A stretch of DNA of 64,000 nt from an uncultured Thermoleophilia bacterium (GTDB taxonomy: Bacteria; Actinomycetota; Thermoleophilia; UBA2241). A program made the translations under genes and the position numbers. Of this stretch, positions 1 through 64,000 are shown one piece after another. The stretch's first letter is position 1. Every line of letters begins with the position of its first letter. Under the pieces are notes generated by a model. That model made no database searches and was not told the origin of the DNA. It saw nothing but the letters and a program-made list of their open reading frames with translations. The stretch is taken from contig CAVTPJ010000002.1 in NCBI GenBank assembly GCA_963736645.1, positions 266,779-330,778 of the forward strand. The letters run 5' to 3'.

Positions 1-193
1 CGATGCGGACGGCCTGGCTCTTGATGGTGATGCCGCGCTCGCGCTCGAGGTCCATCTTGTCGAGCAGCTGCTCCTTCATGTCGCGCGCGGCGACCGTCCC
101 CGTGGTCTCGAGGATGCGGTCGGCCAGGGTCGACTTGCCGTGGTCGATGTGCGCGATGATGCTGAAGTTGCGGATGTGGTCGAGCGAAGTCAC
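1..193 (-). CDS. lepA: Elongation factor 4 (LepA), 5' part; gene runs off the left window edge
   Basis: Manual reverse translation from GTG at 193: [29 protein letters not shown]...[18 protein letters not shown] (LepA G1 and effector motifs). Confidence 0.95.
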
Positions 194-233
194 GACCGCC
201 AATGATACAGGCTGCGAGCGAGGGAGGCTCCCC

Positions 234-795
234 TTGGCCATGCTGGTCTACTCGATGATCGTGTCGCTCGACGGCTACGTGGCCGATGAGGACGGCGATT
301 TCTCCTGGGCCACGCCCGACGACGAGGTGCACGCCTTCGTCAACGACCTCGAGCGGCCCGTCGGCACGTACCTCTATGGGCGGCGGATGTACGAGGTGAT
401 GATCGCCTGGGAGGATCCCGCCGACGGTCGCCGGCGAGGCGCCCGTGATGCAGGACTTCGCGCGGATCTGGCGGGCCGCCGACAAGGTCGTGTATTCGCG
501 TACGCTGGGGGAGCCGTCGAGCGCAGGAACGCGGATCGAGCGGGCGTTCGATCCTGAGGAGGTCCGGCGACTGAAGGCCGCCGCGGCGGGCGACCTCTCC
601 ATCGGCGGCCCGCACCTCGCCGGCCAGGCGCTGCGCGCGGGGCTCGTCGACGAGCTGAGGCTCGTGGTCGTGCCCCACGTGACCGGCGGCGGCACGCCCT
701 GGCTGCCCGCCGGGGTCCGGCTGAGGCTCGGACTGCTTGACCACCGCGGGTTCGGCAGCGGCGTCGTCTACCTCCGCTACCGCATCCATGACTAG
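234..795 (+). pseudogene. RibD C-terminal/dihydrofolate reductase-like protein, split by one frameshift (real or sequencing error)
   Basis: N-half [15 protein letters not shown]...TYLYGRRMYE in ORF 3..557; C-half VMQDFARIWRAADKVVYSRTL...GGPHLAGQALRAGLVDE in ORF 445..795; removing one C from CCC 417-419 joins them. Confidence 0.8.
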
Positions 796-822
796 AGCGC
801 CGGCGGCCGGCGGGCGGGGCGG

Positions 823-2409
823 TCAGTCAGGCGCGGGAGCGGATGGCGTGCCCCTCCTGCGGCGCCGCAGCACCTGCCGCACCACGCTGAGCTCCTCGAG
901 CTTGAGCAGCCTGGCCAGGCCGAGGTAGACGCCGCCGCCGGCCGTCACCGCGACCCCCACCGTCACGAGAAGCTGCACGAAGCCGTCGCCGGCGAAGTCC
1001 CGCAGCGCCGTCCAGACGCCGTAGGACACGGCGGCGAGCGCGGCGGCGCAGAGCAGTGCTCCGCCCGCCGCCGCGGCCATGCGGCGACCGTCGATCCGCC
1101 CGACGTCGCGCCTCAGCAGGAAGAAGAGCGCGAAGAAGTTGACGGCCGAGACGGTCGCCATGCTGAGGGTGATGCCCGGCACGCCGAGCGGCTTGTAGAG
1201 CAGCCAGCACAGCAGCACGTTCACGGCCAGGTTGCCGAAGCTCACATACATGGGCAGCCACGGTTTCTGCATGCTCTGGAAGGCCCGGTTGAGCATGATG
1301 TTGGAGTTGGCGAACACCAGCCCGACGGAGAAGAACGCGAGGGCGCCGGCCACTTCCACCGTCGCCGAGGAGCCGAACTGCCCGCGCTCGTACACCAGCT
1401 GGACGAAGGCGGCCGGCATGACCGCGAACCAGGCGACGAACGGCAGCGAGACGAACACCATCTGACGCACGCCCAGCGAGACGGTGTCGCGAAAGCGTAC
1501 CTCGTCCTTCTGCGCCGCGAACCGAGACAGCGACGGGAACAGGATGGTCCCGATGGTGACCGCGAAGATCCCCTGGGGCAGCTGGTACAGGCGGAAGGCG
1601 TAGCCGATCTCGGCCGCGGCGCGGTCGCTCACGAACTGCGCGAACCAGGTGCCGATCAGCGCGTTGAAGTTGAGCACGCCGAGCGTGATCGTGATCGGCA
1701 CCATGAGCAGCAACACGCGCCGCAGCAAGGGGTCGCCGAGCCCGAACCGCGGCCAGAGCCAGCGGCCGTGGTAGCGCGCCGCGCCGACGAGCAGGGCGAC
1801 CTCGATCACCGTGCCGATCAGCATGCCCCAGGCGATGGCTTCGACACCGAGCGACTCGTTGAAGAGCGCGATCGCGGCGATGATGACGAGATTCCAGACG
1901 ATCGAGACGACGGCAGGCATCGTGAACCGCTCGAGCGAGTAGAGGACGCCGCTGACCGCGCCGGCGACGGAGAGGAACAGGATCGTCGGCACGAGGATGC
2001 GCAGCAGGTCGGCGGCGAGGCCGGCGCCGGCCGGCGTGCCCGTGAGCTCGGGATACATCCAGGCCGTGAGCGGGCCGGCGGCGAGCGCGAGGATCACGAC
2101 GGCCGAGCCCACGACCACCACGATCAGGCCGAGCAGGTTGGCGGCAAGCCGGTAGGCTCGCTCCCTCTCCCCCTTGGCGAGCAGCGACGTGAACACGGGA
2201 ACGAAGGCCGCGCTGATGGCCGCATCCGCGAACAGCTGCTGCACCAGCTGCGGGATCACGGAGACCGAGACGAAGGTGTTGTACGAGGGGTCGACGCCGT
2301 ACACCGCCGCCGTGATCACCTCGCGGCCGAGGCCCGTCAGCCGGGAGATGGCGGTGGCCGAGGCGACGACGACCGCCGCGAGGGCGAGCTTGCGCTTGTG
2401 ATCGCTCAT
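823..2409 (-). CDS. murJ: Lipid II flippase MurJ/MviN
   Basis: SRLTGLGRE, AAISAAFVPVF, RLYQLPQGIF motifs; many TM segments; start set at ATG 2409. Confidence 0.93.
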   Translation of the reverse strand: MSDHKRKLALAAVVVASATAISRLTGLGREVITAAVYGVDPSYNTFVSVSVIPQLVQQLFADAAISAAFVPVFTSLLAKGERERAYRLAANLLGLIVVVVGSAVVILALAAGPLTAWMYPELTGTPAGAGLAADLLRILVPTILFLSVAGAVSGVLYSLERFTMPAVVSIVWNLVIIAAIALFNESLGVEAIAWGMLIGTVIEVALLVGAARYHGRWLWPRFGLGDPLLRRVLLLMVPITITLGVLNFNALIGTWFAQFVSDRAAAEIGYAFRLYQLPQGIFAVTIGTILFPSLSRFAAQKDEVRFRDTVSLGVRQMVFVSLPFVAWFAVMPAAFVQLVYERGQFGSSATVEVAGALAFFSVGLVFANSNIMLNRAFQSMQKPWLPMYVSFGNLAVNVLLCWLLYKPLGVPGITLSMATVSAVNFFALFFLLRRDVGRIDGRRMAAAAGGALLCAAALAAVSYGVWTALRDFAGDGFVQLLVTVGVAVTAGGGVYLGLARLLKLEELSVVRQVLRRRRRGTPSAPAPD

Positions 2410-2522
2410 GACTCCCTTGATTCGACCGCCGGAGGCGGAGTACTGCCCGGCGGGGCCGGCGGGCAGTCTAACAGAGCCGGCCGGCACGGACCCCAGCACG
2501 GCGGTACGGCCGTGCCCGCGCC

Positions 2523-3689
2523 TCACCGCGCCAGACCCGCCTCCTCCTTGAGCCGCAGGATGCGCCGCGCCGACGCCTCCGCCTGCTCGCGCGGCAGCCG
2601 GCCGGACCGGATGGCGGCCTCCACGGCGGCGATCACCTTGCTGGGGCTCGCCGAGCAGAAAAGCGCGAGATCGGCGCCGGCCCTCAGGGCGCGGACGGCC
2701 GCCGCCGGCGTGCCGATGCCGAGCGCCTTGGTCGTCGCCGCCATCGACAACGAGTCGGTGATGATCACCGTGTCGTCGCCCACGCGAGACCGCAGGTACC
2801 GCATGGCTCTGGACGAGAGACTGGCGGGCGTGCCCGTCTCCGTGAGCCCGCGCGACCGCAGGTGCCCCACCATCACCAGGGGGGCGCCGGCCGCGAACGC
2901 GCGCTCGAACGGCACCATGTCGCTTCTGCGCAGCACGGAGAGCGAGGGGATCCGCGCCGCGCCGCCGTGGGTGTCGGACGCCCAGCCGTGGCCGGGCCAG
3001 TGCTTGACGCACGGGAGGACCCGGGACGACGTGAGGCCGCGTACCCACGCGACGACGCGGCCACCCACTACTTTCGGGCGCCGCGAGAAGCACCGGTCCA
3101 GCCTGCTCATGTAGCGGCCGGGGACGTCCAGGTCCGCGACCGGCCCGAACACCACGGAGACGTGCAGCTTGCGGAGCCGGGCGCCGTAGTCACGGGCCGT
3201 CGACCTCGTCCTGGAGACACTCCATCCGCCCATGACCCGCGCCGACGGCAGCGGATAGATGACGCCGCGGAGCCGCTGGACCTGCCCGCCCTCCTCGTCG
3301 CTGGCGATGAAGGGCTTGACGCCGCCCGGCGCGGCGCGAAGGACGGCCGCGAGGTCCTTGCCGATGCTGCTTCGCGCCCCGCCGCCCAGGATCACGATGC
3401 CCCCGACGCCCCTGCGCGCCCAGCGGCGCCCCCGCAGCGGGTCTGCGGCCGGCACGCTGCAGAACACCAGTTGCGCCGCGAGTCGGCGGTTGGACCAGCC
3501 GGCAAGCTCGGAGGGAGCGGTCGGACTCGGCGACGCGGACGGTCCTACCTCCGTCACGCGCGCGCTGCCGGGCGTCGGCCCCAGGGCGCTCTCCGCGACG
3601 CGCTCCGACGCGCAACCGAGGGTCACGAGCACGAAGATCGCGACCGCCAGCAGCCCCGCCTTCACTGTGGTTTGACGAAGACCGGTCAT
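2523..3689 (-). CDS. GH3 N-terminal-domain glycosidase (NagZ-like beta-N-acetylhexosaminidase), probable lipoprotein
   Basis: SDEEGGQVQRL, KHWPGHGWASDTH, ITDSLSM; hydrophobic signal ending VTLGC. Confidence 0.8.
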   Translation of the reverse strand: MTGLRQTTVKAGLLAVAIFVLVTLGCASERVAESALGPTPGSARVTEVGPSASPSPTAPSELAGWSNRRLAAQLVFCSVPAADPLRGRRWARRGVGGIVILGGGARSSIGKDLAAVLRAAPGGVKPFIASDEEGGQVQRLRGVIYPLPSARVMGGWSVSRTRSTARDYGARLRKLHVSVVFGPVADLDVPGRYMSRLDRCFSRRPKVVGGRVVAWVRGLTSSRVLPCVKHWPGHGWASDTHGGAARIPSLSVLRRSDMVPFERAFAAGAPLVMVGHLRSRGLTETGTPASLSSRAMRYLRSRVGDDTVIITDSLSMAATTKALGIGTPAAAVRALRAGADLALFCSASPSKVIAAVEAAIRSGRLPREQAEASARRILRLKEEAGLAR

Positions 3690-3746
3690 GGCTCCGCCAG
3701 AACGTACCATCGCGAATGCGCACGGGCCAGAGGAGCGCCTCCGCGT

Positions 3747-3776
3747 TTGCCCGGCTGGTCGCGCCCGTGATAGCAT
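3747..3776 (+). promoter_or_regulatory. Candidate sigma70 promoter of rpsT
   Basis: TTGCCC (3747-3752), 18-nt spacer, TG-n-TAGCAT (3771-3776). Confidence 0.45.
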
Positions 3777-3844
3777 CTCGCGTCCGGACGCAGTCCCCAC
3801 TGCACCTGGAACCGTCACGAATCTAGCCTGATCGAAGGGATCAC

Positions 3845-4111
3845 GTGGCCAACATCAAGCAGCAGAAGAAGCGTATCCGCCTGGCCGCCAAGCAGCGGCT
3901 GCGCAACCGGCACGCCAAGTCGACCCTCAAGACGCTGTTCAAGCAGCTCGAGGACGAGGTCGCCGAGGGCCAGACCGAAGAAGCGACGAAGACCGCTACT
4001 TTCCTGACCTCGCGCATCGACAAGGCCGCCGCCAAGGGGATCCTTCACAAGAACAACGCCGCCCACAAGAAGAGCCGCGTCGCGCACACCATGGCGCGCC
4101 TCTCCTCCTGA
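3845..4111 (+). CDS. rpsT: 30S ribosomal protein S20
   Basis: MANIKQQKKRIR...RIDKAAAKGILHKNNAAHKKSR. Confidence 0.97.
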   Translation: MANIKQQKKRIRLAAKQRLRNRHAKSTLKTLFKQLEDEVAEGQTEEATKTATFLTSRIDKAAAKGILHKNNAAHKKSRVAHTMARLSS

Positions 4112-4123
4112 GCGACGGTCACT

Positions 4124-4175
4124 GAGAACGGCGAAGCGGGCGGGCCGCATGCGGCCCGCCCGCTTCGCCGTTCTC
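4124..4175. terminator. Perfect 52-bp palindrome between convergent rpsT and holA; probable bidirectional terminator
   Basis: GAGAACGGCGAAGCGGGCGGGCCGCA followed directly by its reverse complement. Confidence 0.75.
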
Positions 4176-4189
4176 GTCTCGCCGGCCTT

Positions 4190-5194
4190 CTACGCCAGCA
4201 GGCGCGCCAGCGCCAGCTCGACCACGAGCCGGTCGCCGTCGTTGACGCCGCCGATGGACTCGAGCGTGACCGGCGCTCTGCCCCGCAGCCCGGCCTCAGC
4301 CTCGGCCAGCGCGCGATAGGCGCGACCCAGCCGGCGCCTGTCGAAGCGCTCGCGCTGTTCCAGCAGCTTCTTGGCGGTGAACGGGTGCACCTTGAGCTGC
4401 TTGGCCGCCGTGGACGAGTCCGCGTGCGTCAGCTGCGCCGCCTGGTCGAGCAGCCCGATGTGGCGCTTGAGGCTGTAGAGAACGCCGTTGGCGTCGTTGC
4501 GCGGATCTCCGGAGGCGTAGATCGCCTCGAGCAGTTCGAAGCTGCGCGAGCGTTCGCGACGCCCGACGGCGTCCATCAGGTCGAAGATGCGCGCGTCGTC
4601 GTCGGGCGTGCAGACCGCGTCGACGTCCGCCGCCGTCGCCGCCTCCCCGCGGCAGTAGAGCGCGAGCTTCTCGACCTCGCGCTCGAGCCGCTCCGCGTGA
4701 CCCGGGTCGGCTCCGCAGCGGTCCAGCAGGTGTCTGGCGACGGCCGTGCTCATGGGCAGGTGATGCGCTCTGGCACGATCCTTCACCCACCCCGCCATCT
4801 CGTACTTCCTCGGCAGGTCGAACTCCAGCGTCCCCGACTTGCCGATCGTCTTGCGCAGTGGATCCGAGGCGGCAAAGGTCTCACCCTCGATCGCCAGACA
4901 CGTCTCGGGCATGGGGTCGTGCAGGTAGGCCACGATCTGCTGCCGCGCCTTGACCTTCCACCTGTGGCCGTTGAGGACGAGGAGGAGCCGGGTCCCGAGC
5001 GTCAGTCCGGGGCTGGACGCGGCCTCCAGCAGGACGTCGACCGACTCGTGCTCCGCGTCCACGACCACGATGTTGATGTCGCTGCCGGCCTCGTCGATCA
5101 CCCGTTGCCGAAGGCGCGTCACGGCACGGCGCACCTTGGGGCGATCCGTGCCGATGATGAGGTACGCGGGAAGCAGCTGGGCGGAGTCGGCCAT
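4190..5194 (-). CDS. holA: DNA polymerase III delta subunit
   Basis: AYLIIGTD...LEREVEKLALY...IFDLMDAVG...KVHPFTAKK; position between comEC and rpsT. Confidence 0.88.
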   Translation of the reverse strand: MADSAQLLPAYLIIGTDRPKVRRAVTRLRQRVIDEAGSDINIVVVDAEHESVDVLLEAASSPGLTLGTRLLLVLNGHRWKVKARQQIVAYLHDPMPETCLAIEGETFAASDPLRKTIGKSGTLEFDLPRKYEMAGWVKDRARAHHLPMSTAVARHLLDRCGADPGHAERLEREVEKLALYCRGEAATAADVDAVCTPDDDARIFDLMDAVGRRERSRSFELLEAIYASGDPRNDANGVLYSLKRHIGLLDQAAQLTHADSSTAAKQLKVHPFTAKKLLEQRERFDRRRLGRAYRALAEAEAGLRGRAPVTLESIGGVNDGDRLVVELALARLLA

Positions 5195-5269
5195 CGTGCA
5201 GTGAGGATAGCACGGCGGTAGGATGCTCCCGGCCGGTCTGACCGGCGGGAGGACCACGGGGGGTGACGC

Positions 5270-6565
5270 GTGACGCAGATGGCGCCGCAGACAGTCGCGA
5301 CCGGGACGTCGCCGGCGCTCGCTGCGCTGCTCGTCGTTCTCGTCGCGGTGGAGCTGGGGCTGCTGGCGTGGGCGCTCGTCGACCTCTACCGGCGCCCGAC
5401 GTCGCAGGTGAACGGCGGGAGCAAGATCCCCTGGCTGATCCTCTGCCTTCTGCTGCAGATCATCGGACCCGTCCTCTACCTCGCGATAGGCCGGGCGCGG
5501 CCGGCGGCGGCGGCCGAGACCCTCGTTCCCGGCGCCGCCGTGCCACCGCCGCTGGCGGCGCCGCGCGCGGAGGCGGCCGCGGTGGTCGACTCGCTCTTCG
5601 CGCGGCCGGCGGGCGCGCCGGACGGCGCATCGTCGTCCGGCCCGGCAGTCGAGCTCGACGGCGTGCGCAAGACCTTCGGCGACTCGGTCGCGCTGGATGG
5701 CCTCACGCTGAGCGTGCCGGCGGGCTCGATCTACGGCTTCCTCGGACCCAACGGCGCCGGCAAGACGACCACGCTGCGCATCCTCGCCGGCCTCGCGCAC
5801 GCGGACGCCGGCGCGGTCAGGATCCTCGGTCGCGACGTCGCCGGGGGCGGCGCCGACGCGCGCAGCCTCATCGGCTTCCTCCCCGACGTCCCCGCCTTCT
5901 ACAAATGGATGACGGCGCCGGAGTACCTGCGCTTCGCCGGCAGCCTGTTCGGCCTCTCCGGCAACGAGCTCGACGACCGCGTCGCCGCCATGCTCGAGCT
6001 GGCCGGGCTGGCCGGCGTGCGCACGCGCGTCGGCGGGTTCTCCCGGGGGATGAAGCAGCGCCTCGGCGTCGCCCAGGCGCTCATCCACGGGCCGCGGCTG
6101 CTGCTGCTCGACGAGCCGACGAGCGCGCTCGACCCCATCGGCAGACGCGACGTCCTCGACATGGTCGCCTCGCTGCGCGGCCGCACCACCGTCTTCTTCT
6201 CCACGCACATCCTGGCGGACGTGGAGCGCGTCTGCGACACCGTCGCCGTGATCGTCCATGGCAAGGTCGTTGCGCAGTCCGGCATCGACGAGCTGCGCAG
6301 CCGCAGAGGCGGTCTGAACCGCCTGAGCATCGAGGTGGACGACCCGCGCCGGCTCTGGGAGATGCTGGCCGGCGCGCCCTGGCTGCGCACGGTGGAGGCG
6401 GGCCAAGAGGGCGAGCTCCTCGTCACCTGCGACGACGTGGAGGCGGCGCAGCGCGAGCTGCCGGCCCTGGTAGGCCGGCTCGGCCTCGCGCTGCGCCGTT
6501 TCGGCGTCGACGAGCTCGACCTCGAGGACGTGTTCGTCGACCTCGTCGGGGAGGGCCGGCGATGA
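5270..6565 (+). CDS. ABC transporter ATPase with an N-terminal two-helix PLDc_N-like membrane segment
   Basis: Walker A GPNGAGKTT, FSRGMKQR, LLLLDEPT; N-term ALVDLYRR...SKIPWLILCLLLQIIGPVLYLAIGR. Confidence 0.88.
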   Translation: MTQMAPQTVATGTSPALAALLVVLVAVELGLLAWALVDLYRRPTSQVNGGSKIPWLILCLLLQIIGPVLYLAIGRARPAAAAETLVPGAAVPPPLAAPRAEAAAVVDSLFARPAGAPDGASSSGPAVELDGVRKTFGDSVALDGLTLSVPAGSIYGFLGPNGAGKTTTLRILAGLAHADAGAVRILGRDVAGGGADARSLIGFLPDVPAFYKWMTAPEYLRFAGSLFGLSGNELDDRVAAMLELAGLAGVRTRVGGFSRGMKQRLGVAQALIHGPRLLLLDEPTSALDPIGRRDVLDMVASLRGRTTVFFSTHILADVERVCDTVAVIVHGKVVAQSGIDELRSRRGGLNRLSIEVDDPRRLWEMLAGAPWLRTVEAGQEGELLVTCDDVEAAQRELPALVGRLGLALRRFGVDELDLEDVFVDLVGEGRR

Positions 6566-7326
6566 ACGGTTTCGCCCCGTTCCTGCGCAAGGAGCTCAAC
6601 GAGACCGTGCGCACCTGGCGTCTCTGGGTCCTGCCCGGGTTCCTGCTCTTCTCGGCGCTCAGCTCGCCGCTGGTCACCTACCTGATGCCGACGCTGCTGG
6701 ACAGCCTCGGCACCGCGCAGCAGGGGTTCAGCATCACCGTCGCGGATCCCACGGCGCTGCAGGCCTACCTGGAGTACCTGGGCAATCTGAGCGAGCTCAC
6801 GCTGTTCGCACTCGTGATCGCCTACGGCGGCATCGTGAGCGGCGAGGTCCGTGGCGGCACGGCCGCGCTCACGCTGGCCAAGCCCCTGTCGCGCGCGGCC
6901 TTCGTCACCGGCAAGTGGCTGTCGCAGGCGGCGGTCGTCCTCGTGGCCGCCGCGCTGGGCACCGTCGTCTGCATCGGCCTGACGCAGCTGCTGTTCGACG
7001 GCGGCCCCTCGGGCAGAACGGCGCTCGCGGTGGCGCTCTGGGCCGCGTACGCGCTGATGCTGCTGGCCGTGATGGTGCTCCTGAGCATCGAGCTCAAGGC
7101 GCCGGCGGCGGCCTCGGGGGCCGGCGTCGGCGTGTACGCGGCGCTGCTGGTGCTGGCGCAGTTCGAGGTCACGAGCGGCGCGACCCCCGCGGGCCTGCCG
7201 GCGGCGGGGCTCGCGATCGTCCGCGGCGAGCCCGCGCAGTGGGCCGGGCCGTTGGCGGCCACCTTCGTCGTCACCGCCGCCTGCCTCGTCGCCGCCGTCC
7301 TGCGGTTCGAGCGGCGCGAGATCTAG
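6562..7326 (+). CDS. ABC-2 type exporter permease
   Basis: FLRKELNETVRTWR, GEVRGGTAALTLAKPLSR, six hydrophobic segments; ATGA overlap with the ATPase. Confidence 0.88.
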   Translation: MNGFAPFLRKELNETVRTWRLWVLPGFLLFSALSSPLVTYLMPTLLDSLGTAQQGFSITVADPTALQAYLEYLGNLSELTLFALVIAYGGIVSGEVRGGTAALTLAKPLSRAAFVTGKWLSQAAVVLVAAALGTVVCIGLTQLLFDGGPSGRTALAVALWAAYALMLLAVMVLLSIELKAPAAASGAGVGVYAALLVLAQFEVTSGATPAGLPAAGLAIVRGEPAQWAGPLAATFVVTAACLVAAVLRFERREI

Positions 7327-7361
7327 GCCACCGCCGGCGCAGGGCGACCGCCGGCCCGGCG

Positions 7362-9740
7362 TCACCCTGCTTCGCCCTCCACTCCCCTCGTCGTCGCCGC
7401 GGCCAGGCCGGTCGGGACCGCCCAGACCGAGACGTCGCCGCGCTGGTCGGTGCGCGCGCAGGGGATCCCGGCGCCGGCGAGCAGATCCAGGCTCTCCGGA
7501 GTCGGATGGCCGTAGGTGTTGGGGCCCACCGAGATGACGCCGAGCCTCGGCTGCAGCTCGGCGAGGAGGGACTCGCTCACCCCTCCCCTGCTGCCGTGAT
7601 GCGGCAACTCGACCACGTCGCAGGGAGGCAGATCGAGGTCGGCAAGCACCTCCCCTTCGGCGTCGCCGGGCACCAGCGCCCGATGCCCGGCAAGGTCGAC
7701 CAGGGCGACGAGCGCGCAGTCGTTCTCGCCCTGGTTGCCGTCCTCGCCCTCCGGCGCCGACGTGGGGAGCACGCGCAGCGCCCAGCCTTCGCCGGCGGCG
7801 GCTTGGGCCGCGGTGACACGGCGCACCTCCGTACCGGCCGCCGCGAGCCGGGCGGCGAGCTCGTCCAGGGCACCCGACGGCGCCGGCGGCCGCGGCAGCA
7901 GCGCCGTGCCGATAGCGACCCGCCCTATCACGTCCTCCAGCCCGGCGACGTGGTCGGCATGGCCGTGCGAGAGGATGAGAAGGTCGATCCGCTTGACCCC
8001 GTGCCTCCGCAGCGTGGCGCCGAGCGGCGCGGGGCCGGCGTCGATGAGCACCGTGGGCCCGCCGGGCACCTGCAGCAGCGTGGCCGCCCCTTCGCCGACG
8101 TCCAGGAACGTGAGCGTCGGCCGGTCCGGCGGCCGCACGGGAGCAGGAGCCAGGAGCAGGGCCGCCGCGACCAGCGCCGCCGTCGCCACGGCGAACGGCG
8201 GCCAGCGGCGGCGGTCGCGCACGTAGGCGAGCAGACCGCCGCCGGACCGCGCCGCGAGCGCCGCCACCACGGCGACCTCGGCGAGCAGCCCGAGGACCAT
8301 GACCAGGCGCAACGTCACCCCCTGGTAGTCGTAGACGGCCCCCGGCAAAGCGGCGAAGAAGTGCGAGACGGTGAGCAGGAACCCGATGAACAACCCCGCG
8401 ACCACGTTGAGCGGGGCGGACAGCCACTCGCTCACGAACCCGAGCAGCAGCGAGAGCATGCCCAGGAACATGATAGGTCCGAGGACGAACCCGCCGGCCA
8501 CGTTGGCCGGAACGCTGACCAGCGAAGCGGACCCGAAGGTCAGCACCGAGACCGGGGCCGTGGAGATGCTGGCGGCCGTCGTCACTCCCACCTGCTCCGG
8601 GAGCGGACCCGGCAGAAACGAGACGGCGCGGGTGAGCGGCCCGGCGAGCACGAGCAGGCCGACGACCGCGCCGAACGAGAGCTGGAAGCTCACGTCGAAC
8701 AGGTTGTTCGGGTTGACCGTGAGCAGCCACGCGGCCGGAGCGAGCCACAGCAGCCAGCCGTCGCTGGGGCGCGAGGCGAGGATCGCGAGCAACCCGCAGA
8801 TGCCGGCGACCCCGGCGCGGACGATCGACGGCGACGCGCCGGTGAGCAGCACGTAGGTCGCGACCACCGGCAGCAGCAAGGCGGTGCGCAGGAGCCGGTG
8901 CATACCGAGCAGCGCGAACGCGAACGACCACATGGTGCAGAGCAGCACCACGTTCTCCCCGGAAACGGCCATGATGTGCAGCAGGCCGCTTCTGCGGAAG
9001 TCGTCGACCACCGCCTGGCCCACGCCCTCGTCATCTCCCAGCACCATGCCCTGCAGCACGTCGCCGACGGGTGAGCGCACACCGGCGGCCAGGTGCGCCC
9101 GTGACGCGAGACGGAGCCGGTCCACGATGCCCTGCAGCCCGCCCCTGCGCCCGACGACGACGAGGTCGGCGAAGTCGGCCTCGAGCAGCACGTGCTCGCC
9201 GCGCCGGCGCAGGTAGCGGCCGTAGTCGAACTCACCGGGGTCCGGCTCCGGCAACGGCTCGACGCTCGCGGAGGGCAACCGCAGCAGAGCGCCCTCCGTG
9301 AGCGGCCCGGTCGGGTCGTGCCCGAGGGTCTGCCCCTCGTCAAGCCGGAGCCGCAGGTGGGCGGGCTCGCGCACCTGGCGCCCCGCCACGCCGGTCACGC
9401 GGACGGCCAGGGTGACCCGGTCGGCATCGATGGCGGGCAGGTCCGTCAGCACCGCCGCGACGGGCACCGTGTCGCCGGTGTAGGCGGCGAGGGTGGAGCG
9501 CGCGACGGCGTCGAGACGGGCGCCGCCGAGGACCGCTCCGGCGCAGACGAAGAGTACGGCGAGCCCCGCGGTGGTGACGACGGGAGCGCGCGCACCGAGA
9601 GTCGCCGCGCGGAGGCTTGCCACCAGTGCGCCGGCACCCAGCACGACGAGCAGTGCGAGCGACGGCCGCCACGCCAAAGCGAGCAGGAGCCCGGCACAGT
9701 AGGCTCCAAGGAGCATGTGCGGAGGAGCGGGCAGGCGCAC
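7362..9740 (-). CDS. comEC: DNA uptake channel ComEC/Rec2
   Basis: HIMAVSGENV, TGASPSIVRA, FQLSFGAV; MBL domain FLDVGEG, SHGHADH, PHHGS. Confidence 0.95.
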   Translation of the reverse strand: MRLPAPPHMLLGAYCAGLLLALAWRPSLALLVVLGAGALVASLRAATLGARAPVVTTAGLAVLFVCAGAVLGGARLDAVARSTLAAYTGDTVPVAAVLTDLPAIDADRVTLAVRVTGVAGRQVREPAHLRLRLDEGQTLGHDPTGPLTEGALLRLPSASVEPLPEPDPGEFDYGRYLRRRGEHVLLEADFADLVVVGRRGGLQGIVDRLRLASRAHLAAGVRSPVGDVLQGMVLGDDEGVGQAVVDDFRRSGLLHIMAVSGENVVLLCTMWSFAFALLGMHRLLRTALLLPVVATYVLLTGASPSIVRAGVAGICGLLAILASRPSDGWLLWLAPAAWLLTVNPNNLFDVSFQLSFGAVVGLLVLAGPLTRAVSFLPGPLPEQVGVTTAASISTAPVSVLTFGSASLVSVPANVAGGFVLGPIMFLGMLSLLLGFVSEWLSAPLNVVAGLFIGFLLTVSHFFAALPGAVYDYQGVTLRLVMVLGLLAEVAVVAALAARSGGGLLAYVRDRRRWPPFAVATAALVAAALLLAPAPVRPPDRPTLTFLDVGEGAATLLQVPGGPTVLIDAGPAPLGATLRRHGVKRIDLLILSHGHADHVAGLEDVIGRVAIGTALLPRPPAPSGALDELAARLAAAGTEVRRVTAAQAAAGEGWALRVLPTSAPEGEDGNQGENDCALVALVDLAGHRALVPGDAEGEVLADLDLPPCDVVELPHHGSRGGVSESLLAELQPRLGVISVGPNTYGHPTPESLDLLAGAGIPCARTDQRGDVSVWAVPTGLAAATTRGVEGEAG

Positions 9741-9749
9741 GGCGCCCCC

Positions 9750-10403
9750 TCAGACCGTGATGGAGTCCTGCATCGCGGCGAACTTGGCGTCTCCGATGCC
9801 CGGGACCTCCTTGATCTCGTCGATGGTCTTGAAGCCGCCGTTGGCGGTGCGGTAGTCGATGATCTTCTGCGCGGTGGACGGTCCCACCCCGTCGAGCGCC
9901 TCGAGCTCCTCGAGCGATGCCGTGTTGATGTTGACGAGCGCGCCGACTCCCGTGGACGCCGCCGGCGCGGCCCCGAGAGCTCCGCCGGAAGACGCGCCAC
10001 CGGCGGGTGCGGCGGCGACTGCCGCCGCGCCGCGCTCGGGTACGACGATCTGCTGGCCGTCGGTCACGGTCGCCGCCAGGTTGACGGCTGCCAGCTCGGC
10101 CTTGGCCGTCGGACCGCCCGCCAGCTCCAGCGCGTCGGTGACGCGCGCTCCCGCCGGGAGGCGCACGACGCCGGGGGAGCGCACGGCTCCGCACACGTAC
10201 ACCACGAGGTCGGGCGCCGGCGACGACGCCGAGCCCGCGGTCGCCGCCGCGACCGGAGACGCCGACTGGGAGACCGGGGCGAGCACGACGGCCTGCGCCG
10301 ACGAGCCCGCCTGTCGCGGCAGCACGACGTAGCGCACGCCGAGCGCCACAATGACGAGTGCGATGGCCACGTAGGCGATGATCTGGCGTCGCGAGAGCTG
10401 CAC
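9750..10403 (-). CDS. comEA: Competence DNA receptor ComEA
   Basis: SLBB domain [12 protein letters not shown]; Hh[27 protein letters not shown]. Confidence 0.95.
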
Positions 10404-10592
10404 GGCCCACCTCCGGCGCCGCGTCGCTGGGAGCGTGACGGGCGCCGGGGGCGCGTCCGGCGCCCGTCGGGGAGGAGGCTACGGCAGCGGCCGGCGCCCC
10501 ACATCGCCCCCCAGGGGTGATTTCACGGGGTGACCGGCGCTGGGGTATCGTCGCGCGCACGAACCAGCGGTCAAACGGCACGAGGAGGCGGC

Positions 10593-11018
10593 ATGGCGAC
10601 CAAGGACATGTTCACCAGCGACGAGTGGCACAAGCTCCAATGGGCGGTGACCGACACCATGGCCTACCTGTCGATGGCGGACACCGGGTTCTGGGACACC
10701 TTCAAGGAGGCCACCGCCGCGGCGAAGTTCATGGCGGCGGCGAAATCGAGCAGCGACAGCCCGCTCGTCCACGACCTCGCCGGCGACATCAAGATGGGGC
10801 ACGACAAGGCGGTCACACACGATCGCGCCGACGTGGCCGGAGAAGTCGCGGCCCGCGTGCGGGAGGCAGCCGGGATCGTGGCCGCCAAGGCGCCCGAGGA
10901 TCTCGACGCCTTCAAGAGCTTCATCCTCGGCGTGGCGCAGGCGACCGCCGCGGCCGCCAAGGGCGTCGATGAGCATGAGGCCGCGGCCATCAAGAACCTC
11001 GAAGCCGCGCTGGGCTGA
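10593..11018 (+). CDS. Hypothetical protein (141 aa)
   Basis: GAGGAGG RBS before ATG 10593; host-like codon use; MATKDMFTSDEWHKLQW... Confidence 0.75.
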   Translation: MATKDMFTSDEWHKLQWAVTDTMAYLSMADTGFWDTFKEATAAAKFMAAAKSSSDSPLVHDLAGDIKMGHDKAVTHDRADVAGEVAARVREAAGIVAAKAPEDLDAFKSFILGVAQATAAAAKGVDEHEAAAIKNLEAALG

Positions 11019-11047
11019 CGTCGGCGGCGGGGCCGGCCGACGAGGGC

Positions 11048-13525
11048 CTAGCGCACCACGAAGTTGACGAGCTTGCCGGGCACGAAGACCTCTTTGACGA
11101 CCTGCTTGCCGTCGAGGAAGCGCGCGGCGTTCTCCGCCGCGCGCGCCTGCGCGAGCACGTCGTCCTTCTCCGCGTCCACCGGCACCTCGAGACGGTCGCG
11201 CAGCTTGCCGTTGACCTGCACGACCACGGTGACGACCTCGTCGGCGGCGAGTTCGTCGTCCCAGGCGGGCCACGGCGCGTCGAGCACGGTCTCGGCCTGG
11301 CCCAGCCGCTCCCAGACCTCTTCGGAGATGTGCGGCGCCATCGGCGCGACGAGCAGGGTCATGTCGGCGATCACCTCGCGCCACCGCGCGAGCGTCAGCG
11401 CGCCGCGAGCGCCGCCCCACACATCGAGCACCTCGTTCTGCAGCTCCATGAGCGCCGACACCGCGGTGTTGAAGCGGAAGCCGTCCATGTCGCGGGTGAC
11501 CTTGCGGATCGTCTTGTTGAGGGTGCGCAAGACCTGACGGCCCTTCTCGGCCTCGGCCTCATCGGCCGCCACCCCGCTCCCCTGCGCTTCCGCCACCTCG
11601 TTCGCGAGGTTCCAGAAGCGCCCCAGGAAGCGGAACGTGCCCTGCACGCCACGGTCGCTCCATGCCACGCTCTGCTCGAACGGCGCGATGAAGAGCTCGT
11701 AGACGCGCAGCGCGTCGGCGCCGTACTTCTCGACCACGCTGTCGGGCGTCACGACGTTGCCCTTGCTCTTGCTCATCTTCTGGCCGTCCTCGGCCTGGAT
11801 CATGCCCTGGTTGCGCAGGCTGGCATACGGCTCGCCGAAGTCCAGGTAGCCGGCGTCCCGCGCCACCTTGCAGAAGAAGCGCGCGTACAGCAGGTGCATC
11901 ACGGCATGCTCGGCTCCGCCGACGTACAGGTCGACCGGCGCCCAGTAGTCGACCTTGTCGCGGGCGAAGGCGGCCGTCTCGTCGTGCGGTGAGGCGAAGC
12001 GGAAGTGGTACCAGCTCGAGCAGGCGAAGGTGTCCATGGTGTCGGTCTCGCGATGCCCCGGTCCGCCGCACGACGGACACGCCGTGTGGACCCACTCCTC
12101 GGCGCGGGCCAGCGGCGAGCGGCCGTCGTCGGTCGGGTGGAAGTCCTCGAGGTCCGGAAGAAGGACCGGGAGATCCTCGACCGGCACCGGCACCGGACCG
12201 CACGACTCGCAATGCACCATGGGGATCGGCGTGCCCCAGTACCGCTGGCGGCTGATCAGCCAGTCCCTGAGCTTGAAGTTGACCTTCTTGCGGGCGACGC
12301 CGCGCGCGCCGAGCCACTCGACGATGGCGGCGAAGGCCTCGCCCGGCGCAGCCAGGCCGTCGAACCGACCCGAGTTCACCATGACGCCGTCGCCGGTGAA
12401 GGCCTCGGAGAGCGTGCCCTGAGCGCCGCGCGGCGGCGCGATGACCTCGACGATGGGGATCTCGAACCGCGTGGCGAACTGGAAGTCGCGCTCGTCGTGC
12501 GCCGGCACCGCCATGATCGCGCCGGTGCCGTAGCCCATGAGCACGTAGTCGCTGATCCAGATGGGCACCGGCGCGTCGTTGACGGGGTTGATCGCGTGCG
12601 CGCCGATGAACACGCCGGTCTTCTCCTTCTCGGTGCTCAGGCGCTCGATCTCACTCTCGCGACGGGCCTGATCCTGGTAGGCCTTGACCGCCTCCAGCTT
12701 CTCCGGCGCGGTCAGCTCGTCGACGAGCGGGTGCTCCGGCGCCAGCACCATGTAGGTGGCGCCGAAGAGCGTGTCCGGCCGCGTGGTGAAGACGGTGAGC
12801 ACGTCGTCGCGGCCCTCCAGCCCGAAGTCGACCTCGGCGCCCTCGCTGCGCCCGATCCAGTTGGTCTGCATGAGCTTGATCTGTTCTGGCCAGTCGATGG
12901 TGTCGAGGTCGTCGAGCAGACGCTGAGCGTACTCGGTGATGCGGAAGTACCACTGCTCGAGGTCCTTCTTGGTGACCTCGCTGCCGCACCTCCAGCACCT
13001 GCCCTGCTCCACCTGCTCGTTGGCGAGGATGGTCTTGCAGCTCGGGCACCACCACTGCTGCCCGGTCGACCGGTACGCAAGGCCACGCTCGTGCAGCAGC
13101 AGGAAGAACCACTGCGTCCAGCGATAGTAGTCGGGGAAGCAGCTGGTGATCTCGCGCGACCAGTCGAACGACAGGCCGATGAGGTCCATCTGGCGGTGGT
13201 AGTTGGCGATGTTCCGCTCGGTGGTGACGCGCGGATGCACGCCCATCTTGATCGCGTAGTTCTCGGCCGGCAGGCCGAAGGCGTCCCAGCCCATCGGGTG
13301 AAGCACGTTGTAGCCCTGCATGCGCTTGAAGCGCGACACCGCGTCGGTGGGGACGTAGTTGCGGCAGTGGCCGACGCTCAGCCCGTCGCCGGAGGGGTAC
13401 GGGAAGAAGTCGAGGGCGTAGAACTTGGGCTTGTCGCTCTCGTCGGGCGTGCGGTAGGCGTCGCGCTCCTTCCACAGGCGCTGCCACTTCTCCTCGATGG
13501 CGTGCGGGTCGTAGCGTCGGTCCAT
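11048..13525 (-). CDS. leuS: Leucyl-tRNA synthetase
   Basis: FPYPSG..GH, HPMGWDAFGLPAEN, TTRPDTLFG editing domain, DWLISRQRYWGTPIP, KMSKS. Confidence 0.97.
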   Translation of the reverse strand: MDRRYDPHAIEEKWQRLWKERDAYRTPDESDKPKFYALDFFPYPSGDGLSVGHCRNYVPTDAVSRFKRMQGYNVLHPMGWDAFGLPAENYAIKMGVHPRVTTERNIANYHRQMDLIGLSFDWSREITSCFPDYYRWTQWFFLLLHERGLAYRSTGQQWWCPSCKTILANEQVEQGRCWRCGSEVTKKDLEQWYFRITEYAQRLLDDLDTIDWPEQIKLMQTNWIGRSEGAEVDFGLEGRDDVLTVFTTRPDTLFGATYMVLAPEHPLVDELTAPEKLEAVKAYQDQARRESEIERLSTEKEKTGVFIGAHAINPVNDAPVPIWISDYVLMGYGTGAIMAVPAHDERDFQFATRFEIPIVEVIAPPRGAQGTLSEAFTGDGVMVNSGRFDGLAAPGEAFAAIVEWLGARGVARKKVNFKLRDWLISRQRYWGTPIPMVHCESCGPVPVPVEDLPVLLPDLEDFHPTDDGRSPLARAEEWVHTACPSCGGPGHRETDTMDTFACSSWYHFRFASPHDETAAFARDKVDYWAPVDLYVGGAEHAVMHLLYARFFCKVARDAGYLDFGEPYASLRNQGMIQAEDGQKMSKSKGNVVTPDSVVEKYGADALRVYELFIAPFEQSVAWSDRGVQGTFRFLGRFWNLANEVAEAQGSGVAADEAEAEKGRQVLRTLNKTIRKVTRDMDGFRFNTAVSALMELQNEVLDVWGGARGALTLARWREVIADMTLLVAPMAPHISEEVWERLGQAETVLDAPWPAWDDELAADEVVTVVVQVNGKLRDRLEVPVDAEKDDVLAQARAAENAARFLDGKQVVKEVFVPGKLVNFVVR

Positions 13526-13603
13526 GAAGTCCTCTCTCGCAGCGGTCGACCGCGTGCCCCGAGAACGGTCTCGGCGGCGGCCACCGGCGAGGGCGGCCGC
13601 ACG

Positions 13604-13639
13604 GGCGCGCGGCTTCTGATTCTACATGAGCCGCGCGCC
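13604..13639 (-). promoter_or_regulatory. Candidate leuS -10 box (TAGAAT, 13619-13624) inside an 11-bp inverted repeat
   Basis: GGCGCGCGGCT (13604-13614) / AGCCGCGCGCC (13629-13639) flank the hexamer. Confidence 0.4.
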
Positions 13640-13708
13640 GGGCTCCGCCGCCGAGCCGCAGCCCGGCGAGCCTGCCGCGGCGGCCCCCCGGCGAGCCCCC
13701 CGGTCAGG

Positions 13709-13736
13709 TTGCCGGCGAGGGAGGGTATGCTATACT
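13709..13736 (+). promoter_or_regulatory. Candidate promoter of tRNA-Ala
   Basis: TTGCCG, 16-nt spacer, TG-n-TATACT (13731-13736). Confidence 0.55.
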
Positions 13737-13771
13737 TTCGAGCCTGCCGGCTCGGTCGGCGCCCCTTCGGT

Positions 13772-13847
13772 GGGGGTATAGCTCAGTTGGGAGAGCGTTT
13801 GGCTGGCAGCCAAAAGGTCACCGGTTCGAGCCCGGTTACCTCCACCA
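13772..13847 (+). tRNA. tRNA-Ala(GGC)
   Basis: 76-nt cloverleaf; acceptor GGGGGTA/TACCTCC with the G3:U70 Ala determinant; anticodon arm TTTGG-CTGGCAG-CCAAA; GGTTCGAG T-loop; encoded CCA. Confidence 0.97.
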
Positions 13848-13940
13848 CCTCCCTCGCTTCGCCCGTTCTCCGGTTCTGCTCGTCCCGGCAAGCCCCGGCA
13901 TCGCCGTGCAGCGGCTGAACGCCTCGGGTACACTCGCGCG

Positions 13941-15482
13941 GTGACCAGGCCGGCACAACCGCGCGCGCTCTTTCTCCTCGTCTTCCTGGCCGGGATCGGC
14001 TCGATGGCGACCGAGATGTGCGCCTCGCGCCTGCTCGCCCCGTACTACGGCTCGTCGACGGTCGTCTGGGCCAACATCATCGGGCTCATCCTCGCGTCGC
14101 TCGCCGTGGGCTACTGGATGGGCGGCCTCGTAGCGGACCGCCGCCCGTCGCCGGCGCTGTTGTCGGCGATCGTGCTTGCGGCGGCCGCGTGGGTCGCCAT
14201 GATCCCGTTCGTGGCGCGACCCTTCCTCGACCTCTCGATCCAGGGCATCGAGACGGTGTCCACCGGGGCCGTCGTCGGCTCCTTCGCCGCGTCGCTCGCG
14301 CTCTTCGCACCGCCGGTCGTCCTCCTCGGGATGGTGACGCCGTTCGCCATCCGCCTCTCCACGACCGGCGTCGAGGACGCCGGTCGCGTGGCCGGCAGGG
14401 TCTTCGCGCTGTCCACCGCCGGCAGCCTCATCGGTACGTTCGTGCCGGCGCTGGTCACGATCCCTCTGATCGGCACCCAGAGGACGCTCATCGGGGCGGC
14501 GCTCATCATCGCCCTCGCCGCCCTCCCTCTCCTCGCCGGCCGGCGCCTGGTCGCCGGGATCGTCGTCGCCGGCCTGCTCGCCGCCCTGCTCGCTCTGCCG
14601 CCGGGGGTGGTCAAGGCACAGGAGGGCCTGCTGCACGAGGAGGAGTCCCTGTACCAGTTCATCCAGGTGGTGCAGTCCGGTGAGGAGCGGCTCCTGTATC
14701 TCAACGAGGGCTACGCGATCCACTCGGTGTGGCGCCCGGACACGGTGCTCACCGGCGGCGAATGGGACATGTTCCTCACCGCGCCGCCTCTGCTGGGGCG
14801 GCCGGCGGCGCGGGTCGCGACACTGGGCAACGCCGCCGGGACCACGGCGCGCGCCTACGGCGTCTACTACCCGCAGGCGCGCATCGACGGCATCGAGATC
14901 GACCCCGCCGTCACGGCGGCCGGCCGCCGCTGGTTCGGCCTGGACGACAACCCGCGCCTCACGGTGCATACGGCGGACGCGCGGCCCTTCCTCGAGAGCA
15001 CCGGCGCGCGCTACGACCTCATCCTCATCGACGCGTATCGCCAGCCCTACGTGCCGTTCTACCTTGCGACGCGCGAGTTCTTCCGGCTCTGCCGGGAGCG
15101 CCTCGCGCCGGGCGGCATCGTCGCCCTCAACGTCTCCACCGTGCCCGGCGACCACCGACTGGCGGACGGCGTCGCCGGCACCCTGCGTGCGGAATTCCCC
15201 CAGGTCGTCACCTGGCAGGCACTGCGCTTCAACCAGTTCGTCGTGGGGCTCACGGCGCCGCTCCCGAGGGCGGCCCTCACCGGCCGCCTGAAGGCGGCGC
15301 CGCGCGACCTCCTCCCCATCACGCTTCTGTTCGCCCGCGACCTGCGCGAGGCCCCGGCGGCCGCCAGACCCTGGACCGACGACCGTGCGCCCGTGGAGTG
15401 GGTCACGGACCGGATGATCGCGGCCTACGCTCTGCGCGGGGCCGCGACGGCGGAGGATCTCCTGCCCACCGCGCCTGACTGA
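13941..15482 (+). CDS. Membrane-fused spermidine-synthase-like SAM-dependent enzyme
   Basis: N-terminal TM domain (EMCASRLLAPYYGSS, STAGSLIGTF) plus LGNAAGT, IEIDPAV, DARPFL, DLILIDAY. Confidence 0.85.
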   Translation: MTRPAQPRALFLLVFLAGIGSMATEMCASRLLAPYYGSSTVVWANIIGLILASLAVGYWMGGLVADRRPSPALLSAIVLAAAAWVAMIPFVARPFLDLSIQGIETVSTGAVVGSFAASLALFAPPVVLLGMVTPFAIRLSTTGVEDAGRVAGRVFALSTAGSLIGTFVPALVTIPLIGTQRTLIGAALIIALAALPLLAGRRLVAGIVVAGLLAALLALPPGVVKAQEGLLHEEESLYQFIQVVQSGEERLLYLNEGYAIHSVWRPDTVLTGGEWDMFLTAPPLLGRPAARVATLGNAAGTTARAYGVYYPQARIDGIEIDPAVTAAGRRWFGLDDNPRLTVHTADARPFLESTGARYDLILIDAYRQPYVPFYLATREFFRLCRERLAPGGIVALNVSTVPGDHRLADGVAGTLRAEFPQVVTWQALRFNQFVVGLTAPLPRAALTGRLKAAPRDLLPITLLFARDLREAPAAARPWTDDRAPVEWVTDRMIAAYALRGAATAEDLLPTAPD

Positions 15483-15613
15483 CGCGGACCGGCGCAGTGA
15501 GGGCGCTTGCCCGCCGGAGGGTTTAGCCGTACCCCCTCACGGAAACTATCGGGGCACATGCAGCTGCGTCCGCACGGCTGCAGCAAGCCCGCATGCTGGC
15601 GGAGGAGGCGCGT

Positions 15614-15973
15614 ATGGAGGAAAAGCCGCAGTTCCGCGTCGACTACGAGGCCGCCACCGAAGACGTCGGCGTCGTGATCCTCGAGGGCGAGATCGACATC
15701 TACTCCGCGCCGGAGTTCAAAGAGGTGCTCGTCAACGGCATCGAGGGAGGCGCGACGCGGGTGATCGTGGATCTTTCGAGGGTCACCTTCATCGACTCCA
15801 CGGCCCTCGGAGTGCTCGTCAGCGGCGCGAAACGCGTGCGGCCGCGCAACGGCAGCCTCGACATCGTCTGTATCGACGAGAACATCATCCGGATCTTCGA
15901 GATCACCGGTCTCGACCGGATCTTCGGGATCTTCCCGAGCCGGGGCGAGGCCCTCAAGGCGGCGTCCGTCTGA
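15614..15973 (+). CDS. STAS-domain anti-sigma-factor antagonist (RsbV-like)
   Basis: LEGEIDIYSAPEFKE, VDLSRVTFIDSTALGVL (phospho-Ser motif), IFEITGLDRIF; GGAGGAGG RBS. Confidence 0.92.
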   Translation: MEEKPQFRVDYEAATEDVGVVILEGEIDIYSAPEFKEVLVNGIEGGATRVIVDLSRVTFIDSTALGVLVSGAKRVRPRNGSLDIVCIDENIIRIFEITGLDRIFGIFPSRGEALKAASV

Positions 15974-16042
15974 GCGGTCGCGGACGCCGAAAGACGTCAG
16001 GGGCGGTCGCCGGCGGGCCACGGGACGACCGCCGGGGGCGAC

Positions 16043-16429
16043 ATGATGGAGCTCCGCAGCACGAAAGCGTTTCGCGGCAGCAGACTCCGCGACGTGGCCG
16101 ACGTCATGCTGAAGACGAGAACATATGGTACCGGGCGGATCTGCATCGTCGATGGGTGCGGGACCCGGCTGTCGGCCTACAACCCTTCGGGCGTGTGCGC
16201 CTTGCACGGTGGCGCCTGGCAGGACGACTACCACCGCAGCACACGAAAGGCCAGCCAGCGCGAGGAGATCACGCGCCGCTGCGCCTTCGAGCCGTGCGGC
16301 CGGGAATTCACGACCACCAATCCGGCGAAGAAGTACTGCAGTGACGCCTGCCGCATGAAGGCTTTCCAGGCCCGCGTGATGGCGGCTCGGCGCATGAGCG
16401 AAGTCGGCGCCGAGCGGCGCGCCAGCTGA
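16043..16429 (+). CDS. Small Cys-rich putative double zinc-binding protein
   Basis: CIVDGC...CALH and CAFEPC...YCSDACR motifs. Confidence 0.65.
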   Translation: MMELRSTKAFRGSRLRDVADVMLKTRTYGTGRICIVDGCGTRLSAYNPSGVCALHGGAWQDDYHRSTRKASQREEITRRCAFEPCGREFTTTNPAKKYCSDACRMKAFQARVMAARRMSEVGAERRAS

Positions 16430-16502
16430 GAGGCGCCCCGTCTCGCGACACCACTGCGTCGCCCTCCCCGGGCCCGCCTGGTGGCGAGCCGAGGCCTGAC
16501 GT

Positions 16503-16910
16503 TCAGCAGGCCTCGACGGCGCAGACGGCCGGCGGGATCACCGGCAGCCGGCCGGCGAGCACGTCCATCGCGGCCTCCACCGTCTCGAACACGGGCACCA
16601 CGTTCGGCAGCCCCACGAGGCACAGGAGGCGCCGCACCTGCCCGCGTGGGCGCACCAGCAGCAACTCGCGTCGCTTGGCACGCTGGGCGGCCGAGAGCCT
16701 CACCAGAAACGCGATGAAGCTCGAGTCGACGAACGTCGTCCGCGCAAGGTCGATCACCAGATGGTCCTGGTGGTAGAGCGGCCCGAGCGTGCGGCGCAGA
16801 AAGCCGTCGATCTCGGGCACCACGTCCACATCGAAGTCCCCCTCGAGCTCGAGGACGCTCGGTCTGCCCTGCCCCTGCGGAGCGACCACGCGGAACGCGG
16901 CGGTGGTCAC
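16503..16910 (-). CDS. STAS-domain protein (second anti-sigma-factor antagonist)
   Basis: LEGDFDVDVVPEID, IDLARTTFVDSSFI, RRLLCLVGL; start uncertain. Confidence 0.82.
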   Translation of the reverse strand: MTTAAFRVVAPQGQGRPSVLELEGDFDVDVVPEIDGFLRRTLGPLYHQDHLVIDLARTTFVDSSFIAFLVRLSAAQRAKRRELLLVRPRGQVRRLLCLVGLPNVVPVFETVEAAMDVLAGRLPVIPPAVCAVEAC

Positions 16911-17164
16911 CGCACCGTCACCCTGCTCCGCGACTCTTCGCACCGGGCACCAGCTCCTCTCGAACGTCGTCCTCGCTCCGGCGAGCACGCACGCGACGCT
17001 AGGCGACACGGAGCAGGAAGTAAAGCGCCTCGACGGCAGTTTCGGCAGGTTGGCGCGTGAGGCTGTCACAGAGCCTGAACGATGGGCATGAACCCTCGGC
17101 TGATGATCAAGGGCGCCTCATGAACGCCTCGAGGGTAAGCGATAGCGCCGGCGGTGAGCCTCGG

Positions 17165-18133
17165 TCAGGCGCGCTCGGCGCGAGCCGTGGCCTTGAGCTT
17201 CCTGTACCTCGGCTCGCGCTCCTTGAGGATCGTGAGCACCGGGCTCGCGATGAAGATCGTCGAGTACGCCCCGGAGATGATGCCTACCAGCAGCGCGAAG
17301 GCGAAGTCCTTGAGCGTCTCCCCACCGAAGAACAGCAGGCAGAGGACGGGCAGCAGGCTCATGAACGACGTGTTGAGCGACCGTGTCAGGGTCTCCCACA
17401 GCGACTCGTTCACCATGTCCGCATACGGCATGCGGCCAAGCTTGGGCTCGTTCTCACGGATCCGGTCGAAGATGATGACCGTGTCATAGAGCGAGTAGCC
17501 CATGATCGTGAGCACCGCGGCGATGGTCGCAGTGGTCACCTCGCGGCCGGTGAGCGAGTAGACCCCGATGACGATGAGGAGGTCGTGGACCTCGGCGGCG
17601 ATCGCCCCGACCGCATACTTCCACTGAAAGCGGAACGTGACGTAGGCGAGGATGAGCAGCAGCGCGATGGCGACCGCCTTCAGTGACGAGCTCACGACCT
17701 GACGGCCGAACGACGCGCTCACCGTCTCGATGCCCCAGGCGGGCTTGCCGGCGACGCTCACGATCGTGAACTGCTCATCGAGAGCCGCACGCAGCTCCGC
17801 CTGCTCGGCAGACGACATCACCGGTGTCTGGATCTGGAAGCCCTCGATGCCCCCTCCGGAGACATCGGCCGTCTGCTGGATCTGGGCGTTCTCGTACCCC
17901 GCCTCCGCCACGGCAGTCCGGAGATCGGCGAGAGAAGGAGGAGTCTCGAAAGCCACGGTCACGCGAGTGCCCTCACGGAACTCGAGGCCGTAGTCCAGAC
18001 CGTTGATGGGATTGCCGTCGCCCTTGATGAACAGGCTCGCGAGGCCGACGGCGATGATGATGCCCGAAATCGTGAACCACCACGCCTTGTGGCCCATGTA
18101 GTCGAACGAGTACAGGCGGCGGAAGAAGGACAC
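17165..18133 (-). CDS. secF: Protein translocase subunit SecF
   Basis: GLEFREGT, ETVSASFG, GYSLYDTVIIFDRIREN, ETLTRSLNTS. Confidence 0.96.
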   Translation of the reverse strand: MSFFRRLYSFDYMGHKAWWFTISGIIIAVGLASLFIKGDGNPINGLDYGLEFREGTRVTVAFETPPSLADLRTAVAEAGYENAQIQQTADVSGGGIEGFQIQTPVMSSAEQAELRAALDEQFTIVSVAGKPAWGIETVSASFGRQVVSSSLKAVAIALLLILAYVTFRFQWKYAVGAIAAEVHDLLIVIGVYSLTGREVTTATIAAVLTIMGYSLYDTVIIFDRIRENEPKLGRMPYADMVNESLWETLTRSLNTSFMSLLPVLCLLFFGGETLKDFAFALLVGIISGAYSTIFIASPVLTILKEREPRYRKLKATARAERA

Positions 18134-18137
18134 GACG

Positions 18138-19778
18138 CTACCTCCGCTTCTTACGCTTGCGGGACGTGGACGTGCGGCGTGAAGGGCTGCTGGTCCTGTT
18201 CGCCGGTGCGGGCCCGTCGCCGGTCGGGCCCGTCTCAGTGGCCGGTTCCGGAGCGGCGACTCGGGATCCTGTCGCAGCCCGGCCGCGAGACGCCGCCGCC
18301 CGTTGCCTCGCGACGACGCTGTTCTCGATCTGAGAGGGAGAGACGCCCATCAGCGACGGCCGGTTGAAGAACGCGAAGCCCGCGAGGACCCCGAGGATCG
18401 CACGCGTGAACAGCACGGCGGTGAACATGCTGACCACCACGCCGAGGATCAGGGTCACGGCGAAGCCCCTGGGCTGGGCGGTCGCGAAGATGAACAGCAC
18501 GACCGCCGTCAGGACCGTGAGGATGTTCGCGTCGAGGATGGTCTTGAAGCCGAGGGCGTACCCCGAGTTGACGGCGGACCGCACGGTCTTGCCGAGGCTG
18601 ACCTCTTCCTTGATGCGCTCGAAGATGACGACGTTGGCGTCGGCCGCGACGCCGATCGTCAGGATCAGGCCGGCGATACCGGGGAGGCTCAGCGTGACCG
18701 GGATGGCGTTGAAGAGCCCCCAGAGCAGGATGCCGTAGACGATGAGCGCGAGGTCGGCGACCAGGCCGAGGAAGCGGTAGTAGACGAGCATGTAGACGAG
18801 GACGAGACCGAGGCCGATGAGGCCGGCGACGAGCGCCTGATCCAGAGAGTCCTTGCCGAGCGTCGCCGACACCTGCTGCTGATAGGCGGTCTCGAGCTTC
18901 ACCGGCAAGGCGCCGGTGTTGAGGACGAACGCCAGGTCCTTGGACTCCTGGACGGTCATGTTGCCGCCGCTGATCTCGGCGCCGCCGCTGATGCCGTCGC
19001 GAAGGGTCGGATCCGTGTAGTCGATCATCGGATCCGACTCCATGACGTTGTCGAGCACGATGGCGAACGTCTGCGGCTCCTGCTTGAGCAGACCGGTACG
19101 GTAGAGCTCGCGCGTGATGTCCTGGAACTGCTTGCTGCCCTCACTCGTGAAGTCCATCAGCACGTTGGGCTTGCCGGTGGTGTTGTCGAAGCCGGCGCGC
19201 GCGCTCTTCACGGCGTCGCCGGTCATCGCCGGCGGGCGCTTGTAGACGTACCACGCCTCGGGAGTGTCGTTCTCGGTGTCGGCCGGCTGCTGGACCAGCG
19301 AGTGATCCTCGCTCGTCCCCTCCGTCTCGAGCAGCGCGATCTCCTCTTTGGAGACGCCGGTGCGGCGCAGCTCCTTGAGGGCGGCCTCCTTGCTCTCGAC
19401 GGGGCCGACCGGGCGAGACGCGGGGTCGTCCTTGAAGAACTCGAGCTGGGCCGTCTTGCCGATCACCGACAGAGCCTGCTCGGCGTCCGTGATCCCGGGC
19501 AACGCGATGGAGACCTGATCGGCGCCCTGCGTCTGGATCTGGGACTCCGTGACGCCGAGACCGTTGACTCGCCGGTCGAGGATGCCGACCGTCTGGTCGA
19601 GCTGCGACCGCGTGGGCGCCTTACCGTCCGCGGTCCTCGCCGTGTAGACGACCTCGAGGCCTCCCTGGAGGTCGAGGCCCAGACGCGTCTTCACGCTCGG
19701 CGGGATGATGTAGTACAGCGAGACCGCCACGAGGGCGGCCATCACGACGAGGATGATGAGGTTACGGTGTCTTCTCAC
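18138..19778 (-). CDS. secD: Protein translocase subunit SecD
   Basis: LGLDLQGG, RRVNGLGVTE, VSATLGKD, GVAADANVVIFERIKEE. Confidence 0.96.
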   Translation of the reverse strand: MRRHRNLIILVVMAALVAVSLYYIIPPSVKTRLGLDLQGGLEVVYTARTADGKAPTRSQLDQTVGILDRRVNGLGVTESQIQTQGADQVSIALPGITDAEQALSVIGKTAQLEFFKDDPASRPVGPVESKEAALKELRRTGVSKEEIALLETEGTSEDHSLVQQPADTENDTPEAWYVYKRPPAMTGDAVKSARAGFDNTTGKPNVLMDFTSEGSKQFQDITRELYRTGLLKQEPQTFAIVLDNVMESDPMIDYTDPTLRDGISGGAEISGGNMTVQESKDLAFVLNTGALPVKLETAYQQQVSATLGKDSLDQALVAGLIGLGLVLVYMLVYYRFLGLVADLALIVYGILLWGLFNAIPVTLSLPGIAGLILTIGVAADANVVIFERIKEEVSLGKTVRSAVNSGYALGFKTILDANILTVLTAVVLFIFATAQPRGFAVTLILGVVVSMFTAVLFTRAILGVLAGFAFFNRPSLMGVSPSQIENSVVARQRAAASRGRAATGSRVAAPEPATETGPTGDGPAPANRTSSPSRRTSTSRKRKKRR

Positions 19779-19822
19779 GTGTTCACGGCCTCGACGACCC
19801 TGCGGGGGCCGTCAGGCGGTAG

Positions 19823-19851
19823 AGCGTACCTGACCGCACAGGGGGGCGCAA
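19823..19851 (-). promoter_or_regulatory. Candidate secDF promoter
   Basis: TTGCGC (19851-19846), 17-nt spacer, TACGCT (19828-19823). Confidence 0.45.
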
Positions 19852-19913
19852 CTTGGCCGCCGGCAGCCCACGGCTGCGCGCGCAGGCGCCTGCAGACACC
19901 CGTGTCCGGACAC

Positions 19914-21002
19914 TCAGTGATCGCGCAGGAAGCTCGGGATGTCGAGGACGTCGTCGTCCACGTCGAACGACGGCTTGGACTCCTCGGAGAAGAGCGGCGT
20001 ACCCTTGGGCTCGCGCTCGCCGACCTCCTGCCTGGCCGGCTGCTCTCCGGCCGCCGGCCGGTCGAAGCCGGTCGCGATGACGGTGACGCGCACCTCGTCG
20101 CCGAGAGACGGATCGATGACGGCGCCGAAGATGATGTTGCAGTCGGCGTCGGCGGCGCTGCTGATGATCTCGGCGGACTCGTTGATCTCGAAGAGCCCGA
20201 GGTCGTTGCCGCCGGTGATGTTGAGCAGGATGCCTCGGGCGCCCTCTACGCTCGCCTCGAGGAGCGGCGAGCTGATCGCCGCCCGCGCCGCCTCGACGGC
20301 GCGGTTCTCGCCGCCGGCCACGCCGATGCCCATGAGCGCGGACCCCGCGTCCTTCATGATGGTGCGCACGTCGGCGAAGTCGAGGTTGATGAGCCCCGGC
20401 ACCGTGATGAGGTCGGTGATGCCCTGCACGCCCTGGCGCAGCACGTCGTCGGCGACCTTGAACGCCTCGATGACCGAGGTGCGACGCTCGACCACCTGGA
20501 GCAGCCTGTCGTTGGGGATGATGATCAGTGTGTCGACCTTCTCGCGCAGGCTCTGGATGCCGTCCTCCGCCTGGCGAGCGCGGCGCTTGCCCTCGAAGGC
20601 GAAGGGACGCGTGACGACGCCCACGGTGAGTGCCGCGAGCTCCTTGGCGAGCTCGGCGATGACGGGGGCGGCGCCCGTACCGGTGCCGCCGCCCTTGCCG
20701 GCGGTCACGAAGATCATGTCCGCGCCCTTGAGCGCGTCGCGCAGTTCGTCCTTGCTCTCCATGGCGGCCTGATAGCCGATGGTGGGGTTCGCGCCGGCGC
20801 CGAGGCCTCGCGTGATCTTGCTGCCGATGTGGATCTTGATGTCGGCGTCGCACATCTGCAGCGCCTGCGCGTCGGTGTTGACGGCGATGAATTCCACGCC
20901 GCGGAGCCCTGCGTCGACCATGCGGTTGACGGCGTTGGTGCCGCCGCCTCCGACGCCCACGACCTTGATGACGGCGAGATAGTTCGCTGACGCGTCGATC
21001 AT
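19914..21002 (-). CDS. ftsZ: Cell division protein FtsZ
   Basis: [37 protein letters not shown]-terminal DIPSFLR. Confidence 0.98.
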
Positions 21003-21177
21003 CGTGCTGACCCTCCTGTCGCGGTCGAGACTCGCCGTCGCGATCCCTGGCGAACCCTCAAGCCCGGCTTGAGTGTTACCCGTCTCATCTGCTCGAGCGG
21101 CGTGAAACCAGCCTCTTTGCAGCGATTCTTCACAACCCGGAACGGTCGGGAACTCCTGATGACCCGACCGTTGCCTT

Positions 21178-21206
21178 AACATACTGACGCCCCAAGGGGG
21201 TGTCAA
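21178..21206 (-). promoter_or_regulatory. Near-consensus sigma70 promoter upstream of ftsZ
   Basis: TTGACA (21206-21201), 17-nt spacer, TATGTT (21183-21178). Confidence 0.7.
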
Positions 21207-21271
21207 ACAGGGGCGCTGAGGACCCGGTCACGCGGCGCGGCTCGACCACAGCTTGAAGAGAGTCTCGACCA

Positions 21272-22195
21272 TCACTGGAGCACCGGCGTCGCCAGCGTCC
21301 TGTCCGGGAGTGAGACGTCGAGGCGGGCGCAGGTCTTGCCCGCGTCCTCGTAGCGGCGGAGGACGGTGCGCAACGCCACGGTCTTGGCGAGCGTGCGCTC
21401 CGAGTCGCCCCACACGGTGACCGGTCCGCCGACGAACCGCAGGGTGATCTGGCCCTCGTCGTCCTGCACGACGGCGAGCCGCCGACGGAGCGACCGGGGC
21501 AGCGCCGTGATCACCTTGAGCATCTCCGCAACGGCCGGGTCGCGGACGACGCTCCCCGCGCGCACGCGCCCCGACACCGACATCCGGGGCAGTCGCAACT
21601 CCGCGTCCGACGGGCCGGCGAGCAGCCGCTGCAGCGACGAGCCGTCGGCGGGGGCGGCTGTGACCTTCCCCGTCCCTGCGTCTCCCGTCGCCTGGGATCC
21701 GGCCGCCGATGCGGCGGCGGCGGACGGAGATGCGGCAGGAGAAGGCTTCGGCGACGGGGGATGCCCCGGGGTCTGCCTCGCCGCCGCCGCGGCCGTGCAG
21801 ATCACGTAGCCGTACCGGTCCAGCACGTACCACCGGCCCCCGGCCAGCGCGTAGGCCGCCGGGACGTGCTCGGCGACGGTGACGGCGAGCGTGTCCGGAA
21901 ACGCACGGTCGATCGAGACGGCGGAGACGAAGCAGAGGGGGCGCAGACTCGAGCGGACGTCACCGGCCGTGACCGTGAAGAGGTTGCGGCCGACGTAGTC
22001 CTTGCGCAGCAGACGAAGCGCCCGCTTCTCGGGCACGAGGCGCGTACCGGCCACCTTCACGCGGACGATGTCGAACGACGATGAGCTACGGCCCCAGGCG
22101 TACACGACGGAGGGCACTCCCAGAATGGCCAAGGTCAGGAGGATGGTGGGAAGCAGCCGGAATCTCGGGCGGCTCGCCCCGCGTGCCCTCGTCAT
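21272..22195 (-). CDS. ftsQ: FtsQ/DivIB-like division protein
   Basis: Single TM, POTRA-like VRVKVAGT...IDRAFPDTLAVTVAEH, C-term LDVSLPDR; between murC and ftsZ. Confidence 0.82.
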   Translation of the reverse strand: MTRARGASRPRFRLLPTILLTLAILGVPSVVYAWGRSSSSFDIVRVKVAGTRLVPEKRALRLLRKDYVGRNLFTVTAGDVRSSLRPLCFVSAVSIDRAFPDTLAVTVAEHVPAAYALAGGRWYVLDRYGYVICTAAAAARQTPGHPPSPKPSPAASPSAAAASAAGSQATGDAGTGKVTAAPADGSSLQRLLAGPSDAELRLPRMSVSGRVRAGSVVRDPAVAEMLKVITALPRSLRRRLAVVQDDEGQITLRFVGGPVTVWGDSERTLAKTVALRTVLRRYEDAGKTCARLDVSLPDRTLATPVLQ

Positions 22196-22233
22196 GGCGC
22201 CGGCCCTCGGTCGTGGTTGGGAAGTACGCGTCA

Positions 22234-23646
22234 CTATTCGGCGCCGGCAGCCTCGTTCCCTTGCGCCTCGAGCGTGGCGAGGAGCTGCTCGCCGGCGTGG
22301 AAGACGTCGCCGGCGCCGAGCGTGAGGACGAGGTCGCCGGGGCGCACCCGGGGCGCCAGCCGGGCGACGACGTCGCTGAGCCGGGGCAGGAAGGAGACGG
22401 GCCCGCCGGGCCGCTCGGTCAGGTAGGCGTCGACGATCAGCTTGCCGCTGACGCCGGGCTCCGGCTCCTCGCGAGACGGGAAGATCTCCGTGACGATCGC
22501 CTCGTCGGCGAGCGTGAGTGCGCGGCCGAACTCCCGCTGCAGGTAGCGGGTGCGGGAGAACAGGTGCGGCTGGAAGACCGCGATGACCCGCCCGTGACCG
22601 CCGTTCTTCGCCGCGGTGAGCGTCGCGGCGATCTCTGTGGGGTGGTGGGCGTAGTCGTCGACGACCACGACGCCCTCGTACTCGCCCTTGTGCTGATACC
22701 GGCGGGCGGCGCCGCTGAAGGACAGGAGGTGCGGCGCCGCGTCCTCCGGCGAGACCCCTGCGTGCCGCAGCACGGCGAGCGCCGTCAGCGCGTTCAGGAC
22801 GTTGTGCTCGCCCGGCACACGCAGCTGGATCCGGGCGAGCTCGACCCCGGCCGCGTCGCGGACGGTGAACCGGCTGCCGCGGTCGTCGACCTCCTCGATC
22901 TCGGCGCGCAGGTCCCCGGCCTCGATGCCGACGACGACCACCTGCGCCCGCGTGTGCGCGGCCAGCTCCTCCCCGCCGCTGCCGGCGACGAGCACCAGCA
23001 GGCCGTCCTCGGGCAGCAGGGCGACGAAGCGGCGGAAGACGTCGTGCACGTCGTCGAGGCAGCCGTAGTTGGCGTGGTGATCGAGCTCGACGTTGCTCAC
23101 GATGGCCACTTCGGGGCGCAGGTAGAGCAGGCTCCCGTCGCTCTCGTCGGCCTCGGCCACGAGCCACTCGCCCTGGCCGACGCCCGCGTTGGAGCCGATG
23201 TCGTTGAGCTCGCCGCCGACCAGGAAGGTCGGGTCGAGCCCGGCCTGCCGCAGGACGTGAGAGATCATCGACGAGGTCGTGGTCTTGCCGTGCGTGCCGG
23301 CGACGGCGATGCCGCGACGCATGGCCATGACGCGGGCGAGCATCTCCGCGCGCCGCAGCACCGGCAGGCCGGCCGCGCGTGCGGCGCGCACCTCGGGGTT
23401 GCCCTCGGCGATGGCCGAGGAGGTCACGACCAGCGCGGCGTCACCCAGGTTGGCGGCGTCGTGACCGACGACGACGGGGACGCCCGCCTTGGTCAGGTGC
23501 CGGGTGTAGCGCGACGCCTTGAGGTCCGAGCCGCGCACGTCGACGCCCAGCTCCGCGAGCACCATGGCGATGCCGCTCATGCCGGCGCCCCCGATACCGA
23601 TGAAGTGGACCGGCTGCGGGAAGTCCCTGGCCGCTGCGTCGTTCAT
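22234..23646 (-). CDS. murC: UDP-N-acetylmuramate-L-alanine ligase
   Basis: HFIGIGGAGMSGIA, AGTHGKTTT, EADESDGS, DDYAHHPTEI. Confidence 0.97.
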   Translation of the reverse strand: MNDAAARDFPQPVHFIGIGGAGMSGIAMVLAELGVDVRGSDLKASRYTRHLTKAGVPVVVGHDAANLGDAALVVTSSAIAEGNPEVRAARAAGLPVLRRAEMLARVMAMRRGIAVAGTHGKTTTSSMISHVLRQAGLDPTFLVGGELNDIGSNAGVGQGEWLVAEADESDGSLLYLRPEVAIVSNVELDHHANYGCLDDVHDVFRRFVALLPEDGLLVLVAGSGGEELAAHTRAQVVVVGIEAGDLRAEIEEVDDRGSRFTVRDAAGVELARIQLRVPGEHNVLNALTALAVLRHAGVSPEDAAPHLLSFSGAARRYQHKGEYEGVVVVDDYAHHPTEIAATLTAAKNGGHGRVIAVFQPHLFSRTRYLQREFGRALTLADEAIVTEIFPSREEPEPGVSGKLIVDAYLTERPGGPVSFLPRLSDVVARLAPRVRPGDLVLTLGAGDVFHAGEQLLATLEAQGNEAAGAE

Positions 23647-24749
23647 TGAGCCCCTCGCCTCGTCAGGATGTCCTCCACCTGGTCCGCCACGCGCTGCGCG
23701 GCGTCGGGCCTGCCCAGCGCCGCGCTGGACGCGGCCATGGCGGCCAGGCGCCCGCGGTCGCCCAGCAGCTCGGCGGTCAGCCGGGCCAGCAGCGCGCCGT
23801 CGAGGTCGGCGTCGTCGACCAGGATCGCCGCGCCGCCCGCGACCATCTCCTGCGCGTTCTTGCGCTGGTGGTCGGCGGTCGCGTGCGGGTAGGGCACCAG
23901 GATCGCCGGCTTGCCGAGAGCGGCGAGCTCGGCGACGGAACCGCCCGAGCGCGCCACGACCAGGTCGGCCGCCGCCATGGCGGCGGCCAGGCGGTCAGTG
24001 TAGGGCACCAGGCGATAGCGCTCAAACCGCTCGCCGCGCTCCTCCAGCTCACGGCGCACCTGCTCGGCGTTGCGCGGCCCACAGACGTGGACGAGCTGGA
24101 ACGGCAGCTCCTTGCCGCCGAAGGCGGCGATGCAGGCGCGGTTCAGGCTCTGCGCGCCCTGGCTGCCGCCGAAGGCGAGCACCACCGGGAGGTCCGGCCG
24201 CAACGCGAAGACGACGCGGCCGTCCTCGGCCGTGGCCTCCAGCTGCGCCGGACCCAGCGGCCGCCCCGTCACGACGTACCGGGGCGGCGCCAGGCCTTCG
24301 ATCGGGAAGCTGAGGCAGAAGCGCTTGACGAACGGCCGCAGCAACTGGTTGGCGACGCCCAGGTGGGCGTCGGCCTCGAGCGCCAGGCCGGGCACGCCGT
24401 GGAGCGCCGCCACGGCGACGACCGGCCCACTGGCGAAGCCGCCCCCGCCGACGGCGACGTCCGGCCGTGTCTCGGCGAGCACGCGCCGGACGCGCGGCAC
24501 GGCGGCGGCGAGCAGCTTGAAGGTGTGCGCGTAGGCGCGGACGTCGACGCGCCGCTCGAACCCCGTGAGCTCGAGCGCGTAGGTCACGTACTGCTCACGG
24601 ACGCGCTCGACCTGCGACGGCGTCGTCACGACGACGACACGCGCGCCGCGGGCCTGCGCCTCAGCCGCGACGGCGAGCGCCGGCTGCAGGTGACCTCCGG
24701 TCCCCCCCGCTGCCAGCAGTACGGTCGCGCCGCTGAGCGCCGACGGCAA
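23643..24749 (-). CDS. murG: Undecaprenyl-PP-MurNAc-pentapeptide GlcNAc transferase
   Basis: AAGGTGGH, GGGFASGP, FGGSQGA, RSGGSVAEL; TTG start at 24749 with AAGGAG RBS, both inside the left direct repeat. Confidence 0.95.
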   Translation of the reverse strand: MPSALSGATVLLAAGGTGGHLQPALAVAAEAQARGARVVVVTTPSQVERVREQYVTYALELTGFERRVDVRAYAHTFKLLAAAVPRVRRVLAETRPDVAVGGGGFASGPVVAVAALHGVPGLALEADAHLGVANQLLRPFVKRFCLSFPIEGLAPPRYVVTGRPLGPAQLEATAEDGRVVFALRPDLPVVLAFGGSQGAQSLNRACIAAFGGKELPFQLVHVCGPRNAEQVRRELEERGERFERYRLVPYTDRLAAAMAAADLVVARSGGSVAELAALGKPAILVPYPHATADHQRKNAQEMVAGGAAILVDDADLDGALLARLTAELLGDRGRLAAMAASSAALGRPDAAQRVADQVEDILTRRGAQ

Positions 24750-24761
24750 TGTGACTCCTTC
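24746..24761 (+). repeat. Left 16-bp direct repeat of the island (GCAATGTGACTCCTTC)
   Basis: Identical to 54029-54044; flanking bases differ on both sides. Confidence 0.9.
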
Positions 24762-24885
24762 TCCGTATCTCCGGTGCATGGAGGGCTCTCTGCCACTCCG
24801 TGCCGAGCCTACCTATCCCATTCTGTCATGGGTTGTCCCCACCTGCTCTTCGCAGGTTCTGGCAGCGGGAGGGCATTGAAAGAGG

Positions 24886-25059
24886 ATGCCGACTGCCGCA
24901 AGCGCGAAGCGCGCGATAGCGGTCCTCAGGCAGCGCCTCGCAGAGTTCCATGCCGACCACATCCAGCCGCGCAGCAGAGGTCGCAGGACGCCTGTGACAA
25001 ATGGCGGCATGCTGTGCGCCCAGTGCGGCCAACAGCTTGAGGACACCCAGGCTTTCTAG
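24886..25059 (+). pseudogene. Degenerate HNH endonuclease fragment (57 aa)
   Basis: Manual translation ...EFHADHIQPRSRGRRTPVTNGGMLCAQCGQ... resembles the HNH consensus DHIxPxSxGG...N..xLCxxCN. Confidence 0.6.
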
Positions 25060-25241
25060 TCTCTGAGCGCAGGCAACGTCACACCAGCTGATGGTGGCCC
25101 TCCAGATGGAGGCTAGTCCGACGCACCCCTAACGGCTCACGAGGATCGGCGCCAATTCCTGTGGCGGCTGGCGCCTCCGAATCTGATGGCCATTGACTCG
25201 CCGAAGTCTGAGCGGGCCGCCCTCCAAGCCGCCACTGACTC

Positions 25242-27626
25242 TCACACGACCCTTGCGCGTCCTTCGACGAAGCGCGCAATCGCCGCCGCCTGGCTCTCCC
25301 CATCCAGCCCCGCCTCCCGCAGCACCGCCTCCCCCTGCCCGCTGCCAAGGTAGTGGCCGTGACGGTAGGGATGCAGGCTTGCGGCCAGGCCGGCGTCGGA
25401 GCGCACCCAGCGGAACAGGGTCGGCAGCGTGAACCCAGTGATGCCGATTGCCTGCCGGCCGCGCTCCTCAGGGAGGATCTCCCGCTGGCGCTCCACCGGA
25501 AGGAGATCGAAGAGCTCGGCGCTGGCGACGTAGTAGACCAACGAGTCGATGCCCTTCTCGGCGAGCAGAGGCAGCGCCTCCTCGACGAAGGCGTAGGTGA
25601 CGGCGCTCTCCTGCAGGACAACGGTCACGTCGGGGGCACCTCTGGGCTCGCGCAGCACGTACACGCCTTCGACTGCGGCGACGGCCGGCGCGAGACCGAG
25701 CGCCTCGCGGTCGGGCACCGTCTCGCTCGGCCTCGTCACGAAGGCGGAGATCACGGCGGGGCGCTTCGAGATCGCCGTCGCGAGCAGCGGCCAGATCTCC
25801 TGTGGCTCCCACGGCGTGAGCGAGATGGCTGTACCCGCGCGGGAAGTCCTGCTGCAGCAACTGCAGGGCCTGGGGGTCGGCGTGAGTCGGGACCGTCCTC
25901 ACCGGTCTTCAGGCCGGCGTGGCCGCAGACGAGCACGATCGGATTGAAGGGCTCACCGCTCGCGGCCTGCCGTGCCTGCTGGCCGATGGCGTGCAGGCGC
26001 GCAGGGATGTGCCCGAGCGGCGCCATGAAGGCGCCGTAGGACGAGCCCACCCCGACGGCGTGGCCGAAGCTGGCGATGCCCGCAAGCACGCCGGTGATGG
26101 CGTCCTCGCAGATGCCGCCGACGGAGAGCTGTCGCGCCTCCGGGTTGACGTGCGCGTTCCAGAAGCCGCTCGGGAAGTCTGCGCCGACCATGTCGACGCT
26201 GGTCGAGCCGAGCAGGTCGGCGGAGGCCGAGAGCACGGCGCCACCGGAGGCCGCGTTCAGGTGGCCGAGAGCGCGGCCAAGCTCGGCGCGCAGCGTCGTG
26301 GACGCGCCGGGCTCGAGGCGCAGCGCGCCGGGGACGCGGTCCCCGGATCCGGCCGCTGCCGCGGCGAAGACGGCGGCCACGTCGGAAGCGACTCGTCGCG
26401 GCGCACGGCTGCGGGCGTCGAGGCGCTCGCGCGCCGCCCGAAGCCGGCCCGCCATGGCCTCGGTCAGCGGCTCGTCGCGCTCGAGCAGCGTGCGCAGCAC
26501 CTCGAGCGCCTCCCACAGGCAGGCCTCGCGCACAGCCGGCCCATCATTCCCGCGCTGGCAGCGCGGATCGCTCGCGTCGCAGGTCGGCAGCGCCAGCTCG
26601 GCGGCCGCGTTACCGACCTATGAGCTCGGCGAGCGCCGCGTAGTAGCCCTCGGAGCAGAGCTTGTGGCCGGCGCCATGGCTTGCCTTGCCCTCGACACCG
26701 TAGCGCCAGCCCTTCACGGTGCGGTAGACGATCGCCGTCGGCTGACCGCTGGTGAGCTCAGCGCGTCGGCGCTGGGCAGCGACGATCTGCTGGAAGTCGA
26801 AGCCGTCGGGCACGTAGATGACGTTCCAGTCGTGCAGGTAGAAGAGCTCGCGCGGGTCCCACTGCACGTAGTCGCCGGGCGCGCTGCCGTCCCGGCAGAC
26901 GCGCTCCGAGTCGATCGAGGCCTGATTCCAGTCGAGGTGCAGGACGACATTGTCGAGTCCGGCGGTGCCGGCGGCCGCTAGTGCTTCAGCCACGCGGCCC
27001 GGAGTGAGCCCGCCTTCGCCCTCGATGATGTGCACGCGCGGCGCGTCCTCACCGTAGCGGTCGCGCGCACCCAAGCCGAGGCCGATGGAGCTGGCGACGC
27101 CGACGCCGGAGGCGCCGGTGGCCAGGCGCACGAACGGGGTCGCCGGCGTCGGGTGCCCATCGAGTGCCCTGGAACCGAACTTGAGGAAGAGCGGCGTCGC
27201 GGTGATCGGGTTGCGGCGAAAGCCAAGCAGGTCCTCAAGCCGCAGGCGCTCGTGGTCGTCTTCGGGAAGGAGCCCCGGGTCCCCGATGCGCGCCAGTTCG
27301 TCGCGCAGCGCCCACATCGCGTACAGGCCCATCGCCTTGTGGCCGGCGGCGTAGGAGACGATATCCGCGTCATCGCGGTCCGGCGTGCCGAGGTCGTAGT
27401 CCAAGGAGTCGTAGAGGAGAGCCGCGACGAAGCGCCCCGAGGAGATCGAACCGCCCGGGTGGCCAGAAGTCGGCACGTAGTTGAAGAGCATTGCGCAGAG
27501 CGAGCGATAGGCGAGGTCCAGATTCTCGAAGGCGGCCAGATCGGCTGCGCCCAGCACCCCGTCTGGAGTCATCACCTCGGTGACGTCGAGGTAGGTCCCC
27601 CGTCTCGCTCCTAAGGTGAATCCCAT
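25242..27626 (-). pseudogene. tkt: Transketolase-family protein with three +1 frameshifts (pseudogene or sequencing indels)
   Basis: SGHPGGSIS, GHPTP, GEGGLTPG...DWNQASID, SADLLGS, GICEDAI, HAGLKTGEDGP-THADPQ spread over four successive frames. Confidence 0.8.
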
Positions 27627-27713
27627 GATCTCCGTTCCTCTCCGCTGGTGCCTCAGCGACCCAGCCGCTCTCCGATTGCCTGCGGCGCTGCGCGCGCAGG
27701 CTTCACGGGCGCC

Positions 27714-28649
27714 CTATCCGCAACGCGACCTCACGCGCTGCATCTCGGGGCAGCTCGCCAGCTTCGCCAGTGTCCTGGCCTCGATCTGGCGGACGTACTC
27801 CCCGGAGCAGCCCAGCTCGATGCCGATTTCCCGGAAGGTCCGCGGCCTGTCGTCCTGAAGGCCGTAGCGCAGGCTCAACACTCCTTGTTCGCGGGCGCTC
27901 AGCGCGGACAGGCCCTCGGACAACCACTCGCCCCGCAGGGCCTCATGGACCTGATCCTCGGTATCGGGTAGAGAACGATCCACGACGTAGTCCGCGAGAA
28001 CCGATTCGTCGTCGCAGCCGGCGGGAGAATCCAGGCTGACCGGCTCTCCGATCATTGCCGCGATGTCCCGCACCCTCTCCGCGGAGATGCCCAGAACGGC
28101 AGCAAGCTCCTCTGGCTTCGGCTCGCGAGCGAGGTCCTGACGGAGCCGGCGCTGCGCTCGTATCAGCTTGCCGATGGCCTCACCCGTGCGCGACGACAGT
28201 CGGACGGCGCGCCCCTGGTCGGACAACGCCCGGGTGACGCCGTGCCTGATCCACCACTTCGCGTACGTACTGAACCTGAACCCCCGACTAGGGTCGAACT
28301 TCTCAACGGCACGGATCAGCCCGAGATTGCCCTCCTGGATGAGATCGAGCAGCGCGAGCCCTCGATTGCAGTAGCGTCGCGCGATAGGCACTACCAGCCG
28401 CAGATTGGCTTGGACGAGCCGGTCCTTCGCGGCTGCGTCACCCTGCTCCACGAGCCGGGCCAGGGAGACCTCCTCCTCGGCGGTCAGCAGAGGCACCCTA
28501 CGTATCTCGCGCAGATACACGTCTACAAGATCACCCTCCGTGGCGTCGAGCTTCTCGTCTGCCCACATCTCCGTCACCATTGGAGCGTGCTCGGAGCCAT
28601 GCGAGACACGACTGCCCAAGGCCGGCTCGTATGCTCTCTTCGCGGTCAT
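27714..28649 (-). CDS. RpoD-like sigma-70 factor lacking region 1.1, with divergent regions 2.4 and 4.2
   Basis: [57 protein letters not shown]; ATGA overlap with arcC (alternative start 28580). Confidence 0.88.
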
Positions 28650-29677
28650 CTTGCCGCAGATGTCACCTGTCGACGGCGCCTTGGCCGTCCGGGGTCCTGA
28701 GAGACGTCCGGCACGATGTGCGTGCCGGCCTTCCCGGCCATCGCCGGGCCGACCTCGGTGAGGCTGGCGATCACGCTCTCGCCGCCGGCGTCGACGAAGC
28801 GCAGGCAGGCCTCGACCTTGGGGCCCATGGAGCCGGCCTTGAAGTGGCCCTCGGCGGCGTAGGCGCGCATCTGGCTGGCGGTGACGCGGGAGAGCGCCTC
28901 CTGCTCGGGGGTGCCGTAGTGCACGTAGGCCTGGGGCACGTCGGTGAGGATGAGCAGGGCGTCGGCGCCGAGCTCGGTGGCGAGCAGGGCGGCGGCGAGG
29001 TCCTTGTCGATCACCGCGTCGATGCCCGAGAGGGCGCCGCGGCTGCGCACCACCGGCACGCCGCCGCCGCCCGAGCAGACGACGAGGGCGCCGTCGGCGA
29101 CCAGGTCGCGCACCGCCTCGAGCTCGACGATCTCCTTGGGCTCGGGGCTGGGCACGACGCGGCGCCAGCCTCTGCCGGCGTCCTCGCGCATGGCGAGGCC
29201 CTCCTCGAGCATCATCTTCCGCGCCTCGGCCTCGGAGTAGAAGGGGCCGACCGGCTTGGAGGGGCTGGCGAAGGCCTTGTCCCGGGGGTCGACGGCGACC
29301 TGGGTGACCAGGGTCACCACCGGCACCTCGAGGCGGCGCTTGCGCAGGTGGTTGGCCAGCGTCTGCGCCGCCATGTAGCCGATCTGGCCCTGGCTCATCG
29401 CGCCGCAGACGTCCATCGGCATCGGCGCCACCGTCTTGGCGGCCAGCGCGTTCTGGATCAGCAGGTTGCCCACCTGGGGGCCGTTGCCGTGGGTGAGCAC
29501 CACGCGCCAGCCCTCCTCGACGAGGGCGACGATGCGACGCATGGCGCCGTCGACGTTGAACAGCTGCTCCTCGAAGGTGCCGACCTGGCCGGGCTGGAGG
29601 ATGGCGTTGCCGCCGAGGGCGACGACGACGGTGGGGATCTGTTGGCCTCGATTGTCTCTCGTTGATGACGTTGTCAT
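28646..29677 (-). CDS. arcC: Carbamate kinase
   Basis: [51 protein letters not shown]. Confidence 0.96.
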
Positions 29678-29972
29678 TGTTCCTCTGGTCGATGGGGAGA
29701 CCGGCGGGCGCGCAGCGCAGGGGGGATACCGCTGGCGCCCGCCGGCCTGTCAGCCGTCCGCAGGACGGGGGATTCCTAGCCGGCCATGCAGGCTGATGTC
29801 GACGAGGCCACACCCAGGCGCCACCAGACCACGATCGAGAGCAACGTCTGCCATCCATTCCTCCTGCTCAACAATCCAAGCCATGAGACCGGTGAGCGAG
29901 TCGGGCTCCTCAGGCGAGCGGGGCCGATGGGGTCGAAAGCTCGCGACCGACCGCAGCCCATGTTCGGGGTGA

Positions 29973-30049
29973 ATACTCTGAGATACCGACGGCCGTGAGA
30001 AGTGGCCGCGGGCACGTCCCAGGGGAGCGACCAATGTGCATTTGCACAT
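29973..30049 (-). promoter_or_regulatory. Promoter/operator module copy A upstream of arcC
   Basis: Palindrome ATGTGCA-NN-TGCACAT (30034-30049), 23-bp block 29996-30018, TTCTCA-N17-GAGTAT; aligns without gaps to 53500-53576. Confidence 0.7.
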
Positions 30050-30141
30050 GAGATGCCGGCAGAGGCCTGGTGGACGAGGCGAGAGCGTGGACCTTCTCAA
30101 GAGCTCTAGGGATCGTGCTGTGCCGAATCGCACTCGAGGAC

Positions 30142-31812
30142 CTAGCTGAGAGTGCGGCCAATCTCCGAGTGCGTGCCACTGGCGGCTGCAAGCAACTCTG
30201 CAGCCTTGAATGAGACGTAAAGCTCCACCATGTCGTCCATTCGGGACAGATCGAGATCAAGCACCGCTTCGATCCGAGCGAGTCTCTTGTACAGGGTGTT
30301 GCGATGCACGAACAGCTCTCGCGTCGTCTCCTGAACTGACGTACCGTTCTTGAAATACGCGCGCAGGGTCTCAACGAGTAAGGTGTGATGAACACGGTCA
30401 TGTTCAATCAACGGACGCACAAGCCGGTCGCTCATGGCCGCCAGTGCGTCCGGACTCTGCCCGCCGAGAAGCCGGAATTCGTTGTCGGCCTCGTCGAACA
30501 GGACGATGCTCTCGTTTACACCTGCCCCGTCGCGAGCAGACCGACAGGCCTCTTGAGCCTGCCTAAGGAGAGACGCCGGCCTAGATGGCCCAACCCAACC
30601 GCCTGAGACGCCGATACAGGTAGTCACCTCAGGGACTCCATCCTGTACCTGCCTCTGGGCCCTTGTGAACGCTTCGAATACGACCTCTCTGCCTGCCTCC
30701 TCAAAGACCGCCAGGACGATGACCTCAGCCTCCATCACGCATGAAATCGCTGAGACATGGGCTGAATGAAGACCCTCCTCTGCGGCGTCTGCGACGCGCC
30801 GTAGAATCGACTCTCGTTCCTGCGGTGATGAGGGAAACTTGCGCCCGGTGTGCTGTCGAGCCTCCACGCCCAGTACCGCCACCCGCCATGGGTCCCCCAG
30901 GTCGATGCCGGCAGCTTGGAGCTTGTCAGTCAGATCATGCGCACCCTCTTCTCGAGAGAGCAGATCCTGGAGGAGCGCCGAAGTCAGGTTCCTGCGAAAC
31001 CGCATCGCCTCACGCTCGGCCAGCAGACTGACCCCGATGAGACGCTGGGCGTGGGACAAGGTGACATCGATGAGGATTGAGGTCACCTGGGCTCGAGGGA
31101 CGACGGCGACGAGCACTCTCGTGAGCTCCCCGTGCACAACGACACGACGCACATAGATGCGCAGTTTCCCCGCCTCGATCACGCCCGTCGGGCCTCCGCT
31201 GAGATGCGCCCCCTCGACGGTGCTCCAGACGGAGCCTATATCGAACTCATCGCCTCGACTGGCTACCGCCAGAATCCCACCCGCGGGATCGAAGAGGATC
31301 ATCGAGAGGTCGAGCGTCTCTGATAGACGCAGGATGATCTCTGCTGCACCCTTCTCATCTACGAGCAGGTCAAGGAGCTGGCTCTGAACGGCGAGAGCGC
31401 GCCGTAACCAGTGCATGTCCATCGAGGACAGTGAGTGGTACACGTACGAGACGATATCTCGCAGTGCGAGCGACCTTGGGGCCTCGACGACGGGCAGGCC
31501 GAGCATCTTGGCGTGGTCGATGGCCTCGGGCGGTACATGGTCAAGATACTCACCAACAGCAACCACCAGCGCAGACGTCTTCCCCGAGATCGTGTCAAGG
31601 TAGCGGTTGGCCGCGTCCGTCGATTCGACCAGGTCCGCCCCATGAGTGATCAGAAGAGTGCCCTCTGTCATCCACTGCGTCGGATCCGAAAGGTCGGAGT
31701 GGTGTACGTGAACAATCACTCTGGAGAGCCCTAGATCTCCCGTGACAACGGTCAGGCCGAACTCAGCCTCGGCGACCAGCTCGCCTAAGGTCAGCTCCTC
31801 GCTGACGGTCAT
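30142..31812 (-). CDS. PucR/CdaR-family transcriptional regulator
   Basis: N-term HVHHSDLSDPTQWMTEGTLLITHG; C-term LVETLRAYF...LFVHRNTLYKRLARIE HTH. Confidence 0.92.
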   Translation of the reverse strand: MTVSEELTLGELVAEAEFGLTVVTGDLGLSRVIVHVHHSDLSDPTQWMTEGTLLITHGADLVESTDAANRYLDTISGKTSALVVAVGEYLDHVPPEAIDHAKMLGLPVVEAPRSLALRDIVSYVYHSLSSMDMHWLRRALAVQSQLLDLLVDEKGAAEIILRLSETLDLSMILFDPAGGILAVASRGDEFDIGSVWSTVEGAHLSGGPTGVIEAGKLRIYVRRVVVHGELTRVLVAVVPRAQVTSILIDVTLSHAQRLIGVSLLAEREAMRFRRNLTSALLQDLLSREEGAHDLTDKLQAAGIDLGDPWRVAVLGVEARQHTGRKFPSSPQERESILRRVADAAEEGLHSAHVSAISCVMEAEVIVLAVFEEAGREVVFEAFTRAQRQVQDGVPEVTTCIGVSGGWVGPSRPASLLRQAQEACRSARDGAGVNESIVLFDEADNEFRLLGGQSPDALAAMSDRLVRPLIEHDRVHHTLLVETLRAYFKNGTSVQETTRELFVHRNTLYKRLARIEAVLDLDLSRMDDMVELYVSFKAAELLAAASGTHSEIGRTLS

Positions 31813-32021
31813 GTTCTCTCCTGCCCGGCCTGTTGTGGTCGCCCGCGCAATTCCCGGCGTGCTGCCTTCAACACATCCGCCGCTGCCCCACGATGCTGAG
31901 CGTGATCCTTGCGAGCGACCGTGCTGTACGTGGTGCCCAAGGTGGGCACGACGCAAGTCTACAGGAACATGCTGCCGACACCGTTCGAGTCCCGCTCATC
32001 AGGCGAGTGCTCGGGACAACC

Positions 32022-33041
32022 TCACTCGGACTCGGCCGCCCCCACCCCTAGGATGCTCGTCAAGAGGGCCATGCGGATCACCACCCCGTATGCCACTGCC
32101 TCGAAGTAGAGCTGGCTGGGAGTCGCGTCGATGCGAAGATCCATTTCGCCGGCCCTGCGAGGCAACGTGTGCGTGACGTAGATCGTCCGGTCTTCGGTCT
32201 GCTGCACACGCACGAGCGTCTCATGGCGAACATAGTAGTTGTCCATGACCTTCTTGAACGCCTCGGCTTCGGACCCCTTGGGTGCGCTGCAGCCGGGCAG
32301 GTAGACCACGTCCACATCGGCAATCAGCTCGTTGAACGTGTCCTGGGTGAGATCGAACTCCTCGCGAAGCACACCTCCGGTGCTGGAGATGCGCTCGATC
32401 ACATCGCTAGGGGTGCGCCTCGACGCCTGGCTGGCCAGAGTCACGTCGGCGCCAAGGCGCGCAAGGCCCTGGGCCATCGAATGACCGGTGCGGGCCTCAA
32501 CGAGATCAGCGCTTGCCACGCAGACCTTCAACCCTTCAACTCTCCCAAAGGTCCGGTAGAGAGTGAACAGGTCGAGGAGGGCTTGAGTCGGATGCTCCCA
32601 GTGGCCCCATCCGGCGTTGATGACCGGACATTCCGAGCTCGGGACTGCCGCACGTGCTTCCTCCGAGTCGAAATGGCGCAGAACGGTCACGTCGGCGTAC
32701 TTCGACACGACCCGCAGCATGTCGGAAAGGCTCTCCTCTTTCGCCGCAGAGGACGTCACTAGGGGGCTGGCCTCCGTGAGGACGGAACCACCCAAGCGAA
32801 GCATCGCAGTCTCAAAGCTGAGCCTGGTGCGGGTGCTGGGCTGGAAGAACAGCGCCAGCAGGACTCTTCCGGAAAGCAGGTCGATCCGAGACCGGCTCCA
32901 TGGCTCGAGCAGGCGGCCCAGCTCGAATAGTCCACGTATCTGGTCGTCGGTGACATCATTGATCGAGTGCAATCCTCGACCCTCGAGGCCGATGGCCGCG
33001 ACGACCGAGCGGACTGCAGTCTCCGTATCACCCTTCTTCAT
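32022..33041 (-). CDS. ATCase-like carbamoyltransferase, candidate ureidoglycine carbamoyltransferase (allantoate phosphorolysis)
   Basis: FFQPSTRTRLSF, SSAAKEESLSD, HPTQALLD, HTLPR; the ATCase aspartate-binding R-x-Q motif is replaced by YLPGCSAP. Confidence 0.85.
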   Translation of the reverse strand: MKKGDTETAVRSVVAAIGLEGRGLHSINDVTDDQIRGLFELGRLLEPWSRSRIDLLSGRVLLALFFQPSTRTRLSFETAMLRLGGSVLTEASPLVTSSAAKEESLSDMLRVVSKYADVTVLRHFDSEEARAAVPSSECPVINAGWGHWEHPTQALLDLFTLYRTFGRVEGLKVCVASADLVEARTGHSMAQGLARLGADVTLASQASRRTPSDVIERISSTGGVLREEFDLTQDTFNELIADVDVVYLPGCSAPKGSEAEAFKKVMDNYYVRHETLVRVQQTEDRTIYVTHTLPRRAGEMDLRIDATPSQLYFEAVAYGVVIRMALLTSILGVGAAESE

Positions 33042-33073
33042 CTCGTTCCCTTCCACCAGCTGCCTGCGTGACC

Positions 33074-33862
33074 TTACGCCCCTGCGGCCGAGTCTGGAGC
33101 GGCGAAGAACCCGTCTCTGTTGATGTCCTTGTACAGAAGATACGAAGCCGGTGACGATCCGGTGGCCCAGAACGACTGGGGACAGTACGGCGCCATGTAG
33201 ATGTAGTCACCCTTGAACACTTGGTGGTATCGCCCGGCCAAGTAGTACACGCCCTGCCCGTCCAGCATCAGCAGGCCGTGTTCCTGATGGTGCATCTCGA
33301 TGATGCCAATCGACCCGCCCGGATCGGCCGTCAACACGTTCATCGCCATGTCGTACGACGGGTCTGCGGTTGGGAGGAGCTCCTGGTACGTGTAGGAGGC
33401 CGGAGCTTCGGGCTTGATGCTGGGAACGTCCGACTGATGCCCTGCGACGGGATTCGGCATCGGCACTCCACGGACCGGGTCATACCTGCGCTTCGTCCAA
33501 AGGGTCTGCGAAGGCTCCGCACCCGACGCCGAGAGTGCGAACTCCGCGCCCAACGGGAAGTAGCAGAAAGCTCCGGGGGCCATCGGGTGCGCGTCGCCCG
33601 CAGCCTCGACGACAGCTTCGCCGCGCACCTGGTAGACAAAATTCTCGAAGTCCCCGCCGAGCGGCTGCAGGCTGCGTCCGCGAGTCCCGAAGTCGAGCAG
33701 GTATTGGCCCAGACACGCGCCCGGGAACCTTGGTGTCGCCAGCGGGCGAGCTATCGTGTCCTCGAAGTAGGGAAGCCGGTTGTCGACGAGGTTCTCCGGA
33801 GTGATGAGCGCATACGAGTCGGTCACGATGCCCCGTGTTGAAGCCGCTGGCGTGGTTTCCAT
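33074..33862 (-). CDS. allE: (S)-ureidoglycine aminohydrolase (bicupin)
   Basis: TRG....YALITPEN, YDMAMNVL, EMHHQEHGLLML.GQGVY, GDYIYMAPYCPQ, YLLYKDINRD. Confidence 0.88.
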   Translation of the reverse strand: METTPAASTRGIVTDSYALITPENLVDNRLPYFEDTIARPLATPRFPGACLGQYLLDFGTRGRSLQPLGGDFENFVYQVRGEAVVEAAGDAHPMAPGAFCYFPLGAEFALSASGAEPSQTLWTKRRYDPVRGVPMPNPVAGHQSDVPSIKPEAPASYTYQELLPTADPSYDMAMNVLTADPGGSIGIIEMHHQEHGLLMLDGQGVYYLAGRYHQVFKGDYIYMAPYCPQSFWATGSSPASYLLYKDINRDGFFAAPDSAAGA

Positions 33863-33950
33863 GTGACGATCCTTTCGGTTGGGTTCGGACACCCCGTTCA
33901 GTCCTCGCCGAAACGACACTTCCGGCGCCGTGACAATCGCTCTGGCTGCT

Positions 33951-34478
33951 CTACTGTCCGCCTTGGTAGAACCTCACGCGTTCATGCAGGAGGGACGATT
34001 CGGGATGACCGGGCTTCTCCTGGGCCGGGTAGCCGACGGCGATGATCGCCTCAACGACCGTGTCCGTGTCCAGCCCCAGTACACCCACAACGTAGTCGTT
34101 CGCCGACTGACCTGCGTCGTGGTCACGCAGCCGGATCTGGACCCAGCAGCTGCCCAGCCCAAGGTCGGCGGCGGCCAGGTGGACGATGAGGGAGGCGATG
34201 GAAGCATCCTCCACCCAGACGTCCGAGCGCTTCGGATGCGCACAGATTACGATGGCCAGCGGGGCGGTCCCGATGAAGGATGCCCCGATCGCCTTCGCCT
34301 CTGCGAGCTGAAGCAGCTTCGACCGATCGGTGACGACGCAGAACTCCCAGGGACGCCTGTTGGACGCAGACGGTGATCGCAGCATCGCTTCGACGAGACT
34401 GTCAACCATCTCCCGTTCCACGGGTCGGTCTCGGAACTCGCGGATGCTCCGCCGCGATCGCAACAAGTCGATGAACAT
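33951..34478 (-). CDS. Nitroreductase-family flavoprotein
   Basis: RRSIREF, SPSASNRRPWEF, AAADLGLGSCWV, IAVGYP. Confidence 0.9.
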   Translation of the reverse strand: MFIDLLRSRRSIREFRDRPVEREMVDSLVEAMLRSPSASNRRPWEFCVVTDRSKLLQLAEAKAIGASFIGTAPLAIVICAHPKRSDVWVEDASIASLIVHLAAADLGLGSCWVQIRLRDHDAGQSANDYVVGVLGLDTDTVVEAIIAVGYPAQEKPGHPESSLLHERVRFYQGGQ

Positions 34479-34598
34479 CGGCTCTCCCTTCCCTTCATCC
34501 TGCCGGGCGGCCGCACCTGGACCCTTCGGCGATTCAAGACATTCGCCACGCAGGTGGTCAGCAGCGCACGCAGAGAGTACGTTCTGTGGCGTGGCGCG

Positions 34599-35957
34599 CT
34601 AGTCGCCGCCTCGCCGCACCACCGGGGTCAACAACTGCCCGCGCGCCTCGCCGACGGGATGACCGTCTGCGACGACAGTGCGCCCGCGCGAGACCGTCCA
34701 GCGCACACGGCCGCGCAGCGGGACGCCGACCAAGCCACTGTGACGGTGCCGATACTGAAGCTCTTGCGCGGTCAGATTCCAACGTTCATCGAGATCCACG
34801 ATGGCAAAGTCCGCGTCCACGCCGGGAGCGATGGCCCCCTTGCCTGGCAGACCGAAGCGGGTGGCAACGTGACCGGTCACAGCCGCGACCGCCGCTTCGA
34901 GCCCCGCCGTGTCCGCACACTTGCTGAGGAGGACCGGGAGCGTGGTCTGGCAGCCGGAGATGCCGCCCCAGATGGCGAAGAAGTCGTCGCCGGTCTTCTC
35001 GTCCTCTGGACTTGGCGAGTGATCCGACGTGACGATCGCCCGGGGGTCGGACGCGACGTACTCCCACAGGCGATCCCGATTGAGCGCATCCCTCATCGGA
35101 GGCGAACACTTCGCTGGCGCACCGAGACGTTCAATGTCGTCTTCGACCAGCACCAGGTAGTGGCTCGCAACCTCCGCGCTGACATCGACTCCGCGTCTCT
35201 GAGCCTCGCGCACCAGCTCGAGCCCCCTCGCGGTGCTCACATGCGCGATATGCAGCGGACAGCCGGTGTCGCCGGCAAGCTCTATCGCCCGGGCGATGGC
35301 CGTGGTCTCGGCGACCGCGGGACGTGAGCCGACGTAGTCGCATGGGCCCACCCGCCCTTGGGAGCGTGCGCGGCGCGCCAGGGCCTCGGTTATCGAGTCG
35401 CTCTCAGCGTGCACCGCGACGATTGCGCCGAGTTCGGCACAGCGCTTCATACCCTCCCATAGAGTCATCTCATCCACGGACGGAAAGTCGAGCATCCCCG
35501 AATCGCACATGAACGCCTTGAACCCGATGACTCCTCGCTCGTGGAGTTCGCCGAGGCAATCGAGATTGCCGGGGACCAGACCGCCCCACAGCGCAAAATC
35601 GACGCGCGAATGTGCTCTGGCTGCCTGCAGCTTGAGATCGAAGGCTGCGCCGGTGACGGTCGTCGGCTGGGAGTTCAGGGGCATGTCGAAGTAGCTGGTC
35701 ATGCCCCCGCAGGCGAGCGCGGTCGACGCGGTCCTAAACCCTTCCCAGTCGGTCCGGCCGGGTTCATTGCAGTGCACATGGGCGTCTATGCCCCCCGGAA
35801 GGACATGCAGGCCGCCCGCATCGAGCTCGTGGGCCGCCGAGCCCGCGAGATTCGGACGCACCTCCACGATCGCTGCATCGCACACCCCGATGTCGGCGAC
35901 ATTCACCCCTTCGGGCGCGACCACCGTCCCCCCCCTGATAATGAGATCGTAATCCAC
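34599..35957 (-). CDS. allB: Allantoinase (metal-dependent cyclic amidohydrolase)
   Basis: DAHVHCNEPGRTDWEGF, DMPLNSQP, GFKAFMCDSG, HIAHVS, KCSPPMR, SDHSPS, WGGISGCQ. Confidence 0.9.
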   Translation of the reverse strand: MDYDLIIRGGTVVAPEGVNVADIGVCDAAIVEVRPNLAGSAAHELDAGGLHVLPGGIDAHVHCNEPGRTDWEGFRTASTALACGGMTSYFDMPLNSQPTTVTGAAFDLKLQAARAHSRVDFALWGGLVPGNLDCLGELHERGVIGFKAFMCDSGMLDFPSVDEMTLWEGMKRCAELGAIVAVHAESDSITEALARRARSQGRVGPCDYVGSRPAVAETTAIARAIELAGDTGCPLHIAHVSTARGLELVREAQRRGVDVSAEVASHYLVLVEDDIERLGAPAKCSPPMRDALNRDRLWEYVASDPRAIVTSDHSPSPEDEKTGDDFFAIWGGISGCQTTLPVLLSKCADTAGLEAAVAAVTGHVATRFGLPGKGAIAPGVDADFAIVDLDERWNLTAQELQYRHRHSGLVGVPLRGRVRWTVSRGRTVVADGHPVGEARGQLLTPVVRRGGD

Positions 35958-36073
35958 GGCTCAGTCAGGTGGCGGGTCCGGCGTGGAGCGGCGAACGCCT
36001 TGAGCGATCGTGGCCGCACCTTGGCGCATGTCCGCGCTGCGCCCGGCTGTTCGTCGTCCATGGTCAAACCCGT

Positions 36074-36781
36074 TCATCTCATCCCGACCTCACCGGACTC
36101 CGGAAGCTTGAACGCGCGAGCCTTTGATGTCTTGAGCCCATTCACGATCAATCCGTGAAGAAGCGTCGCGGCGGCAGGCACAGCCTCCACCACCGGCACG
36201 CTCAGCCGCGATTCGAGATGTTCACGCAGATTCACCAAGCCTCCGCAACCGAGGCAGAGGACCTCCGCCTTGTCAAGCTCTATGGCCAGCCGTCCCTCGC
36301 GCTCAAGTGCAGCCGCTGCTGCTTCCGGATCGCGATGCGCCTCGAGCACGCTGAGGCCGGTCGCACGCACCGACGCACAGCGCGACTCGACGCCGTGAAG
36401 CCGCAGCCCATCTTGGATAGGCGGGACGCCACGTTCCAGTGTGGTGAGGACCGAAAACCGGCGCCCGAGGGTCATGGCGGTCAGGAAGCTGGATTCGCCA
36501 ATGCCGACGACAGGGGAGGACGTCAGTTCACGGGCTGCGAACAGACCTGGGTCGCCAAAGCAGCCGACGATCGCACCGTCGAAGGAGCCCGCGTGTGACG
36601 TCAAGGCGTCGACAACCGCCATCGCACCCAGTACGTCGTCACGGTAGCTGTCGATGGCAGCGACTCCACGCGTGGCAGTCACCCCCATCACCTCGGCATC
36701 GGGAATCACGCGTGCGGCAGCCGAGAGCATCTGGTCGGTCATGGCCACGGTCATGTTCGGATTGATCAGCAGGATTCGCAT
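36074..36781 (-). CDS. Hydantoin/allantoin racemase (Asp/Glu racemase family)
   Basis: LINPN, GCFGDPGL, VVGIGESS, LGCGG catalytic Cys motifs. Confidence 0.9.
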   Translation of the reverse strand: MRILLINPNMTVAMTDQMLSAAARVIPDAEVMGVTATRGVAAIDSYRDDVLGAMAVVDALTSHAGSFDGAIVGCFGDPGLFAARELTSSPVVGIGESSFLTAMTLGRRFSVLTTLERGVPPIQDGLRLHGVESRCASVRATGLSVLEAHRDPEAAAAALEREGRLAIELDKAEVLCLGCGGLVNLREHLESRLSVPVVEAVPAAATLLHGLIVNGLKTSKARAFKLPESGEVGMR

Positions 36782-37070
36782 CTCGACTCCTTGCGGCACG
36801 CCATTCGGACGCGTTCGTTGACGAGGCGACACTCCGCGCACTCAGATCGACCAGATGCGCGCAATCAGGCCCGAGCCGCCCGACGGTCGCAGCATCACGT
36901 GTCAGAAGGGACGCACAGCGACAAAGCGGTCCCCAGTGAGGACGAAAGCGCCGTCCATGAGGGTCCACTGTTGCCGACGTCCAGCGCGACAGTGCGACCG
37001 AACATCCGCCGGGCGAGCAGCCGCAAGCCCAAGCCACGGCGCATGGATGGCGGCATCAGTGCAGCGCCGC

Positions 37071-37907
37071 TCACTCTGTGCCTGCCCCGGTCGTGTCATC
37101 CTTGAGCCGTGCGGGAGTCCAGCCTACGCCAGGGACCGCCGCCCGCAGTCTGCGGGTGTACTCGTGGCTCGGCTGATCCAGGACCGTCGCCGTAGGACCC
37201 GATTCGACAACGGAACCGCGATACATCACCAACGCCCTGTCGCTCACCTGCCGAACAACCGCGAGGTCATGCGAGATGAAGATGTAGGAGATACCGGTCT
37301 GCTCGCGGATATCGGCGAGGAGATTGAGGACCTGGGCCTGCACGGAGACGTCGAGGGCCGCGACGGCCTCGTCGAGGATGAGCACCCGGGGCTTCGCGGC
37401 GAGCGCCCGGGCGATCGCCACGCGCTGGCGCTGCCCGCCGGACAGGTCGCGAGGCCGCTGGCCTATGTGGTGGCTCTGTAGGCCGACCTGGTCAAAGAGC
37501 TCGGCGACACGCTCGGCGCACGCAGCGCGACTTCCACCAAAGTGCCGCCGGACGACTTCTCCAACGGCGGCTCCGACCCGCTGTTGTGGATCGAGGGACG
37601 TGTACGGGTCCTGGAAGACGATCTGGAGCTCCCTGCCTCGCCGGCGGCGTTCCGCCGTGCGGACACGGGTCCCGACGCGCTCGCGTCCGCAGACGCGGAT
37701 GACGCCTGAGGTAGCGCGCTCGAGCCCGATGAGCATCAGAGCTACCGTCGTCTTGCCGGAGCCCGACTCGCCGACGATGGCTAGGGATTCTCCCTCGGTG
37801 ATGGAAAACGACACGTCGGCGACAGCGACGTTCTCACTGCCGGTGCGACGGTTGTGGAAGACCCTGCGCAGGTCTACCGCTTCGACGACTGTCGTCGTGT
37901 CATTCAT
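37071..37907 (-). CDS. Opp/Dpp-type ABC transporter ATPase (OppF-like)
   Basis: GESGSGKTT, QIVFQDPY, LSGGQRQR, LDEAVAALDVSVQAQ. Confidence 0.92.
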   Translation of the reverse strand: MNDTTTVVEAVDLRRVFHNRRTGSENVAVADVSFSITEGESLAIVGESGSGKTTVALMLIGLERATSGVIRVCGRERVGTRVRTAERRRRGRELQIVFQDPYTSLDPQQRVGAAVGEVVRRHFGGSRAACAERVAELFDQVGLQSHHIGQRPRDLSGGQRQRVAIARALAAKPRVLILDEAVAALDVSVQAQVLNLLADIREQTGISYIFISHDLAVVRQVSDRALVMYRGSVVESGPTATVLDQPSHEYTRRLRAAVPGVGWTPARLKDDTTGAGTE

Positions 37908-38905
37908 GACGACGATGCCTCGAGGGAGCTGTTCGGAAGCGACCCTCGCAACTCGACGGCTCGGTGGCACACGGCGAAGGCGCCGTCGATCTGTACGACA
38001 GCAGGGACTTCGCGCCTGCAGAGGTCAAGCGCATACCCGCATCGTGGTGCAAACGCGCAGCCAGCGCCGGCCTCGAAGGCAGCGATGGGGCGACCGGGAA
38101 TCACGCACAGCCGCCGGTCGGTGTGCTCGATGCTTGGCCTGGAACAGAGAAGGCCCGACGTGTAGGGATGCAGTGGTGATGCGTGGAGGGCGGCCGACTC
38201 CTGCATCTCCACCAGACAGCCCGCGTACATCACGGCCATCCGGTCGCACGTCGCGACCGCGAGCTCGAGATCGTGGGTGATGAAGAGGAGTGCGAGCTGG
38301 CGCTCACGCCTCAGCCGCGTGAGGATCGTCACCACTTCCGCCTGCGTCGTCACATCGAGAGCGGTGGTCGGCTCGTCGGCGAGGAGCAGCTTGGGGTCCG
38401 CGGCCAGCGCTGCTGCGATCATCACCCGCTGGAGGAGCCCGCCGGAAAGCTGATGCGGGTACTGGGTGAGGCGGTCTTCGCCGTCGGCGATGCCCACCTC
38501 CGCCAGCAACTCGATCGCGCGTCGTCTGGCCTCTGCGAGCGAGACGCCACCGATCTCGCATTGCGCCTCGGTGAGGAAGTCGCCGATGGTCCGCACTGGA
38601 TTCGTGTGCGCCCGCGGATCCTGGAAGATCATGGCGACGTGCGAGGCGCGGAAGTCGCGCAGCTCGTTGCGATTCATGCGCAGGACGTCACTGCCGTCGT
38701 AGAGGATCTCGCCCTCGATCCTGGCGCCCGTCGGGAGGAGGCGCATGATGGAGCGCGCCGTCATCGACTTGCCGCACCCGGATTCGCCAACGAGCCCAAG
38801 GGATTCCCCTTCACCGACGGAGAAAGAGACGCCATTGATGATGGTCCGGGTGCCATCATCGTTCCCCACCGTCACGTTGATGTCGTGGACGTCGAGCAAT
38901 GCCAT
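37904..38905 (-). CDS. Opp/Dpp-type ABC transporter ATPase (OppD-like)
   Basis: GESGCGKS, YPHQLSGG, DEPTTALDVT, HPYT, C-terminal Cys cluster. Confidence 0.92.
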   Translation of the reverse strand: MALLDVHDINVTVGNDDGTRTIINGVSFSVGEGESLGLVGESGCGKSMTARSIMRLLPTGARIEGEILYDGSDVLRMNRNELRDFRASHVAMIFQDPRAHTNPVRTIGDFLTEAQCEIGGVSLAEARRRAIELLAEVGIADGEDRLTQYPHQLSGGLLQRVMIAAALAADPKLLLADEPTTALDVTTQAEVVTILTRLRRERQLALLFITHDLELAVATCDRMAVMYAGCLVEMQESAALHASPLHPYTSGLLCSRPSIEHTDRRLCVIPGRPIAAFEAGAGCAFAPRCGYALDLCRREVPAVVQIDGAFAVCHRAVELRGSLPNSSLEASSS

Positions 38906-38906
38906 C

Positions 38907-39788
38907 TCAGTCACGCCTCTCGGTGACAGCAAGGCGGTCGCCGAGCACGTTGAAGGAAACGACGACGAAGATGATGAGCGCGCCCGCGTAGAGTCCCTCT
39001 GCAGGATGCCCTCTGAGTGCGTCCTGGAGACCGGTGGCCACTGACACCCCCCAGTCGGATGTAGGAGGCTGGACGCCGAGGCCGAGGAAGGAGATCGCGG
39101 CGAGTTCCACGACGGCGAACCCGAGTGAAGCTACGGCCTGTGCCACGATCAACGGGCGAAGGTTTGGAAGGATATGCATCGTGCAGATGCGCAGACCGGA
39201 GAAGCCCTGCACGAGAGCCGCCGAGATGTACGGGAGGTTTCTCTCCCGAAGAGCCGCGCCACGGACCACACGCGCGACGTAGGGAGTGTAGGCGATGGCA
39301 AGACCGACAATCGCGGCCACCAGCCCAGCGCCGTAGAGCGCGACGGCGACCAACGCGAAGATGATGCCCGGAACGGAGAACATGACGTCGAGGATCCGGG
39401 AGGTCACCCCGTCGACGATCCCTCGCATCCACGCGGCTCCGATGCCGATCGCAGAACCGATGACCGTGGACACGGCAATCACGAGCAGGGGGCCGATGAA
39501 GGTCGTGCGACCGCCCCAGATCAGCCGCGACAAGAGGTCGCGCCCGAGGCCGTCCGTCCCGAGGGGGTGTTGCGCCGAGGGGCCCGCAAACACGTTGACA
39601 AGGTCGGGGGCGTTGGGGTCATACGGTGCTACCCATGGCGCGAAAGCCGCGGCCAAAGCCAACACCAGGATCACGACAACAGCGATGAGTCCAGCCACAC
39701 CGAGGGTCGCGCGCAAGCTGCGGAAGGCGCCACGCTTGCGAGCGCCGGCAGCGGGCACGTTATCGATGGTCTCCACGTTGGCAGACAT
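38907..39788 (-). CDS. Opp/Dpp-type ABC permease (OppC-like)
   Basis: HPLGTDGLGRDLLSRL, EAA-like loop PYISAALVQG, LSFLGLG-like ISFLGLGVQPP. Confidence 0.92.
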   Translation of the reverse strand: MSANVETIDNVPAAGARKRGAFRSLRATLGVAGLIAVVVILVLALAAAFAPWVAPYDPNAPDLVNVFAGPSAQHPLGTDGLGRDLLSRLIWGGRTTFIGPLLVIAVSTVIGSAIGIGAAWMRGIVDGVTSRILDVMFSVPGIIFALVAVALYGAGLVAAIVGLAIAYTPYVARVVRGAALRERNLPYISAALVQGFSGLRICTMHILPNLRPLIVAQAVASLGFAVVELAAISFLGLGVQPPTSDWGVSVATGLQDALRGHPAEGLYAGALIIFVVVSFNVLGDRLAVTERRD

Positions 39789-40744
39789 CAGGCGTTCGGG
39801 TCGGCGCCGAGCTCGAGCCGCGGGTCGATCACGGTGTACAGGATGTCTGTGATGAGATTGATGATGACGAAGATGAGCACGAGGATCAGCACAACGGCCT
39901 GCACGATCGGGAAATCCTTCTGGAGGATGGCCAGGACGAGCAACGACCCCAATCCATCAAGACCGAAGATGTTCTCCACAATGACCGCCCCAGCCACGAG
40001 CGTACCGATGGTCAGGCCCGTCACCGTGACGATGGGGATCATCGCGTTGCGCAGGACGTGCCGGCGAAGGATCGTCCGCTCCGACAGGCCCCGGCCCCTA
40101 GCCGTCATCACATGCTCTCGGCCCAGAACGTCGCGCACCGAACTCCGGGTGATCCGGGCGAGATAGGCGGCGCTCGCCACCGCGAGCGTGATCGCCGGCA
40201 GCGTCAGATGGGTAAGGCGACCCCACGCACCCTCTCCCGACCCGTAGACGGGGAACCACCCCAATCGGACGCACAGAAACGTGATCAGATACGTGCCCAG
40301 CACGAAGGCCGGCGTGGCGATCCCGATGGTCGCCGCTATGGTGATCGAGTGGTCGACGACTCCGGGGCGAAGCGCCGAAAGCGTACCGAACGCGATGCCG
40401 AAGATGATGATCAGAATGGTGGAGTACAGGACGAGGAGCGTCGTCGTCGCCAAGCGCCCCCCCACCAGATCCATGACATCCTGATTGAACACGATTGAAC
40501 GACCGAGATCGCCGTGGAAGACGCCGGAGAGCCAGTCCCAGTACTGCCTGAGGAACGAGTCGTCGAGGTGATACCGAGCCTTGACGGCGGCGATCTGCTC
40601 AGGCGAAGTCGTCCGGTTGCCCAGTACGAATGAGAGGACGCTGCCCGGCGCGATGTACATGAGGCTGAACACCGCGAAGGACGCGACGAGCAAGGTGATG
40701 CCGAGTCCCGCGACGCGCCGCGTGAGGAATACGGTGAAGCCCAT
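39788..40744 (-). CDS. Opp/Dpp-type ABC permease (OppB-like)
   Basis: GDLGRS, LPAITL, HVMTARGRGL, HVLRNAMIP, ENIFGLDGLG. Confidence 0.92.
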   Translation of the reverse strand: MGFTVFLTRRVAGLGITLLVASFAVFSLMYIAPGSVLSFVLGNRTTSPEQIAAVKARYHLDDSFLRQYWDWLSGVFHGDLGRSIVFNQDVMDLVGGRLATTTLLVLYSTILIIIFGIAFGTLSALRPGVVDHSITIAATIGIATPAFVLGTYLITFLCVRLGWFPVYGSGEGAWGRLTHLTLPAITLAVASAAYLARITRSSVRDVLGREHVMTARGRGLSERTILRRHVLRNAMIPIVTVTGLTIGTLVAGAVIVENIFGLDGLGSLLVLAILQKDFPIVQAVVLILVLIFVIINLITDILYTVIDPRLELGADPNA

Positions 40745-40748
40745 CGTC

Positions 40749-41888
40749 TCAGGACGGGATCGACGACCGGTCGAGGACGGACTCGAGCGCGTCGATCTCG
40801 CGCTCGAACTGCCGCCGCATGGCTGCCCGCTCCTCCGCAGGCAGCCATGCGGCATCGACCCCGTTCAGCACTATCTCGCGTGCCACCTCCGGGCCCTTCG
40901 CCAGCCCGATGATCCCGCGACTGTACTCACTGCCGAGGTCTGACCCCGGGAAGCAGGTGCTGTCGGACGACAGCGTCACGCGAAGCCCAGCGTCGATCAT
41001 CGTGCGAATGGGGTTGACCGCGAGGTCACCCCAGCCGTACTCCCGCGTGAACGAGGGGAGAGTCGCACTGGTGCTGCAGCAGAAGAAGACGCCCTCCGCC
41101 ACACATCGTTCGATCATCGCTGGGTCGTGGATGACCTGGTAGCCGTGGTCGATCCGTTCGCAGCCAAGCATGTCCAGGGCGATCGCGATGTTGGCCGCCG
41201 TCTCATCGCTGTTCTCGGCCACGTGCGCCGTGCGATGAAGGCTGGCGCGGTTAGCCAAGGCAAATGCCTCCGCGTACCGTTCCGGCGCCTCCCGGGCGTC
41301 GGTCGTGAGCGAGTCGAGGCCGATGCCGATGACCTCATCCCGCGGGTGCTCGATCATCACATCCAACAGTTCCCGGGCCTGTTCCGGCGAGTATGCCCTG
41401 TTGATGCAGGCGACCAGGCGACAGGTGACACCGAGATCCTGCTCTGCCGCGCGCACGCCGTCGATGAGGCCATCAACCATTGTCGCGTAAGGGACCCCGT
41501 CCGCAAGATGGTCCAGCGGCATGAAGAACATCTCCCGATAGCGGAGATTGCCCGTGCGCTTCTCGTCCGCGAGCGTCTCGTAGACGATTCTCGCGAAATC
41601 GTCGCGCTGGCGAGTGATGTGCAGGAACGGCGTCATCAACCTGAGGAACTCGACAAGGTCGGTCGAGCTGTAGAAGAAGCTCTCCGGCCCGGCCTCAGGC
41701 TCCACCGAATGGAATACGCGATAGGGGTCCGCCGCATCGTCCGATCCGAGACTGACACCGTACTTCCGCGCCAGTTCCAGCGCCGTTGTTGCGCGCATCG
41801 TGCTCTCGAGATGTATGTGGAGTTCGGCCTTCGGCAGGCGCCGAAGAAACTCCGCGTAGTCGATGCGCGAGGAGCCCTCTTCGCTCAC
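40749..41888 (-). CDS. Adenosine/adenine-deaminase-family amidohydrolase with atypical active-site motifs
   Basis: LPKAELHIHLE, HVAE, RIDHG, SSDS in place of xSDDP; GTGA overlap with oppA. Confidence 0.85.
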   Translation of the reverse strand: MSEEGSSRIDYAEFLRRLPKAELHIHLESTMRATTALELARKYGVSLGSDDAADPYRVFHSVEPEAGPESFFYSSTDLVEFLRLMTPFLHITRQRDDFARIVYETLADEKRTGNLRYREMFFMPLDHLADGVPYATMVDGLIDGVRAAEQDLGVTCRLVACINRAYSPEQARELLDVMIEHPRDEVIGIGLDSLTTDAREAPERYAEAFALANRASLHRTAHVAENSDETAANIAIALDMLGCERIDHGYQVIHDPAMIERCVAEGVFFCCSTSATLPSFTREYGWGDLAVNPIRTMIDAGLRVTLSSDSTCFPGSDLGSEYSRGIIGLAKGPEVAREIVLNGVDAAWLPAEERAAMRRQFEREIDALESVLDRSSIPS

Positions 41889-43531
41889 TGCACACCGCCG
41901 ATCGAGGCCGCCCACGGGTAGTAGAGATACGGGAATGAAGCCACGGCGCCACTCATACGCTTGTTCATGACGAGGATGTTTGTCTGGTAGACCAGTGGAG
42001 CCCACACCAGGTCGTCGGTGAGAATCTTCTGAAGCTTCACAACGGTCTCGGCACGCTTGGCATCATCGTATTCGGCGAAAGCCTCGCTCGTGAGCCTCGT
42101 CGCCTCGGGATTGTCGTAGTCGTTGAAGTTGTTCGGCGCCCCGGGACCCATGAAGCCGTACACATCCAGCGGGTCGGCAAAGTTGCCGTACCAGGTCGAG
42201 AGGAAGGCGTCGATGCCTTCGCGCGCCTTCGGATCCCAGTACAGACTGCCGTATCGCTGCACGGGAATCATCTTGATGTTCACGTTGAGGCCGATCTCTT
42301 CGCCGGCAGCCTTGAGGATGTTCGCTGTCTGACTGTGGGCGACTGAACTGCCCTGGGCGCCGATCGTTATCGTCTCGCCCGCCGCGCCTGCTTCGGCAAG
42401 GAGTGCCTTGCCGGCCGCAGCGTCGACACTCGGCGCCGGAATAGCATCGTAGCCGGCCTGGAACGTGGCCTCCGAGTATCCCCAAGAGGCCGGGGGCGCA
42501 AGTACCCGGGCAGGAATCGCGATTCCCTGGAACACGACGCTTGCGATCGCGGCACGGTCGGTAGCAGCCAGAAGCGCCTGACGGACACGGGGGTCAGAGT
42601 AGGGCCCCGTCGTCGCCGATGTGAGCAGGGACCAGAAAACGAGCGACTTGCCCAGATAGACACCGGTCTCGGGTGCGGTCTGAAGCTGAGTGAGGCCGGC
42701 AGGCGGCGTATAGAAGAACTGTCCGTCGATCTGCCCGCTGCGCAAAGCGTTCACCGCGGTTGATTCGTCGGCAATGAACCGAAGCTCGAGGCTCTTGACC
42801 TTCGGCTGAAGCGTGGTGTCCCAGTAGGCGTCGTTGCGGGCCATTGTGATGGACGTGCCCGACTGCCACTCTACGAACTTGAATGGGCCGGTGCCCATGA
42901 TGCCGCCTTTGGCAGTGCCGTAGTCGGTCCCCTTCGACTCCATGTACGCCCTCTGGCCGACGGTGCCGGCAGCCGAGGCCATGGCCTGGTTGAACAAAGC
43001 ATCTGGCTTCTTCAGCGTAACCGTCACCAAATCGTCAGCGGTCTTCTCGATCTTGTCGACGTTCACGAAGTAGAAGGAGAAGTACGACCCGACGTCGGGG
43101 TCAAGGCTGCGCTGCAGGCTGTACACGACGTCGTCAGCCGTCATCGGCGCTCCGTCCCAGAACGTGACACCTTGCCGGATCTTGTAGACCCAGGTCGTAG
43201 GCGTTGGATTCGTGAACGATTCCGCCAGGCCTGGCTCGATGCTGAAGTCCGGCGTGAGCCGCAACAGGCTCTCGCTCATGTTGGCGATCGATGTGTTCTC
43301 CGCGTAGTTGAACGACCTCGTCCAGTCAAGGCTGGACGGCTCGTAGGGTAGATTCCACGTGACCTTGTCGAGCTCGCCAGTGCCGGGCGGCGTCGTGGTC
43401 ATGAGGTCGTCCATGGCCGACGTCGGGGAGGCCGCGGTTGATGTCGAATCGCCTCCGCACGCGGCAACGCCGATGACGAGCATGACAAGCCCTAGCCAGA
43501 AGCCCATTCTCCACACACGCTGCATAGCCAT
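41885..43531 (-). CDS. Family-5 (Opp/Dpp) ABC substrate-binding lipoprotein
   Basis: Lipobox VAAC, EPGLAES, TFWDG, GTGPFKF, RNDAYW; AAGGAG RBS before ATG 43531. Confidence 0.9.
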   Translation of the reverse strand: MAMQRVWRMGFWLGLVMLVIGVAACGGDSTSTAASPTSAMDDLMTTTPPGTGELDKVTWNLPYEPSSLDWTRSFNYAENTSIANMSESLLRLTPDFSIEPGLAESFTNPTPTTWVYKIRQGVTFWDGAPMTADDVVYSLQRSLDPDVGSYFSFYFVNVDKIEKTADDLVTVTLKKPDALFNQAMASAAGTVGQRAYMESKGTDYGTAKGGIMGTGPFKFVEWQSGTSITMARNDAYWDTTLQPKVKSLELRFIADESTAVNALRSGQIDGQFFYTPPAGLTQLQTAPETGVYLGKSLVFWSLLTSATTGPYSDPRVRQALLAATDRAAIASVVFQGIAIPARVLAPPASWGYSEATFQAGYDAIPAPSVDAAAGKALLAEAGAAGETITIGAQGSSVAHSQTANILKAAGEEIGLNVNIKMIPVQRYGSLYWDPKAREGIDAFLSTWYGNFADPLDVYGFMGPGAPNNFNDYDNPEATRLTSEAFAEYDDAKRAETVVKLQKILTDDLVWAPLVYQTNILVMNKRMSGAVASFPYLYYPWAASIGGVQ

Positions 43532-43650
43532 CACGCTCCTTTTCACGAGTGACCCCCCCCTGTCGCTCTCAGCCGATCGAGTATGCCACACGACGAATGT
43601 CCCGCGATGTCGTGCCAGAAAGACCCTACGTCGGTGATCCGTCGCCGCAG

Positions 43651-43666
43651 ATAGGCAGATGCCCAC
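43651..43666. promoter_or_regulatory. Third copy of the palindromic operator-like box, in the oppA/hydantoinase divergent region
   Basis: ATAGGCAGATGCCCAC matches the reverse complement of 53561-53576 at 14/16 positions. Confidence 0.5.
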
Positions 43667-43861
43667 TCGTCACCGCGGTCAGTGAGCAGCAGCACAAAGG
43701 TCCCGATCAGGCTGGAATCCGGCACGAAGCCGGTCGCTCGGCGGCCATCAAGGAGGGACGATTCGATGCGGATGGCCTTCCGTGACACGTGAAACTCAAG
43801 CGACTACGCTACCGTCGAAATGGGGCCCGGCATGAGCGGGGAGGCAAGGACTGGTGGAAAC

Positions 43862-45238
43862 ATGAAAAGGAAGATCATCCACGGTGGCACGGTCGTCACG
43901 TCGAGCGACAGCTTTGAGGCGGACCTCCTCGTCGACGGCGAGACAATCACGGGGCTCGGGCACTTCAGCGATGTGGACGGCGAACGCATCGACGCCACTG
44001 GCTGCCTCGTCCTTCCGGGGTGCATCGACAGTCACACCCATCTTGCCCAGCCGGTGCGCGACGGCTTCACATGCGACGACTACGACACCGGCACGCAAGC
44101 GGCCGCGGCCGGGGGGACGACGTGCATCATTGACTTCGCGATACAGCGCGAGCCTGACGGACTCATGTCGTCATTGACGCAATGGACGGATCGTGCCGAG
44201 CCTGCCGCCCATGTGGACTTCGGGTTTCACATGGCCGTGACCCACTGGGATGAAGGCACCCGCCGTGACGTAGACCGCCTCATCGACGACGGCGTGCCCA
44301 GCTTCAAGGTCTTCATGGCTGCGGCCGGTGTCCCTCGGGTGAGTGATGCCGTCCTCCTGGCCCTGCTGCGCGAGACTCGCGAGCACGGTGGCCTCACCAT
44401 GGTGCATGCGGAGAACGGTGATGCGATCGACTATCTTGTGGCACAGACGCCAGATGCCCTGAGGGCCAGTCCGATCTCCCATGCCCGTTGCCGGCCGGAG
44501 TGGCTGGAGGCGGAGGCGACGAGCCGCGCGATCCGGCTCGCCGAGAGTGCTGAAGCACCTCTCTTCATCGTGCACGTCTCCTGCGCGCGCGCGGCCGACG
44601 AGGTGACCGCCGCGCGAGGCCGCGGCCTGCGAGTAATGGCAGAGACATGCACGCATTACCTCACGCTGTCCGCCGATAGGCTGAGACAGCCCGACGAATA
44701 CGCGATCCGATACACCTGTTCACCGCCGCTGCGAGAGCAGGGGAACCAGGAACGCCTGTGGAGGGCGCTGCGCGACGGCCAGCTCCAATCCGTCTCCAGC
44801 GATCATTGCCCCTTCACCGATGCACAGAAGCGGGTCGGCCTGGGGGACTTCACGCGAATCCCGCCGGGTCTAGCGGGCATCCAGCATCGCCTGCCGCTAC
44901 TCTGGGAGCACGGCGTGCGAGCCGGTCGCATCTCGCCCAGCCGGCTGGTCGAGCTCACATCGACCTCTGTGGCGCGCACTTTCGGACTGCTCCCGCGCAA
45001 AGGAACGATCGCGCCGGGAAGCGATGCCGATCTGGTGCTCTTCGACCCGGCTCGCAGCTACGAGCTTTCCGGTGGCACTTCCCTCATGAACATCGACTAC
45101 GACCTCTGGGAGGGTCAGTCGGTCGCGGGCTCCCCGCGAATGACTCTGTCTCGCGGTGAAATCGTGTACGCCGACGGACGAATCCTGAGCACGCCCGGGA
45201 GGGGGCGCTTCGTCAAGCGCTCGCCCGTCGACTACTGA
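43862..45238 (+). CDS. Dihydropyrimidinase/D-hydantoinase
   Basis: PGCIDSHTH, GGTTCIIDF, SFKVFMA, VHAENG, FIVHVSC, ETCTHYL, SPPLR, SSDHCPF, PGSDADLV. Confidence 0.92.
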   Translation: MKRKIIHGGTVVTSSDSFEADLLVDGETITGLGHFSDVDGERIDATGCLVLPGCIDSHTHLAQPVRDGFTCDDYDTGTQAAAAGGTTCIIDFAIQREPDGLMSSLTQWTDRAEPAAHVDFGFHMAVTHWDEGTRRDVDRLIDDGVPSFKVFMAAAGVPRVSDAVLLALLRETREHGGLTMVHAENGDAIDYLVAQTPDALRASPISHARCRPEWLEAEATSRAIRLAESAEAPLFIVHVSCARAADEVTAARGRGLRVMAETCTHYLTLSADRLRQPDEYAIRYTCSPPLREQGNQERLWRALRDGQLQSVSSDHCPFTDAQKRVGLGDFTRIPPGLAGIQHRLPLLWEHGVRAGRISPSRLVELTSTSVARTFGLLPRKGTIAPGSDADLVLFDPARSYELSGGTSLMNIDYDLWEGQSVAGSPRMTLSRGEIVYADGRILSTPGRGRFVKRSPVDY

Positions 45239-47307
45239 TCACCGCGCCCGGACGACGGCACGCCGGGGCAGGCTTCGGCCTCCTGCGTGCCAAGCGCCGC
45301 AGCCGCTGCCTCGAGGCCCAGTCCCTCCAGACCGCTCCTCGTCGGTCGGCCGGTCGCCGGGTCCCAGCCCTCTAGCTCGTAGAAGATCGTCTTCCACGCC
45401 TCCACGCCGTCGCGGTCGAGGCGACGTGGCACGACGTTGCGGTACGACCACTCGCCGTGCTCGAACACGGGAGAGTAGTAGGCCGGGGGTCTCCCTGGCA
45501 CATGGGATACGCCCGTGGCGTCGCACTCATAGACGAACTCAGGAAAGACCTCTTGGTCGCGATGGCGTCCCTGAAGCGCCCAGATGGCGCGGTCGAGGTT
45601 CAAGATGCGCCGACCGATCTCCATGGTCCCCGCGAAGTCCATCGCCCGCCCGGTCACCGCCTCGAGAAACCTCATCTCGCCATCCGGGGTCAGCCCCCGG
45701 TTGTCTTTGCCATATGGATTCAGGAAGTCCGCGAAAGCGTTGTCGCAGAGGCCACAGGACTGCTTCCAGAAGAGGCTGTAGTGAAGCAGCCACGCCGTCG
45801 TCCTCGCCATGTGCACGGAGTAGAGATTGCCATCGGAGAAGTCCACCATCCTGGGATCGCAGTAGGGCAGGGTCTTCGAGGCGACGATCGCGGCGACTTG
45901 GCCGGCGGTCAGCAGGGGTTCGCGTCCGTGCATGATGTCGAGGGTAGGAAGCCAGTAGGCGGCCACGTTGAAGTCGTGGCAGTTCACGTCACGGCTGGTG
46001 ACGATCGATGCATAGCCCCAGTAGGCCTCGGTCCGCGGGTCGAAGTGAATGGGGTAGCCCCAGAACGGTGCAGCCAGATCGCCCGTGGCGAGGTCTGTCT
46101 CGAGCCGTTCCCAACGCTCCGCAGCCCTGGGCAGCCCTTCGGCCAGGTCATCGCCGATCCCTCGACGGTAGGCGATGCTGTGGAGCAACTCCTCGACGAA
46201 GGCCAGTTCGCCGATGTCCGCGAACGGCAGGTCCGTGCGGACCTCCGCCGCGACACCCGCGACGCCCTGCGCATGCAGCGAGACAAGGTAGTCGAGCATG
46301 CAGTCGGCTTCGAACGCGTTGATACCCAGCTCGTTCAAAAGGTCGGCAGCGCGCCCCGATATCTCCGTGACCGCACCGTGCCTCGCGTGATCCCAACGCT
46401 GGTAGTACTGCGCCGTCCTGCAGTGTGCGGAGCTTCCCACTCGGCTCGCCGTCTTGGGCTTGCAGTTGAGATGGCACCCCCAGCAGCCCGAGCTACGCCG
46501 TGCATCCTCCTCGTAGGGCGCCCATTGGCGGCCGGGATGGCCGCCGAAGTGCGAGGTGACATACTCAAGCCACTGATGAATGCGCGGAGCGTCGGCGTCG
46601 TAGGAGTAGTTTCGCTCCGCCCACAGGCGTGCCTCGATGAGCGCCGACGCATCGGCCACCTGAACGCCTTGTGTACCGAGCACACTGATCGCTTTCAATC
46701 TCTTGGAGCCCCAGACCCCTCCGAAGCCACCCTGTCCGAAGGCGCAGCCGGCGTCGTGCTGGATGGTGCCGATCCGGCTGAGGTTCTCGCCCGCCGGGCC
46801 AATAGTCAGGACGGCCGGGCGCTCTCCGTCCGGGGCGACGCCGACAGTGCCCATGATCGCCTTCTGCGCGTCCGAGGTGCGAAGACCCCACAGCCCGGTA
46901 GCGTCCATGAAACTGACCTCATCATCAACGATGCTGATCCACACCGGGGTCTCGGATGCCCCCTCCAGCACAACGGCGTCCCAGCCTGCGAACTTCAGCA
47001 TCGTCGAGAGACGCCCTCCGCAGTTGGACCGGCCGAACCATTCGTCTGGATAGGACTGGGCCTGGATCCCGACCATCTCCGCCCGCCCGGAACCAGGTAC
47101 GAGTGTCCCCGAGAAGAGCCCGGGTGCGATGACGAGAGTGTTGGCCGGGTCGAAGCAGCCGACCGTCTTGTCGGGCACCAGATCGAAGAACAGCGCCGCC
47201 CCCAAACCGTGCCCTCCCCACCACTCCTCGTACGCCCCCAGAGGGCAGGACTCGAAGGTCGCCGTCGTCAGGTCGACGCGCAGGATCTTCCCCGAGTGGC
47301 CGTACAC
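45232..47307 (-). CDS. Aldehyde:ferredoxin oxidoreductase family (W/Mo-bis-pterin)
   Basis: GKILRVDLT, GPAGENL, GFGGVWGSKRLKAI, CWGCHLNC and SCGLC Fe-S ligands, YELEGWD. Confidence 0.9.
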   Translation of the reverse strand: MYGHSGKILRVDLTTATFESCPLGAYEEWWGGHGLGAALFFDLVPDKTVGCFDPANTLVIAPGLFSGTLVPGSGRAEMVGIQAQSYPDEWFGRSNCGGRLSTMLKFAGWDAVVLEGASETPVWISIVDDEVSFMDATGLWGLRTSDAQKAIMGTVGVAPDGERPAVLTIGPAGENLSRIGTIQHDAGCAFGQGGFGGVWGSKRLKAISVLGTQGVQVADASALIEARLWAERNYSYDADAPRIHQWLEYVTSHFGGHPGRQWAPYEEDARRSSGCWGCHLNCKPKTASRVGSSAHCRTAQYYQRWDHARHGAVTEISGRAADLLNELGINAFEADCMLDYLVSLHAQGVAGVAAEVRTDLPFADIGELAFVEELLHSIAYRRGIGDDLAEGLPRAAERWERLETDLATGDLAAPFWGYPIHFDPRTEAYWGYASIVTSRDVNCHDFNVAAYWLPTLDIMHGREPLLTAGQVAAIVASKTLPYCDPRMVDFSDGNLYSVHMARTTAWLLHYSLFWKQSCGLCDNAFADFLNPYGKDNRGLTPDGEMRFLEAVTGRAMDFAGTMEIGRRILNLDRAIWALQGRHRDQEVFPEFVYECDATGVSHVPGRPPAYYSPVFEHGEWSYRNVVPRRLDRDGVEAWKTIFYELEGWDPATGRPTRSGLEGLGLEAAAAALGTQEAEACPGVPSSGRGDQ

Positions 47308-47308
47308 C

Positions 47309-47857
47309 TCAGGATCCCTCGTCCGTTGGCATGCCCAGCCGAGCCCAGCCTTCTCGCCGGCGATTCACCTCGTAGCCTGACGCGCCCAAGGGCGCAACGG
47401 ACGTGGAGTCGAGGGCGCGCACGGGACACACTTGCACGCAGGCGAGCTCGCCGTCGTCGTGACGCCAGTAAGGGGTGTCGCGGCACAGGTCGCACTTCGT
47501 CGACGTCCTTGACGCCGCGTCGAACCGGACGCGGCTGGGAGAGAAGTGGCAAGCCCCGATGCACTTCCGGCATCCTGTGCAGCTATCGCGATCGACGTAC
47601 CGCACGTTGAAGTGCTGCTGGTCGATCGCCAAGGCCCCCGCGGGACAGGCGGTGACGCAGGCGGCGTCCCTGCACTGGCGGCATGTGCCGAGAAGAATGT
47701 CCGTAGGAAACGAGCCGAACACGTCCTCTACGATGAGGATTCGTGCCGTGTGGAGCTGCGCCCGCCCCTCGTGCGCAAGCGCGCACATCAGCATGCAACT
47801 GCGGCAACCCGTGCACTTCCGTGGATCGCCCACGAGGTACAGGTGAGCCTCCTGCAT
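47309..47857 (-). CDS. 4Fe-4S dicluster electron-transfer subunit of the AOR
   Basis: CTGCRSCMLMC, CRQCRDAACVTACP, CTGCRKCIGAC, KCDLC, CVQVCP. Confidence 0.9.
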   Translation of the reverse strand: MQEAHLYLVGDPRKCTGCRSCMLMCALAHEGRAQLHTARILIVEDVFGSFPTDILLGTCRQCRDAACVTACPAGALAIDQQHFNVRYVDRDSCTGCRKCIGACHFSPSRVRFDAASRTSTKCDLCRDTPYWRHDDGELACVQVCPVRALDSTSVAPLGASGYEVNRRREGWARLGMPTDEGS

Positions 47858-48027
47858 GTCGCACTCGCCCTCGATGCCATCTGGACGGCCGACGTTCGCC
47901 ATCATGCAACCCCGTCTCCCGATGCCCCCAAGTGCCTGACTCACGATAGCAGCAGGGCATCACTTCGAACGGTCCGCAGAGCTGCCGCCGAACCGTCAGC
48001 CGCCCGCACCCGGCCGGCCCGCGGCGC

Positions 48028-49023
48028 TCACGCCTCGCCAAACAGACCGCGCCACTCCCGGCCCGTCTCTTCCATAAGGGAGCGGGCGCCCGAGCGCCGC
48101 ATGCGATGGAGTCGCGGCATGCCCAACTCCCACTCCTGCATCCAGCACGCCGCGAACTCGCCCCGAGCCGTTTCCTCGAAGATCTCGGCGATCTCGCCAC
48201 GATCGATCACGCGCGGTCCGCTGGTGCGGACCGCGAACTCGCAGGTGCGGCTGCTCTTGGACGAGATGTACTCCTCAATCCCGACCTCGTCCATGACATC
48301 GACGACCGACCTCAGCGAGCGAATCGCCTTCGCGTAGGCGAAATGCGGCGCACAGCCGTTGGCGACCAGCGTCTCGAAGGTAGCCCGCATGAGCGCTATC
48401 GTGCCGCCGTATAGCACCTGCTCTTCGAAGTTGTCGCCCTCCGTCTCCCACTCGAAGTCCACCGCAACCACCCCGACGCGAGTGCTGCCGCACGCCTTGG
48501 CGAGGCCGAGCACGGTCTCCCAGGCGCGACCCGTCACGTCCTGGTCAACGGCGACGGCCCCGTAGATGCCGGAGCCCTCCATGAACTTCTCGCGCACCAA
48601 GTGCCCGGGCGAGTTCGGCACGTAGAGCACGACGTCGACGTCGACCGGCGGTTTGATCGCCCCGTAGAGGACATTGAACCCACTGGCGAAGCTCAGCGTC
48701 TTGCCGGGGCTGAGCTGATCGTGAATCGCGTCACGGTAGACGGCCGGCTGGGCGGGGTCGGGAAGCAGGACGTGCACGATGTCCGCCGCTGCAGCCGCCT
48801 CAGCGATGCTCATGACCGGTAAGCCGTCAGCTTCCGCCTTGCCCCAATCCGAGAATCGCCGTCTGTCGCCGGCACCCACGATGACCGAGAGGCCGCTGTC
48901 ACGCATGCAAAGCGCCTGTGGGCCGCCTTGAACGCCGTAGCCGATCACCGCCACGACGCGGTCCTTGAGGGGCTCGAGGCTGATTTCGTGATCTCGGACG
49001 ACCTGATTCAATGTTATGTCCAT
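48028..49023 (-). CDS. Divergent ketol-acid reductoisomerase (KARI)-family oxidoreductase
   Basis: IGYGVQG, LLPDPAQ, SGFNVLYG, PNSPGHLVR, ETEGDNFEEQ, AEFA-like TCEFA. Confidence 0.85.
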   Translation of the reverse strand: MDITLNQVVRDHEISLEPLKDRVVAVIGYGVQGGPQALCMRDSGLSVIVGAGDRRRFSDWGKAEADGLPVMSIAEAAAAADIVHVLLPDPAQPAVYRDAIHDQLSPGKTLSFASGFNVLYGAIKPPVDVDVVLYVPNSPGHLVREKFMEGSGIYGAVAVDQDVTGRAWETVLGLAKACGSTRVGVVAVDFEWETEGDNFEEQVLYGGTIALMRATFETLVANGCAPHFAYAKAIRSLRSVVDVMDEVGIEEYISSKSSRTCEFAVRTSGPRVIDRGEIAEIFEETARGEFAACWMQEWELGMPRLHRMRRSGARSLMEETGREWRGLFGEA

Positions 49024-49059
49024 GGCTCCTCCGCACGCGCCCCAAGGGTGCGCCGTCCC

Positions 49060-50256
49060 CTAGCGCTGCAGTTTGGCTGCCTGAGCTTCGGCCTTGATCT
49101 TGTCCAAGTCCGCGAAGCGCGAAAGCGGCAGACGCTCCAAGTACCAGGACTTCTCACCCGTCATCACAAACCGGGCCATGTCCCGACCGATCGTGGGCGC
49201 TTCGATCACGCCGTTTCCGCCGGCGCCGGCAGCCAGCATATAGCCCTCCACGGGCGTGTCGCCGAGGATGGGAAGGAAGTCGGCGGGCTCGGCGCGATAG
49301 CCGACCCACTCGTTGCTGATCGAGGATTCCAGCAGGCGCGGGTAGACCTCCATCAACTCTCCGGTGAGGAACTCCCAGAAGTACGCATCGGTGCCCCCGG
49401 TCATCGGCAGGTCATCGGGGTCCCAGATGCCGGCATGCGTCTCATCGCTGAGGTCCATGGTCATGTGCGCCTTGCAGATGAACACGTTGTCTTTGTCCTT
49501 GCGCGCGTAGAAACGCGGGTACTTGAGGACGGGGAATGGATACCCCAGACCCGCCGCAGGGGCCAAGATGAAGACCTCCGCCTTCGTATGCCACAGCGGG
49601 AGATCGAGCCCGACGTATCCCGCAGTGGTGCGCGCCCAAGGCCCGGAGGCATCGATGACGACATCGATGTCGAAGTGACCCTTCTCAGTCGTCACGCCCG
49701 CCACCTTGCCATCTCTCATGGTGACGTCTTCGACCTTGGTTCCGATCATGATCTTGGCTCCGGCCTCACGCGCGCGGCGCACGAGGCTGTTGGCCAGCAT
49801 CGTCGCGTCGAAGAAGCCGTCGTCAGGACACCAGCCAGCGCCGAGGACCCCCTCGAGATTCAGATCCGGGATGATCTCGTGGATCTTCGCGTGGTCGTGC
49901 CAGTACTCTGCGGTATAGCCGGACGCCACCGCCAAGTCGACCGCCCGCATGACGTAGGTCTCGTAGTCCTTGTATGGCGCGACGGTCAGCGTGCCGGTCC
50001 GCTCGAAGCCCGTGGAACCGGGCTCTTCCTTCTCCATGCCCGTGTAGAACCTGAAGCCGAAGAGCCGGACCGACCAGAACTCGTGCGCGACGGAATCGTC
50101 GATCAGGCAGAAGGTCGCGGCCGACTTGGCCGTCGTGCCTGAGCCGATGGTGTTCTTCTCAAAGACCGTGACATCCGCGTCAGGGTACTGGCTGAGGAAA
50201 TACGCGATAGATGCGCCGACGATGCCGCCGCCTACGACGCCGACTCTCTTCTTCAT
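49060..50256 (-). CDS. FAD-dependent amine/amino-acid oxidoreductase (DAO/sarcosine oxidase beta family)
   Basis: VVGGGIVGASIAY, GSGTTAKSA, DASGPWA, PILG, GGNGVIEAPTIG. Confidence 0.88.
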   Translation of the reverse strand: MKKRVGVVGGGIVGASIAYFLSQYPDADVTVFEKNTIGSGTTAKSAATFCLIDDSVAHEFWSVRLFGFRFYTGMEKEEPGSTGFERTGTLTVAPYKDYETYVMRAVDLAVASGYTAEYWHDHAKIHEIIPDLNLEGVLGAGWCPDDGFFDATMLANSLVRRAREAGAKIMIGTKVEDVTMRDGKVAGVTTEKGHFDIDVVIDASGPWARTTAGYVGLDLPLWHTKAEVFILAPAAGLGYPFPVLKYPRFYARKDKDNVFICKAHMTMDLSDETHAGIWDPDDLPMTGGTDAYFWEFLTGELMEVYPRLLESSISNEWVGYRAEPADFLPILGDTPVEGYMLAAGAGGNGVIEAPTIGRDMARFVMTGEKSWYLERLPLSRFADLDKIKAEAQAAKLQR

Positions 50257-50316
50257 TTCTCCTCCTCGTTGGCATCCGTCCACGCTTCTCTCGCCGATCC
50301 AGTGTGGCTTGCCGGA

Positions 50317-51288
50317 CTACAGCCAGACCGGATGCACGCCTCGGGTCTGGAGTCGGTCGATCAGCACGGGCAGGAACTCGTTCAGATCGGCCACGATTCC
50401 GATGTCCGCTTGCGTGAAGATCGCGGCGTCTTCGTCGTTGTTCACGGCCGCGACCACTCGGGAGTCGCGAATGCCGACGACGTGCTGGATGGCGCCAGAG
50501 ATGCCGACCGTTAGGCACACCTCGGGCTTCACCTTGATTCCCGACAGGCCCAGCCATTCGGGCAGCCAGTCCCGATCGGACGAGACGGGCCTGGAGCAAC
50601 CCACCTGGCCACCCAGAAGACTCGCGAGACGTCGGATCATCTCGAGATGCTCCATCTCCTTCACTCCTCGGCCGACGTCCACGACCGCTTTGGCTTCCTC
50701 CAGCCGGGCGCCGCTCGTGGTCTTGGCTCTCTCGCTCACCACAGATAGCTCCGGATCGCCAGCAGGCACCTGCAGTGTCTCGGCGCGCGCCAAGCGGCCC
50801 TTGCGCGACGTGGCCTCGAAAGACTTCTCGGCCACCGTCAGCACTGTAGCACCAAGCACGAAGCGATAGCTGGCCAAGCCTGCACCACCGTACAGAACGC
50901 AGCTGGCAGTAGTCTCGCCGCTGGCTGGATCGATCGTGACATCGACCGCCCAAGCGGCATACGCCGCGCCGGCGCGTTCCGCGACACGGGGAGCGACGTC
51001 CATACCCATCTTGCTGGCGCCAATGAGCACCAGGGTCGGCTGACACACACTCATCGCCGTGGCCAAGATGGCGGCCCATCTCGCCGAATCCAGGTGGTCC
51101 GCGTCGGTCGAGTACACAACGTCCGCGCCGCTGGAGGCATAGACCTCGAGCTCGGCCGCGGCGACGTCACCGCCGAGGCACAGAGAGACCTGGCCTCCCG
51201 TCGCGTCGGCGAGCTGACGCGCCTTTCCCAGCAACTCAAGCGCTACGACCGGACGATCACTCCAGACCAGAATCCCCGCCGCCATCAC
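50317..51288 (-). CDS. etfA: Electron transfer flavoprotein alpha subunit
   Basis: LEEAKAVVDVGRG, GCSRPV, VGISGAIQHVVGI, VNNDEDAAIF. Confidence 0.92.
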   Translation of the reverse strand: MMAAGILVWSDRPVVALELLGKARQLADATGGQVSLCLGGDVAAAELEVYASSGADVVYSTDADHLDSARWAAILATAMSVCQPTLVLIGASKMGMDVAPRVAERAGAAYAAWAVDVTIDPASGETTASCVLYGGAGLASYRFVLGATVLTVAEKSFEATSRKGRLARAETLQVPAGDPELSVVSERAKTTSGARLEEAKAVVDVGRGVKEMEHLEMIRRLASLLGGQVGCSRPVSSDRDWLPEWLGLSGIKVKPEVCLTVGISGAIQHVVGIRDSRVVAAVNNDEDAAIFTQADIGIVADLNEFLPVLIDRLQTRGVHPVWL

Positions 51289-52085
51289 GCCTCGCCTCTG
51301 TACGAGAGGACGTTCTCCTGCAGCAGCATGTCGATGAGAGCATCGGCCATCGCCGTGAGGTCCATGTCCTTCAGCACACGTCGCGTGCGGTCGACCACGA
51401 TTCCCGTCTCGCTGAGCACGGAGTACCCGGAGTGCACGGCGAGTGCCTCCTTTGTCAGGCCCAACTCCTCAAGACTCCATGAGTTGTTGGGCAGCTTCTG
51501 GGCCTTCATCGCCTGCAGGAGCGTGACGGGGCGAGGTACGAACGCTTCCTCGGCGACGCTGACGATCGCAGGGAGGGGAACACTCACTGTCTGGACGCCC
51601 TCCTCGAGATCCCGGTCGGCCGTCAAGACCGCGCCGTCGACGCCGATCTCGCGAGCATGGGACACGAACGGCAGTGCCAGACGCTCCGCCAGGCGCGGCC
51701 CTGTCTGATGGGAGTAGCCGTCGTCGCTCGCAAAGCCGCAGACGATGAGGTCGAAGGGGCCACGCTTACGGATCGCGGCCTCCAGCACGCGAACGGTCAC
51801 CGCCGCATCCGCGGCACCGTCGTACGGGTCCTCGATCACAGTCGCCTCGTCCGCACCGATGGCCAGCACGCTCTTGACCGCGCCACGCGCCGCAGGCGGT
51901 CCAAAGCACAGGATCTCCACCGACGCCTCGGACCCCTCCTTCAGGCGAACGGCTGCTTCGACGGCTCCCTTGTCGAGATCGCCGAATCGTGCAGGCACAC
52001 CAGCCATGCGCATTGCACGGCTCTCCGGATTCACCCGAATCTCTGCCGCGTCGATTGAGTACTTCACCAGGGCCAGTATCTTCAA
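51285..52085 (-). CDS. etfB: Electron transfer flavoprotein beta subunit
   Basis: LVKYSID, DKGAVEAAVRLKE, AIGADEA, CGFASDDG; TTG start after GGAGGA. Confidence 0.9.
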   Translation of the reverse strand: MKILALVKYSIDAAEIRVNPESRAMRMAGVPARFGDLDKGAVEAAVRLKEGSEASVEILCFGPPAARGAVKSVLAIGADEATVIEDPYDGAADAAVTVRVLEAAIRKRGPFDLIVCGFASDDGYSHQTGPRLAERLALPFVSHAREIGVDGAVLTADRDLEEGVQTVSVPLPAIVSVAEEAFVPRPVTLLQAMKAQKLPNNSWSLEELGLTKEALAVHSGYSVLSETGIVVDRTRRVLKDMDLTAMADALIDMLLQENVLSYRGEA

Positions 52086-52314
52086 GAGTACTCCTCCACG
52101 GGTCGATGCCTCCAAAGACAGCGCTCGCTGGCTACTCTGCCTCCTGTCGCGCCTTCGCCGAGCTTGGGCACGCCGATCGCATCTCGCTGTCGTTGGGAGA
52201 TTGGGGAAGGCAGAGCGCGCCTCTCGGCGCGCCGCGAACTGATCCTGGCCCTGCGGATGGTCGCCGGGGGAGTCTGGGAGCGGCCATCGCAGGGCCGATG
52301 TTCGTCCACCTGCC

Positions 52315-53370
52315 TTACGGCACGATGCAGGCCATCACACCTTTCTGCGCGTGAAGACGGTTCTCGGCCTCGTCGTAGCACGGCGTCCCCCACTTCGGGT
52401 CGTCGAGGACCGCGTCGCTAACCTCGTAGCCTCGCTCGCAGGGAAGGCAGTGCATGTAGAAGGCAGAGTCCTTGGCCAGGCGCATCCGCTCCTCGTCCGC
52501 GATCCAACCGCGGTACTTGTCGAACAACTTGGCCATGTCCTCATGCCTCGGCTCCGCGCTGAACGGCGGCAGCATATCGAGGCAGACGTAGTTCTTGGCA
52601 TAGACGACGTCGGCGGACTCGCAGGCGTCCTCCATGCTGTCAACCTCCGCGAATGTGCCACCATTCTGCTCCACGTTGGCAATGATGGCGTCCCTGACGT
52701 CAGGGTCGATGCGAAGCTCGGGTGGATGGGCGAAGACGATGTTAGGACCGAAGTAGCTGGCCGCGTACATGAAGTCGTGGTGCGGAGCGATCGGCTTCTT
52801 GGTGCTTGGCGAGTAGGCCCAGGAAACGGCCAGCTTGCGCCCGCGAAGATCCCTCCCCAGGTGCTCCCACAGAGTCATTGCGTCGGCCATGCCCTGGTTG
52901 GGATGGTACTTGTTGTCCTCCATGTTGATCACGGGGACCTCGGCGTACTTGGCGAACTCCTGGATGATCTTCAACGACTTGTCGTAGTCCCAGTCGACAG
53001 CCCCGCCGAGGATACGGACTGCAATCGCGTCGCCCATTCTGGACAGCACGCGAGCGACATCGGCGATGCGCTCGGACTGATACGCCACATCCTCGCCCTC
53101 CAGTGTAGGCAACCGCATCGAAGACGGCTCCAAGAAGTGTGCGTGCCCGCCCAACTGAAAGATGCCGGCCTCAAAGCTGTTGCGGGTGCGCAAGGAGGGG
53201 TTGAAGAACAGCATCAGCAGCGTTCGGACCGGAAGGATGTCTTGATGGGTCCGACGCATGGCCATGTCGGCCTTGAGTCGCAGGCCGACCTCGAGCATGG
53301 TCTCGATCTCCCGTCGGCTGAAATCACGCAGAGTGATGAAGTCGCGGCCTTTGAGTCCCTCTGTGATCAA
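52315..53370 (-). CDS. YgeW/N-acylornithine-type ('knotted') carbamoyltransferase of unknown substrate
   Basis: FFNPSLRTR, HPNQGMAD, SWAYSPS..KP loop, HCLP, EAENRLH; TTG start with AAGGAG RBS. Confidence 0.87.
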   Translation of the reverse strand: MITEGLKGRDFITLRDFSRREIETMLEVGLRLKADMAMRRTHQDILPVRTLLMLFFNPSLRTRNSFEAGIFQLGGHAHFLEPSSMRLPTLEGEDVAYQSERIADVARVLSRMGDAIAVRILGGAVDWDYDKSLKIIQEFAKYAEVPVINMEDNKYHPNQGMADAMTLWEHLGRDLRGRKLAVSWAYSPSTKKPIAPHHDFMYAASYFGPNIVFAHPPELRIDPDVRDAIIANVEQNGGTFAEVDSMEDACESADVVYAKNYVCLDMLPPFSAEPRHEDMAKLFDKYRGWIADEERMRLAKDSAFYMHCLPCERGYEVSDAVLDDPKWGTPCYDEAENRLHAQKGVMACIVP

Positions 53371-53499
53371 TTCCCGTTCTCCTTTCGCACTGGCCCCAGC
53401 TCTCTATCTCGCCTCGACTCGGTGAGACTCATGGGTGGAGATTCACCGGCGAAGGTGACCGTTAGTGGTGCCTGACGCGCAGAATGACCTTCGTCGAGC

Positions 53500-53576
53500 A
53501 TGCTCTGGGAAGTCGATGGCCCTGAGAAGTGGCCGTGGGCACGTCTTGAACCTGAGCCCTGTGTGCATATGCCTAT
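53500..53576 (-). promoter_or_regulatory. Promoter/operator module copy B upstream of the knotted carbamoyltransferase operon
   Basis: Box GTGTGCATATGCCTAT (53561-53576), 23-bp block 53523-53545 (22/23 identical to copy A), TTCTCA-N17-GAGCAT. Confidence 0.7.
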
Positions 53577-53982
53577 GGTTGCGGGGATCGCGCAACGGAA
53601 CAGGAGAACGCGGCATCTCGAGAAACGCTTGACCAAGTGCCCCGGAACCTCTCCCATCGCGCTGGTCTAGCCCAGAGTTGGCGCTCACCCGCCGTCGGCG
53701 GCCCAGCGTTCCGTTACCACGGCCCCCACGATCCGGCCACCCTTGATCACCGTCCAGTTGCCCGGGAAGTCACGGAGGACGTCTGAAGCTCGGAGTCGCG
53801 GACAAAGCCACAAGGAACGCAATCGGACCGGCACCGGCCGCAGGTTTCACGCTCCCGAGTCTCGGCGTGCGGGAGAACCTCCCAGCGCACCACGCGGCGA
53901 GTCCGTGATTGAGGTCGCGCTAGTCTAGTGGCCCGTTGGCATGAGTTGCATCCTGGCCTCAACTCGGCCAGCCACCAGCACG

Positions 53983-55443
53983 CTACTTGGCGGTTCTTCT
54001 GCCCCCACCACGGCGACCGGGACTCACTGCAATGTGACTCCTTCGGTTGGTGGCGATGTTGAGCAGGATGCCGAGACCGGCGAGCACGACGAGCATGCTG
54101 GTGCCTCCCAGGGAGACCAGCGGGAGCGGCACGCCGGTCAGCGGCAGCAGGCCGAGGGCCGCGCCGACGTTGATGCACGCCTGACCGATCACGATGGCGG
54201 TGATGCCGGTGGCGAGCAGCTTGCCGAAGAGGTCCTTGCAGTCGAGGGCGATGCGGAAGCAGGCCCAGGCGAGGGCGACGTAGAGGGCCAGCAGCACGAG
54301 CAGGCCGATGAGCCCGAGCTCCTCCCCGATGATGCCGGTGATCATGTCCGTGGTCTGCTCGGGGAGAAAGCCGAACTTCTGCACGGAGTTGCCGAGGCCG
54401 ACGCCGAACACCCGCCCCGAAGCGATGGAGATGAGCGACTGCGTCGCCTGGTAGCCGGTGTTCTGCGGGTCCTTCCACGGGTCGAAGAATGTGACCAGCC
54501 GCTCGAGCCGGTAGGGCTCCACGGCGATCAGAGCAAGCACGGCGACGATGCCGGCGACGGCGAGCCCGAAGAGGTAGCGCAGCGGGGCGCCTGCCGCGAC
54601 GAGCACCGCCACGACCGCAGTCACGAGGACCAGCGTCGTGCCGAGGTCCGGCTCCAGCATGATGAGTCCCGCCGCCGGGACGATGCCGATCGCCGCCAGC
54701 ATCAGGAACCCTCTCAGATGGAGGACCTCGCGCGGGCGCTTCACGATGAGCGTCGCGACGAGGATGACGGCGGCGAGCTTGGCGAACTCGCTGGGCTGCA
54801 CGCCCTGCCCGCCGACGATCAGCCACCGCCGGGCGCCGTTGATCGAGGTGCCGACGCCGGGCACGAGGACGAGGACGAGGCCGGCCACGGCAAGTCCCGC
54901 GAACGGCACGGCCATCTTGCGGTACCAGGAGTAGTCGACGCGGGACAGCACCCACATCGTCCCCACGCCGAGGGCGACCCAGAGCACCTGCCTGCCGAAG
55001 AAGTAGAAGCTGCTTCCGTACTGGAAGTAGGCCTGGGCAGCGGACGCGCTGTAGGCCATGACGAGCCCGTAGACGACCAGCAGGAAGGTGACCAGCGTCA
55101 GCGTGCGCCGCTCGGCCACGCCGGGTCCGAGCGGAGCGCCCGACGCGGCGGCCTTGGGGCGTCGGGCGGCCGGCGGGCGCCCGGGCTCCGTCGGCGCCGC
55201 GCCCGCGGCGCGCGAGGAGGCGGAGGAGGCGCGCCGCTCGGCGGCCCGCCGGTCGGCAGCGCGGCGCTCGGCGGCGCGGCGGTCGGCGCCCGGCGCCGCG
55301 CCGGCGGACGTGGCGCGCCGCTCGGCCGCGCGGCGGTCCGCGGCGCGACGATCGTCGCCCGAGCGACGGCGGCGCGGAGCGTCCTCGACCCAGTCGAGGT
55401 GGTCCAGTTCCACGCGTTCGGCCCCGCGGCCCGACGACCTCAC
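53983..55443 (-). CDS. ftsW: Peptidoglycan polymerase FtsW; last 14 residues supplied by island DNA
   Basis: GARRWL, QPSEFAK, EPDLGT, YQATQS, LPEQTTD, GVPLPLVSLGGTS. Confidence 0.93.
   Translation of the reverse strand: MRSSGRGAERVELDHLDWVEDAPRRRRSGDDRRAADRRAAERRATSAGAAPGADRRAAERRAADRRAAERRASSASSRAAGAAPTEPGRPPAARRPKAAASGAPLGPGVAERRTLTLVTFLLVVYGLVMAYSASAAQAYFQYGSSFYFFGRQVLWVALGVGTMWVLSRVDYSWYRKMAVPFAGLAVAGLVLVLVPGVGTSINGARRWLIVGGQGVQPSEFAKLAAVILVATLIVKRPREVLHLRGFLMLAAIGIVPAAGLIMLEPDLGTTLVLVTAVVAVLVAAGAPLRYLFGLAVAGIVAVLALIAVEPYRLERLVTFFDPWKDPQNTGYQATQSLISIASGRVFGVGLGNSVQKFGFLPEQTTDMITGIIGEELGLIGLLVLLALYVALAWACFRIALDCKDLFGKLLATGITAIVIGQACINVGAALGLLPLTGVPLPLVSLGGTSMLVVLAGLGILLNIATNRRSHIAVSPGRRGGGRRTAK
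54029..54044 (+). repeat. Right 16-bp direct repeat of the island, inside the ftsW 3' end
   Basis: Identical to 24746-24761. Confidence 0.9.
55228..55356 (-). repeat. Imperfect 15-bp tandem repeats encoding seven (D/E)RRA units in the FtsW N-terminal extension
   Basis: DRRAADRRAAERRA...ADRRAAERRAADRRAAERRA. Confidence 0.7.
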
Positions 55444-55449
55444 TGGGCG

Positions 55450-56877
55450 TTATCTCCTTGCACTCAGCTCGCCGACCAGCCTGAGGAAGTGTTCGCCCCG
55501 CTGCTCGTAGTCCCTGTACTGGTCCCAGCTCGCGCAGGCGGGGCTGAGCAGGACGACGTCGCCCGGCTCCGCGGCGGCAGCCGCGGTACGCACCGCATGC
55601 TCGAGGTCGCCGCACATCACGTACGGCGTGGGGCGCGACCCGGCCGCGGACGCCCGGGCGGCGAACGCCGCCTCCAGCTGCGGCGCCGTCGCGCCGATGA
55701 GCAGCACCTGCTTGACGCGACCCTCCGTCCCGGCCGCCAGCTGGCCGAACTCGGCGCCCTTGTCGTAGCCGCCGAGGATCAGGTGCACACCGCCCGAGTA
55801 GGCGGTCAGCGCCTTGAGCGTGGCGTCGACGTTGGTCGCCTTGGAGTCGTTCACGTAGCTCACGCCGGCGACGACGCTCCCCACCTGCAGCCGATGCGGC
55901 ACGCCCTCGAACGCGCGCAGCGTGGCGGCGGCCGCCGAGACCGGCGCTCCCGCGGCGCAGGCGGCGGCGGCCGCGGCGAGCGAGTTGAGCACGTTGTGAT
56001 CGCCGCGCAGGGCAAGCTCGTCTCGGCGGCACAGGCGTCTGAGCTCGCCGCGCACGCGCAGCCACAAGACGTCGTCGTCGCCGATGCCGGCGGCCAGCTC
56101 CTCCCCGCCGGGGCCGGCGGTGCGCCCCGGCACGGCGGAGAACCAGCCGCGCCGCGCCCGGCCGGCGAGGCGGCCGGAGGCCAGCTCGTCGAGCACGCCG
56201 TGATCGTCGGCGCACACCAGCGCCACGTCCTCGGGGGTCTGGTTCTCGAAGATCCTCAGCTTGGCGGCGACGTAGTCACGGTAGAGGCCGTGCCTGTCAA
56301 GGTGGTCCTCCGCCAGGTTCAGGAGCACGGCCACGGACGGCCGGAAGCGTTCGATGTGCTCGAGCTGGAAGCTCGAGAGCTCGGCGACGACGACGGCCTC
56401 GGGGTCCACCACACCCGGCATCGCCGCCAGGGCGTGACCGATGTTGCCGCCGACGGCCACGGGGAGACCGGCGTCCCGGTAGATGGCGCCGGTGAGCTCC
56501 GTGGTCGTCGTCTTCCCGTTGGTGCCGGTGATGCCCACGACCGCGTTGCCGAGGAACCGGCAGGCCAGCTCGACCTCGCTCCACAACGGCACGCCGCGGT
56601 GGAGGGCCCGCTGCACGATCGCGCTCTCGTCCGGGACCCCGGGGCTCTTGACGAGGAGGCCCGCGTCGTCCGGTAGTGACGCCGCCGGACCGATGAGGAC
56701 CTCGACGCCGGCGGCGGTGAGCGCGTCCACCGTGTCGTCGTCCGGCGGCGCGCCCTCGTCGAGGGCGACGATCCGCGCCGCCGGCAGCTCACGGCGGGCG
56801 AGCAGCGCCGCCGGCCGGCCGCTGCGGCGCAGGCCGAGCACGGCGAGGCAGCGCACGTCTGTGAGGTCCACGGTCAC
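55450..56877 (-). CDS. murD: UDP-MurNAc-L-Ala-D-glutamate ligase
   Basis: KSPGVP, GTNGKTTT, ELSSFQLE, HRLQ, NDSKATN, LSPACASWDQY. Confidence 0.96.
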   Translation of the reverse strand: MTVDLTDVRCLAVLGLRRSGRPAALLARRELPAARIVALDEGAPPDDDTVDALTAAGVEVLIGPAASLPDDAGLLVKSPGVPDESAIVQRALHRGVPLWSEVELACRFLGNAVVGITGTNGKTTTTELTGAIYRDAGLPVAVGGNIGHALAAMPGVVDPEAVVVAELSSFQLEHIERFRPSVAVLLNLAEDHLDRHGLYRDYVAAKLRIFENQTPEDVALVCADDHGVLDELASGRLAGRARRGWFSAVPGRTAGPGGEELAAGIGDDDVLWLRVRGELRRLCRRDELALRGDHNVLNSLAAAAAACAAGAPVSAAAATLRAFEGVPHRLQVGSVVAGVSYVNDSKATNVDATLKALTAYSGGVHLILGGYDKGAEFGQLAAGTEGRVKQVLLIGATAPQLEAAFAARASAAGSRPTPYVMCGDLEHAVRTAAAAAEPGDVVLLSPACASWDQYRDYEQRGEHFLRLVGELSARR

Positions 56878-56881
56878 TCGA

Positions 56882-57868
56882 TCAGAAGGTCGCGTAGTAG
56901 GCCGCGAACCCGGCGCCGGCGAAGATGGCCGCGACGATCCAGAAGCGCACGATGATCTTGGTCTCCGACCAGGCCTTGAGCTCGAAGTGATGGTGCAGCG
57001 GCGCCATGAGCAACACGCGCCGGTGGAAGAGCTTGAAGGAGATCACCTGCGCCGCCACCGAGGCCGCCTCGAGCACGAACAACCCTCCGATGATGAGCAG
57101 GACCAACTCCGTGCCGGTCATCACCGCCATGCCGGCGATCGCCCCGCCCAGACCCAGGGAGCCGGTGTCGCCCATGAAGACGTCGGCGGGGAACGTGTTG
57201 TACCAGAGGAAGCCCAGCGCCGCGCCGCCCACGCAACCGGAGATCACCATGAGGTCGGTGATGCCGGGGTCGCTCGTGTTGCGGCCGATGATGAAGGCGA
57301 TGCCGGCCATGGCCACGAGCACGATGGCCGAGGCCCCGGCCGCCAGCCCGTCCAGCCCGTCCGTGAGGTTCACCGCGTTGGAGAAGCCGGCGAGCGTGAG
57401 GAAGATGAGCGCATAGAACCCGACGGTGCCGAGCTCGAGCTTGTACGAGGTGAACGGCACGTCGACGGCCGTGGTGATGCCCACGAAGTGCAGCGCGATG
57501 AAGCCGATGAACAGGGCGAGAAGCAGCTGCAGGACGAGCTTGTAGCGCGCGGAGAGGCCGAGCGAGCGCTTGCGCACGATCTTGATCCAGTCGTCGGCGA
57601 AGCCGATGGCGGCGTTGCCGAGCGCGGCGATGAGCACGGTCAGCGACGCGATCGAGAAGCGGCTGAAGACCACGTACGGGACGAGCACCGCGAGCCAGAT
57701 GAGCACGCCGCCCATGGTCGGCGTGCCCTCCTTGGTCTTGTGCCCCTCCGGTCCCTCCTCGCGGATGTTCTGCCCGAACTCGTTGACGCGCAGCCAGCGG
57801 ATGAACGCCGGTCCGATGACCAGGACCAGCACCATGGCCAGCACGCTGGCTCCCATGGCCCTAAGCAC
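56882..57868 (-). CDS. mraY: Phospho-MurNAc-pentapeptide transferase
   Basis: KEGTPTMGG, DDWIK, NAVNLTDGLDGLA, FMGDTGSL, APLHHHFEL. Confidence 0.97.
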   Translation of the reverse strand: MLRAMGASVLAMVLVLVIGPAFIRWLRVNEFGQNIREEGPEGHKTKEGTPTMGGVLIWLAVLVPYVVFSRFSIASLTVLIAALGNAAIGFADDWIKIVRKRSLGLSARYKLVLQLLLALFIGFIALHFVGITTAVDVPFTSYKLELGTVGFYALIFLTLAGFSNAVNLTDGLDGLAAGASAIVLVAMAGIAFIIGRNTSDPGITDLMVISGCVGGAALGFLWYNTFPADVFMGDTGSLGLGGAIAGMAVMTGTELVLLIIGGLFVLEAASVAAQVISFKLFHRRVLLMAPLHHHFELKAWSETKIIVRFWIVAAIFAGAGFAAYYATF

Positions 57869-59228
57869 GGTCGGCGCCCCTCCCTGAGAGCGCTTCGGCG
57901 ACGCGCTCCATACGCATCAGACGAGACGCCTTGACGAGGATGGCGCTGCCGGGCGGGACGACCTCGGGCAACGCGGCGAGGCACTCGTCGACCGTCGCGA
58001 ACCAGCGTTCGCCCGGGGCGCCGGTGAGGTACCCCCGGGCGAGGTCGCCGACGGCCACGAGGCGCACGCCCGCGGCGGCCGCGTGCTCGCCCACGGCGTG
58101 GTGATAGGCGTCCGCGCCCGGGCCGAGCTCGTACATGTCGCCGAGGACCGCGACGGTGAGGCGGCCGTCGGCGATGGACACGAGGTGATCGACGGCGGCC
58201 TTCATGGCGACCGGGTTGGCGTTGTAGGCGTCGTTGAGAAGCAGACCGCCGCCGGCCAGCGTGGAGACGGCGCCGCGCAGGTCGCTGAAGGCGACCTGCG
58301 CGGCGCCGTCCGCGGCCTGGTCGAGCCGGTAGCCGAGCTCGACGAACGCGGCGACGGCGGCCAGCGCGTCGTGCAGATAGTGGCCGCCGGTGAAGCTGAA
58401 GTCCATGCGCGCGCGGTGGCCGAAGGCGTCGAGGAGCACGTGCGTGCTCTCACCGCGCCGCTCCTCGTCGACCAGGTGCACGTCGGCGGTCGGCGTGCCG
58501 AAGGTGACGACCCGACCCCGGTGCCGGTGAAGGTGCCGCTCGAGGAGCGGCTCGTCGACCGGCACCACCGCCGTGCCGCCCATGAGCTCGTCGATGAGCT
58601 CGGCCTTGGCGGCGGCCACATCTTCGACCGTGCCCACGAGCTCCAGGTGCACCGGCGCGATGTTGGTGATGACGCCGACGTCGGGAAGCGCGACGCGAGC
58701 GAGCTCGCGGATCTGCCCGGCGCCGCGCATGGCCATCTCGACGACGACCACCTCGGTACCCGGCTCGATCTCCAGCAGCGTCAGCGGGACGCCGATCTCG
58801 TTGTTCAGATTGGCGTCCGTCGCCACCGTACGCGCCACCGGACGCAGCAGGGCCGCGAGGATGTCCTTGGTGGACGTCTTGCCGGCGCTGCCGGTGATGG
58901 CGACCACCTTGACGCCGGAGCGCCTGCGCACGGCGGTCGCGAGCGCCTGCAGTGCCTGCAGACCGTCGCCGACGACGATGCGCGCCGTCCCCGCCGGCAG
59001 GCCGGCGGCCGTCTCGCCGCGCACCACCAGGGCGGTGGCGCCGGCAGCCAGGGCCGCGGCGGCGTACTCGCCGCCGTCGTACTTCTCTCCCTGCAGGGCG
59101 ACGAACAGATCGCCGGGCCGCGCGCGGCGGCTGTCGGTGCAGACCCGCCGCACCTCGACGTTGGGGTCGTCGGTCTCGAGGCGGCCGCCGCAGGCGGCCG
59201 CGACCTCGGACAGCGTGAGCGGTATCAT
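57861..59228 (-). CDS. murF: UDP-MurNAc-tripeptide-D-Ala-D-Ala ligase
   Basis: TGSAGKTSTK, NNEIGVP, NDAYNANP, LGDMYELG, VKASR. Confidence 0.95.
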   Translation of the reverse strand: MIPLTLSEVAAACGGRLETDDPNVEVRRVCTDSRRARPGDLFVALQGEKYDGGEYAAAALAAGATALVVRGETAAGLPAGTARIVVGDGLQALQALATAVRRRSGVKVVAITGSAGKTSTKDILAALLRPVARTVATDANLNNEIGVPLTLLEIEPGTEVVVVEMAMRGAGQIRELARVALPDVGVITNIAPVHLELVGTVEDVAAAKAELIDELMGGTAVVPVDEPLLERHLHRHRGRVVTFGTPTADVHLVDEERRGESTHVLLDAFGHRARMDFSFTGGHYLHDALAAVAAFVELGYRLDQAADGAAQVAFSDLRGAVSTLAGGGLLLNDAYNANPVAMKAAVDHLVSIADGRLTVAVLGDMYELGPGADAYHHAVGEHAAAAGVRLVAVGDLARGYLTGAPGERWFATVDECLAALPEVVPPGSAILVKASRLMRMERVAEALSGRGADRA

Positions 59229-59232
59229 CGGC

Positions 59233-60735
59233 TCACCAGTCCCCTCGCAGTTGCCCGAGTTCCTCATCGGCCACCGTGCGATCGTCGAAGGGGATGCGCC
59301 GGTCGCCGAAGGTCTGCCCCTGCTCGTGACCCTTGCCGGCGATCACGACGGTGTCGCCGGGCAGGGCCTCGGCGAGCGCGATGCGGATCGCCCGGCGCCG
59401 GTCGGGCTCGACCACGACGGTGCCGGCGCGCTCGTCCGGGACGCCGGCCACGATCTCGTCGATGATGGCCAGCGGCTCCTCGCTGCGAGGATTGTCGGAG
59501 GTGACGACCGAGCGATCGGCGAGCCGAGCGGCGATGGCGCCCATGAGCGGCCGCTTGCCGCGGTCGCGGTCGCCGCCGCAGCCGAAAACGACGAGCACAC
59601 GGCCGTCCGTCACGGCACGCGCGGCCAGCAGAGCGTTCTCGAGCGAGTCCGGCGTGTGCGAGTAGTCGACGACCACGCTGAACGGCTGTCCGGCGCGGAC
59701 GGCCTGGAAGCGCCCGGGGACTCCCTCGGTGACCGAGAGACCGCTCAGGATCGCCCGAGGCTGCAGCGCGAGTGCGAGGCCCGCGGCCGCGGCGGCGAGC
59801 GCGTTCTCGACGTTGAAGCGCGCCGCGAGGCGCAGCGTCACCCGCTCTTCGAGCTCCAGCCGCGGACACACAAGCGTGAACGCCGAGCCGTCGGCGCGCA
59901 GATCGAGGTCGCGGGCGATCACGTCCGCGCCTGCGCCGGGCCCCTCGACGATCGCGCAGGTCCACAGCGCGTCGCCGTAGATGGAACGGCATTCACCGGC
60001 GAGCCGGGCGCCGAACTCGTCGCCGACGTTGATGACGGCGACCGCCTCGCCGTTGCGGCGCTCATCGGGCAGGAAGAGGCGGCGCTTGGCGGCGTAGTAG
60101 TCGTCGAGATCCTTGTGGTAGTCCAGGTGGTCGCGGGTGAGATTGCTGAACACCACGGCGTCGAAGTCGACGCCGGCGGCGCGATCCTGGGCCAAGGCGT
60201 GCGAGCTCACCTCGAACGCGCACGCCTTGTCGCCGGCCGCGACCATCTCGGCGAGCATGCGCTGAAGGTCGAGCGACTCGGCCGTGGTCAGCGCGACCGC
60301 GTGTTCTTCTCCGCCGATGCGGTTCACGACGGTGCCGAGAAGCCCTGAGGGCAGCCCGGCGGCCGCGAAGACGCCGGCAAGGAGGTGCGCGGTCGTGGTC
60401 TTGCCGTTGGTGCCCGTGACTCCGGCGACGCGGAGAGCGAGGGAGGGATGCCCGTACCAGCGAGCCGCCATGAGCGCCATGGCGCGACGCACCGATGGGA
60501 CGATGACCTGTGCGACCGGCTGGCCTGTGTCGCGCTCGCAGACGAGCGCCGCGGCGCCGGCCTCGACCGCCGCGGCGGCGAACGCGTGGCCGTCGTGCGT
60601 GGATCCGGGGACGCAAAAGAAAAGCGTGCCGTCGGCGACGTCACGCGTGTGGTAGGCGAGGCCCCGGATGCCGGTGGCCGGATCGCCGCGGACCGTAGCC
60701 CCCGCGACCCCCTCGAGCAGCTCGCTCAGCTTCAT
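59233..60735 (-). CDS. murE: UDP-MurNAc-dipeptide:diamino-acid ligase
   Basis: GTNGKTT, EVSSHAL, DYSHTPDSL, FGCGGDRD, DNPR (mDAP-type motif), AGKGHE. Confidence 0.96.
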   Translation of the reverse strand: MKLSELLEGVAGATVRGDPATGIRGLAYHTRDVADGTLFFCVPGSTHDGHAFAAAAVEAGAAALVCERDTGQPVAQVIVPSVRRAMALMAARWYGHPSLALRVAGVTGTNGKTTTAHLLAGVFAAAGLPSGLLGTVVNRIGGEEHAVALTTAESLDLQRMLAEMVAAGDKACAFEVSSHALAQDRAAGVDFDAVVFSNLTRDHLDYHKDLDDYYAAKRRLFLPDERRNGEAVAVINVGDEFGARLAGECRSIYGDALWTCAIVEGPGAGADVIARDLDLRADGSAFTLVCPRLELEERVTLRLAARFNVENALAAAAAGLALALQPRAILSGLSVTEGVPGRFQAVRAGQPFSVVVDYSHTPDSLENALLAARAVTDGRVLVVFGCGGDRDRGKRPLMGAIAARLADRSVVTSDNPRSEEPLAIIDEIVAGVPDERAGTVVVEPDRRRAIRIALAEALPGDTVVIAGKGHEQGQTFGDRRIPFDDRTVADEELGQLRGDW

Positions 60736-60836
60736 CGCGGCGGATTCTACCAGACCGACCACCCCCCATCACCCGGCTGCGGTCGAGACGAGGGGCGGGC
60801 GGACCCGCGGGACGGCCGCGCCGCGCACGCCGGCCG

Positions 60837-62570
60837 TCACGGCGCGATCTCCAGGTGCTGGAGGGAGAAGCGCATGATCTTCTTGACCGCCGGCGCGGCG
60901 GCCTGGCCTCCATACATGGCGGTCCCGTCCACCGCCACCAGGATGACCAGACGGGGGTGGTCGGCCGGGACCATGCCGACGAAGGAAGCCACGTAGACAC
61001 CCTTGGCGTACCCGCCGCCACCCGGCAGGGCCATCTCGGCGGTCCCCGTCTTGCCGGCGACATCGTAGCCGGGGATCCGCGCCTCCGTGCCGGTGCCCTT
61101 CGCGACCGCCAGTGTGAGCATCTTGCGGACCTGGCGGGCGACCTTCGCGGGGATCACGCGCTGCTTCTCGACATCGTCGAACACCTCGGCTCCCACCTGC
61201 GCGACCAGCCTGGGCTTGACCTTCCAGCCGTTGTTGGCGACGGTGGAGAAGGCGGCCGCCATCTGGATCGGCGTCACGGCGATGCCCTGCCCCATCGGGA
61301 TGTTGCCGATCGACGATCCCGACCACTCGTCCACCGGGAGGACGATGCCGCCCGATTCGCCCGGGAAGTCGATGCCGGTGGGCCTGCCGAACCCGAAAGC
61401 CTCGACCCACTTGGCGAGGCCCGGCTTGCCCATCAGCATGCCGATCTTGACGGCGCCGACGTTGCTCGACCACTGGAGGATCTCGCGGACCGAGTAGGTC
61501 ACCGTGCCACGCGAGTGCGACTCGTTGATCTCGCGGTCCGCGACCCAGATGCTCGACGGGAGATCGAGCTTGGTGTCCGGCTTGACCAGCCCGTCGGCCA
61601 GCGCGCCGGAGATGGTCACCAGCTTGAAGATGGAGCCGGGCTCGTACACGTCGGTGACGGCGCGGTTCTTCTCGGCGGCGAGGTCGCCCTTGCCGAACCC
61701 GTGGAAGCCCTCACGCGTGACGTTGGCCATCGCCAGGACCTCTCCTGTCCGCGGGTCCATGGCCACGGCGGTGGCGGCCTTGGCTCCGGTGTCGCGCACC
61801 GTCTTCTCGAGCACATCCTCTGCGTAGTACTGGATGTCGCCGTCGAGCGTCAGCCGGACATCGGCGCCCGCGAGCGGCTCTGTGTGCCGCACCGTCTTCA
61901 GGGCGTGGCCGGCCGGGTCGCGGACGATCGTCTCGCTGCCGGCCTTGCCCGAGAGCGCCTCGTCGAAGAGCAGCTCGATGCCGGCGAGCCCCGTGTTCTC
62001 GGTGCCGGCGAACCCCAGGACCTGCGCTGCCGTGCCCTTGAGCGGGTAGGTCCGCTCCTCTTCTTCGTAGCTCCCCACGCCGGGCAGGTCCAGCGCCAGT
62101 GCGGCCTTGGCGAGCTCGGGGTCGGCCTTGCGGGCGACATAGGCGAAGCCGCTCTCCTCGTTCGAGAGGGCTTTCCGAACGGCGCGACGCTCGCGGCGGC
62201 GGTTGATCTGCAGCGCGTCGCAGAGATCCTCTGTCGCCGAGGCGGGATCGGCCAGCAGATACGGCGTCGCGTACACGGTCTGCTGCGGCTTGCCGACGGC
62301 GAGTTCGTCGCCGTCGCGGTCGAGGATCGCGCCGCGCTGCGCCGGCAGGATCACGTCGTCCCGCTGCTGCTGCTGGGCGATCCTCGTGAGGTGCTGGGAG
62401 GAGGAGGCGAGCGCGACGGCCCTGCCGCCCACGAGGACGAGAAAGACGATGAAGACGATGCGAAGGAGTCGGATGCGCCCGTCGACGCCGGCGCCGGCCG
62501 TCCGGCGGCGCCCCAGGATGCCGCCGCGCCGGCCGGCGGGGCGACGACGTCCTGTCGCAGGAGCCGCCAT
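60837..62570 (-). CDS. ftsI: Class B penicillin-binding protein (FtsI)
   Basis: RGAILDRDG, SIFK (SxxK), SSN (SxN), KTG. Confidence 0.92.
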   Translation of the reverse strand: MAAPATGRRRPAGRRGGILGRRRTAGAGVDGRIRLLRIVFIVFLVLVGGRAVALASSSQHLTRIAQQQQRDDVILPAQRGAILDRDGDELAVGKPQQTVYATPYLLADPASATEDLCDALQINRRRERRAVRKALSNEESGFAYVARKADPELAKAALALDLPGVGSYEEEERTYPLKGTAAQVLGFAGTENTGLAGIELLFDEALSGKAGSETIVRDPAGHALKTVRHTEPLAGADVRLTLDGDIQYYAEDVLEKTVRDTGAKAATAVAMDPRTGEVLAMANVTREGFHGFGKGDLAAEKNRAVTDVYEPGSIFKLVTISGALADGLVKPDTKLDLPSSIWVADREINESHSRGTVTYSVREILQWSSNVGAVKIGMLMGKPGLAKWVEAFGFGRPTGIDFPGESGGIVLPVDEWSGSSIGNIPMGQGIAVTPIQMAAAFSTVANNGWKVKPRLVAQVGAEVFDDVEKQRVIPAKVARQVRKMLTLAVAKGTGTEARIPGYDVAGKTGTAEMALPGGGGYAKGVYVASFVGMVPADHPRLVILVAVDGTAMYGGQAAAPAVKKIMRFSLQHLEIAP

Positions 62571-62989
62571 CAGCGGCTCGCCGCGACCTCGACGACCGTG
62601 GTGCCGCGCAGGAGCGGTCTGGGGTACAGCACGTGCGTCGCCTCGACCAGCCCCAGCTCCGACTCGGCGATGTGGCGGATCCGCACGGTGGAGGCCAGCT
62701 GGGCGACTTCTTCCCGGCGCTTGTCGTTGAGGGCCGTGACGCGGCGCGCCTCGTGGACCACGGCGTCCGTCTGCAGGCTCTTCTGGACGACGGCGAAGCT
62801 CAGGGCGACCCGCCCGACGGCGAGCACGGTGAAGCACGCGACGAAGATGACGAACGCGCGCGTGAGGCGCGAGCGCTGCGCCGCGCGCCTCCGCGTCCGG
62901 GGCGCGCGGTACGCGTACGCGGGCGCGGCCGGGGCCGCCTCGTCGTCGTACCTCGGGGCGGGAGCGCGGCGGGCCTGCTGAGCGGCCAT
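62570..62989 (-). CDS. ftsL: FtsL-like division protein
   Basis: One TM segment then coiled coil ending RIRHIAESELGL; between rsmH and ftsI, with ATGA overlap to ftsI. Confidence 0.75.
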   Translation of the reverse strand: MAAQQARRAPAPRYDDEAAPAAPAYAYRAPRTRRRAAQRSRLTRAFVIFVACFTVLAVGRVALSFAVVQKSLQTDAVVHEARRVTALNDKRREEVAQLASTVRIRHIAESELGLVEATHVLYPRPLLRGTTVVEVAASR

Positions 62990-62997
62990 GGCCACGC

Positions 62998-63930
62998 TCA
63001 GCTCTCCAGTCTCAGGGCGACGCGGAGCTTGGCGGACTTGCTGCGAGGGTTGGCCTCCACCTCCGCCGCTCGCGGCGTGATGGGCCGGCGGGTGAGGAGG
63101 CGGAGCGTCGGCTCGTGACCGCAGACGCACTGCGGCAGGCCGGGCGGGCAGATGCATCCTGCGGCGTGGCCCTTGAAGAAGTCCTTGACCATGCGATCCT
63201 CGAGCGAGTGGAAGCTCATCGCCGCGAGCCGGCCGCCCGGGCGGAGCACCCGATAGGCCTCATCCAGGCCGCGGGCCAGCGAACCGAGCTCGTCGTTGAC
63301 GACGATGCGCAGGGCCTGGAAGACCCGGCGCGCCGGGTTGCCGGCGGCGAATCGGGCCGGCGTCGGGATGGTGCGCTTGACGATCTCGACGAGTTCGCTG
63401 GTACTGGTGAGCGGCGCCGTCTTGCGCGCCTGGGCGACGCCGCGGGCGATGTTGCGCGCGTACCTCTCCTCGCCGTAGCGGCGGAAGATGCTCGTGAGCT
63501 CGGCCTCAGGGAGGGTGTTCACCAGATCCGCGGCCGTGACCTCGAGCTCCGGGTCCATGCGCATATCGAGCGGCGCGTCGTAGGCGTAGCTGAACCCGCG
63601 TTCGCGGCGGTCGAGCTGCATCGACGAGACGCCGAGGTCCATGTAGACGATGTCGACGGAGGCGGTCTCGTGCTCGGCGAGCACCTCGGCGAAGTTGCCG
63701 TGGAACAGCTCGCATTCGCAGGGCGCCTCCCGGGCGACGTCGCGGAAGTACTCGGCGACGCTCGGGTCGCGATCGACGGCGATCAGCCGGCCGCGAGCTC
63801 CGAGCGCGGCGGCAACGGCCTCGGCGTGGCCGCCGGCGCCGAAGGTGCAGTCGATGGCCGTCTCTCCCTTGGCGGGCCGCAGCAGCTCCAGCAGCTCGTC
63901 GAGAAGGACCGGGGTGTGGGCGAGGGCCAT
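62998..63930 (-). CDS. rsmH: 16S rRNA m4C1402 methyltransferase RsmH/MraW
   Basis: HTPVLL, DCTFGAGGH, DLGVSSMQLD, PLDMRMD, SFHSLEDR, NPRSKSAKLR. Confidence 0.97.
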   Translation of the reverse strand: MALAHTPVLLDELLELLRPAKGETAIDCTFGAGGHAEAVAAALGARGRLIAVDRDPSVAEYFRDVAREAPCECELFHGNFAEVLAEHETASVDIVYMDLGVSSMQLDRRERGFSYAYDAPLDMRMDPELEVTAADLVNTLPEAELTSIFRRYGEERYARNIARGVAQARKTAPLTSTSELVEIVKRTIPTPARFAAGNPARRVFQALRIVVNDELGSLARGLDEAYRVLRPGGRLAAMSFHSLEDRMVKDFFKGHAAGCICPPGLPQCVCGHEPTLRLLTRRPITPRAAEVEANPRSKSAKLRVALRLES

Positions 63931-63937
63931 CTCGTAC

Positions 63938-64000
63938 TCACGGAGTTGCATGCTCGTCTGCGGTAGCATCGGCCTCCTCCTCAAGGTGGGCCAAGTAGTC
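63938..64000 (-). CDS. mraZ: Probable 3' end of mraZ (partial)
   Basis: Open frame DYLAHLEEEADATADEHATP* ending 7 nt before the rsmH ATG; canonical position; acidic tail. Confidence 0.5.
   Translation of the reverse strand, partial: DYLAHLEEEADATADEHATP

Follow-up and report, generated by a model that had tools for sequence, protein, structure and literature searches.

The classical anaerobic breakdown of allantoin proceeds via oxalurate and oxamate. To our knowledge, an oxamate carbamoyltransferase of the transcarbamylase fold has never been identified. Rxyl_2847 of Rubrobacter xylanophilus has been shown biochemically to be a ureidoglycine carbamoyltransferase (UGTCase), converting allantoate and Pi into ureidoglycine and carbamoyl-P (Barba 2013; PMC4016543). 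The stretch of DNA analysed here, named the window, comprises 64,000 nt of an uncultured Thermoleophilia bacterium (GTDB lineage Bacteria; Actinomycetota; Thermoleophilia; UBA2241), at positions 266,779-330,778 of the forward strand of CAVTPJ010000002.1 in assembly GCA_963736645.1, a 3.2-Mb MAG that is 85% complete. Judging from its sequence, it probably encodes a PucR-controlled catabolism of allantoin and related hydantoins, in which ureido groups would be harvested as carbamoyl-P and used by carbamate kinase (CK) to make ATP. Allantoin is most likely processed by two transcarbamylases, TC1 and TC2, working one after the other.

An acquired island between ftsW and murG

The ureide genes occupy the lower-GC part of a horizontally acquired island (Table 1). 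Seven congeners were examined, and all have ftsW next to murG, with an empty insertion site; relative L105 aligns with the window on either side of the insertion, at 55574-54029 and 24762-22149. The 16-bp repeat is present in exactly two copies in the window versus one at the empty site of the relatives. The GC content is 0.61-0.66 in the island as compared to ~0.70-0.73 outside, and GC3 is ~0.78 as compared to ~0.9. The island itself is formed of two parts: one of host-like GC, up to ~29900, and the lower-GC ureide part that follows it.

Table 1. Features of the island and its borders (positions in the window)
Feature	Position	Strand	Assignment or context
16-bp direct repeat GAAGGAGTCACATTGC, right copy	24746-24761	-	murG ribosome-binding site and start region
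Insertion, 29.3 kb	24762-54028	.	between ftsW and murG
Carbamate kinase (CK)	28646-29677	-	TIGR00746 413 bits, cut-off 358
Regulatory element copy A, palindrome TGTGCAAATGCACA + GACGTGCCCGCGGCCACTTCTCA	29963-30048	-	upstream of CK
PucR-family transcriptional regulator	30142-31956	-	PF07905, PF17853, PF13556
TC1, ATCase-like, predicted UGTCase orthologue	32022-33056	-	66% identity to G056 TCase
AllE, (S)-ureidoglycine aminohydrolase	33074-33919	-	TIGR03214 237 bits, cut-off 200
Nitroreductase-family flavoprotein	33951-34478	-	PF00881
Allantoinase AllB	34599-35957	-	TIGR03178 505 bits, cut-off 358
Asp/Glu/hydantoin-family racemase	36074-36841	-	PF01177 171 bits
Opp/Dpp-type ABC importer, 2 ATPases + 2 permeases	37071-40855	-	family matches
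Adenosine-deaminase-family deaminase	40749-42005	-	PF00962; below TIGR01430 cut-off
Family-5 substrate-binding protein of importer	41885-43666	-	family match
D-hydantoinase / dihydropyrimidinase	43820-45238	+	TIGR02033 522 bits, cut-off 393
Tungsten-type aldehyde:ferredoxin oxidoreductase (AOR)	45232-47307	-	PF02730, PF01314
4Fe-4S electron-transfer subunit of AOR	47309-47944	-	family match
Divergent KARI-fold NAD(P)-dependent oxidoreductase	48028-49023	-	PF07991, PF01450
DAO-family FAD amine dehydrogenase	49060-50283	-	PF01266
EtfA	50317-51288	-	family match
EtfB	51285-52115	-	family match
TC2, carbamoyltransferase, AOTCase/OTCase side of superfamily	52315-53370	-	below all curated cut-offs
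Regulatory element copy B	53490-53575	-	upstream of TC2 operon
16-bp direct repeat GAAGGAGTCACATTGC, left copy	54029-54044	-	3' end of ftsW

All genes that a sequence-only reading had listed at 28646-53370 are present as intact ORFs. The racemase is probably an allantoin racemase. As compared to PDB 5e4r, the KARI-like protein retains the first Mg-site D/E pair, while YFE is replaced by YAK and NEL by RSL; a 39%-identical paralogue on C1 is likely ilvC. The best PDB matches of the DAO-family enzyme are 1y56_B, dimethylglycine dehydrogenase and glycine oxidases. The deaminase gene sits within the transporter operon and belongs to a small clade (69-77% identity), two members of which are found beside TC2 clusters (L112 and L113).

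The CK core (28705-29632) is 99.78% identical in DNA sequence to C2:453569-454496, within an operon encoding a PTCase/OTCase-like carbamoyltransferase, an antiporter, CK and agmatine deiminase. The two copies of the regulatory element share 79% identity over 56 nt (53490-53545 in copy B); the 3.2-Mb genome contains just two instances of a 23-mer of the element, before CK and TC2, and L007 also has the element ahead of its TC2 gene. The island CK core therefore appears to be a recent copy of the host kinase, which would have been recruited from the agmatine-deiminase operon and positioned downstream of a duplicated TC2 promoter/operator. An artefact of MAG assembly or polishing could in principle also yield such near-identity.

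The two transcarbamylases

TC1 and the TCase of genome G056 share 66% identity over 326 residues and identical motifs (STRT, HPTQ and HTLP). The G056 layout, allantoinase/unknown gene/TCase/CK, is that of Rxyl_2845-2848; matched in this way, the G056 enzyme would be Rxyl_2847, and TC1 is predicted to be a UGTCase orthologue. TC1 harbors G-C-S in place of the aspartate-binding motif R229-x-Q231 of ATCases, and scores 223 bits against TIGR00670 (ATCase), below the cut-off of 237.

TC2 exhibits the motifs SLRT, HPNQ and HCLP. Its profile scores are 255 bits for AOTCase (cut-off 288), 200 for OTCase (281) and 104-115 for YgeW (453-500), and its closest PDB entry is the AOTCase 3kzc (205 bits). Hundreds of homologues at 72-87% identity define a strongly conserved, uncharacterised family. 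A sister clade (48-57% identity) is encoded next to dihydropyrimidine dehydrogenase, dihydropyrimidinase, CK and a class-III aminotransferase of the type expected for beta-alanine; this pyrimidine-type context suggests that the sister clade probably cleaves an N-carbamoyl amino acid. Gene context favours N-carbamoylglycine as the substrate of TC2, with oxalurate as its main rival.

Recurrence of the gene set

The grouping of these genes is not due to chance, as dozens of other genomes carry them together. Within 10 kb of TC2 in 32 non-redundant genome loci are found AllE and DAO (26 loci each), TC1 and EtfAB (25 each), and the KARI-like gene and CK (21 each); a racemase belongs to 13 of the 32. 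The recurrent operon reads TC1 - CK - AllB - AllE - KARI - TC2 - FixCX - EtfBA - DAO - Rac (- GcvTHP), EtfAB being usually accompanied by FixC/FixX. In most Chloroflexota loci the KARI-like gene is located immediately upstream of TC2; in L007, the substitute dehydrogenase is glyoxylate-reductase-like.

A near-complete window set, including the hydantoinase, AOR/Fe-S and deaminase-transporter modules, is found in a Thermoleophilia MAG (identities: KARI 75%, binding protein 69%, deaminase 71-74%, hydantoinase 68-71%, AOR 75-88%). L113 encodes importer permeases 66-77% identical to those of the window, in the same order, as well as orthologues of the hydantoinase (68-71%) and AOR (75-88%); in L112 and L113, binding-protein orthologues (66-69%) adjoin the deaminase. 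The PucR regulator has a 66%-identical orthologue at the same position in L007, and the nitroreductase has a homologue (54%) only in L057. In the deltaproteobacterial loci L056 and L057, a TIGR02033-positive hydantoinase adjoins TC2 and CK, while TC1, AllE and KARI are missing. AOR and its 4Fe-4S subunit accompany TC2 in three further loci of two lineages (L113, and L056 and L057, whose AORs are 54-57% identical to that of the window), which fits an aldehyde product such as glyoxylate.

The order TC2 - GcvH - GcvPA - GcvPB - CK is observed in L007 and L049, and 8 of 20 genomes, belonging to three phyla, have GcvP less than 12 kb from TC2. In four genomes this GcvP is the sole copy, and part of the adjacency may therefore be housekeeping synteny.

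Proposed route

Ring opening, then phosphorolysis by catabolic transcarbamylases and finally the CK step, the logic of the sequence-only reading, fits the evidence, and allantoin stands as one substrate. Uptake would be ensured by the Opp-type importer, and the embedded adenosine-deaminase-like enzyme might conceivably pre-process the imported compound. Based on family assignments, the racemase and allantoinase would convert allantoin to allantoate; TC1, by analogy with the Rubrobacter enzyme, would release carbamoyl-P and ureidoglycine, which AllE would convert to ureidoglycolate and NH3. The KARI-fold enzyme, the DAO/ETF pair or both may then catalyse a redox step, after which TC2 would phosphorolyse the remaining C2 ureido acid.

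In the preferred reading, whose chances fall just short of even, ureidoglycolate would be reduced via an N-carbamoyl-imine to N-carbamoylglycine, which TC2 would cleave to glycine and carbamoyl-P. The glycine could feed the glycine-cleavage system, or else be oxidised by the glycine-oxidase-like DAO/ETF to glyoxylate, which the AOR/Fe-S pair could oxidise further. Against this reading, we know of no precedent for the reduction of ureidoglycolate or its imine to N-carbamoylglycine by a KARI-fold or DAO enzyme, and making glycine by reduction to re-oxidise it by DAO looks wasteful.

It had been proposed that the transcarbamylases serve two different substrates. The conserved order AllE - KARI-like - TC2, together with TC1 near TC2 in 25 of 32 loci, argues instead that both enzymes serve the breakdown of one allantoin molecule, TC2 taking off its second ureido group. 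A second entry can nevertheless be supplied by the D-hydantoinase, since such an enzyme is encoded right beside TC2 in the two deltaproteobacterial loci: hydantoin would yield the same N-carbamoylglycine.

If this route holds, up to 2 ATP would be gained per allantoin, free of urea. AllC, Ldh_2/AllD, ureidoglycolate lyase, urease and uricase were not found in the whole 85%-complete assembly, extending to it the absence of AllC, AllA, AllD, urease and uricase previously reported for the window. The assembly thus offers no hydrolytic alternative, which fits a phosphorolytic route. To note, in the allantoicase search of the assembly the control query itself had no match anywhere, and two molybdenum-cofactor (MoCo) dehydrogenases are encoded on other contigs.

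Alternative readings

An oxalurate branch is rather unlikely, yet it is the strongest competitor. The KARI-fold enzyme, DAO/ETF or the 2-hydroxyacid dehydrogenase of L007 would oxidise ureidoglycolate, and TC2 would convert oxalurate and Pi to oxamate and carbamoyl-P; it could then be the long-sought oxamate carbamoyltransferase of transcarbamylase fold. The order AllE - KARI - TC2 parallels the succession ureidoglycine, ureidoglycolate, oxalurate, oxamate; Ldh_2/AllD is missing in this genome and in 12 of 20 operon-carrying genomes, and another dehydrogenase is therefore needed; NAD(P)- and ETF-linked dehydrogenases swap between loci, as is typical of an oxidation step. Streptococci also show oxamate transcarbamylase activity, inducible by parabanate, to which no TCase-fold gene has been assigned. 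However, this branch leaves unexplained the glycine-cleavage genes between TC2 and CK, the presence of a glycine-oxidase-like DAO after TC2 also in loci devoid of TC1, AllE and KARI, the hydantoinase directly beside TC2, and AOR, as no aldehyde is formed. Moreover, the presumed substrate of the sister clade is not an acylurea, and AllFGH, the sole identified oxamate transcarbamylase, has an unrelated fold.

Direct phosphorolysis of ureidoglycolate by TC2 is improbable. It would give carbamoyl-P and alpha-hydroxyglycine, the latter collapsing either to glycine imine or to glyoxylate plus NH3. Imine (or glyoxylate) and glycine would then be interconverted by the KARI-fold enzyme and DAO/ETF, with AOR oxidising glyoxylate. 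The links with glycine, the glycine-cleavage system, DAO and AOR are explained equally well as by the preferred reading, and from general transcarbamylase thermodynamics an unstable leaving group would drive an otherwise unfavorable phosphorolysis. Conversely, KARI precedes TC2 in the gene order, TC2 adjoins a hydantoinase in L056/L057, an enzyme type that usually yields N-carbamoyl amino acids, and the reaction has no known precedent.

An independent second substrate, creatinine or N-methylhydantoin, processed via N-carbamoylsarcosine, sarcosine (by TC2) and formaldehyde (by DAO/ETF) before AOR, had also been put forward; it found no specific support and is very unlikely. The DAO does resemble sarcosine and dimethylglycine oxidoreductases, dimethylglycine dehydrogenase being ETF-linked, and both the window and L113 encode a hydantoinase, a deaminase, an importer and an AOR. 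But in 25 of 32 loci TC2 is part of an allantoin operon, where it comes right behind AllE and the KARI-like gene, its other recurrent partners are glycine-cleavage genes, the deaminase is not of the cytosine/creatinine-deaminase type, and an M24 protein beside the DAO in L005 weakly matches ectoine hydrolase, not creatinase.

Finally, the public names of relatives ('aspartate carbamoyltransferase', 'N-acetylornithine / ornithine carbamoyltransferase') would make TC1 and TC2 an ordinary biosynthetic ATCase and OTCase clustered by coincidence, which is hardly credible: both score below curated cut-offs, TC1 lacks the R-x-Q motif, the genome has further ATCase-like and OTCase-like paralogues at other sites (one of them next to a dihydroorotase-like gene), their synteny with allantoin genes and CK persists across phyla in the case of the window genes, and within the genus TC2 proper is found only here, in an island whose site is empty in the congeners.

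Comparison with known systems

The nearest solved relatives of the DAO-family flavoenzyme are glycine, sarcosine and dimethylglycine oxidases. The system had been proposed as new; its first half is not, because TC1 is so close to a validated UGTCase and occurs in the same allantoinase/UGTCase/CK arrangement. The route is widely conserved and half-described, the TC1 half having been characterised in 2013, while the TC2 family is unstudied.

Gene content of the ureide cluster

GC3-guided ORF calling followed by NCBIfam and Pfam scans recovered, intact, each of the genes that the sequence-only reading had listed. The allantoinase, AllE, D-hydantoinase and carbamate kinase (CK) all score over their NCBIfam equivalog cut-offs. 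The absences claimed for the window extend to the whole 3.2-Mb assembly (85% complete), in which no AllC, Ldh_2/AllD, ureidoglycolate lyase, urease or uricase was found; an allantoicase search of the assembly was silent, as was its control query. Two molybdenum-cofactor (MoCo) dehydrogenases are located on other contigs.

Table. Genes of the ureide cluster in window coordinates, with the family matches on which their annotation rests
Feature	Position	Strand	Family match
Carbamate kinase (CK)	28646-29677	minus	TIGR00746 413.3 bits, cut-off 358.25
PucR regulator	30142-31956	minus	Pfam PucR domains
TC1, ATCase-like transcarbamylase	32022-33056	minus	TIGR00670 222.9 bits, below cut-off 236.95
AllE	33074-33919	minus	TIGR03214 237.4 bits, cut-off 200
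Nitroreductase	33951-34478	minus	PF00881
Allantoinase (AllB)	34599-35957	minus	TIGR03178 504.6 bits, cut-off 357.85
Asp/Glu/hydantoin racemase	36074-36841	minus	PF01177
Opp-type importer, ATPases and permeases	37071-40855	minus	
Adenosine-deaminase-family gene	40749-42005	minus	PF00962
Substrate-binding protein, family 5	41885-43666	minus	
D-hydantoinase	43820-45238	plus	TIGR02033 522.3 bits, cut-off 393.25
Aldehyde:ferredoxin oxidoreductase (AOR) and 4Fe-4S subunit	45232-47944	minus	PF02730, PF01314
KARI-fold gene	48028-49023	minus	PF07991, PF01450
DAO-family flavoenzyme	49060-50283	minus	PF01266
EtfA / EtfB	50317-52115	minus	ETF families
TC2, second transcarbamylase	52315-53370	minus	PF02729 and PF00185; under every curated cut-off

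The first transcarbamylase

TC1 is predicted, from sequence and gene context, to be a ureidoglycine carbamoyltransferase (UGTCase), an already known enzyme type. A search of the phylum returned a transcarbamylase 66% identical to TC1 over 326 amino acids in a single-contig genome of 3,225,748 bp (G056), where the order allantoinase, unknown gene, transcarbamylase, CK reproduces the layout of Rxyl_2845-2848. By its size and this match of gene layout, we take this genome to be that of Rubrobacter xylanophilus DSM 9941. Both proteins harbor the motifs STRT, HPTQ, HTLP and LPGCSAPK, and in both the aspartate-binding R229-x-Q231 of aspartate transcarbamylase (ATCase) is lost, with G-C-S instead. 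The R. xylanophilus enzyme Rxyl_2847, encoded between the allantoinase (Rxyl_2845) and carbamate kinase (Rxyl_2848) genes, was shown by Barba et al. in 2013 to convert allantoate and phosphate to ureidoglycine and carbamoyl phosphate (PMC4016543). The context of TC1, with an allantoinase and a carbamate kinase and without allantoate amidohydrolase, is that expected for a UGTCase; of 32 related loci, 25 retain TC1 in the company of AllB, AllE and CK. Its closest relatives, at 77% identity, belong to Anaerolineaceae MAGs.

Two other assignments were discarded. PyrB was rejected on the sub-threshold TIGR00670 score and the replaced R-x-Q; an ATCase-like paralogue adjoins a dihydroorotase-like gene elsewhere in the genome (contig C2:92.8-95.0 kb). 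The motifs in Table 1 of Barba et al. would place TC1 in the uncharacterised “pseudo-ATCase group 2”; this was dropped after comparison with the Rubrobacter-type locus, because the sequence at the position of the validated enzyme has exactly the motifs of TC1. UGTCase membership was hence judged by direct sequence comparison, as the group labels of that table do not fit the sequence. The table assigns HPLA with AIA, AIS or SIA to “pseudo-ATCase 1”, whereas in the genome the Rxyl_2847 position (L096/L103) reads HTLP with GCS, which the table lists under “group 2”; either its rows carry swapped labels, perhaps, or the groups are defined otherwise.

The second transcarbamylase and its neighborhood

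TC2 possesses the motifs SLRT, HPNQ and HCLP. It was rejected as an N-acetylornithine (AOTCase; 254.7 bits, cut-off 288), ornithine (OTCase; 199.6, cut-off 280.85), putrescine (PTCase; 181, cut-off 500) or YgeW (104-115, cut-offs 453-500) transcarbamylase, falling below each curated cut-off; the closest solved structure is that of AOTCase (205 bits). Homologues at 72-87% identity are very many, and a scan of species-representative genomes yielded 80 loci. The nearest are found in Actinomycetota MAGs (Acidimicrobiia, Thermoleophilia), and the remaining ones are mostly from Chloroflexota, with some from Armatimonadota, Spirochaetota and Deltaproteobacteria.

Table. Genes located within 10 kb of TC2 in 32 non-redundant loci (TC2 identity at least 60%, both flanks present)
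Neighbor	Loci
AllE	26/32
DAO	26/32
TC1	25/32
EtfAB	25/32
AllB	21/32
CK	21/32
KARI-like	21/32
FixC / FixX	20 / 19 of 32
Racemase	13/32
GcvH	10/32

The typical Chloroflexota order is TC1 - (CK-like) - CK - AllB - AllE - KARI - TC2 - FixC - FixX - EtfB - EtfA - DAO - Rac, followed at some distance by GcvT - GcvH - GcvP. In many of these operons the bracketed gene, a second, divergent CK-like ORF of 341-356 amino acids (TIGR00746 203 bits, cut-off 358), stands between TC1 and the ordinary CK (e.g., L004 8406-9476, L094 3250-4275). A Thermoleophilia locus (L007) reads Rac - EamA - AllB - TC1 - AllE - PucR - TC2 - GcvH - GcvPA - GcvPB - CK - glyoxylate-reductase-like dehydrogenase.

Within the same 10 kb and 32 loci, the deaminase and binding protein were never encountered, and AOR and hydantoinase once each. 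Nevertheless, these accessory genes were rejected as window-specific additions, since a second Thermoleophilia MAG (L061/L113) has them on one contig with TC2, at distances of 5-25 kb, and carries nearly the entire gene set of the ureide cluster. Identities to the window amount to 72% for TC1, 85% for TC2, 76% for DAO, 75% for KARI, 69% for the binding protein, 71-74% for the deaminase, 66-77% for OppB/C, about 70% for the racemase, 68-71% for the hydantoinase, 75-88% for AOR and 68% for its Fe-S subunit. The deaminase and binding protein also adjoin TC2 in a 7.5-kb metagenome contig (L112; EtfAB - TC2 on one side, GntR - binding protein - deaminase on the other). The co-occurrence elsewhere on which the sequence-only reading had staked its proposal is thus borne out, accessory genes included.

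Many of the L061/L113 genes are frameshifted; in L113 (ENA ERZ25039459 contig_33337), those for TC2, deaminase, Opp proteins, racemase, hydantoinase, AOR and Fe-S subunit are split, which could stem from errors in long-read assembly or from cluster decay. In a further Thermoleophilia MAG (L090, 10001-13070), a TC2 orthologue (84%) adjoins a TC2-like gene of the pyrimidine type (72% identical to the enzyme of L088, described below) and a DDAH/ADI-fold gene, with CK, DUF1989 and a polysaccharide deacetylase (PuuE-like?) nearby and without TC1. The host itself encodes two further transcarbamylase paralogues (C13:59195-65762, L002; C5:180439-181363, L003), one of them adjoining a PucR paralogue and a family-5 binding protein; they may represent more ureide modules.

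The island and its carbamate kinase

Genes of the dcw cluster border the ureide cluster, with murF-mraY-murD-ftsW at one end and murG-murC at the other. Seven congeneric genomes have ftsW and murG side by side, and alignment with one relative delimits an acquired island, a 29.3-kb insertion at 24762-54028. The 16-bp direct repeat GAAGGAGTCACATTGC brackets it (24746-24761 and 54029-54044), occurs as a single copy at the empty site and corresponds to the duplicated ribosome-binding site and start of murG. The FtsW C-terminus is now encoded by island DNA. Of the island genes scanned, none was recognised as encoding an integrase or a transposase. The ureide part (about 29900-54028) has GC and GC3 below those of the host. 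TC2 proper is present in one of the 41 sampled genomes of the genus, that of the window; of 401 genomes sampled from the phylum, 5 have a TC1-type gene. The part of host-like GC comprises, at 25242-28646, a sigma-70-type factor (27714-28646), whose start overlaps the CK stop, and split transketolase-like genes (N domain, 26610-27626; pyrimidine-binding domain, 25751-26533) sharing 76.8% DNA identity with C9:204032-206400 of the same genome.

The core of the CK gene (28705-29632) is 99.78% identical in DNA to C2:453569-454496 (L001 9540-10706), where the kinase belongs to a host operon with a PTCase/OTCase-like carbamoyltransferase, an antiporter and an agmatine deiminase. Both ends of the gene differ between the two copies; aligned with island-type kinases, the termini favored neither gene conversion nor insertion. 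The core represents either a very recent duplication or a gene conversion; a MAG assembly artefact is less likely. The host-like composition of CK (GC3 0.93) raised doubt about its membership in the cluster. An element of ~85 nt, with the palindrome TGTGCAAATGCACA and GACGTGCCCNCGGCCACTTCTCA, precedes CK; its second copy is upstream of TC2, with none before the other island operons or elsewhere in the genome. Because CK and TC2 alone share this element, the island kinase is thus probably co-regulated with the TC2 operon, which answers the doubt. The same element precedes TC2 in L007, downstream of PucR. The island appears to illustrate a pathway completed in place, by copying a host CK gene and setting it under an island promoter.

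Candidate substrates of TC2

The KARI-like gene exceeds the cut-off of TIGR00465 (268.6 bits, cut-off 226) and falls short of that of NF004017 (305 bits, cut-off 336). In ketol-acid reductoisomerases, two acidic pairs serve as metal ligands. Aligned to PDB 5e4r, the protein retains the pair in ETEGDNFEEQ, and the second pair is replaced (YFE to YAK, NEL to RSL). IlvC was rejected as its identity on the loss of this second pair, needed for alkyl migration, and on its context, adjoining TC2 in ureide operons; a 39% identical paralogue on contig C1 is likely ilvC. Across loci, the KARI-like gene, DAO/ETF and, in L007, a 2-hydroxyacid dehydrogenase take one another's place. The canonical ureidoglycolate dehydrogenase family is missing in 12 of 20 operon-carrying genomes and never adjoins the operon. 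The closest solved relatives of DAO are glycine, sarcosine and dimethylglycine oxidoreductases. Glycine-cleavage (GCS) genes directly follow TC2 in L007 and L049 and lie at most 12 kb from it in 8 of 20 genomes, from three phyla; the host genome has its own GcvH/PA/PB and FixCX-EtfBA, as well as an orthologue, at 64% identity, of the L007 dehydrogenase. Two deltaproteobacterial loci combine TC2 and CK with an adjoining TIGR02033-positive hydantoinase, with DAO/ETF and AOR/Fe-S present, without TC1, AllE or KARI, and with GcvH in one of them (L057; this locus and L088 were annotated by ORF calling and Pfam).

A clade sister to TC2, at 48-57% identity, accompanies CK in reductive-pyrimidine clusters (L088, from a Thermoleophilia MAG, and L067, L069, L073, L076, L079, L082, L086 and L089) and is carried by six congeners of the window's genome. 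The L088 cluster encodes dihydropyrimidinase, dihydropyrimidine dehydrogenase, a class-III aminotransferase, an aldehyde dehydrogenase and PucR. N-carbamoyl-β-alanine is the candidate substrate of the sister clade in these clusters; no paper on its ATP-yielding phosphorolysis was found.

A single reading unifies all these observations: the TC2 substrate would be N-carbamoylglycine, for which we see close to an even chance. Ureidoglycolate would be reduced to N-carbamoylglycine, hydantoin would join at this point through the hydantoinase, and TC2 would split N-carbamoylglycine with phosphate into glycine and carbamoyl phosphate. Together with glycine cleavage the route would be redox-neutral, and AOR might oxidise glyoxylate after DAO. 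In its full form the proposal is more tentative, and we place it somewhat short of even: TC2 would be the first glycine-forming catabolic transcarbamylase and the KARI-fold enzyme an N-carbamoyl-imine or ureidoglycolate reductase; with UGTCase, allantoin would give glycine, two carbamoyl phosphates and hence two ATP in a redox-balanced, unknown branch widespread in Chloroflexota and several other phyla, the sister enzyme doing the same for N-carbamoyl-β-alanine.

The classical oxalurate/oxamate scheme, with TC2 acting on oxalurate, appears unlikely. Direct phosphorolysis of ureidoglycolate by TC2 is improbable. As to creatinine and sarcosine, the second substrate suggested by the sequence-only reading, the kinship of DAO with sarcosine oxidoreductases would suit it, and the M24 protein beside DAO, tried as a creatinase, gave only weak ectoine-hydrolase-like matches; this suggestion has very little left to recommend it.

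Significance

Catabolic transcarbamylases coupled to carbamate kinase are one of the few ATP routes from nitrogen-rich compounds in anaerobes. The sequence-only reading had proposed a new fermentation of ureides and hydantoins built on two of them. Its energy-conserving principle stands and is known, as is its first enzyme, UGTCase; the second module (TC2, KARI-like, DAO/ETF, with GCS or AOR) is both conserved and widespread, and no description of it was found. Were the two ureido groups of allantoin both captured in this way, the ATP yield would be twice that of the 2013 UGTCase route, with no release of urea, which suits organisms with no detected urease, the host included. Anaerolineae and further uncultured lineages commonly carry the operon; in databases its key genes go by the names pyrB, argF and ilvC, and reconstructions of the metabolism of these groups therefore overlook a probable purine-fermentation pathway. 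TC2 would be either the long-missing oxamate transcarbamylase of transcarbamylase fold or a new glycine carbamoyltransferase activity, and the sister clade suggests a counterpart of this scheme in which reductive pyrimidine degradation yields ATP.

Comparison with known systems

A 2018 review lists ornithine, putrescine and ureidoglycine transcarbamylases as the only established catabolic ones and calls the oxamate transcarbamylase gene unknown. No description of the two-transcarbamylase operon, of TC2, of its KARI-like partner or of a transcarbamylase step in pyrimidine catabolism was found in the literature, and apart from Barba 2013, the E. coli papers and those on YgeW, nothing was found on an N-carbamoylglycine or β-alanine carbamoyltransferase or on allantoin use in Anaerolineae.

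The Rubrobacter UGTCase route shares with the window a TC1 of 66% identity with the same motifs, clustered allantoinase and CK, the lack of allantoate amidohydrolase and ATP from the first ureido group. Its cluster is listed as containing uricase and urate-pathway genes, and an asparaginase was proposed for the next step (PMC4016543). TC2, AllE, the KARI-like gene, DAO and ETF are all missing from the 17-kb Rubrobacter stretch examined; to this route the window adds a full second module with another transcarbamylase.

The anaerobic allantoin pathway of E. coli (AllB, AllC, AllE, AllD, AllFGH, AllK) likewise has allantoinase, AllE and a catabolic carbamate kinase, and releases the last ureido group as carbamoyl phosphate for ATP. 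The window lacks AllC and AllD, and allantoate cleavage is predicted to be phosphorolytic instead of hydrolytic. AllFGH, the oxamate transcarbamylase working with AllK, is reported in the E. coli papers to be unrelated to the classical transcarbamylase fold, unlike the second predicted carbamoyl-phosphate-forming enzyme here, which has that fold; glycine may take the place of oxamate as the C2 product.

The YgeW/YqeA step of the 2,8-dioxopurine urate pathway (bioRxiv 10.1101/2025.04.24.650524) also combines hydantoinase-type ring opening, a transcarbamylase of the knotted branch, CK and ATP formation. TC2 scores far below the YgeW models, the substrate there is 2,3-diureidopropanoate, and SsnA, YgfK, YgeX and YgeY are not present here. 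N-acetylornithine transcarbamylase (Xanthomonas ArgF', PDB 3kzc/3kzk), structurally the closest to TC2, shares SxRT, HPxQ, YAK and HCLP with it, but TC2 is under its cut-off (255 against 288 bits) and belongs to catabolic ureide operons with CK, not to arginine biosynthesis.

Finally, the arginine and agmatine deiminase pathways obtain substrate-level ATP in the same way, from a catabolic transcarbamylase and CK, and the island kinase is a copy of the agmatine-deiminase kinase of the host. They differ from the present system in that its substrates are purine-derived ureides and that two transcarbamylases take part in one pathway.

Follow-up and report, generated by a model that had tools for sequence, protein, structure and literature searches.

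Two copies of a control region of approximately 90 bp lie on the minus strand of the window analyzed here, a stretch of 64,000 nt from the genome of an uncultured Thermoleophilia bacterium. The first copy (M1) precedes a carbamate kinase gene and the second (M2) a ygeW-like carbamoyltransferase gene. The question is whether both copies are operator-promoter regions for the PucR-family regulator encoded in the same gene island, or whether at least one of them is a recombination scar, a relic, or a site for another protein.

Sequence and copy number of the modules

M1 (29973-30049) and M2 (53500-53576) align without gaps at an offset of 23527 with 54 identities in 77 positions, and a repeat finder paired positions 29963-30018 with 53490-53545 at 79%. 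The copies share the core TGAGAAGTGGCCGYGGGCACGTC (29996-30018 and 53523-53545), which is identical at 22 of 23 positions, and exactly 15 nt past this core each contains a quasi-palindrome (ATGTGCATTTGCACAT at 30034-30049 and GTGTGCATATGCCTAT at 53561-53576). The minus strand reads TTCTCA-N17-GAGTAT in M1 and TTCTCA-N17-GAGCAT in M2. An earlier, sequence-only reading of the window had described all of these elements, including the ungapped pairing, and they were recovered as described. The 23-bp block that it had treated as one unit retains its degree of identity but is composed of two parts, a 14-bp proximal box and a −35-like hexamer.

With up to three mismatches allowed, the core was found twice in the window (0.01 matches expected), and the complete assembly of 3.2 Mb contains only these same two copies. 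A generic genome-wide repeat, which the sequence-only reading had named as the case against itself, is not consistent with this copy number, and a REP- or MITE-like element was rejected for the same reason, in agreement with the matrix scan described below. A structured RNA or riboswitch was rejected as well: the module had no match in Rfam at gathering thresholds, the covariation term of RNAalifold was +3.92, and the paired columns were mostly invariant positions of the palindromes.

As direct repeats that bracket a segment of low G + C content (0.644 between the copies vs. 0.695 and 0.71 outside), the modules could also be recombination or attachment scars of a mobile 23.5-kb segment. However, comparison with same-genus relatives, in which the ftsW-murG site is empty, revealed that the junctions with the host DNA are formed by a different sequence, the exact 16-bp direct repeat GAAGGAGTCACATTGC (24746-24761 and 54029-54044), and that the modules lie at distances of 453 bp and 5.2 kb from the island ends. 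No integrase was detected among the Pfam-screened open reading frames. Moreover, related loci contain a single module that always precedes ygeW, and this genome contains only two. An attachment site was therefore rejected, and taken together with its repeat and RNA variants this explanation is extremely improbable. Nothing resembling a PucR 3′ end was found upstream of M2 by blastx or blastn, which argues against a relic of tandem duplication.

Gene context and architecture

Pfam annotation agrees with the proposed location of the copies in front of the carbamate kinase operon and the carbamoyltransferase/ETF operon (Table 1). A 714-aa open reading frame downstream of M1 proved spurious, as this region encodes carbamate kinase and a translationally coupled sigma-70-family protein. 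The distance from the module to the first start codon is approximately 290 nt for M1 and 125 nt for M2. The leader behind M1 showed no homology to the leader behind M2 or to relatives, and the very stable hairpin that it contains could terminate or attenuate transcription. A small open reading frame in this leader was dropped because it was out of frame with the stop codon. The regulator gene ends 92 nt before the distal box of M1. Its open reading frame (30142-31956) contains the domains PF07905, PF17853, and PF13556, which are also present in its orthologs, and translation probably starts at the ATG at 31812, yielding a protein of 556 amino acids as in the orthologs.

Table 1. Location of the modules and adjacent features (positions in the window).
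Feature	Position	Strand	Remarks
Operon downstream of M1	25751-29677	-	Carbamate kinase, sigma-70-family gene, split transketolase (Pfam)
Split transketolase	26610-27626 and 25751-26533	-	Pfam
Sigma-70-family gene	27714-28649	-	ATGA overlap with carbamate kinase
Carbamate kinase	28646-29677	-	AA_kinase
Predicted leader of carbamate kinase operon	29678-29965	-	Approximately 288 nt; strong GC hairpin at 29699-29747
M1 putative promoter	29973-30001	-	TTCTCA 29996-30001, 17-nt spacer, GAGTAT 29973-29978
M1 proximal box	30002-30015	-	GTGCCCGCGGCCAC; 20 nt from distal box; abuts −35-like hexamer
M1 distal box	30034-30049	-	ATGTGCAAATGCACAT; core palindrome GTGCA-AA-TGCAC at 30036-30047
PucR-family regulator	30142-31812	-	PucR, GGDEF_2, and HTH_30 domains
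Third box	43651-43666	.	Lone weak distal-type site, oppA/hydantoinase divergent intergenic region
Operon downstream of M2	48028-53370	-	ygeW-like gene, etfB, etfA, DAO-type FAD oxidoreductase, KARI-like gene
YgeW-like carbamoyltransferase	52315-53370	-	OTCase fold; first gene behind M2
M2 putative promoter	53500-53528	-	TTCTCA 53523-53528, 17-nt spacer, GAGCAT 53500-53505
M2 proximal box	53529-53542	-	GTGCCCACGGCCAC
M2 distal box	53561-53576	-	ATAGGCATATGCACAC; right half-site intact, left half degenerate

The pattern GTGCC-N3-GGCCAC of the proximal box is conserved in nine modules, and the promoter spacing together with A(−11) and T(−7) was retained in all nine (9/9). Neither intergenic region contains a consensus sigma-70 promoter (no site with at least 9 of 12 matches). 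TTCTCA-N17-GAGYAT matches the consensus at 7 of 12 positions (4/6 in the −35 and 3/6 in the −10 hexamer) and has a G at −12, in line with the weak, non-consensus promoters that had been suggested from the sequence. Judged by the position of these hexamers, transcription would start near 29965-29967 downstream of M1 and near 53492-53494 downstream of M2. The centers of the distal and proximal boxes are 33 bp apart, or about three helical turns, which places the proximal center near −42/−43 and the distal center near −75 relative to the predicted start.

A location of the proximal box that abuts and overlaps the −35 region would also suit a repressor operator, at which PucR or another factor blocks the promoter until an inducer frees it, and the PucR protein of Bacillus subtilis can both activate and repress (PMC7652997). 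However, activators typically bind with box centers near −42 and −75, all characterized PucR-type regulators other than B. subtilis PucR are activators (PMC7652997), and promoters so far from the consensus should be nearly silent unaided, which counts against repression. This role of the boxes is thus regarded as very unlikely.

Conservation of the bipartite site at related loci

The external set comprised seven independent metagenome or MAG loci (L020, L021 = L115, L080 = L113, L109, L110, L112, and L111) that contain an ortholog of the island PucR with 51–74% identity. Comparison of orthologous upstream regions, a check put forward in the sequence-only reading, revealed the same bipartite site at all seven PucR-ortholog loci: GTGCA-NN-TGCAC, 20 nt, GTGCC-NNN-GGCCAC, 22 or 23 nt, and nAnnnT, located upstream of a ygeW-like gene. 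The boxes and their spacing are retained and the spacers are randomized. The 20-nt spacing is identical in 6/7 loci, the remaining one (L080/L113) having lost 1 nt from its proximal box, and the nAnnnT hexamer follows 22–23 nt downstream in 7/7. The promoter-like sequence TTCWCR-N17-GAGYAT is present in 5/5 close modules, even in L080 with its shortened proximal box. L111 has the site in front of ygeW although no PucR gene lies directly upstream. M2 and its 5′ untranslated region are orthologous to L020 and L021 with 68–71% identity, and the gene order behind the module of L021/L115 is that of the M2 operon.

A matrix built from the seven external sites alone placed M2 (24.0 bits) and M1 (23.5 bits) at ranks 1 and 2 genome-wide, with 4.8 bits at rank 3 (6.4 million positions scanned). 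The distal box of M1 obtained the highest distal-box score in the genome (20.4 bits, externally derived matrix). No site was found at approximately 55 ygeW-ortholog loci (57–91% identity) without a PucR ortholog, where the best score was ≤13 as compared with >43 for the sites themselves, and no regulator gene other than that of PucR is shared by all module loci. Same-genus loci with more divergent proteins (L004 to L008; 35–37% identity for PucR and approximately 50% for YgeW) lack the bipartite site and contain only a related GTGCA-CC-TGCAC box. The pattern GCAWATGCAC-N20-GTGCC-N3-GGCCAC had no match in 185,579 species genomes, a scan that possibly did not include the genome studied here and that more distant modules would escape, since they have C at the W position of the exact pattern.

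The third box, located by the sequence-only reading between oppA and the hydantoinase gene, is a 14/16 match as had been reported (0.07 expected at ≤3 mismatches). Tested with sub-matrices of the ortholog-derived consensus, it scored only 9.7 bits, which is matched at 263 genomic positions, and it is not accompanied by a proximal box. The box is thus statistically marginal, and its proposed membership in the regulon is not supported by the sequence comparison.

M1 and M2 are 66% alike overall, and M2 and its orthologs 67%. They agree at 29 of the 34 externally conserved columns vs. 32 of the 58 variable ones (Fisher p = 0.003) and at 8/20 positions of the 20-nt spacer; the spacers of M1 have drifted to approximately 40–65% identity, with the boxes and their spacing retained. 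Since M1 resembles M2 no more than M2 resembles its orthologs, and since conservation is confined to blocks, the copies appear to be old and their boxes constrained in both.

This bears on the possibility that only M2 is functional. M1 would then be a relic that stayed next to PucR during the rearrangement of an ancestral PucR-[module]-ygeW order with a downstream carbamate kinase gene, and would not drive carbamate kinase. At related loci, the module is located immediately behind PucR and in front of ygeW (L111, without an adjacent PucR gene, being the exception), so that a copy behind PucR is what such a rearrangement would be expected to leave. The gene order of the island is a circular permutation of that of the relatives, the G + C content changes stepwise at both copies, and between M1 and carbamate kinase lies the long leader with its strong hairpin. 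However, the distal palindrome of M1 is perfect, and its proximal box, its spacing, and A(−11)/T(−7) are retained; boxes that are kept while spacers drift argue for continued selection. In addition, the external matrix gives M1 and M2 equally good scores, and carbamate kinase has no other recognizable promoter. Elsewhere this gene is always co-regulated with ygeW, and it is co-transcribed with it in L113, L111, G013, and G003; here the pair is split, with 23.5 kb between the two genes, and each is located behind its own module. That M1 is a mere relic is hence considered improbable.

The island sigma factor as a possible alternative reader of the promoter

Alternatively, the sigma-70-family factor of the island might recognize the promoter part of the module, TTCTCA-N17-GAGCAT with its G at −12, and form a self-reinforcing pair with it; PucR would then provide a further input. 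The gene of this factor lies downstream of M1, where its translation is coupled to that of carbamate kinase, and its product deviates from primary sigma factors where the −10, extended −10, and −35 elements are read (including the motif CSGEYVRQ). It belongs to a distinct clade with 58–85% identity among its members and approximately 50–55% to primary sigma factors. Furthermore, the close modules agree in having a G at −12, which is unusual, and in their conserved −35-like hexamer. On the other hand, sigma orthologs at eight loci are located in other nitrogen-catabolic gene clusters, none of which contains the module (0/8), and the more distant modules have ordinary TAnnnT −10 hexamers. The genome of L080 encodes PucR and contains the TTCTCA-N17-GAGCAT module but no sigma ortholog (best match 51% identical), although this absence is weak evidence in a fragmented bin. 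A scan of the studied genome for TTCWCR-N16-18-GAGYAT yielded, beyond the two modules, only coding-like matches and none of intergenic character. These findings weaken the link between the module and the sigma factor, and recognition by the latter is judged to be unlikely.

A combination of both regulators in a two-tier circuit is doubtful, too: PucR acting at M1 would raise the altered sigma factor, which would prefer the G(−12) GAGCAT/TTCTCA promoters of M1 and M2, or other, unrecognized targets. If true, this would be a self-amplifying and horizontally portable set of regulator, sigma factor, and promoter for ureide or purine fermentation.

Proposed function and implications

The observed architecture, which is confined to these two copies in the genome, is conserved, and co-occurs with the regulator, is best explained by the assumption that each copy is a cis-regulatory cassette, consisting of a bipartite PucR operator that abuts a weak, activator-dependent promoter (probability about 0.72). 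The sequence-only reading had already named the island PucR as the probable activator at these sites, and co-occurrence, the external matrix, and the layout known from GabR (see below) all point to the same regulator. Another factor may act at one of the boxes, which would be compatible with the co-occurrence of PucR. PucR binding, activation, the start sites, and the effector are predictions from sequence.

The sense strand of the cassette presents, in this order, the distal palindrome GTGCA-NN-TGCAC, a free spacer of 20 nt, the proximal box GTGCC-NNN-GGCCAC, which is an imperfect palindrome, the poor putative −35 element TTCTCA, a 17-nt spacer, and the equally putative, poor −10 element GAGYAT. 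An oligomeric PucR could occupy the two boxes from the same side of the helix and, cued by a pathway intermediate, recruit RNA polymerase to a promoter that is too weak alone. At M2, this would switch on the operon of the YgeW-like carbamoyltransferase and the ETF/dehydrogenase genes and lead to the release of carbamoyl phosphate. At M1, it would switch on carbamate kinase, which would make ATP from carbamoyl phosphate, and with it the sigma factor and the transketolase of the same operon. YgeW is known to yield carbamoyl phosphate for ATP generation with carbamate kinase (PMC12507026). The second copy of the module would then preserve the co-regulation of carbamate kinase and ygeW after the two genes were split.

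If this interpretation is correct, GTGCA-NN-TGCAC, 20 nt, GTGCC-NNN-GGCCAC, and 22–23 nt to the −10 element provide a precise operator consensus for an uncharacterized PucR subfamily that would control YgeW-type carbamoyltransferase pathways of uncultured Actinomycetota. It would also illustrate that a split operon can keep the producer and the consumer of carbamoyl phosphate co-regulated by means of a second whole cassette. The mechanism itself is conventional; rather than new biology, the consensus offers a tool for annotation, for the prediction of regulons, and for the design of biosensors.

Comparison with known systems

The YgeV protein of Escherichia coli belongs to the sigma-54-type enhancer-binding proteins, outside the PucR family. 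The ygeV-ygeW locus resembles the island in having a dedicated regulator gene beside ygeW and in the pairing of YgeW with carbamate kinase for ATP generation (PMC12507026), but its intergenic region contains a Crp site and has no sequence relation to the module.

The targets of PucR-type regulators are usually inverted repeats (PMC13599513). PucR, AdeR, and PutR/PrcR of B. subtilis, IppR of Rhodococcus, and MabR of Mycobacterium tuberculosis belong to the same protein family as the island PucR, and most of them recognize inverted repeats in front of operons for catabolism or biosynthesis. B. subtilis PucR, too, controls the breakdown of purines and ureides, but its box is non-palindromic, unlike those of the island, and the IppR site (ACCGGATGCGACCTGCGCATTGGT) differs from the island boxes as well. 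Among the reported PucR-family operators, none was found with GTGCA-NN-TGCAC/GTGCC-NNN-GGCCAC or a fixed 20-nt spacer.

In overall layout, the module resembles the gabTDP promoter region of Corynebacterium glutamicum, where GabR, a PucR-family protein that like the island PucR has a C-terminal HTH_30 domain, binds to a pair of inverted repeats located between −87 and −23, directly in front of the −35 element (PMC7652997). The systems differ in the sequence and length of the boxes (12 and 14 bp here vs. 21 bp for GabR), in the GGDEF-like domain, which the island PucR has and GabR lacks, in the orientation of the regulator gene (divergent for GabR, co-directional and upstream for the island PucR), and in the number of target promoters, as the island module system has two. 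In both systems, two inverted-repeat boxes are present, the proximal one immediately upstream of the −35 element (known here from the sequence), and the regulator gene adjoins a target operon. GabR activates an operon for the catabolism of a nitrogen compound, and a corresponding role is proposed for the island PucR.

Sequence and uniqueness of the module copies

The two module copies, M1 upstream of the carbamate kinase operon and M2 upstream of the ygeW-etfBA-DAO-KARI operon, share 54 of 77 positions in an ungapped plus-strand alignment at an offset of 23527, and an independent repeat finder recovered them as a 79% repeat pair (29963-30018 and 53490-53545, family D19). The 23-nt core TGAGAAGTGGCCGYGGGCACGTC, with 22/23 identity between the copies, is separated from the quasi-palindrome by exactly 15 nt in both, and the minus strand carries TTCTCA-N17-GAGTAT or -GAGCAT. 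These features, as described in the sequence-only reading, were all reproduced, and the Pfam gene context confirmed that both copies precede minus-strand operons. With up to three mismatches, the core has two matches in the window (0.01 expected) and the same two only in the whole assembly (3.2 Mb, 13 contigs). It is therefore not a generic genome-wide repeat, an alternative raised in the earlier reading itself.

Gene context and island boundaries

In genomes of the same genus, ~90% identical in nucleotide sequence (G001, G006, and others), ftsW is joined directly to murG, and in the window a 29.3-kb insertion lies between these dcw cluster genes (Table). The GC content changes from ~0.71 to 0.644 exactly between M1 and M2, and since this step occurs at both copies it was worth testing whether they are att sites or recombination scars. 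The true island ends, however, are an exact 16-bp direct repeat, GAAGGAGTCACATTGC, which contains the ribosome-binding site and start of murG; M1 and M2 lie inside the island and are excluded as its ends. The ORFs screened with Pfam include no integrase, and no PucR remnant was found upstream of M2. The island DNA provides the 3' end of ftsW, and the ~400 nt from the new ftsW stop to M2 (53577-53982) contain no ORF with a family match and no homology to relatives or PucR loci.

The island is mosaic in composition, with a GC content of 0.644 between the modules (30050-53499) versus 0.695 in the transketolase-sigma-carbamate kinase part (24762-29972). Its genes follow the relatives' PucR-[module]-ygeW...carbamate kinase arrangement in circularly permuted order, and the GC step falls at both copies. 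Mosaic composition and permuted order together suggest that the module, or a point close to it, was once the site of recombination.

The start of the carbamate kinase gene is ~290 nt away from M1, that of ygeW (TTG) ~125 nt from M2; a 714-aa ORF apparently following M1 is a high-GC artefact. A very stable GC hairpin (GGCCGGCGGGCGCC...GCGCGCCCGCCGGTC) within the inferred M1 leader, ~25 nt upstream of the start of carbamate kinase, is a possible terminator or attenuator. Similar GGGCGGGCGCC hairpins lie ahead of the sigma gene in ortholog loci.

Table. Features of the island and its surroundings, with gene order from Pfam scans listed along the minus strand, and a conserved region in external loci.
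Feature	Position	Strand	Basis and placement
murE, murF, mraY, murD, ftsW	ftsW 53983-55443	minus	Pfam; then M2
Insertion	24762-54028
Direct repeat	24746-24761; 54029-54044
M2	53500-53576
YgeW-like OTCase-fold gene	52315-53370	minus	Pfam; after M2
etfB, etfA, DAO oxidoreductase, KARI-like gene, AOR		minus	Pfam; next after ygeW
Hydantoinase		plus	Pfam; between AOR and oppA
Third box	43651-43666
oppA, A_deaminase-like gene, oppBCDF, hydantoin racemase		minus	Pfam; between hydantoinase and amidohydrolase
Amidohydrolase, nitroreductase, cupin, OTC-like gene		minus	Pfam; ahead of PucR
PucR	30142-31812	minus	Pfam; then M1
M1	29973-30049
GC hairpin	29699-29747	minus
Carbamate kinase	28646-29677	minus	Pfam; after M1
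Sigma-70-family gene	27714-28649	minus	Start overlaps carbamate kinase stop
Split transketolase		minus	Pfam; between sigma gene and murG
murG	ends ~24760		Pfam; last in order
Conserved ~200-nt region	L009 6581-6782; L011 8037-8238; L012 6579-6780; L015 8036-8234; L018 6470-6671		Sigma-ortholog loci

Conservation and specificity of the module

A PucR protein scan of metagenome contigs yielded two loci (L020 and L021; 73-74% identity), both with the order PucR, module directly, ygeW (90% identical), etfB, etfA, DAO, and KARI. Among 67 loci from a YgeW scan of species genomes, a PucR ortholog (67%) lies upstream only in L080, from a Thermoleophilia MAG, and only L080 carries the module. A protein search delineated a small family of PucR orthologs, 51-74% identical, whose contigs (L109, L110, L111, L112, L113, identical to L080, and L115, identical to L021) all share one design ahead of a ygeW-like gene: GTGCA-NN-TGCAC, exactly 20 nt, GTGCC-NNN-GGCCAC, 22-23 nt, and an nAnnnT hexamer. 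The one exception to the 20-nt design is a 1-nt deletion within the proximal box of L080, despite which TTCTCA-N17-GAGCAT is intact. The hexamer is GAGCAT in the close group and TAATCT, TAGCCT, TACTCT, or CATGAT in distant loci; spacers are essentially random between loci, with boxes, spacing, and A-11/T-7 retained. The loci with the site have no regulator gene in common except PucR, and in L111, where PucR and the ygeW operon converge, the module still lies ahead of ygeW. In the more distant L109, L111, L112, and L113, the genes after the ygeW-like one are those for glycine-cleavage H and P subunits, sometimes also for lipoate ligase, Lpd, and carbamate kinase, and not ETF/DAO/KARI genes; the same regulator and operator would thus serve two downstream enzyme sets.

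When both strands of the whole genome were scanned with a position matrix from the seven external sites alone, M2 (24.0 bits) and M1 (23.5 bits) ranked first and second, and the third rank scored 4.8 bits. Across ~109 fetched loci the bipartite score exceeded 43 bits at the sites themselves and was at most 13 bits elsewhere, the low score of L080 being due only to its 1-nt indel; the site is absent (≤13 bits) from all sigma-ortholog loci and from ~55 loci that have a ygeW ortholog but not this PucR. No match came from 185,579 species genomes scanned for an exact pattern, which demanded W in the distal box and so left out distant CT-type sites. The identity between M1 and M2 (66% over 92 nt) is no higher than that between M2 and its orthologs in L020/L021 (67%), indicating that the duplication is old or that the copies are from different sources. 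M1 and M2 agree at 29 of 34 columns kept in at least six of the seven external sites versus 32 of 58 variable columns (Fisher p = 0.003), and both copies appear constrained. Judged by sequence, the module is a genuine regulatory cassette, specific and conserved, and its kind is conventional.

A distant PucR' (35-37% identity)-ygeW' (50%)-carbamate kinase locus in the same genus (L004 1196-1300 in G013; L005 in G003) has a GTGCA-CC-TGCAC box in its intergenic region and lacks the bipartite site, which suggests a different PucR subfamily with a related half-site preference.

The third box lies in true intergenic DNA, oppA likely starting with the lipoprotein signal MAMQRV... near 43531. The variant that it matches at 14/16 positions is the degenerate distal box of M2; on the ortholog-derived distal-box matrix it reaches 9.7 bits, equalled at 263 genome positions, and no proximal box lies beside it. 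Chance would yield ~0.02 sites this good in this intergenic region and ~0.2 in the intergenic DNA of the entire island. The third box may be a chance match or an auxiliary site of low strength.

The island sigma factor

The sigma gene behind M1 has altered promoter-reading residues, confirmed in the sequence, and belongs to a distinct clade (58-85% identity within, ~50-55% to primary sigmas). Its orthologs close other gene clusters for nitrogen-heterocycle catabolism (adenine deaminase, formamidase, cyclase, FTCD, serine dehydratase), and a transketolase gene always comes next. The idea that this sigma reads the M1 and M2 promoters is weakened, since the module is absent from all sigma-ortholog loci and the L080 genome, a fragmented bin, has module and PucR without a sigma ortholog; a PucR-to-sigma cascade is quite improbable. 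The sigma gene (~288 aa) and transketolase form a conserved pair (window 25751-28649; L009-L019) at the 3' end of different catabolic clusters in several metagenomes. Upstream of the cyclase/FTCD genes in sigma-ortholog loci, a strongly conserved, GC-hairpin-rich intergenic region of ~200 nt, absent from the window, has no Rfam match and is therefore a candidate leader or riboswitch.

Regulatory interpretation

In relatives, by gene order, one module heads a transcription unit that includes both ygeW and carbamate kinase (PucR-[module]-ygeW-gcvH-gcvP-gcvP-carbamate kinase in L113; ygeW-gcvH-gcvP-gcvP-carbamate kinase in L111; PucR'-ygeW'-carbamate kinase in G013 and G003, the kinase 74-76% identical to that of the window). 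YgeW-type enzymes phosphorolyse a ureido group to carbamoyl phosphate, from which carbamate kinase forms ATP (PMC12507026). In the island 23.5 kb separate the two genes, each with its own module; this arrangement would preserve their coupling, and the module may have been duplicated to keep the split pathway co-regulated.

An RNA-element reading of the module was rejected: the window has no Rfam family match except one tRNA, and the covariation term of the alignment fold is positive (penalising). With GAGYAT set at -12 to -7, the boxes occupy ~-49 to -36 (proximal) and ~-81 to -70 (distal), with 33 bp from centre to centre, and neither intergenic region contains a consensus promoter. As a general rule, PucR-type regulators are activators binding inverted repeats (PMC7652997; PMC13599513). 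Box positions, promoter sequence, this rule, and the match to GabR point to an activator-dependent promoter with a bipartite PucR operator (probability roughly 0.7), for which we infer binding, sign of regulation, effector, and start sites from sequence and analogy. The proposal of PucR activator sites over weak promoters thus gains from site/PucR co-occurrence, the two top matrix ranks, the lack of a consensus promoter, and the GabR-like layout, but not from the third box. The module is probably a new, well-defined putative operator for an uncharacterised PucR subfamily. For GabR, an octameric PucR-type activator, binding has been mapped to a pair of inverted repeats in the region -87 to -23, immediately ahead of -35 (PMC7652997), and the box layout of the module matches it.

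Follow-up and report, generated by a model that had tools for sequence, protein, structure and literature searches.

On the minus strand of the window, by which we mean the whole 64,000-nucleotide stretch of DNA from an uncultured Thermoleophilia bacterium analysed here, five open reading frames follow one another in a single direction (Table 1): a racemase, an allantoinase, a nitroreductase, the aminohydrolase AllE and a gene resembling that of aspartate carbamoyltransferase (ATCase). The sequence-only reading had described exactly this arrangement, and both the reading frames and the family scores bear it out; this strand also carries genes for a PucR-family regulator and a carbamate kinase, neither of which it had listed. 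The cluster lies within an island of lower GC content, and 30 relatives are without this island. The ATCase-like frame reaches back to a GTG at 33056 (32022-33056), its likely start being the ATG at 33041 behind GGAAGGGA. Directly upstream is AllE, which scores above the cut-off of its equivalog model; its probable ATG is at 33862 and only 32 nt separate its stop from the start of the ATCase-like gene. The regulator gene lies 65 nt downstream of the latter, the carbamate kinase gene 2.3 kb downstream, and the allantoinase gene is 1.5 kb upstream. The racemase frame spans 36074-36841, with an ATG at 36781 that was taken as the end of the feature; this hydantoin-type racemase is a candidate allantoin racemase. 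The ABC importer encoded at 37071..43666 comprises two ATPases, two permeases and an SBP_bac_5 binding protein, and may serve in substrate uptake. A promoter and a terminator were looked for and none could be assigned.

Table 1. Features of the allantoin cluster and of its surroundings in the window
Feature	Coordinates	Strand	Family evidence or remark
Carbamate kinase	28646..29677	-	TIGR00746 413 (cut-off 358)
Upstream element, copy 1	29963..30050	-	ahead of carbamate kinase gene
PucR-family transcriptional regulator	30142..31956	-	PF07905, PF13556, PF17853
Ureidoglycine carbamoyltransferase orthologue (predicted)	32022..33041	-	339 aa from ATG 33041; PF02729 and PF00185
(S)-ureidoglycine aminohydrolase AllE, bicupin	33074..33919	-	TIGR03214 237.4 (cut-off 200)
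Nitroreductase-family protein	33951..34478	-	PF00881 85.6 bits
Allantoinase AllB	34599..35957	-	TIGR03178 504.6 (cut-off 357.85)
Asp/Glu/hydantoin-family racemase	36074..36781	-	PF01177 171 bits
Peptide/nickel-type ABC importer with embedded adenosine-deaminase-family gene	37071..43666	-	PF00962, PF00496
Dihydropyrimidinase/D-hydantoinase	43820-45238		TIGR02033 522 (cut-off 393)
KARI-like reductase	48028-49023	-	after TC2
DAO-family FAD oxidoreductase	49060-50283	-	after TC2
EtfA	50317-51288	-	after TC2
EtfB	51285-52115	-	after TC2
Second carbamoyltransferase TC2, AOTCase-like, knotted type	52315..53370	-	nearest model NF003384 254.7 (below cut-off 288)
Upstream element, copy 2	53490..53575	-	ahead of second carbamoyltransferase operon

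The ATCase-like protein matches OTCace_N (PF02729) with 141 bits and OTCace (PF00185) with 47 bits; it has the two-domain ATCase/OTCase fold of the PyrB enzymes (E. coli 1D09, M. jannaschii 2RGW, P. abyssi 1ML4) together with the carbamoyl-phosphate motifs STRTR and HPTQ. The sequence-only reading had also named HTLPR, ARTGHS and YLPGCSAP, and all five motifs are present in the translation. Kept from PyrB are STRTR, the equivalents of K84, R105, H134 and Q137, R167 and the L-P-R loop. The carbamoyl-phosphate site is whole, and the arginine and lysine that hold the alpha-carboxylate in ATCase are retained as well. Unlike PyrB, the window protein has glycine for R229, serine for Q231, glutamine for E50 and threonine for P266, as well as a one-residue insertion after HTLP, and the predicted direction of its reaction is catabolic. 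In alignments to solved ATCases, G-C-S falls opposite their R-I/V-Q, as expected from the earlier claim that YLPGCSAP replaces the R-x-Q segment; the sequence P254-G255-C-S257-A-P259, conserved across the clade, stands in place of the ATCase T-R229-V-Q231-K-E. The Arg-x-Gln pair that grips the beta-carboxylate of aspartate in ATCase is lost, which is in keeping with a substrate that bears a ureido group as its side chain. The protein also carries the group signature H-[ST]-L-P plus G-x-[SC] (for ATCase H-P-[LG]-P and R-x-Q) in the form HTLP and G-C-S. This signature was taken from Table 1 of PMC4016543, with the sequences of Additional file 5 to that paper as a check; the row numbers of that table disagree with the group numbers in the text, and the row was decided from the sequences. 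Among the references, Q1AS69 has HTLP and GCS, and D8GTE4 of Clostridium ljungdahlii has HSLP and GCS.

The best family match is nevertheless the ATCase model TIGR00670 (222.9; E = 5e-66), and public sources label the relatives of the protein as aspartate carbamoyltransferase, which would make it a second, divergent enzyme of pyrimidine synthesis. We find this scarcely credible. The TIGR00670 score is below the cut-off of 236.95, as is that of the ATCase equivalog NF002032 (193 against 263), and the R229 and Q231 equivalents are glycine and serine in at least 95% of the 54 clade members. Moreover, a canonical pyrB that carries RIQKER is present elsewhere on the same contig (C2:94096-95019), adjoining a dihydroorotase-like gene (92780-94051) that is probably pyrC, so the ATCase-like gene is not the only one of its kind; it has no pyrimidine-biosynthesis neighbors (pyrC/pyrI), and its gene context is catabolic.

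The sequence-only reading pointed to a ureidoglycine carbamoyltransferase (UGTCase) from Rubrobacter xylanophilus, and correctly so: Rxyl_2847 (Q1AS69) was assayed as such (Barba et al. 2013, PMC4016543). With arsenate this enzyme converts allantoate to ureidoglycine, with phosphate it forms carbamoyl phosphate (5.9 umol/min/mg at 60 C), and with neither anion was any product obtained; it is the only orthologue for which allantoate cleavage has been measured (PMC4016543). Between Rxyl_2847 and the window protein the identity is 64% over 311 residues, whereas no true ATCase exceeds 37% (archaeal ones reach about 37% overall); the pair also has HTLPR, VYLPGCSAPKG, ARTGHSMA and GEMDLRID in common. 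A phylogeny including ATCases and the Rubrobacter enzyme, the check that the sequence-only reading had proposed, places both proteins in one clade with support of 100/99 and a stem of 2.61 substitutions per site in a maximum-likelihood tree. This UGTCase clade has 24 rows, with Q1AS69 nested within it; the genome's own PyrB, five other ATCases, the marine HPLA pseudo-ATCases and a Nocardioides protein all lie outside. The group was named "pseudo-ATCase" by its first describers, a name that would suit an inactive or regulatory pseudo-enzyme retained in the cluster. This is very improbable, since the assayed orthologue is active and the carbamoyl-phosphate-binding residues are at least 95% conserved in 54 orthologues from several phyla; at this level of conservation are STRTR, K106, R127-H128, HPTQ, R189-T190, L298-P299, G255 and S257.

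The absence of allC from the operon, remarked on earlier, extends to the whole 3.2-Mb assembly, which is 85% complete: the best match to TIGR01879 (AllC/UAH/carbamoylase) has 25 bits against a cut-off of 204. Allantoicase (PF03561) likewise has no match in this assembly, so that neither an allantoate amidohydrolase nor an allantoicase is present in it, although at 85% completeness an AllC gene could be missed. [quoted passage not shown] The basis of this reading is gene content, orthology to the assayed enzyme, conservation of motifs and conserved context; the activity of the window protein itself is predicted from its sequence, and we infer that the stereochemistry of its product suits AllE and that the cluster genes are co-transcribed. 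In the proposed pathway the racemase would supply (S)-allantoin, whose ring would be opened by allantoinase to give allantoate; the UGTCase would then remove one ureido group as carbamoyl phosphate, in the place of AllC, and carbamate kinase would use this with ADP to form ATP, CO2 and NH3, while AllE would deaminate the ureidoglycine to (S)-ureidoglycolate. The sequence-only reading had put forward the same phosphorolytic route, which is favored by the 64% identity, the clade, the motifs and the genomic setting, and also by the absence of AllC and allantoicase. Its description of the route as rare holds for annotation; the route is not new, having been assayed in 2013 and entered as established in a 2018 review (PMC6022934). 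What the window adds to this ATP-yielding use of allantoin is a junction with the enzyme of the next step.

A survey of 46 long orthologue loci, from Chloroflexota, Actinomycetota and other phyla, reveals how far this context is conserved. Allantoinase adjoins the orthologue in 38 of them and carbamate kinase in 30 (both are also neighbors at the window locus), AllE in 27 and a racemase homologue in 24; the allantoinase and glyoxylate carboligase models were passed by the neighbors examined with them, TIGR03178 by those at loci L013 and L075. At the closest orthologue (locus L009) there is an adjoining PucR homologue of 67% identity. The nitroreductase is a non-conserved part of the system (no homologue near the orthologue in any of 46 related loci), and the ABC importer is not conserved beside the orthologues of the 46 long loci either. 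The D-hydantoinase gene of the island, 11 kb away, and the hydantoin-type racemase of the operon could suggest that the enzyme handles an N-carbamoyl amino acid produced by that hydantoinase, the substrate being a hydantoin other than allantoin. We judge this quite unlikely: a D-hydantoinase homologue is found near only 1 of the 46 orthologue loci, against 38 for allantoinase, and the adjoining AllE is specific for ureidoglycine. Counting against the main reading, a TIGR01879-family enzyme is present in 5 of 20 orthologue-bearing genomes. Beyond the Rubrobacter prototype, the loci fall into two mutually exclusive forms, one with AllE and TC2 accompanied by KARI-like, DAO and ETF genes (the window type) and the other with glyoxylate carboligase genes. 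Six Actinomycetaceae genomes have allantoinase and glyoxylate carboligase genes beside the orthologue and are without AllC, allantoicase, AllE, ureidoglycolate lyase, AllD or AllG; hence in these six the orthologue is the sole candidate for acting on allantoate.

No known ureidoglycolate-consuming enzyme was found in the genome, nor were AllG or an OHCU decarboxylase. One might suppose that the enzyme phosphorolyses a later ureido intermediate, either oxalurate (as an oxamate carbamoyltransferase) or ureidoglycolate, while allantoate is handled by an unrecognised enzyme. Rxyl_2847 was apparently, to go by the text of the paper, assayed on allantoate and not on oxalurate, ureidoglycolate or carbamoyl-aspartate (PMC4016543), and no oxamate carbamoyltransferase of the transcarbamylase fold has ever been identified (PMC6022934). 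Yet the formation of ureidoglycine and carbamoyl phosphate from allantoate was measured for an orthologue of 64% identity, and in the orthologue-bearing Actinomycetaceae that have no AllC, AllE or AllD oxalurate could not form; we hold this alternative to be improbable, and for a later intermediate the island contains a better candidate, TC2.

The best solved relative of TC2 is the Xanthomonas AOTCase. Of the 27 AllE-type loci, 23 have TC2; it is missing from every locus without AllE and never occurs together with glyoxylate carboligase. In related loci the four genes that follow it (48028..52115) keep their synteny with TC2 and AllE. Given the lack of a known ureidoglycolate-consuming enzyme, TC2 is an open lead, a candidate enzyme for the second ureido group. 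It is conceivable, if rather doubtful, that the island encodes a route of allantoin fermentation in which both ureido groups of allantoate are recovered as carbamoyl phosphate, with two ATP per allantoin. The UGTCase would take the first group, and TC2 would take the other from either ureidoglycolate or oxalurate; the oxalurate variant would require prior oxidation of ureidoglycolate by the KARI-like or the DAO/ETF dehydrogenase. Besides the missing ureidoglycolate enzyme, this proposal draws on the co-occurrence of TC2 with AllE and on a unique upstream element that the TC2 operon and the carbamate kinase gene have in common; the window contains two copies of the 28-nt core of this element, where 0 would be expected. 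Also in its favor, a TC2 homologue occurs in a setting that has no UGTCase but includes a PuuE-type deacetylase-family gene along with a racemase, PucR and carbamate kinase. Against the proposal, TC2 homologues (about 75% identity) also adjoin arginase-family, ADI/DDAH-like and creatininase genes, and AllD and AllG are present in some AllE-type genomes. Were it true, TC2 would be the transcarbamylase-fold oxamate (or ureidoglycolate) carbamoyltransferase sought since the 1960s.

The window cluster resembles the Rxyl_2847 locus in its allantoinase and carbamate kinase neighbors and in a genome without AllC, but the gene order is different and the lower-GC island is a further difference. The Rubrobacter cluster adds uricase, HIU hydrolase, OHCU decarboxylase and xanthine dehydrogenase, where the window has a transporter instead; Rubrobacter has no AllE, its describers having proposed an asparaginase-like neighbor or spontaneous decay for the following step, whereas a bona fide AllE is present here. 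The M20-family AllC has the same place in the pathway, from allantoate to (S)-ureidoglycine, feeding AllE, but is unrelated in fold and chemistry: it hydrolyses, wasting the ureido group as CO2 and NH3, while a UGTCase phosphorolyses and saves it as carbamoyl phosphate for ATP. Phosphorolysis of a ureido compound, paired with carbamate kinase for ATP formation, is also found in catabolic OTCase, putrescine transcarbamylase and YgeW, although these fall in the OTCase or knotted branches and not in the ATCase branch, and have different substrates. YgeW, which converts 2,3-diureidopropionate to albizziin (bioRxiv 10.1101/2025.05.19.654654), likewise acts on a diureido acid derived from purines and removes a single one of its two ureido groups. 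Carbamoyl phosphate is likewise the product of the oxamic transcarbamylase AllFGH of E. coli, which forms it from a ureido acid derived from allantoin and supplies it to the carbamate kinase AllK; this enzyme, however, has three subunits, is unrelated and works on oxalurate, three steps further along (PMC11326118).

The carbamate kinase gene has two further particularities. A second copy exists (contig C2:453569-454496), with 99.8% identity over the gene body. It also lies behind the regulator gene and has its upstream element in common with the TC2 operon, not with the UGTCase operon, which counts against the main reading.

The genes on the minus strand of the window that we attribute to allantoin catabolism are collected in the table below, and the coordinates, gene list and motifs given in the sequence-only reading were all found to be correct when re-examined with ORFs, translations and curated models. 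Among their products, the aspartate carbamoyltransferase (ATCase)-like protein falls below the cut-off of the ATCase equivalog model in spite of its two carbamoyltransferase domains. Its ATG lies 32 nt beyond the AllE stop and is preceded by GGAAGGGA; initiation there yields a 339-aa product, in agreement with the protein collection record. Consensus scans for sigma-70 promoters and for terminators gave none above chance. The genome encodes seven carbamoyltransferase paralogues, including a canonical PyrB with RIQKER and HPGP whose gene adjoins a dihydroorotase-like gene, and hence the ATCase-like gene of the window is an extra copy. Alignment to solved ATCases reveals that STRTR, the 80s-loop lysine, R105, HPTQ and R167 are all retained, and that L-P-G-C-S-A-P-K occupies the position of the ATCase V-T-R-I-Q-K-E-R.

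Features of the allantoin gene cluster and its surroundings (scores are model bits against cut-off)
Feature	Position	Strand	Support or remark
Racemase, Asp/Glu/hydantoin family	36074-36781/36841	-	ORF listing; first in transcription order
Allantoinase	34599-35957	-	TIGR03178 504.6 vs 357.85
Nitroreductase-family gene	33951-34478	-	ORF listing
AllE, (S)-ureidoglycine aminohydrolase	33074-33862/33919	-	TIGR03214 237.4 vs 200
ATCase-like gene	32022-33041/33056	-	both carbamoyltransferase domains; ATCase equivalog 222.9 vs 236.95
PucR-family regulator	30142-31956	-	ORF listing
Carbamate kinase	28646-29677	-	TIGR00746 413 vs 358; 465-nt gap after PucR-family regulator
Element of ~90 nt	29963-30050		upstream of carbamate kinase gene
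Element of ~90 nt	53490-53575		upstream of second carbamoyltransferase operon
Operon: AOTCase-like knotted carbamoyltransferase, EtfB, EtfA, DAO-family oxidoreductase, KARI-like reductase	48028-53370		
RpoD-like sigma factor gene	27714-28649		
Split transketolase-like pair	25751-27626		
Adenosine-deaminase-family gene	40749-42005		199.8 vs adenosine deaminase 216.55
D-hydantoinase/dihydropyrimidinase (+ strand), aldehyde:ferredoxin oxidoreductase and 4Fe-4S protein	43820-47944		D-hydantoinase TIGR02033 522 vs 393
FtsW	53983-55443		

Proteins of this kind have been described as “pseudo-ATCases” (Barba et al. 2013; PMC4016543), and the Rubrobacter xylanophilus enzyme that the sequence-only reading had named from this group corresponds to Rxyl_2847 (Q1AS69) of that work. 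Rxyl_2847 converts allantoate to ureidoglycine with arsenate, and yields carbamoyl phosphate with phosphate; its rate rose from 0.05 umol/min/mg at 37 C to 5.9 at 60 C, and no product was formed when both arsenate and phosphate were omitted (PMC4016543). The ureidoglycine carbamoyltransferase (UGTCase) class dates from 2013, and catabolic transcarbamylases regarded as established include it (PMC6022934). In the alignment and tree files of PMC4016543, Rxyl_2847 carries HTLPR and VYLPGCSAPKG and the Clostridium ljungdahlii protein (D8GTE4) HSLP and VYLPGCSVPVG; HPLA/AIA is the signature of the marine pseudo-ATCase group (Additional files 5 and 6). Table 1 of that paper numbers its rows of pseudo-ATCase motifs differently from the groups in its text, and the sequence of the Rubrobacter enzyme itself carries the motifs of “row 2”, H[ST]LP and GX[SC]. 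Read literally, Table 1 would assign the window protein, with its HTLP and GCS, to the subgroup of the Nocardioides protein, which is unassayed; this placement is ruled out by the presence of both HTLP and GCS in Rxyl_2847.

Over 311 residues the window protein shares 64% identity with Q1AS69; the figure is 46% for the Clostridium protein, as against at most 37% to true ATCases and ~32% to the Nocardioides and marine pseudo-ATCases. In the phylogeny with ATCases and the Rubrobacter enzyme that had been proposed as a check, the window protein groups with Rxyl_2847: a single clade of the maximum-likelihood tree (support 100/99, stem 2.61) unites it with 21 orthologues from other loci, Q1AS69 and D8GTE4. 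Q1AS69 is nested within this clade, adjoining a Rubrobacteraceae sequence, and all ATCases, the genome's own PyrB and the other pseudo-ATCases fall outside it. Orthology to an assayed enzyme thus supports the earlier reading of an allantoate-splitting carbamoyltransferase, and the ATCase-like gene is predicted to encode a UGTCase.

The residues of the clade suggest how such an activity could be accommodated. Across its 54 members the carbamoyl-phosphate site (S74-T75-R76-T77-R78, R127-H128, H155-P156-T157-Q158, L298-P299-R301) is at least 95% conserved, as are K106 and R189-T190, the equivalents of the residues that hold the alpha-carboxylate in ATCase. Just as well conserved are the replacement of T228-R229-V-Q231-K-E233 by P254-G255-C-S257-A-P259, the substitutions Q72 for E50, E107 for G85, G191 for V169 and T297 for P266, and a one-residue insertion after HTLP. 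This pattern argues that the UGTCase retains the carbamoyl-transfer chemistry and the grip on an alpha-amino-acid carboxylate. By analogy with what is established for ATCase, the pocket for the aspartate beta-carboxylate would have been remodelled in a manner that may suit the neutral ureido side chain of ureidoglycine. In the catabolic direction the enzyme would convert allantoate and phosphate to ureidoglycine and carbamoyl phosphate; carbamate kinase would then use the carbamoyl phosphate to form ATP and AllE would remove the ureidoglycine, and these two steps together could draw forward a reaction whose equilibrium otherwise lies towards carbamoylation.

A scan of species genomes identified 74 loci with proteins 56-76% identical to that of the window, in Chloroflexota, Thermoleophilia, Acidimicrobiia, Actinomycetaceae (Actinomyces, Trueperella), Propionicimonas, Armatimonadota, Spirochaetota and others. 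Spurious opposite-strand ORFs in this high-GC DNA disturbed the clustering of ORFs, and the context was therefore counted by tblastn with the window proteins at the 46 loci that span 15 kb or more. Near the orthologue there is an allantoinase gene in 38 of the 46, a carbamate kinase gene in 30 and a racemase gene in 24; the neighbors tested scored above the model cut-offs for allantoinase (518 and 569 vs 358) and glyoxylate carboligase (1040 vs 791). The nitroreductase, adenosine-deaminase-like, aldehyde:ferredoxin oxidoreductase and D-hydantoinase genes are conserved beside orthologues in only 0 or 1 of the 46 loci. In 11 of them, L013 (13465-14733) and 10 other Chloroflexota loci, the allantoinase and AllE genes are separated by one for an ArgE/DapE/YgeY-like M20 hydrolase, which the window lacks. 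At locus L034 there is a second, very divergent pATC-like gene (2713-3807, 30% identity) 5 kb from the orthologue.

Enzyme searches were extended to whole genomes, our own (an 85%-complete assembly) and 19 others that bear the orthologue. An AllC/UAH-family enzyme exceeds the cut-off in five of these 20 but has no such match anywhere in our own 85%-complete assembly, which bears out the claim that allC is lacking. Allantoicase occurs in one genome, ureidoglycolate lyase in two, AllD in four, AllG in seven and AllE in 10, the last in-cluster every time. Whole-genome searches of six Actinomycetaceae found no AllC/UAH-family enzyme, allantoicase, AllE, ureidoglycolate lyase, AllD or AllG. Their clusters comprise racemase, carbamate kinase, NCS1 permease, allantoinase and the orthologue, followed by split transketolase, Hyi-like, tartronate-semialdehyde-reductase-like (GlxR-like) and glyoxylate carboligase genes. 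No other candidate to act on allantoate remains in these six genomes, an argument that the physiological substrate of the orthologue is allantoate and not an intermediate further down the pathway.

The clusters exist in two forms. AllE lies beside the orthologue in 27 of the 46 loci, glyoxylate carboligase in 18 and neither in one; they are never found together (Fisher p = 7e-12, a value that overstates the evidence because the loci are not phylogenetically independent). The AllE gene of locus L010 (G010:C13:244537-245266) is broken into two frames (168 and 43 bits). The window is of the AllE form, which includes a KARI-like reductase in 19 loci and an AOTCase-like second carbamoyltransferase (TC2) in 23, always with AllE, as well as ETF alpha and beta, a DAO-family flavoenzyme and often FixC and FixX. 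Whereas the ureidoglycine-consuming step was left open in the Rubrobacter system, the AllE form provides it, with AllE as the direct partner of the UGTCase. The exclusive split between AllE with TC2 and glyoxylate carboligase suggests that the C2 skeleton meets one of two fates. Our own 85%-complete assembly has no recognisable ureidoglycolate lyase, ureidoglycolate amidohydrolase, ureidoglycolate dehydrogenase (AllD) or AllG, nor were glyoxylate carboligase, tartronate semialdehyde reductase or Hyi found in it; the fate of ureidoglycolate is thus not explained by known enzymes.

TC2 (52315-53370) is a concrete candidate for a further catabolic transcarbamylase and offers a lead for this unexplained step. 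It is closest to the Xanthomonas N-acetylornithine carbamoyltransferase, belongs to a large and tightly conserved family, and its operon keeps synteny with AllE and UGTCase across many phyla. The seven further contexts of TC2 homologues that were sampled are mixed: two contain UGTCase-like, AllB-like, cupin, ETF, DAO and KARI genes, and one has a PuuE-type deacetylase-family gene, racemase, PucR, carbamate kinase and FixCX without UGTCase; alongside the others are xanthine-dehydrogenase-type, arginase-family, ADI/DDAH-like, creatininase or adenine deaminase genes. TC2 probably acts as a catabolic transcarbamylase on a ureido compound. An element of ~90 nt is shared by only two sites, upstream of the TC2 operon and of the carbamate kinase gene, and is absent from the racemase-to-UGTCase operon. 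Its 28-nt core, GACGTGCCCRCGGCCACTTCTCASGGCC, occurs twice against none expected, and is preceded by a palindrome, TGTGCA-NN-TGCACA, whose only perfect version is the one ahead of carbamate kinase. This sharing suggests a common control of the producer and the consumer of carbamoyl phosphate.

In public sources the UGTCase family is named “aspartate carbamoyltransferase” or “hypothetical”, and NCBIfam has no model for it; as a consequence, allantoin catabolism looks broken wherever AllC is absent. Once the family is recognised, the allantoin route becomes complete in many genomes of Chloroflexota, Thermoleophilia, Actinomycetaceae and other groups. Such a route would turn a hydrolytic step into a substrate-level phosphorylation, which is of relevance to anaerobes living on purine breakdown products. 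The direct partnership with AllE, the breadth of the family's distribution, its continued misannotation, the existence of two mutually exclusive downstream modules and TC2 as a lead all appear to be unreported in the literature searched.

The cluster lies in a segment of distinct composition. The GC content of the window is about 0.70-0.73, but in a block from about 30 to 54 kb it falls to 0.61-0.67, with GC3 near 0.8 vs at least 0.9 outside; the lower-GC block, when taken as about 25200-53900, is flanked by murG-side and ftsW-side cell-division genes. No UGTCase orthologue was found in 18 genomes of the same genus and 12 of the same class (best match 41% identical), and this absence and the lower GC jointly identify the block as acquired DNA; it looks like an island lying in the dcw region. 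The closest UGTCase sequences are those of an uncultured Thermoleophilia genome (76-77%) and of Chloroflexota. Carbamate kinase departs from this composition, its GC3 of 0.95 being host-like rather than island-like, and its gene body (28705-29632) has 99.8% DNA identity over 928 bp to a second copy at C2:453569-454496, 157 kb away and adjoining another OTCase-like paralogue. The near identity could reflect a recent duplication, gene conversion or an effect of assembly. OHCU decarboxylase was not found in the 85%-complete assembly and an ABC importer adjoins the cluster, so that allantoin or a related compound is probably taken up and not made from urate, within the limits of that completeness.

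The adenosine-deaminase-family gene, which scores below its model cut-off, sits between the binding-protein and permease genes of this importer, and the D-hydantoinase gene converges on those of the aldehyde:ferredoxin oxidoreductase and 4Fe-4S protein. The RpoD-like sigma factor gene comes directly after that of carbamate kinase, and downstream of both is the split transketolase-like pair, which has a 77%-identical paralogue on contig C9.
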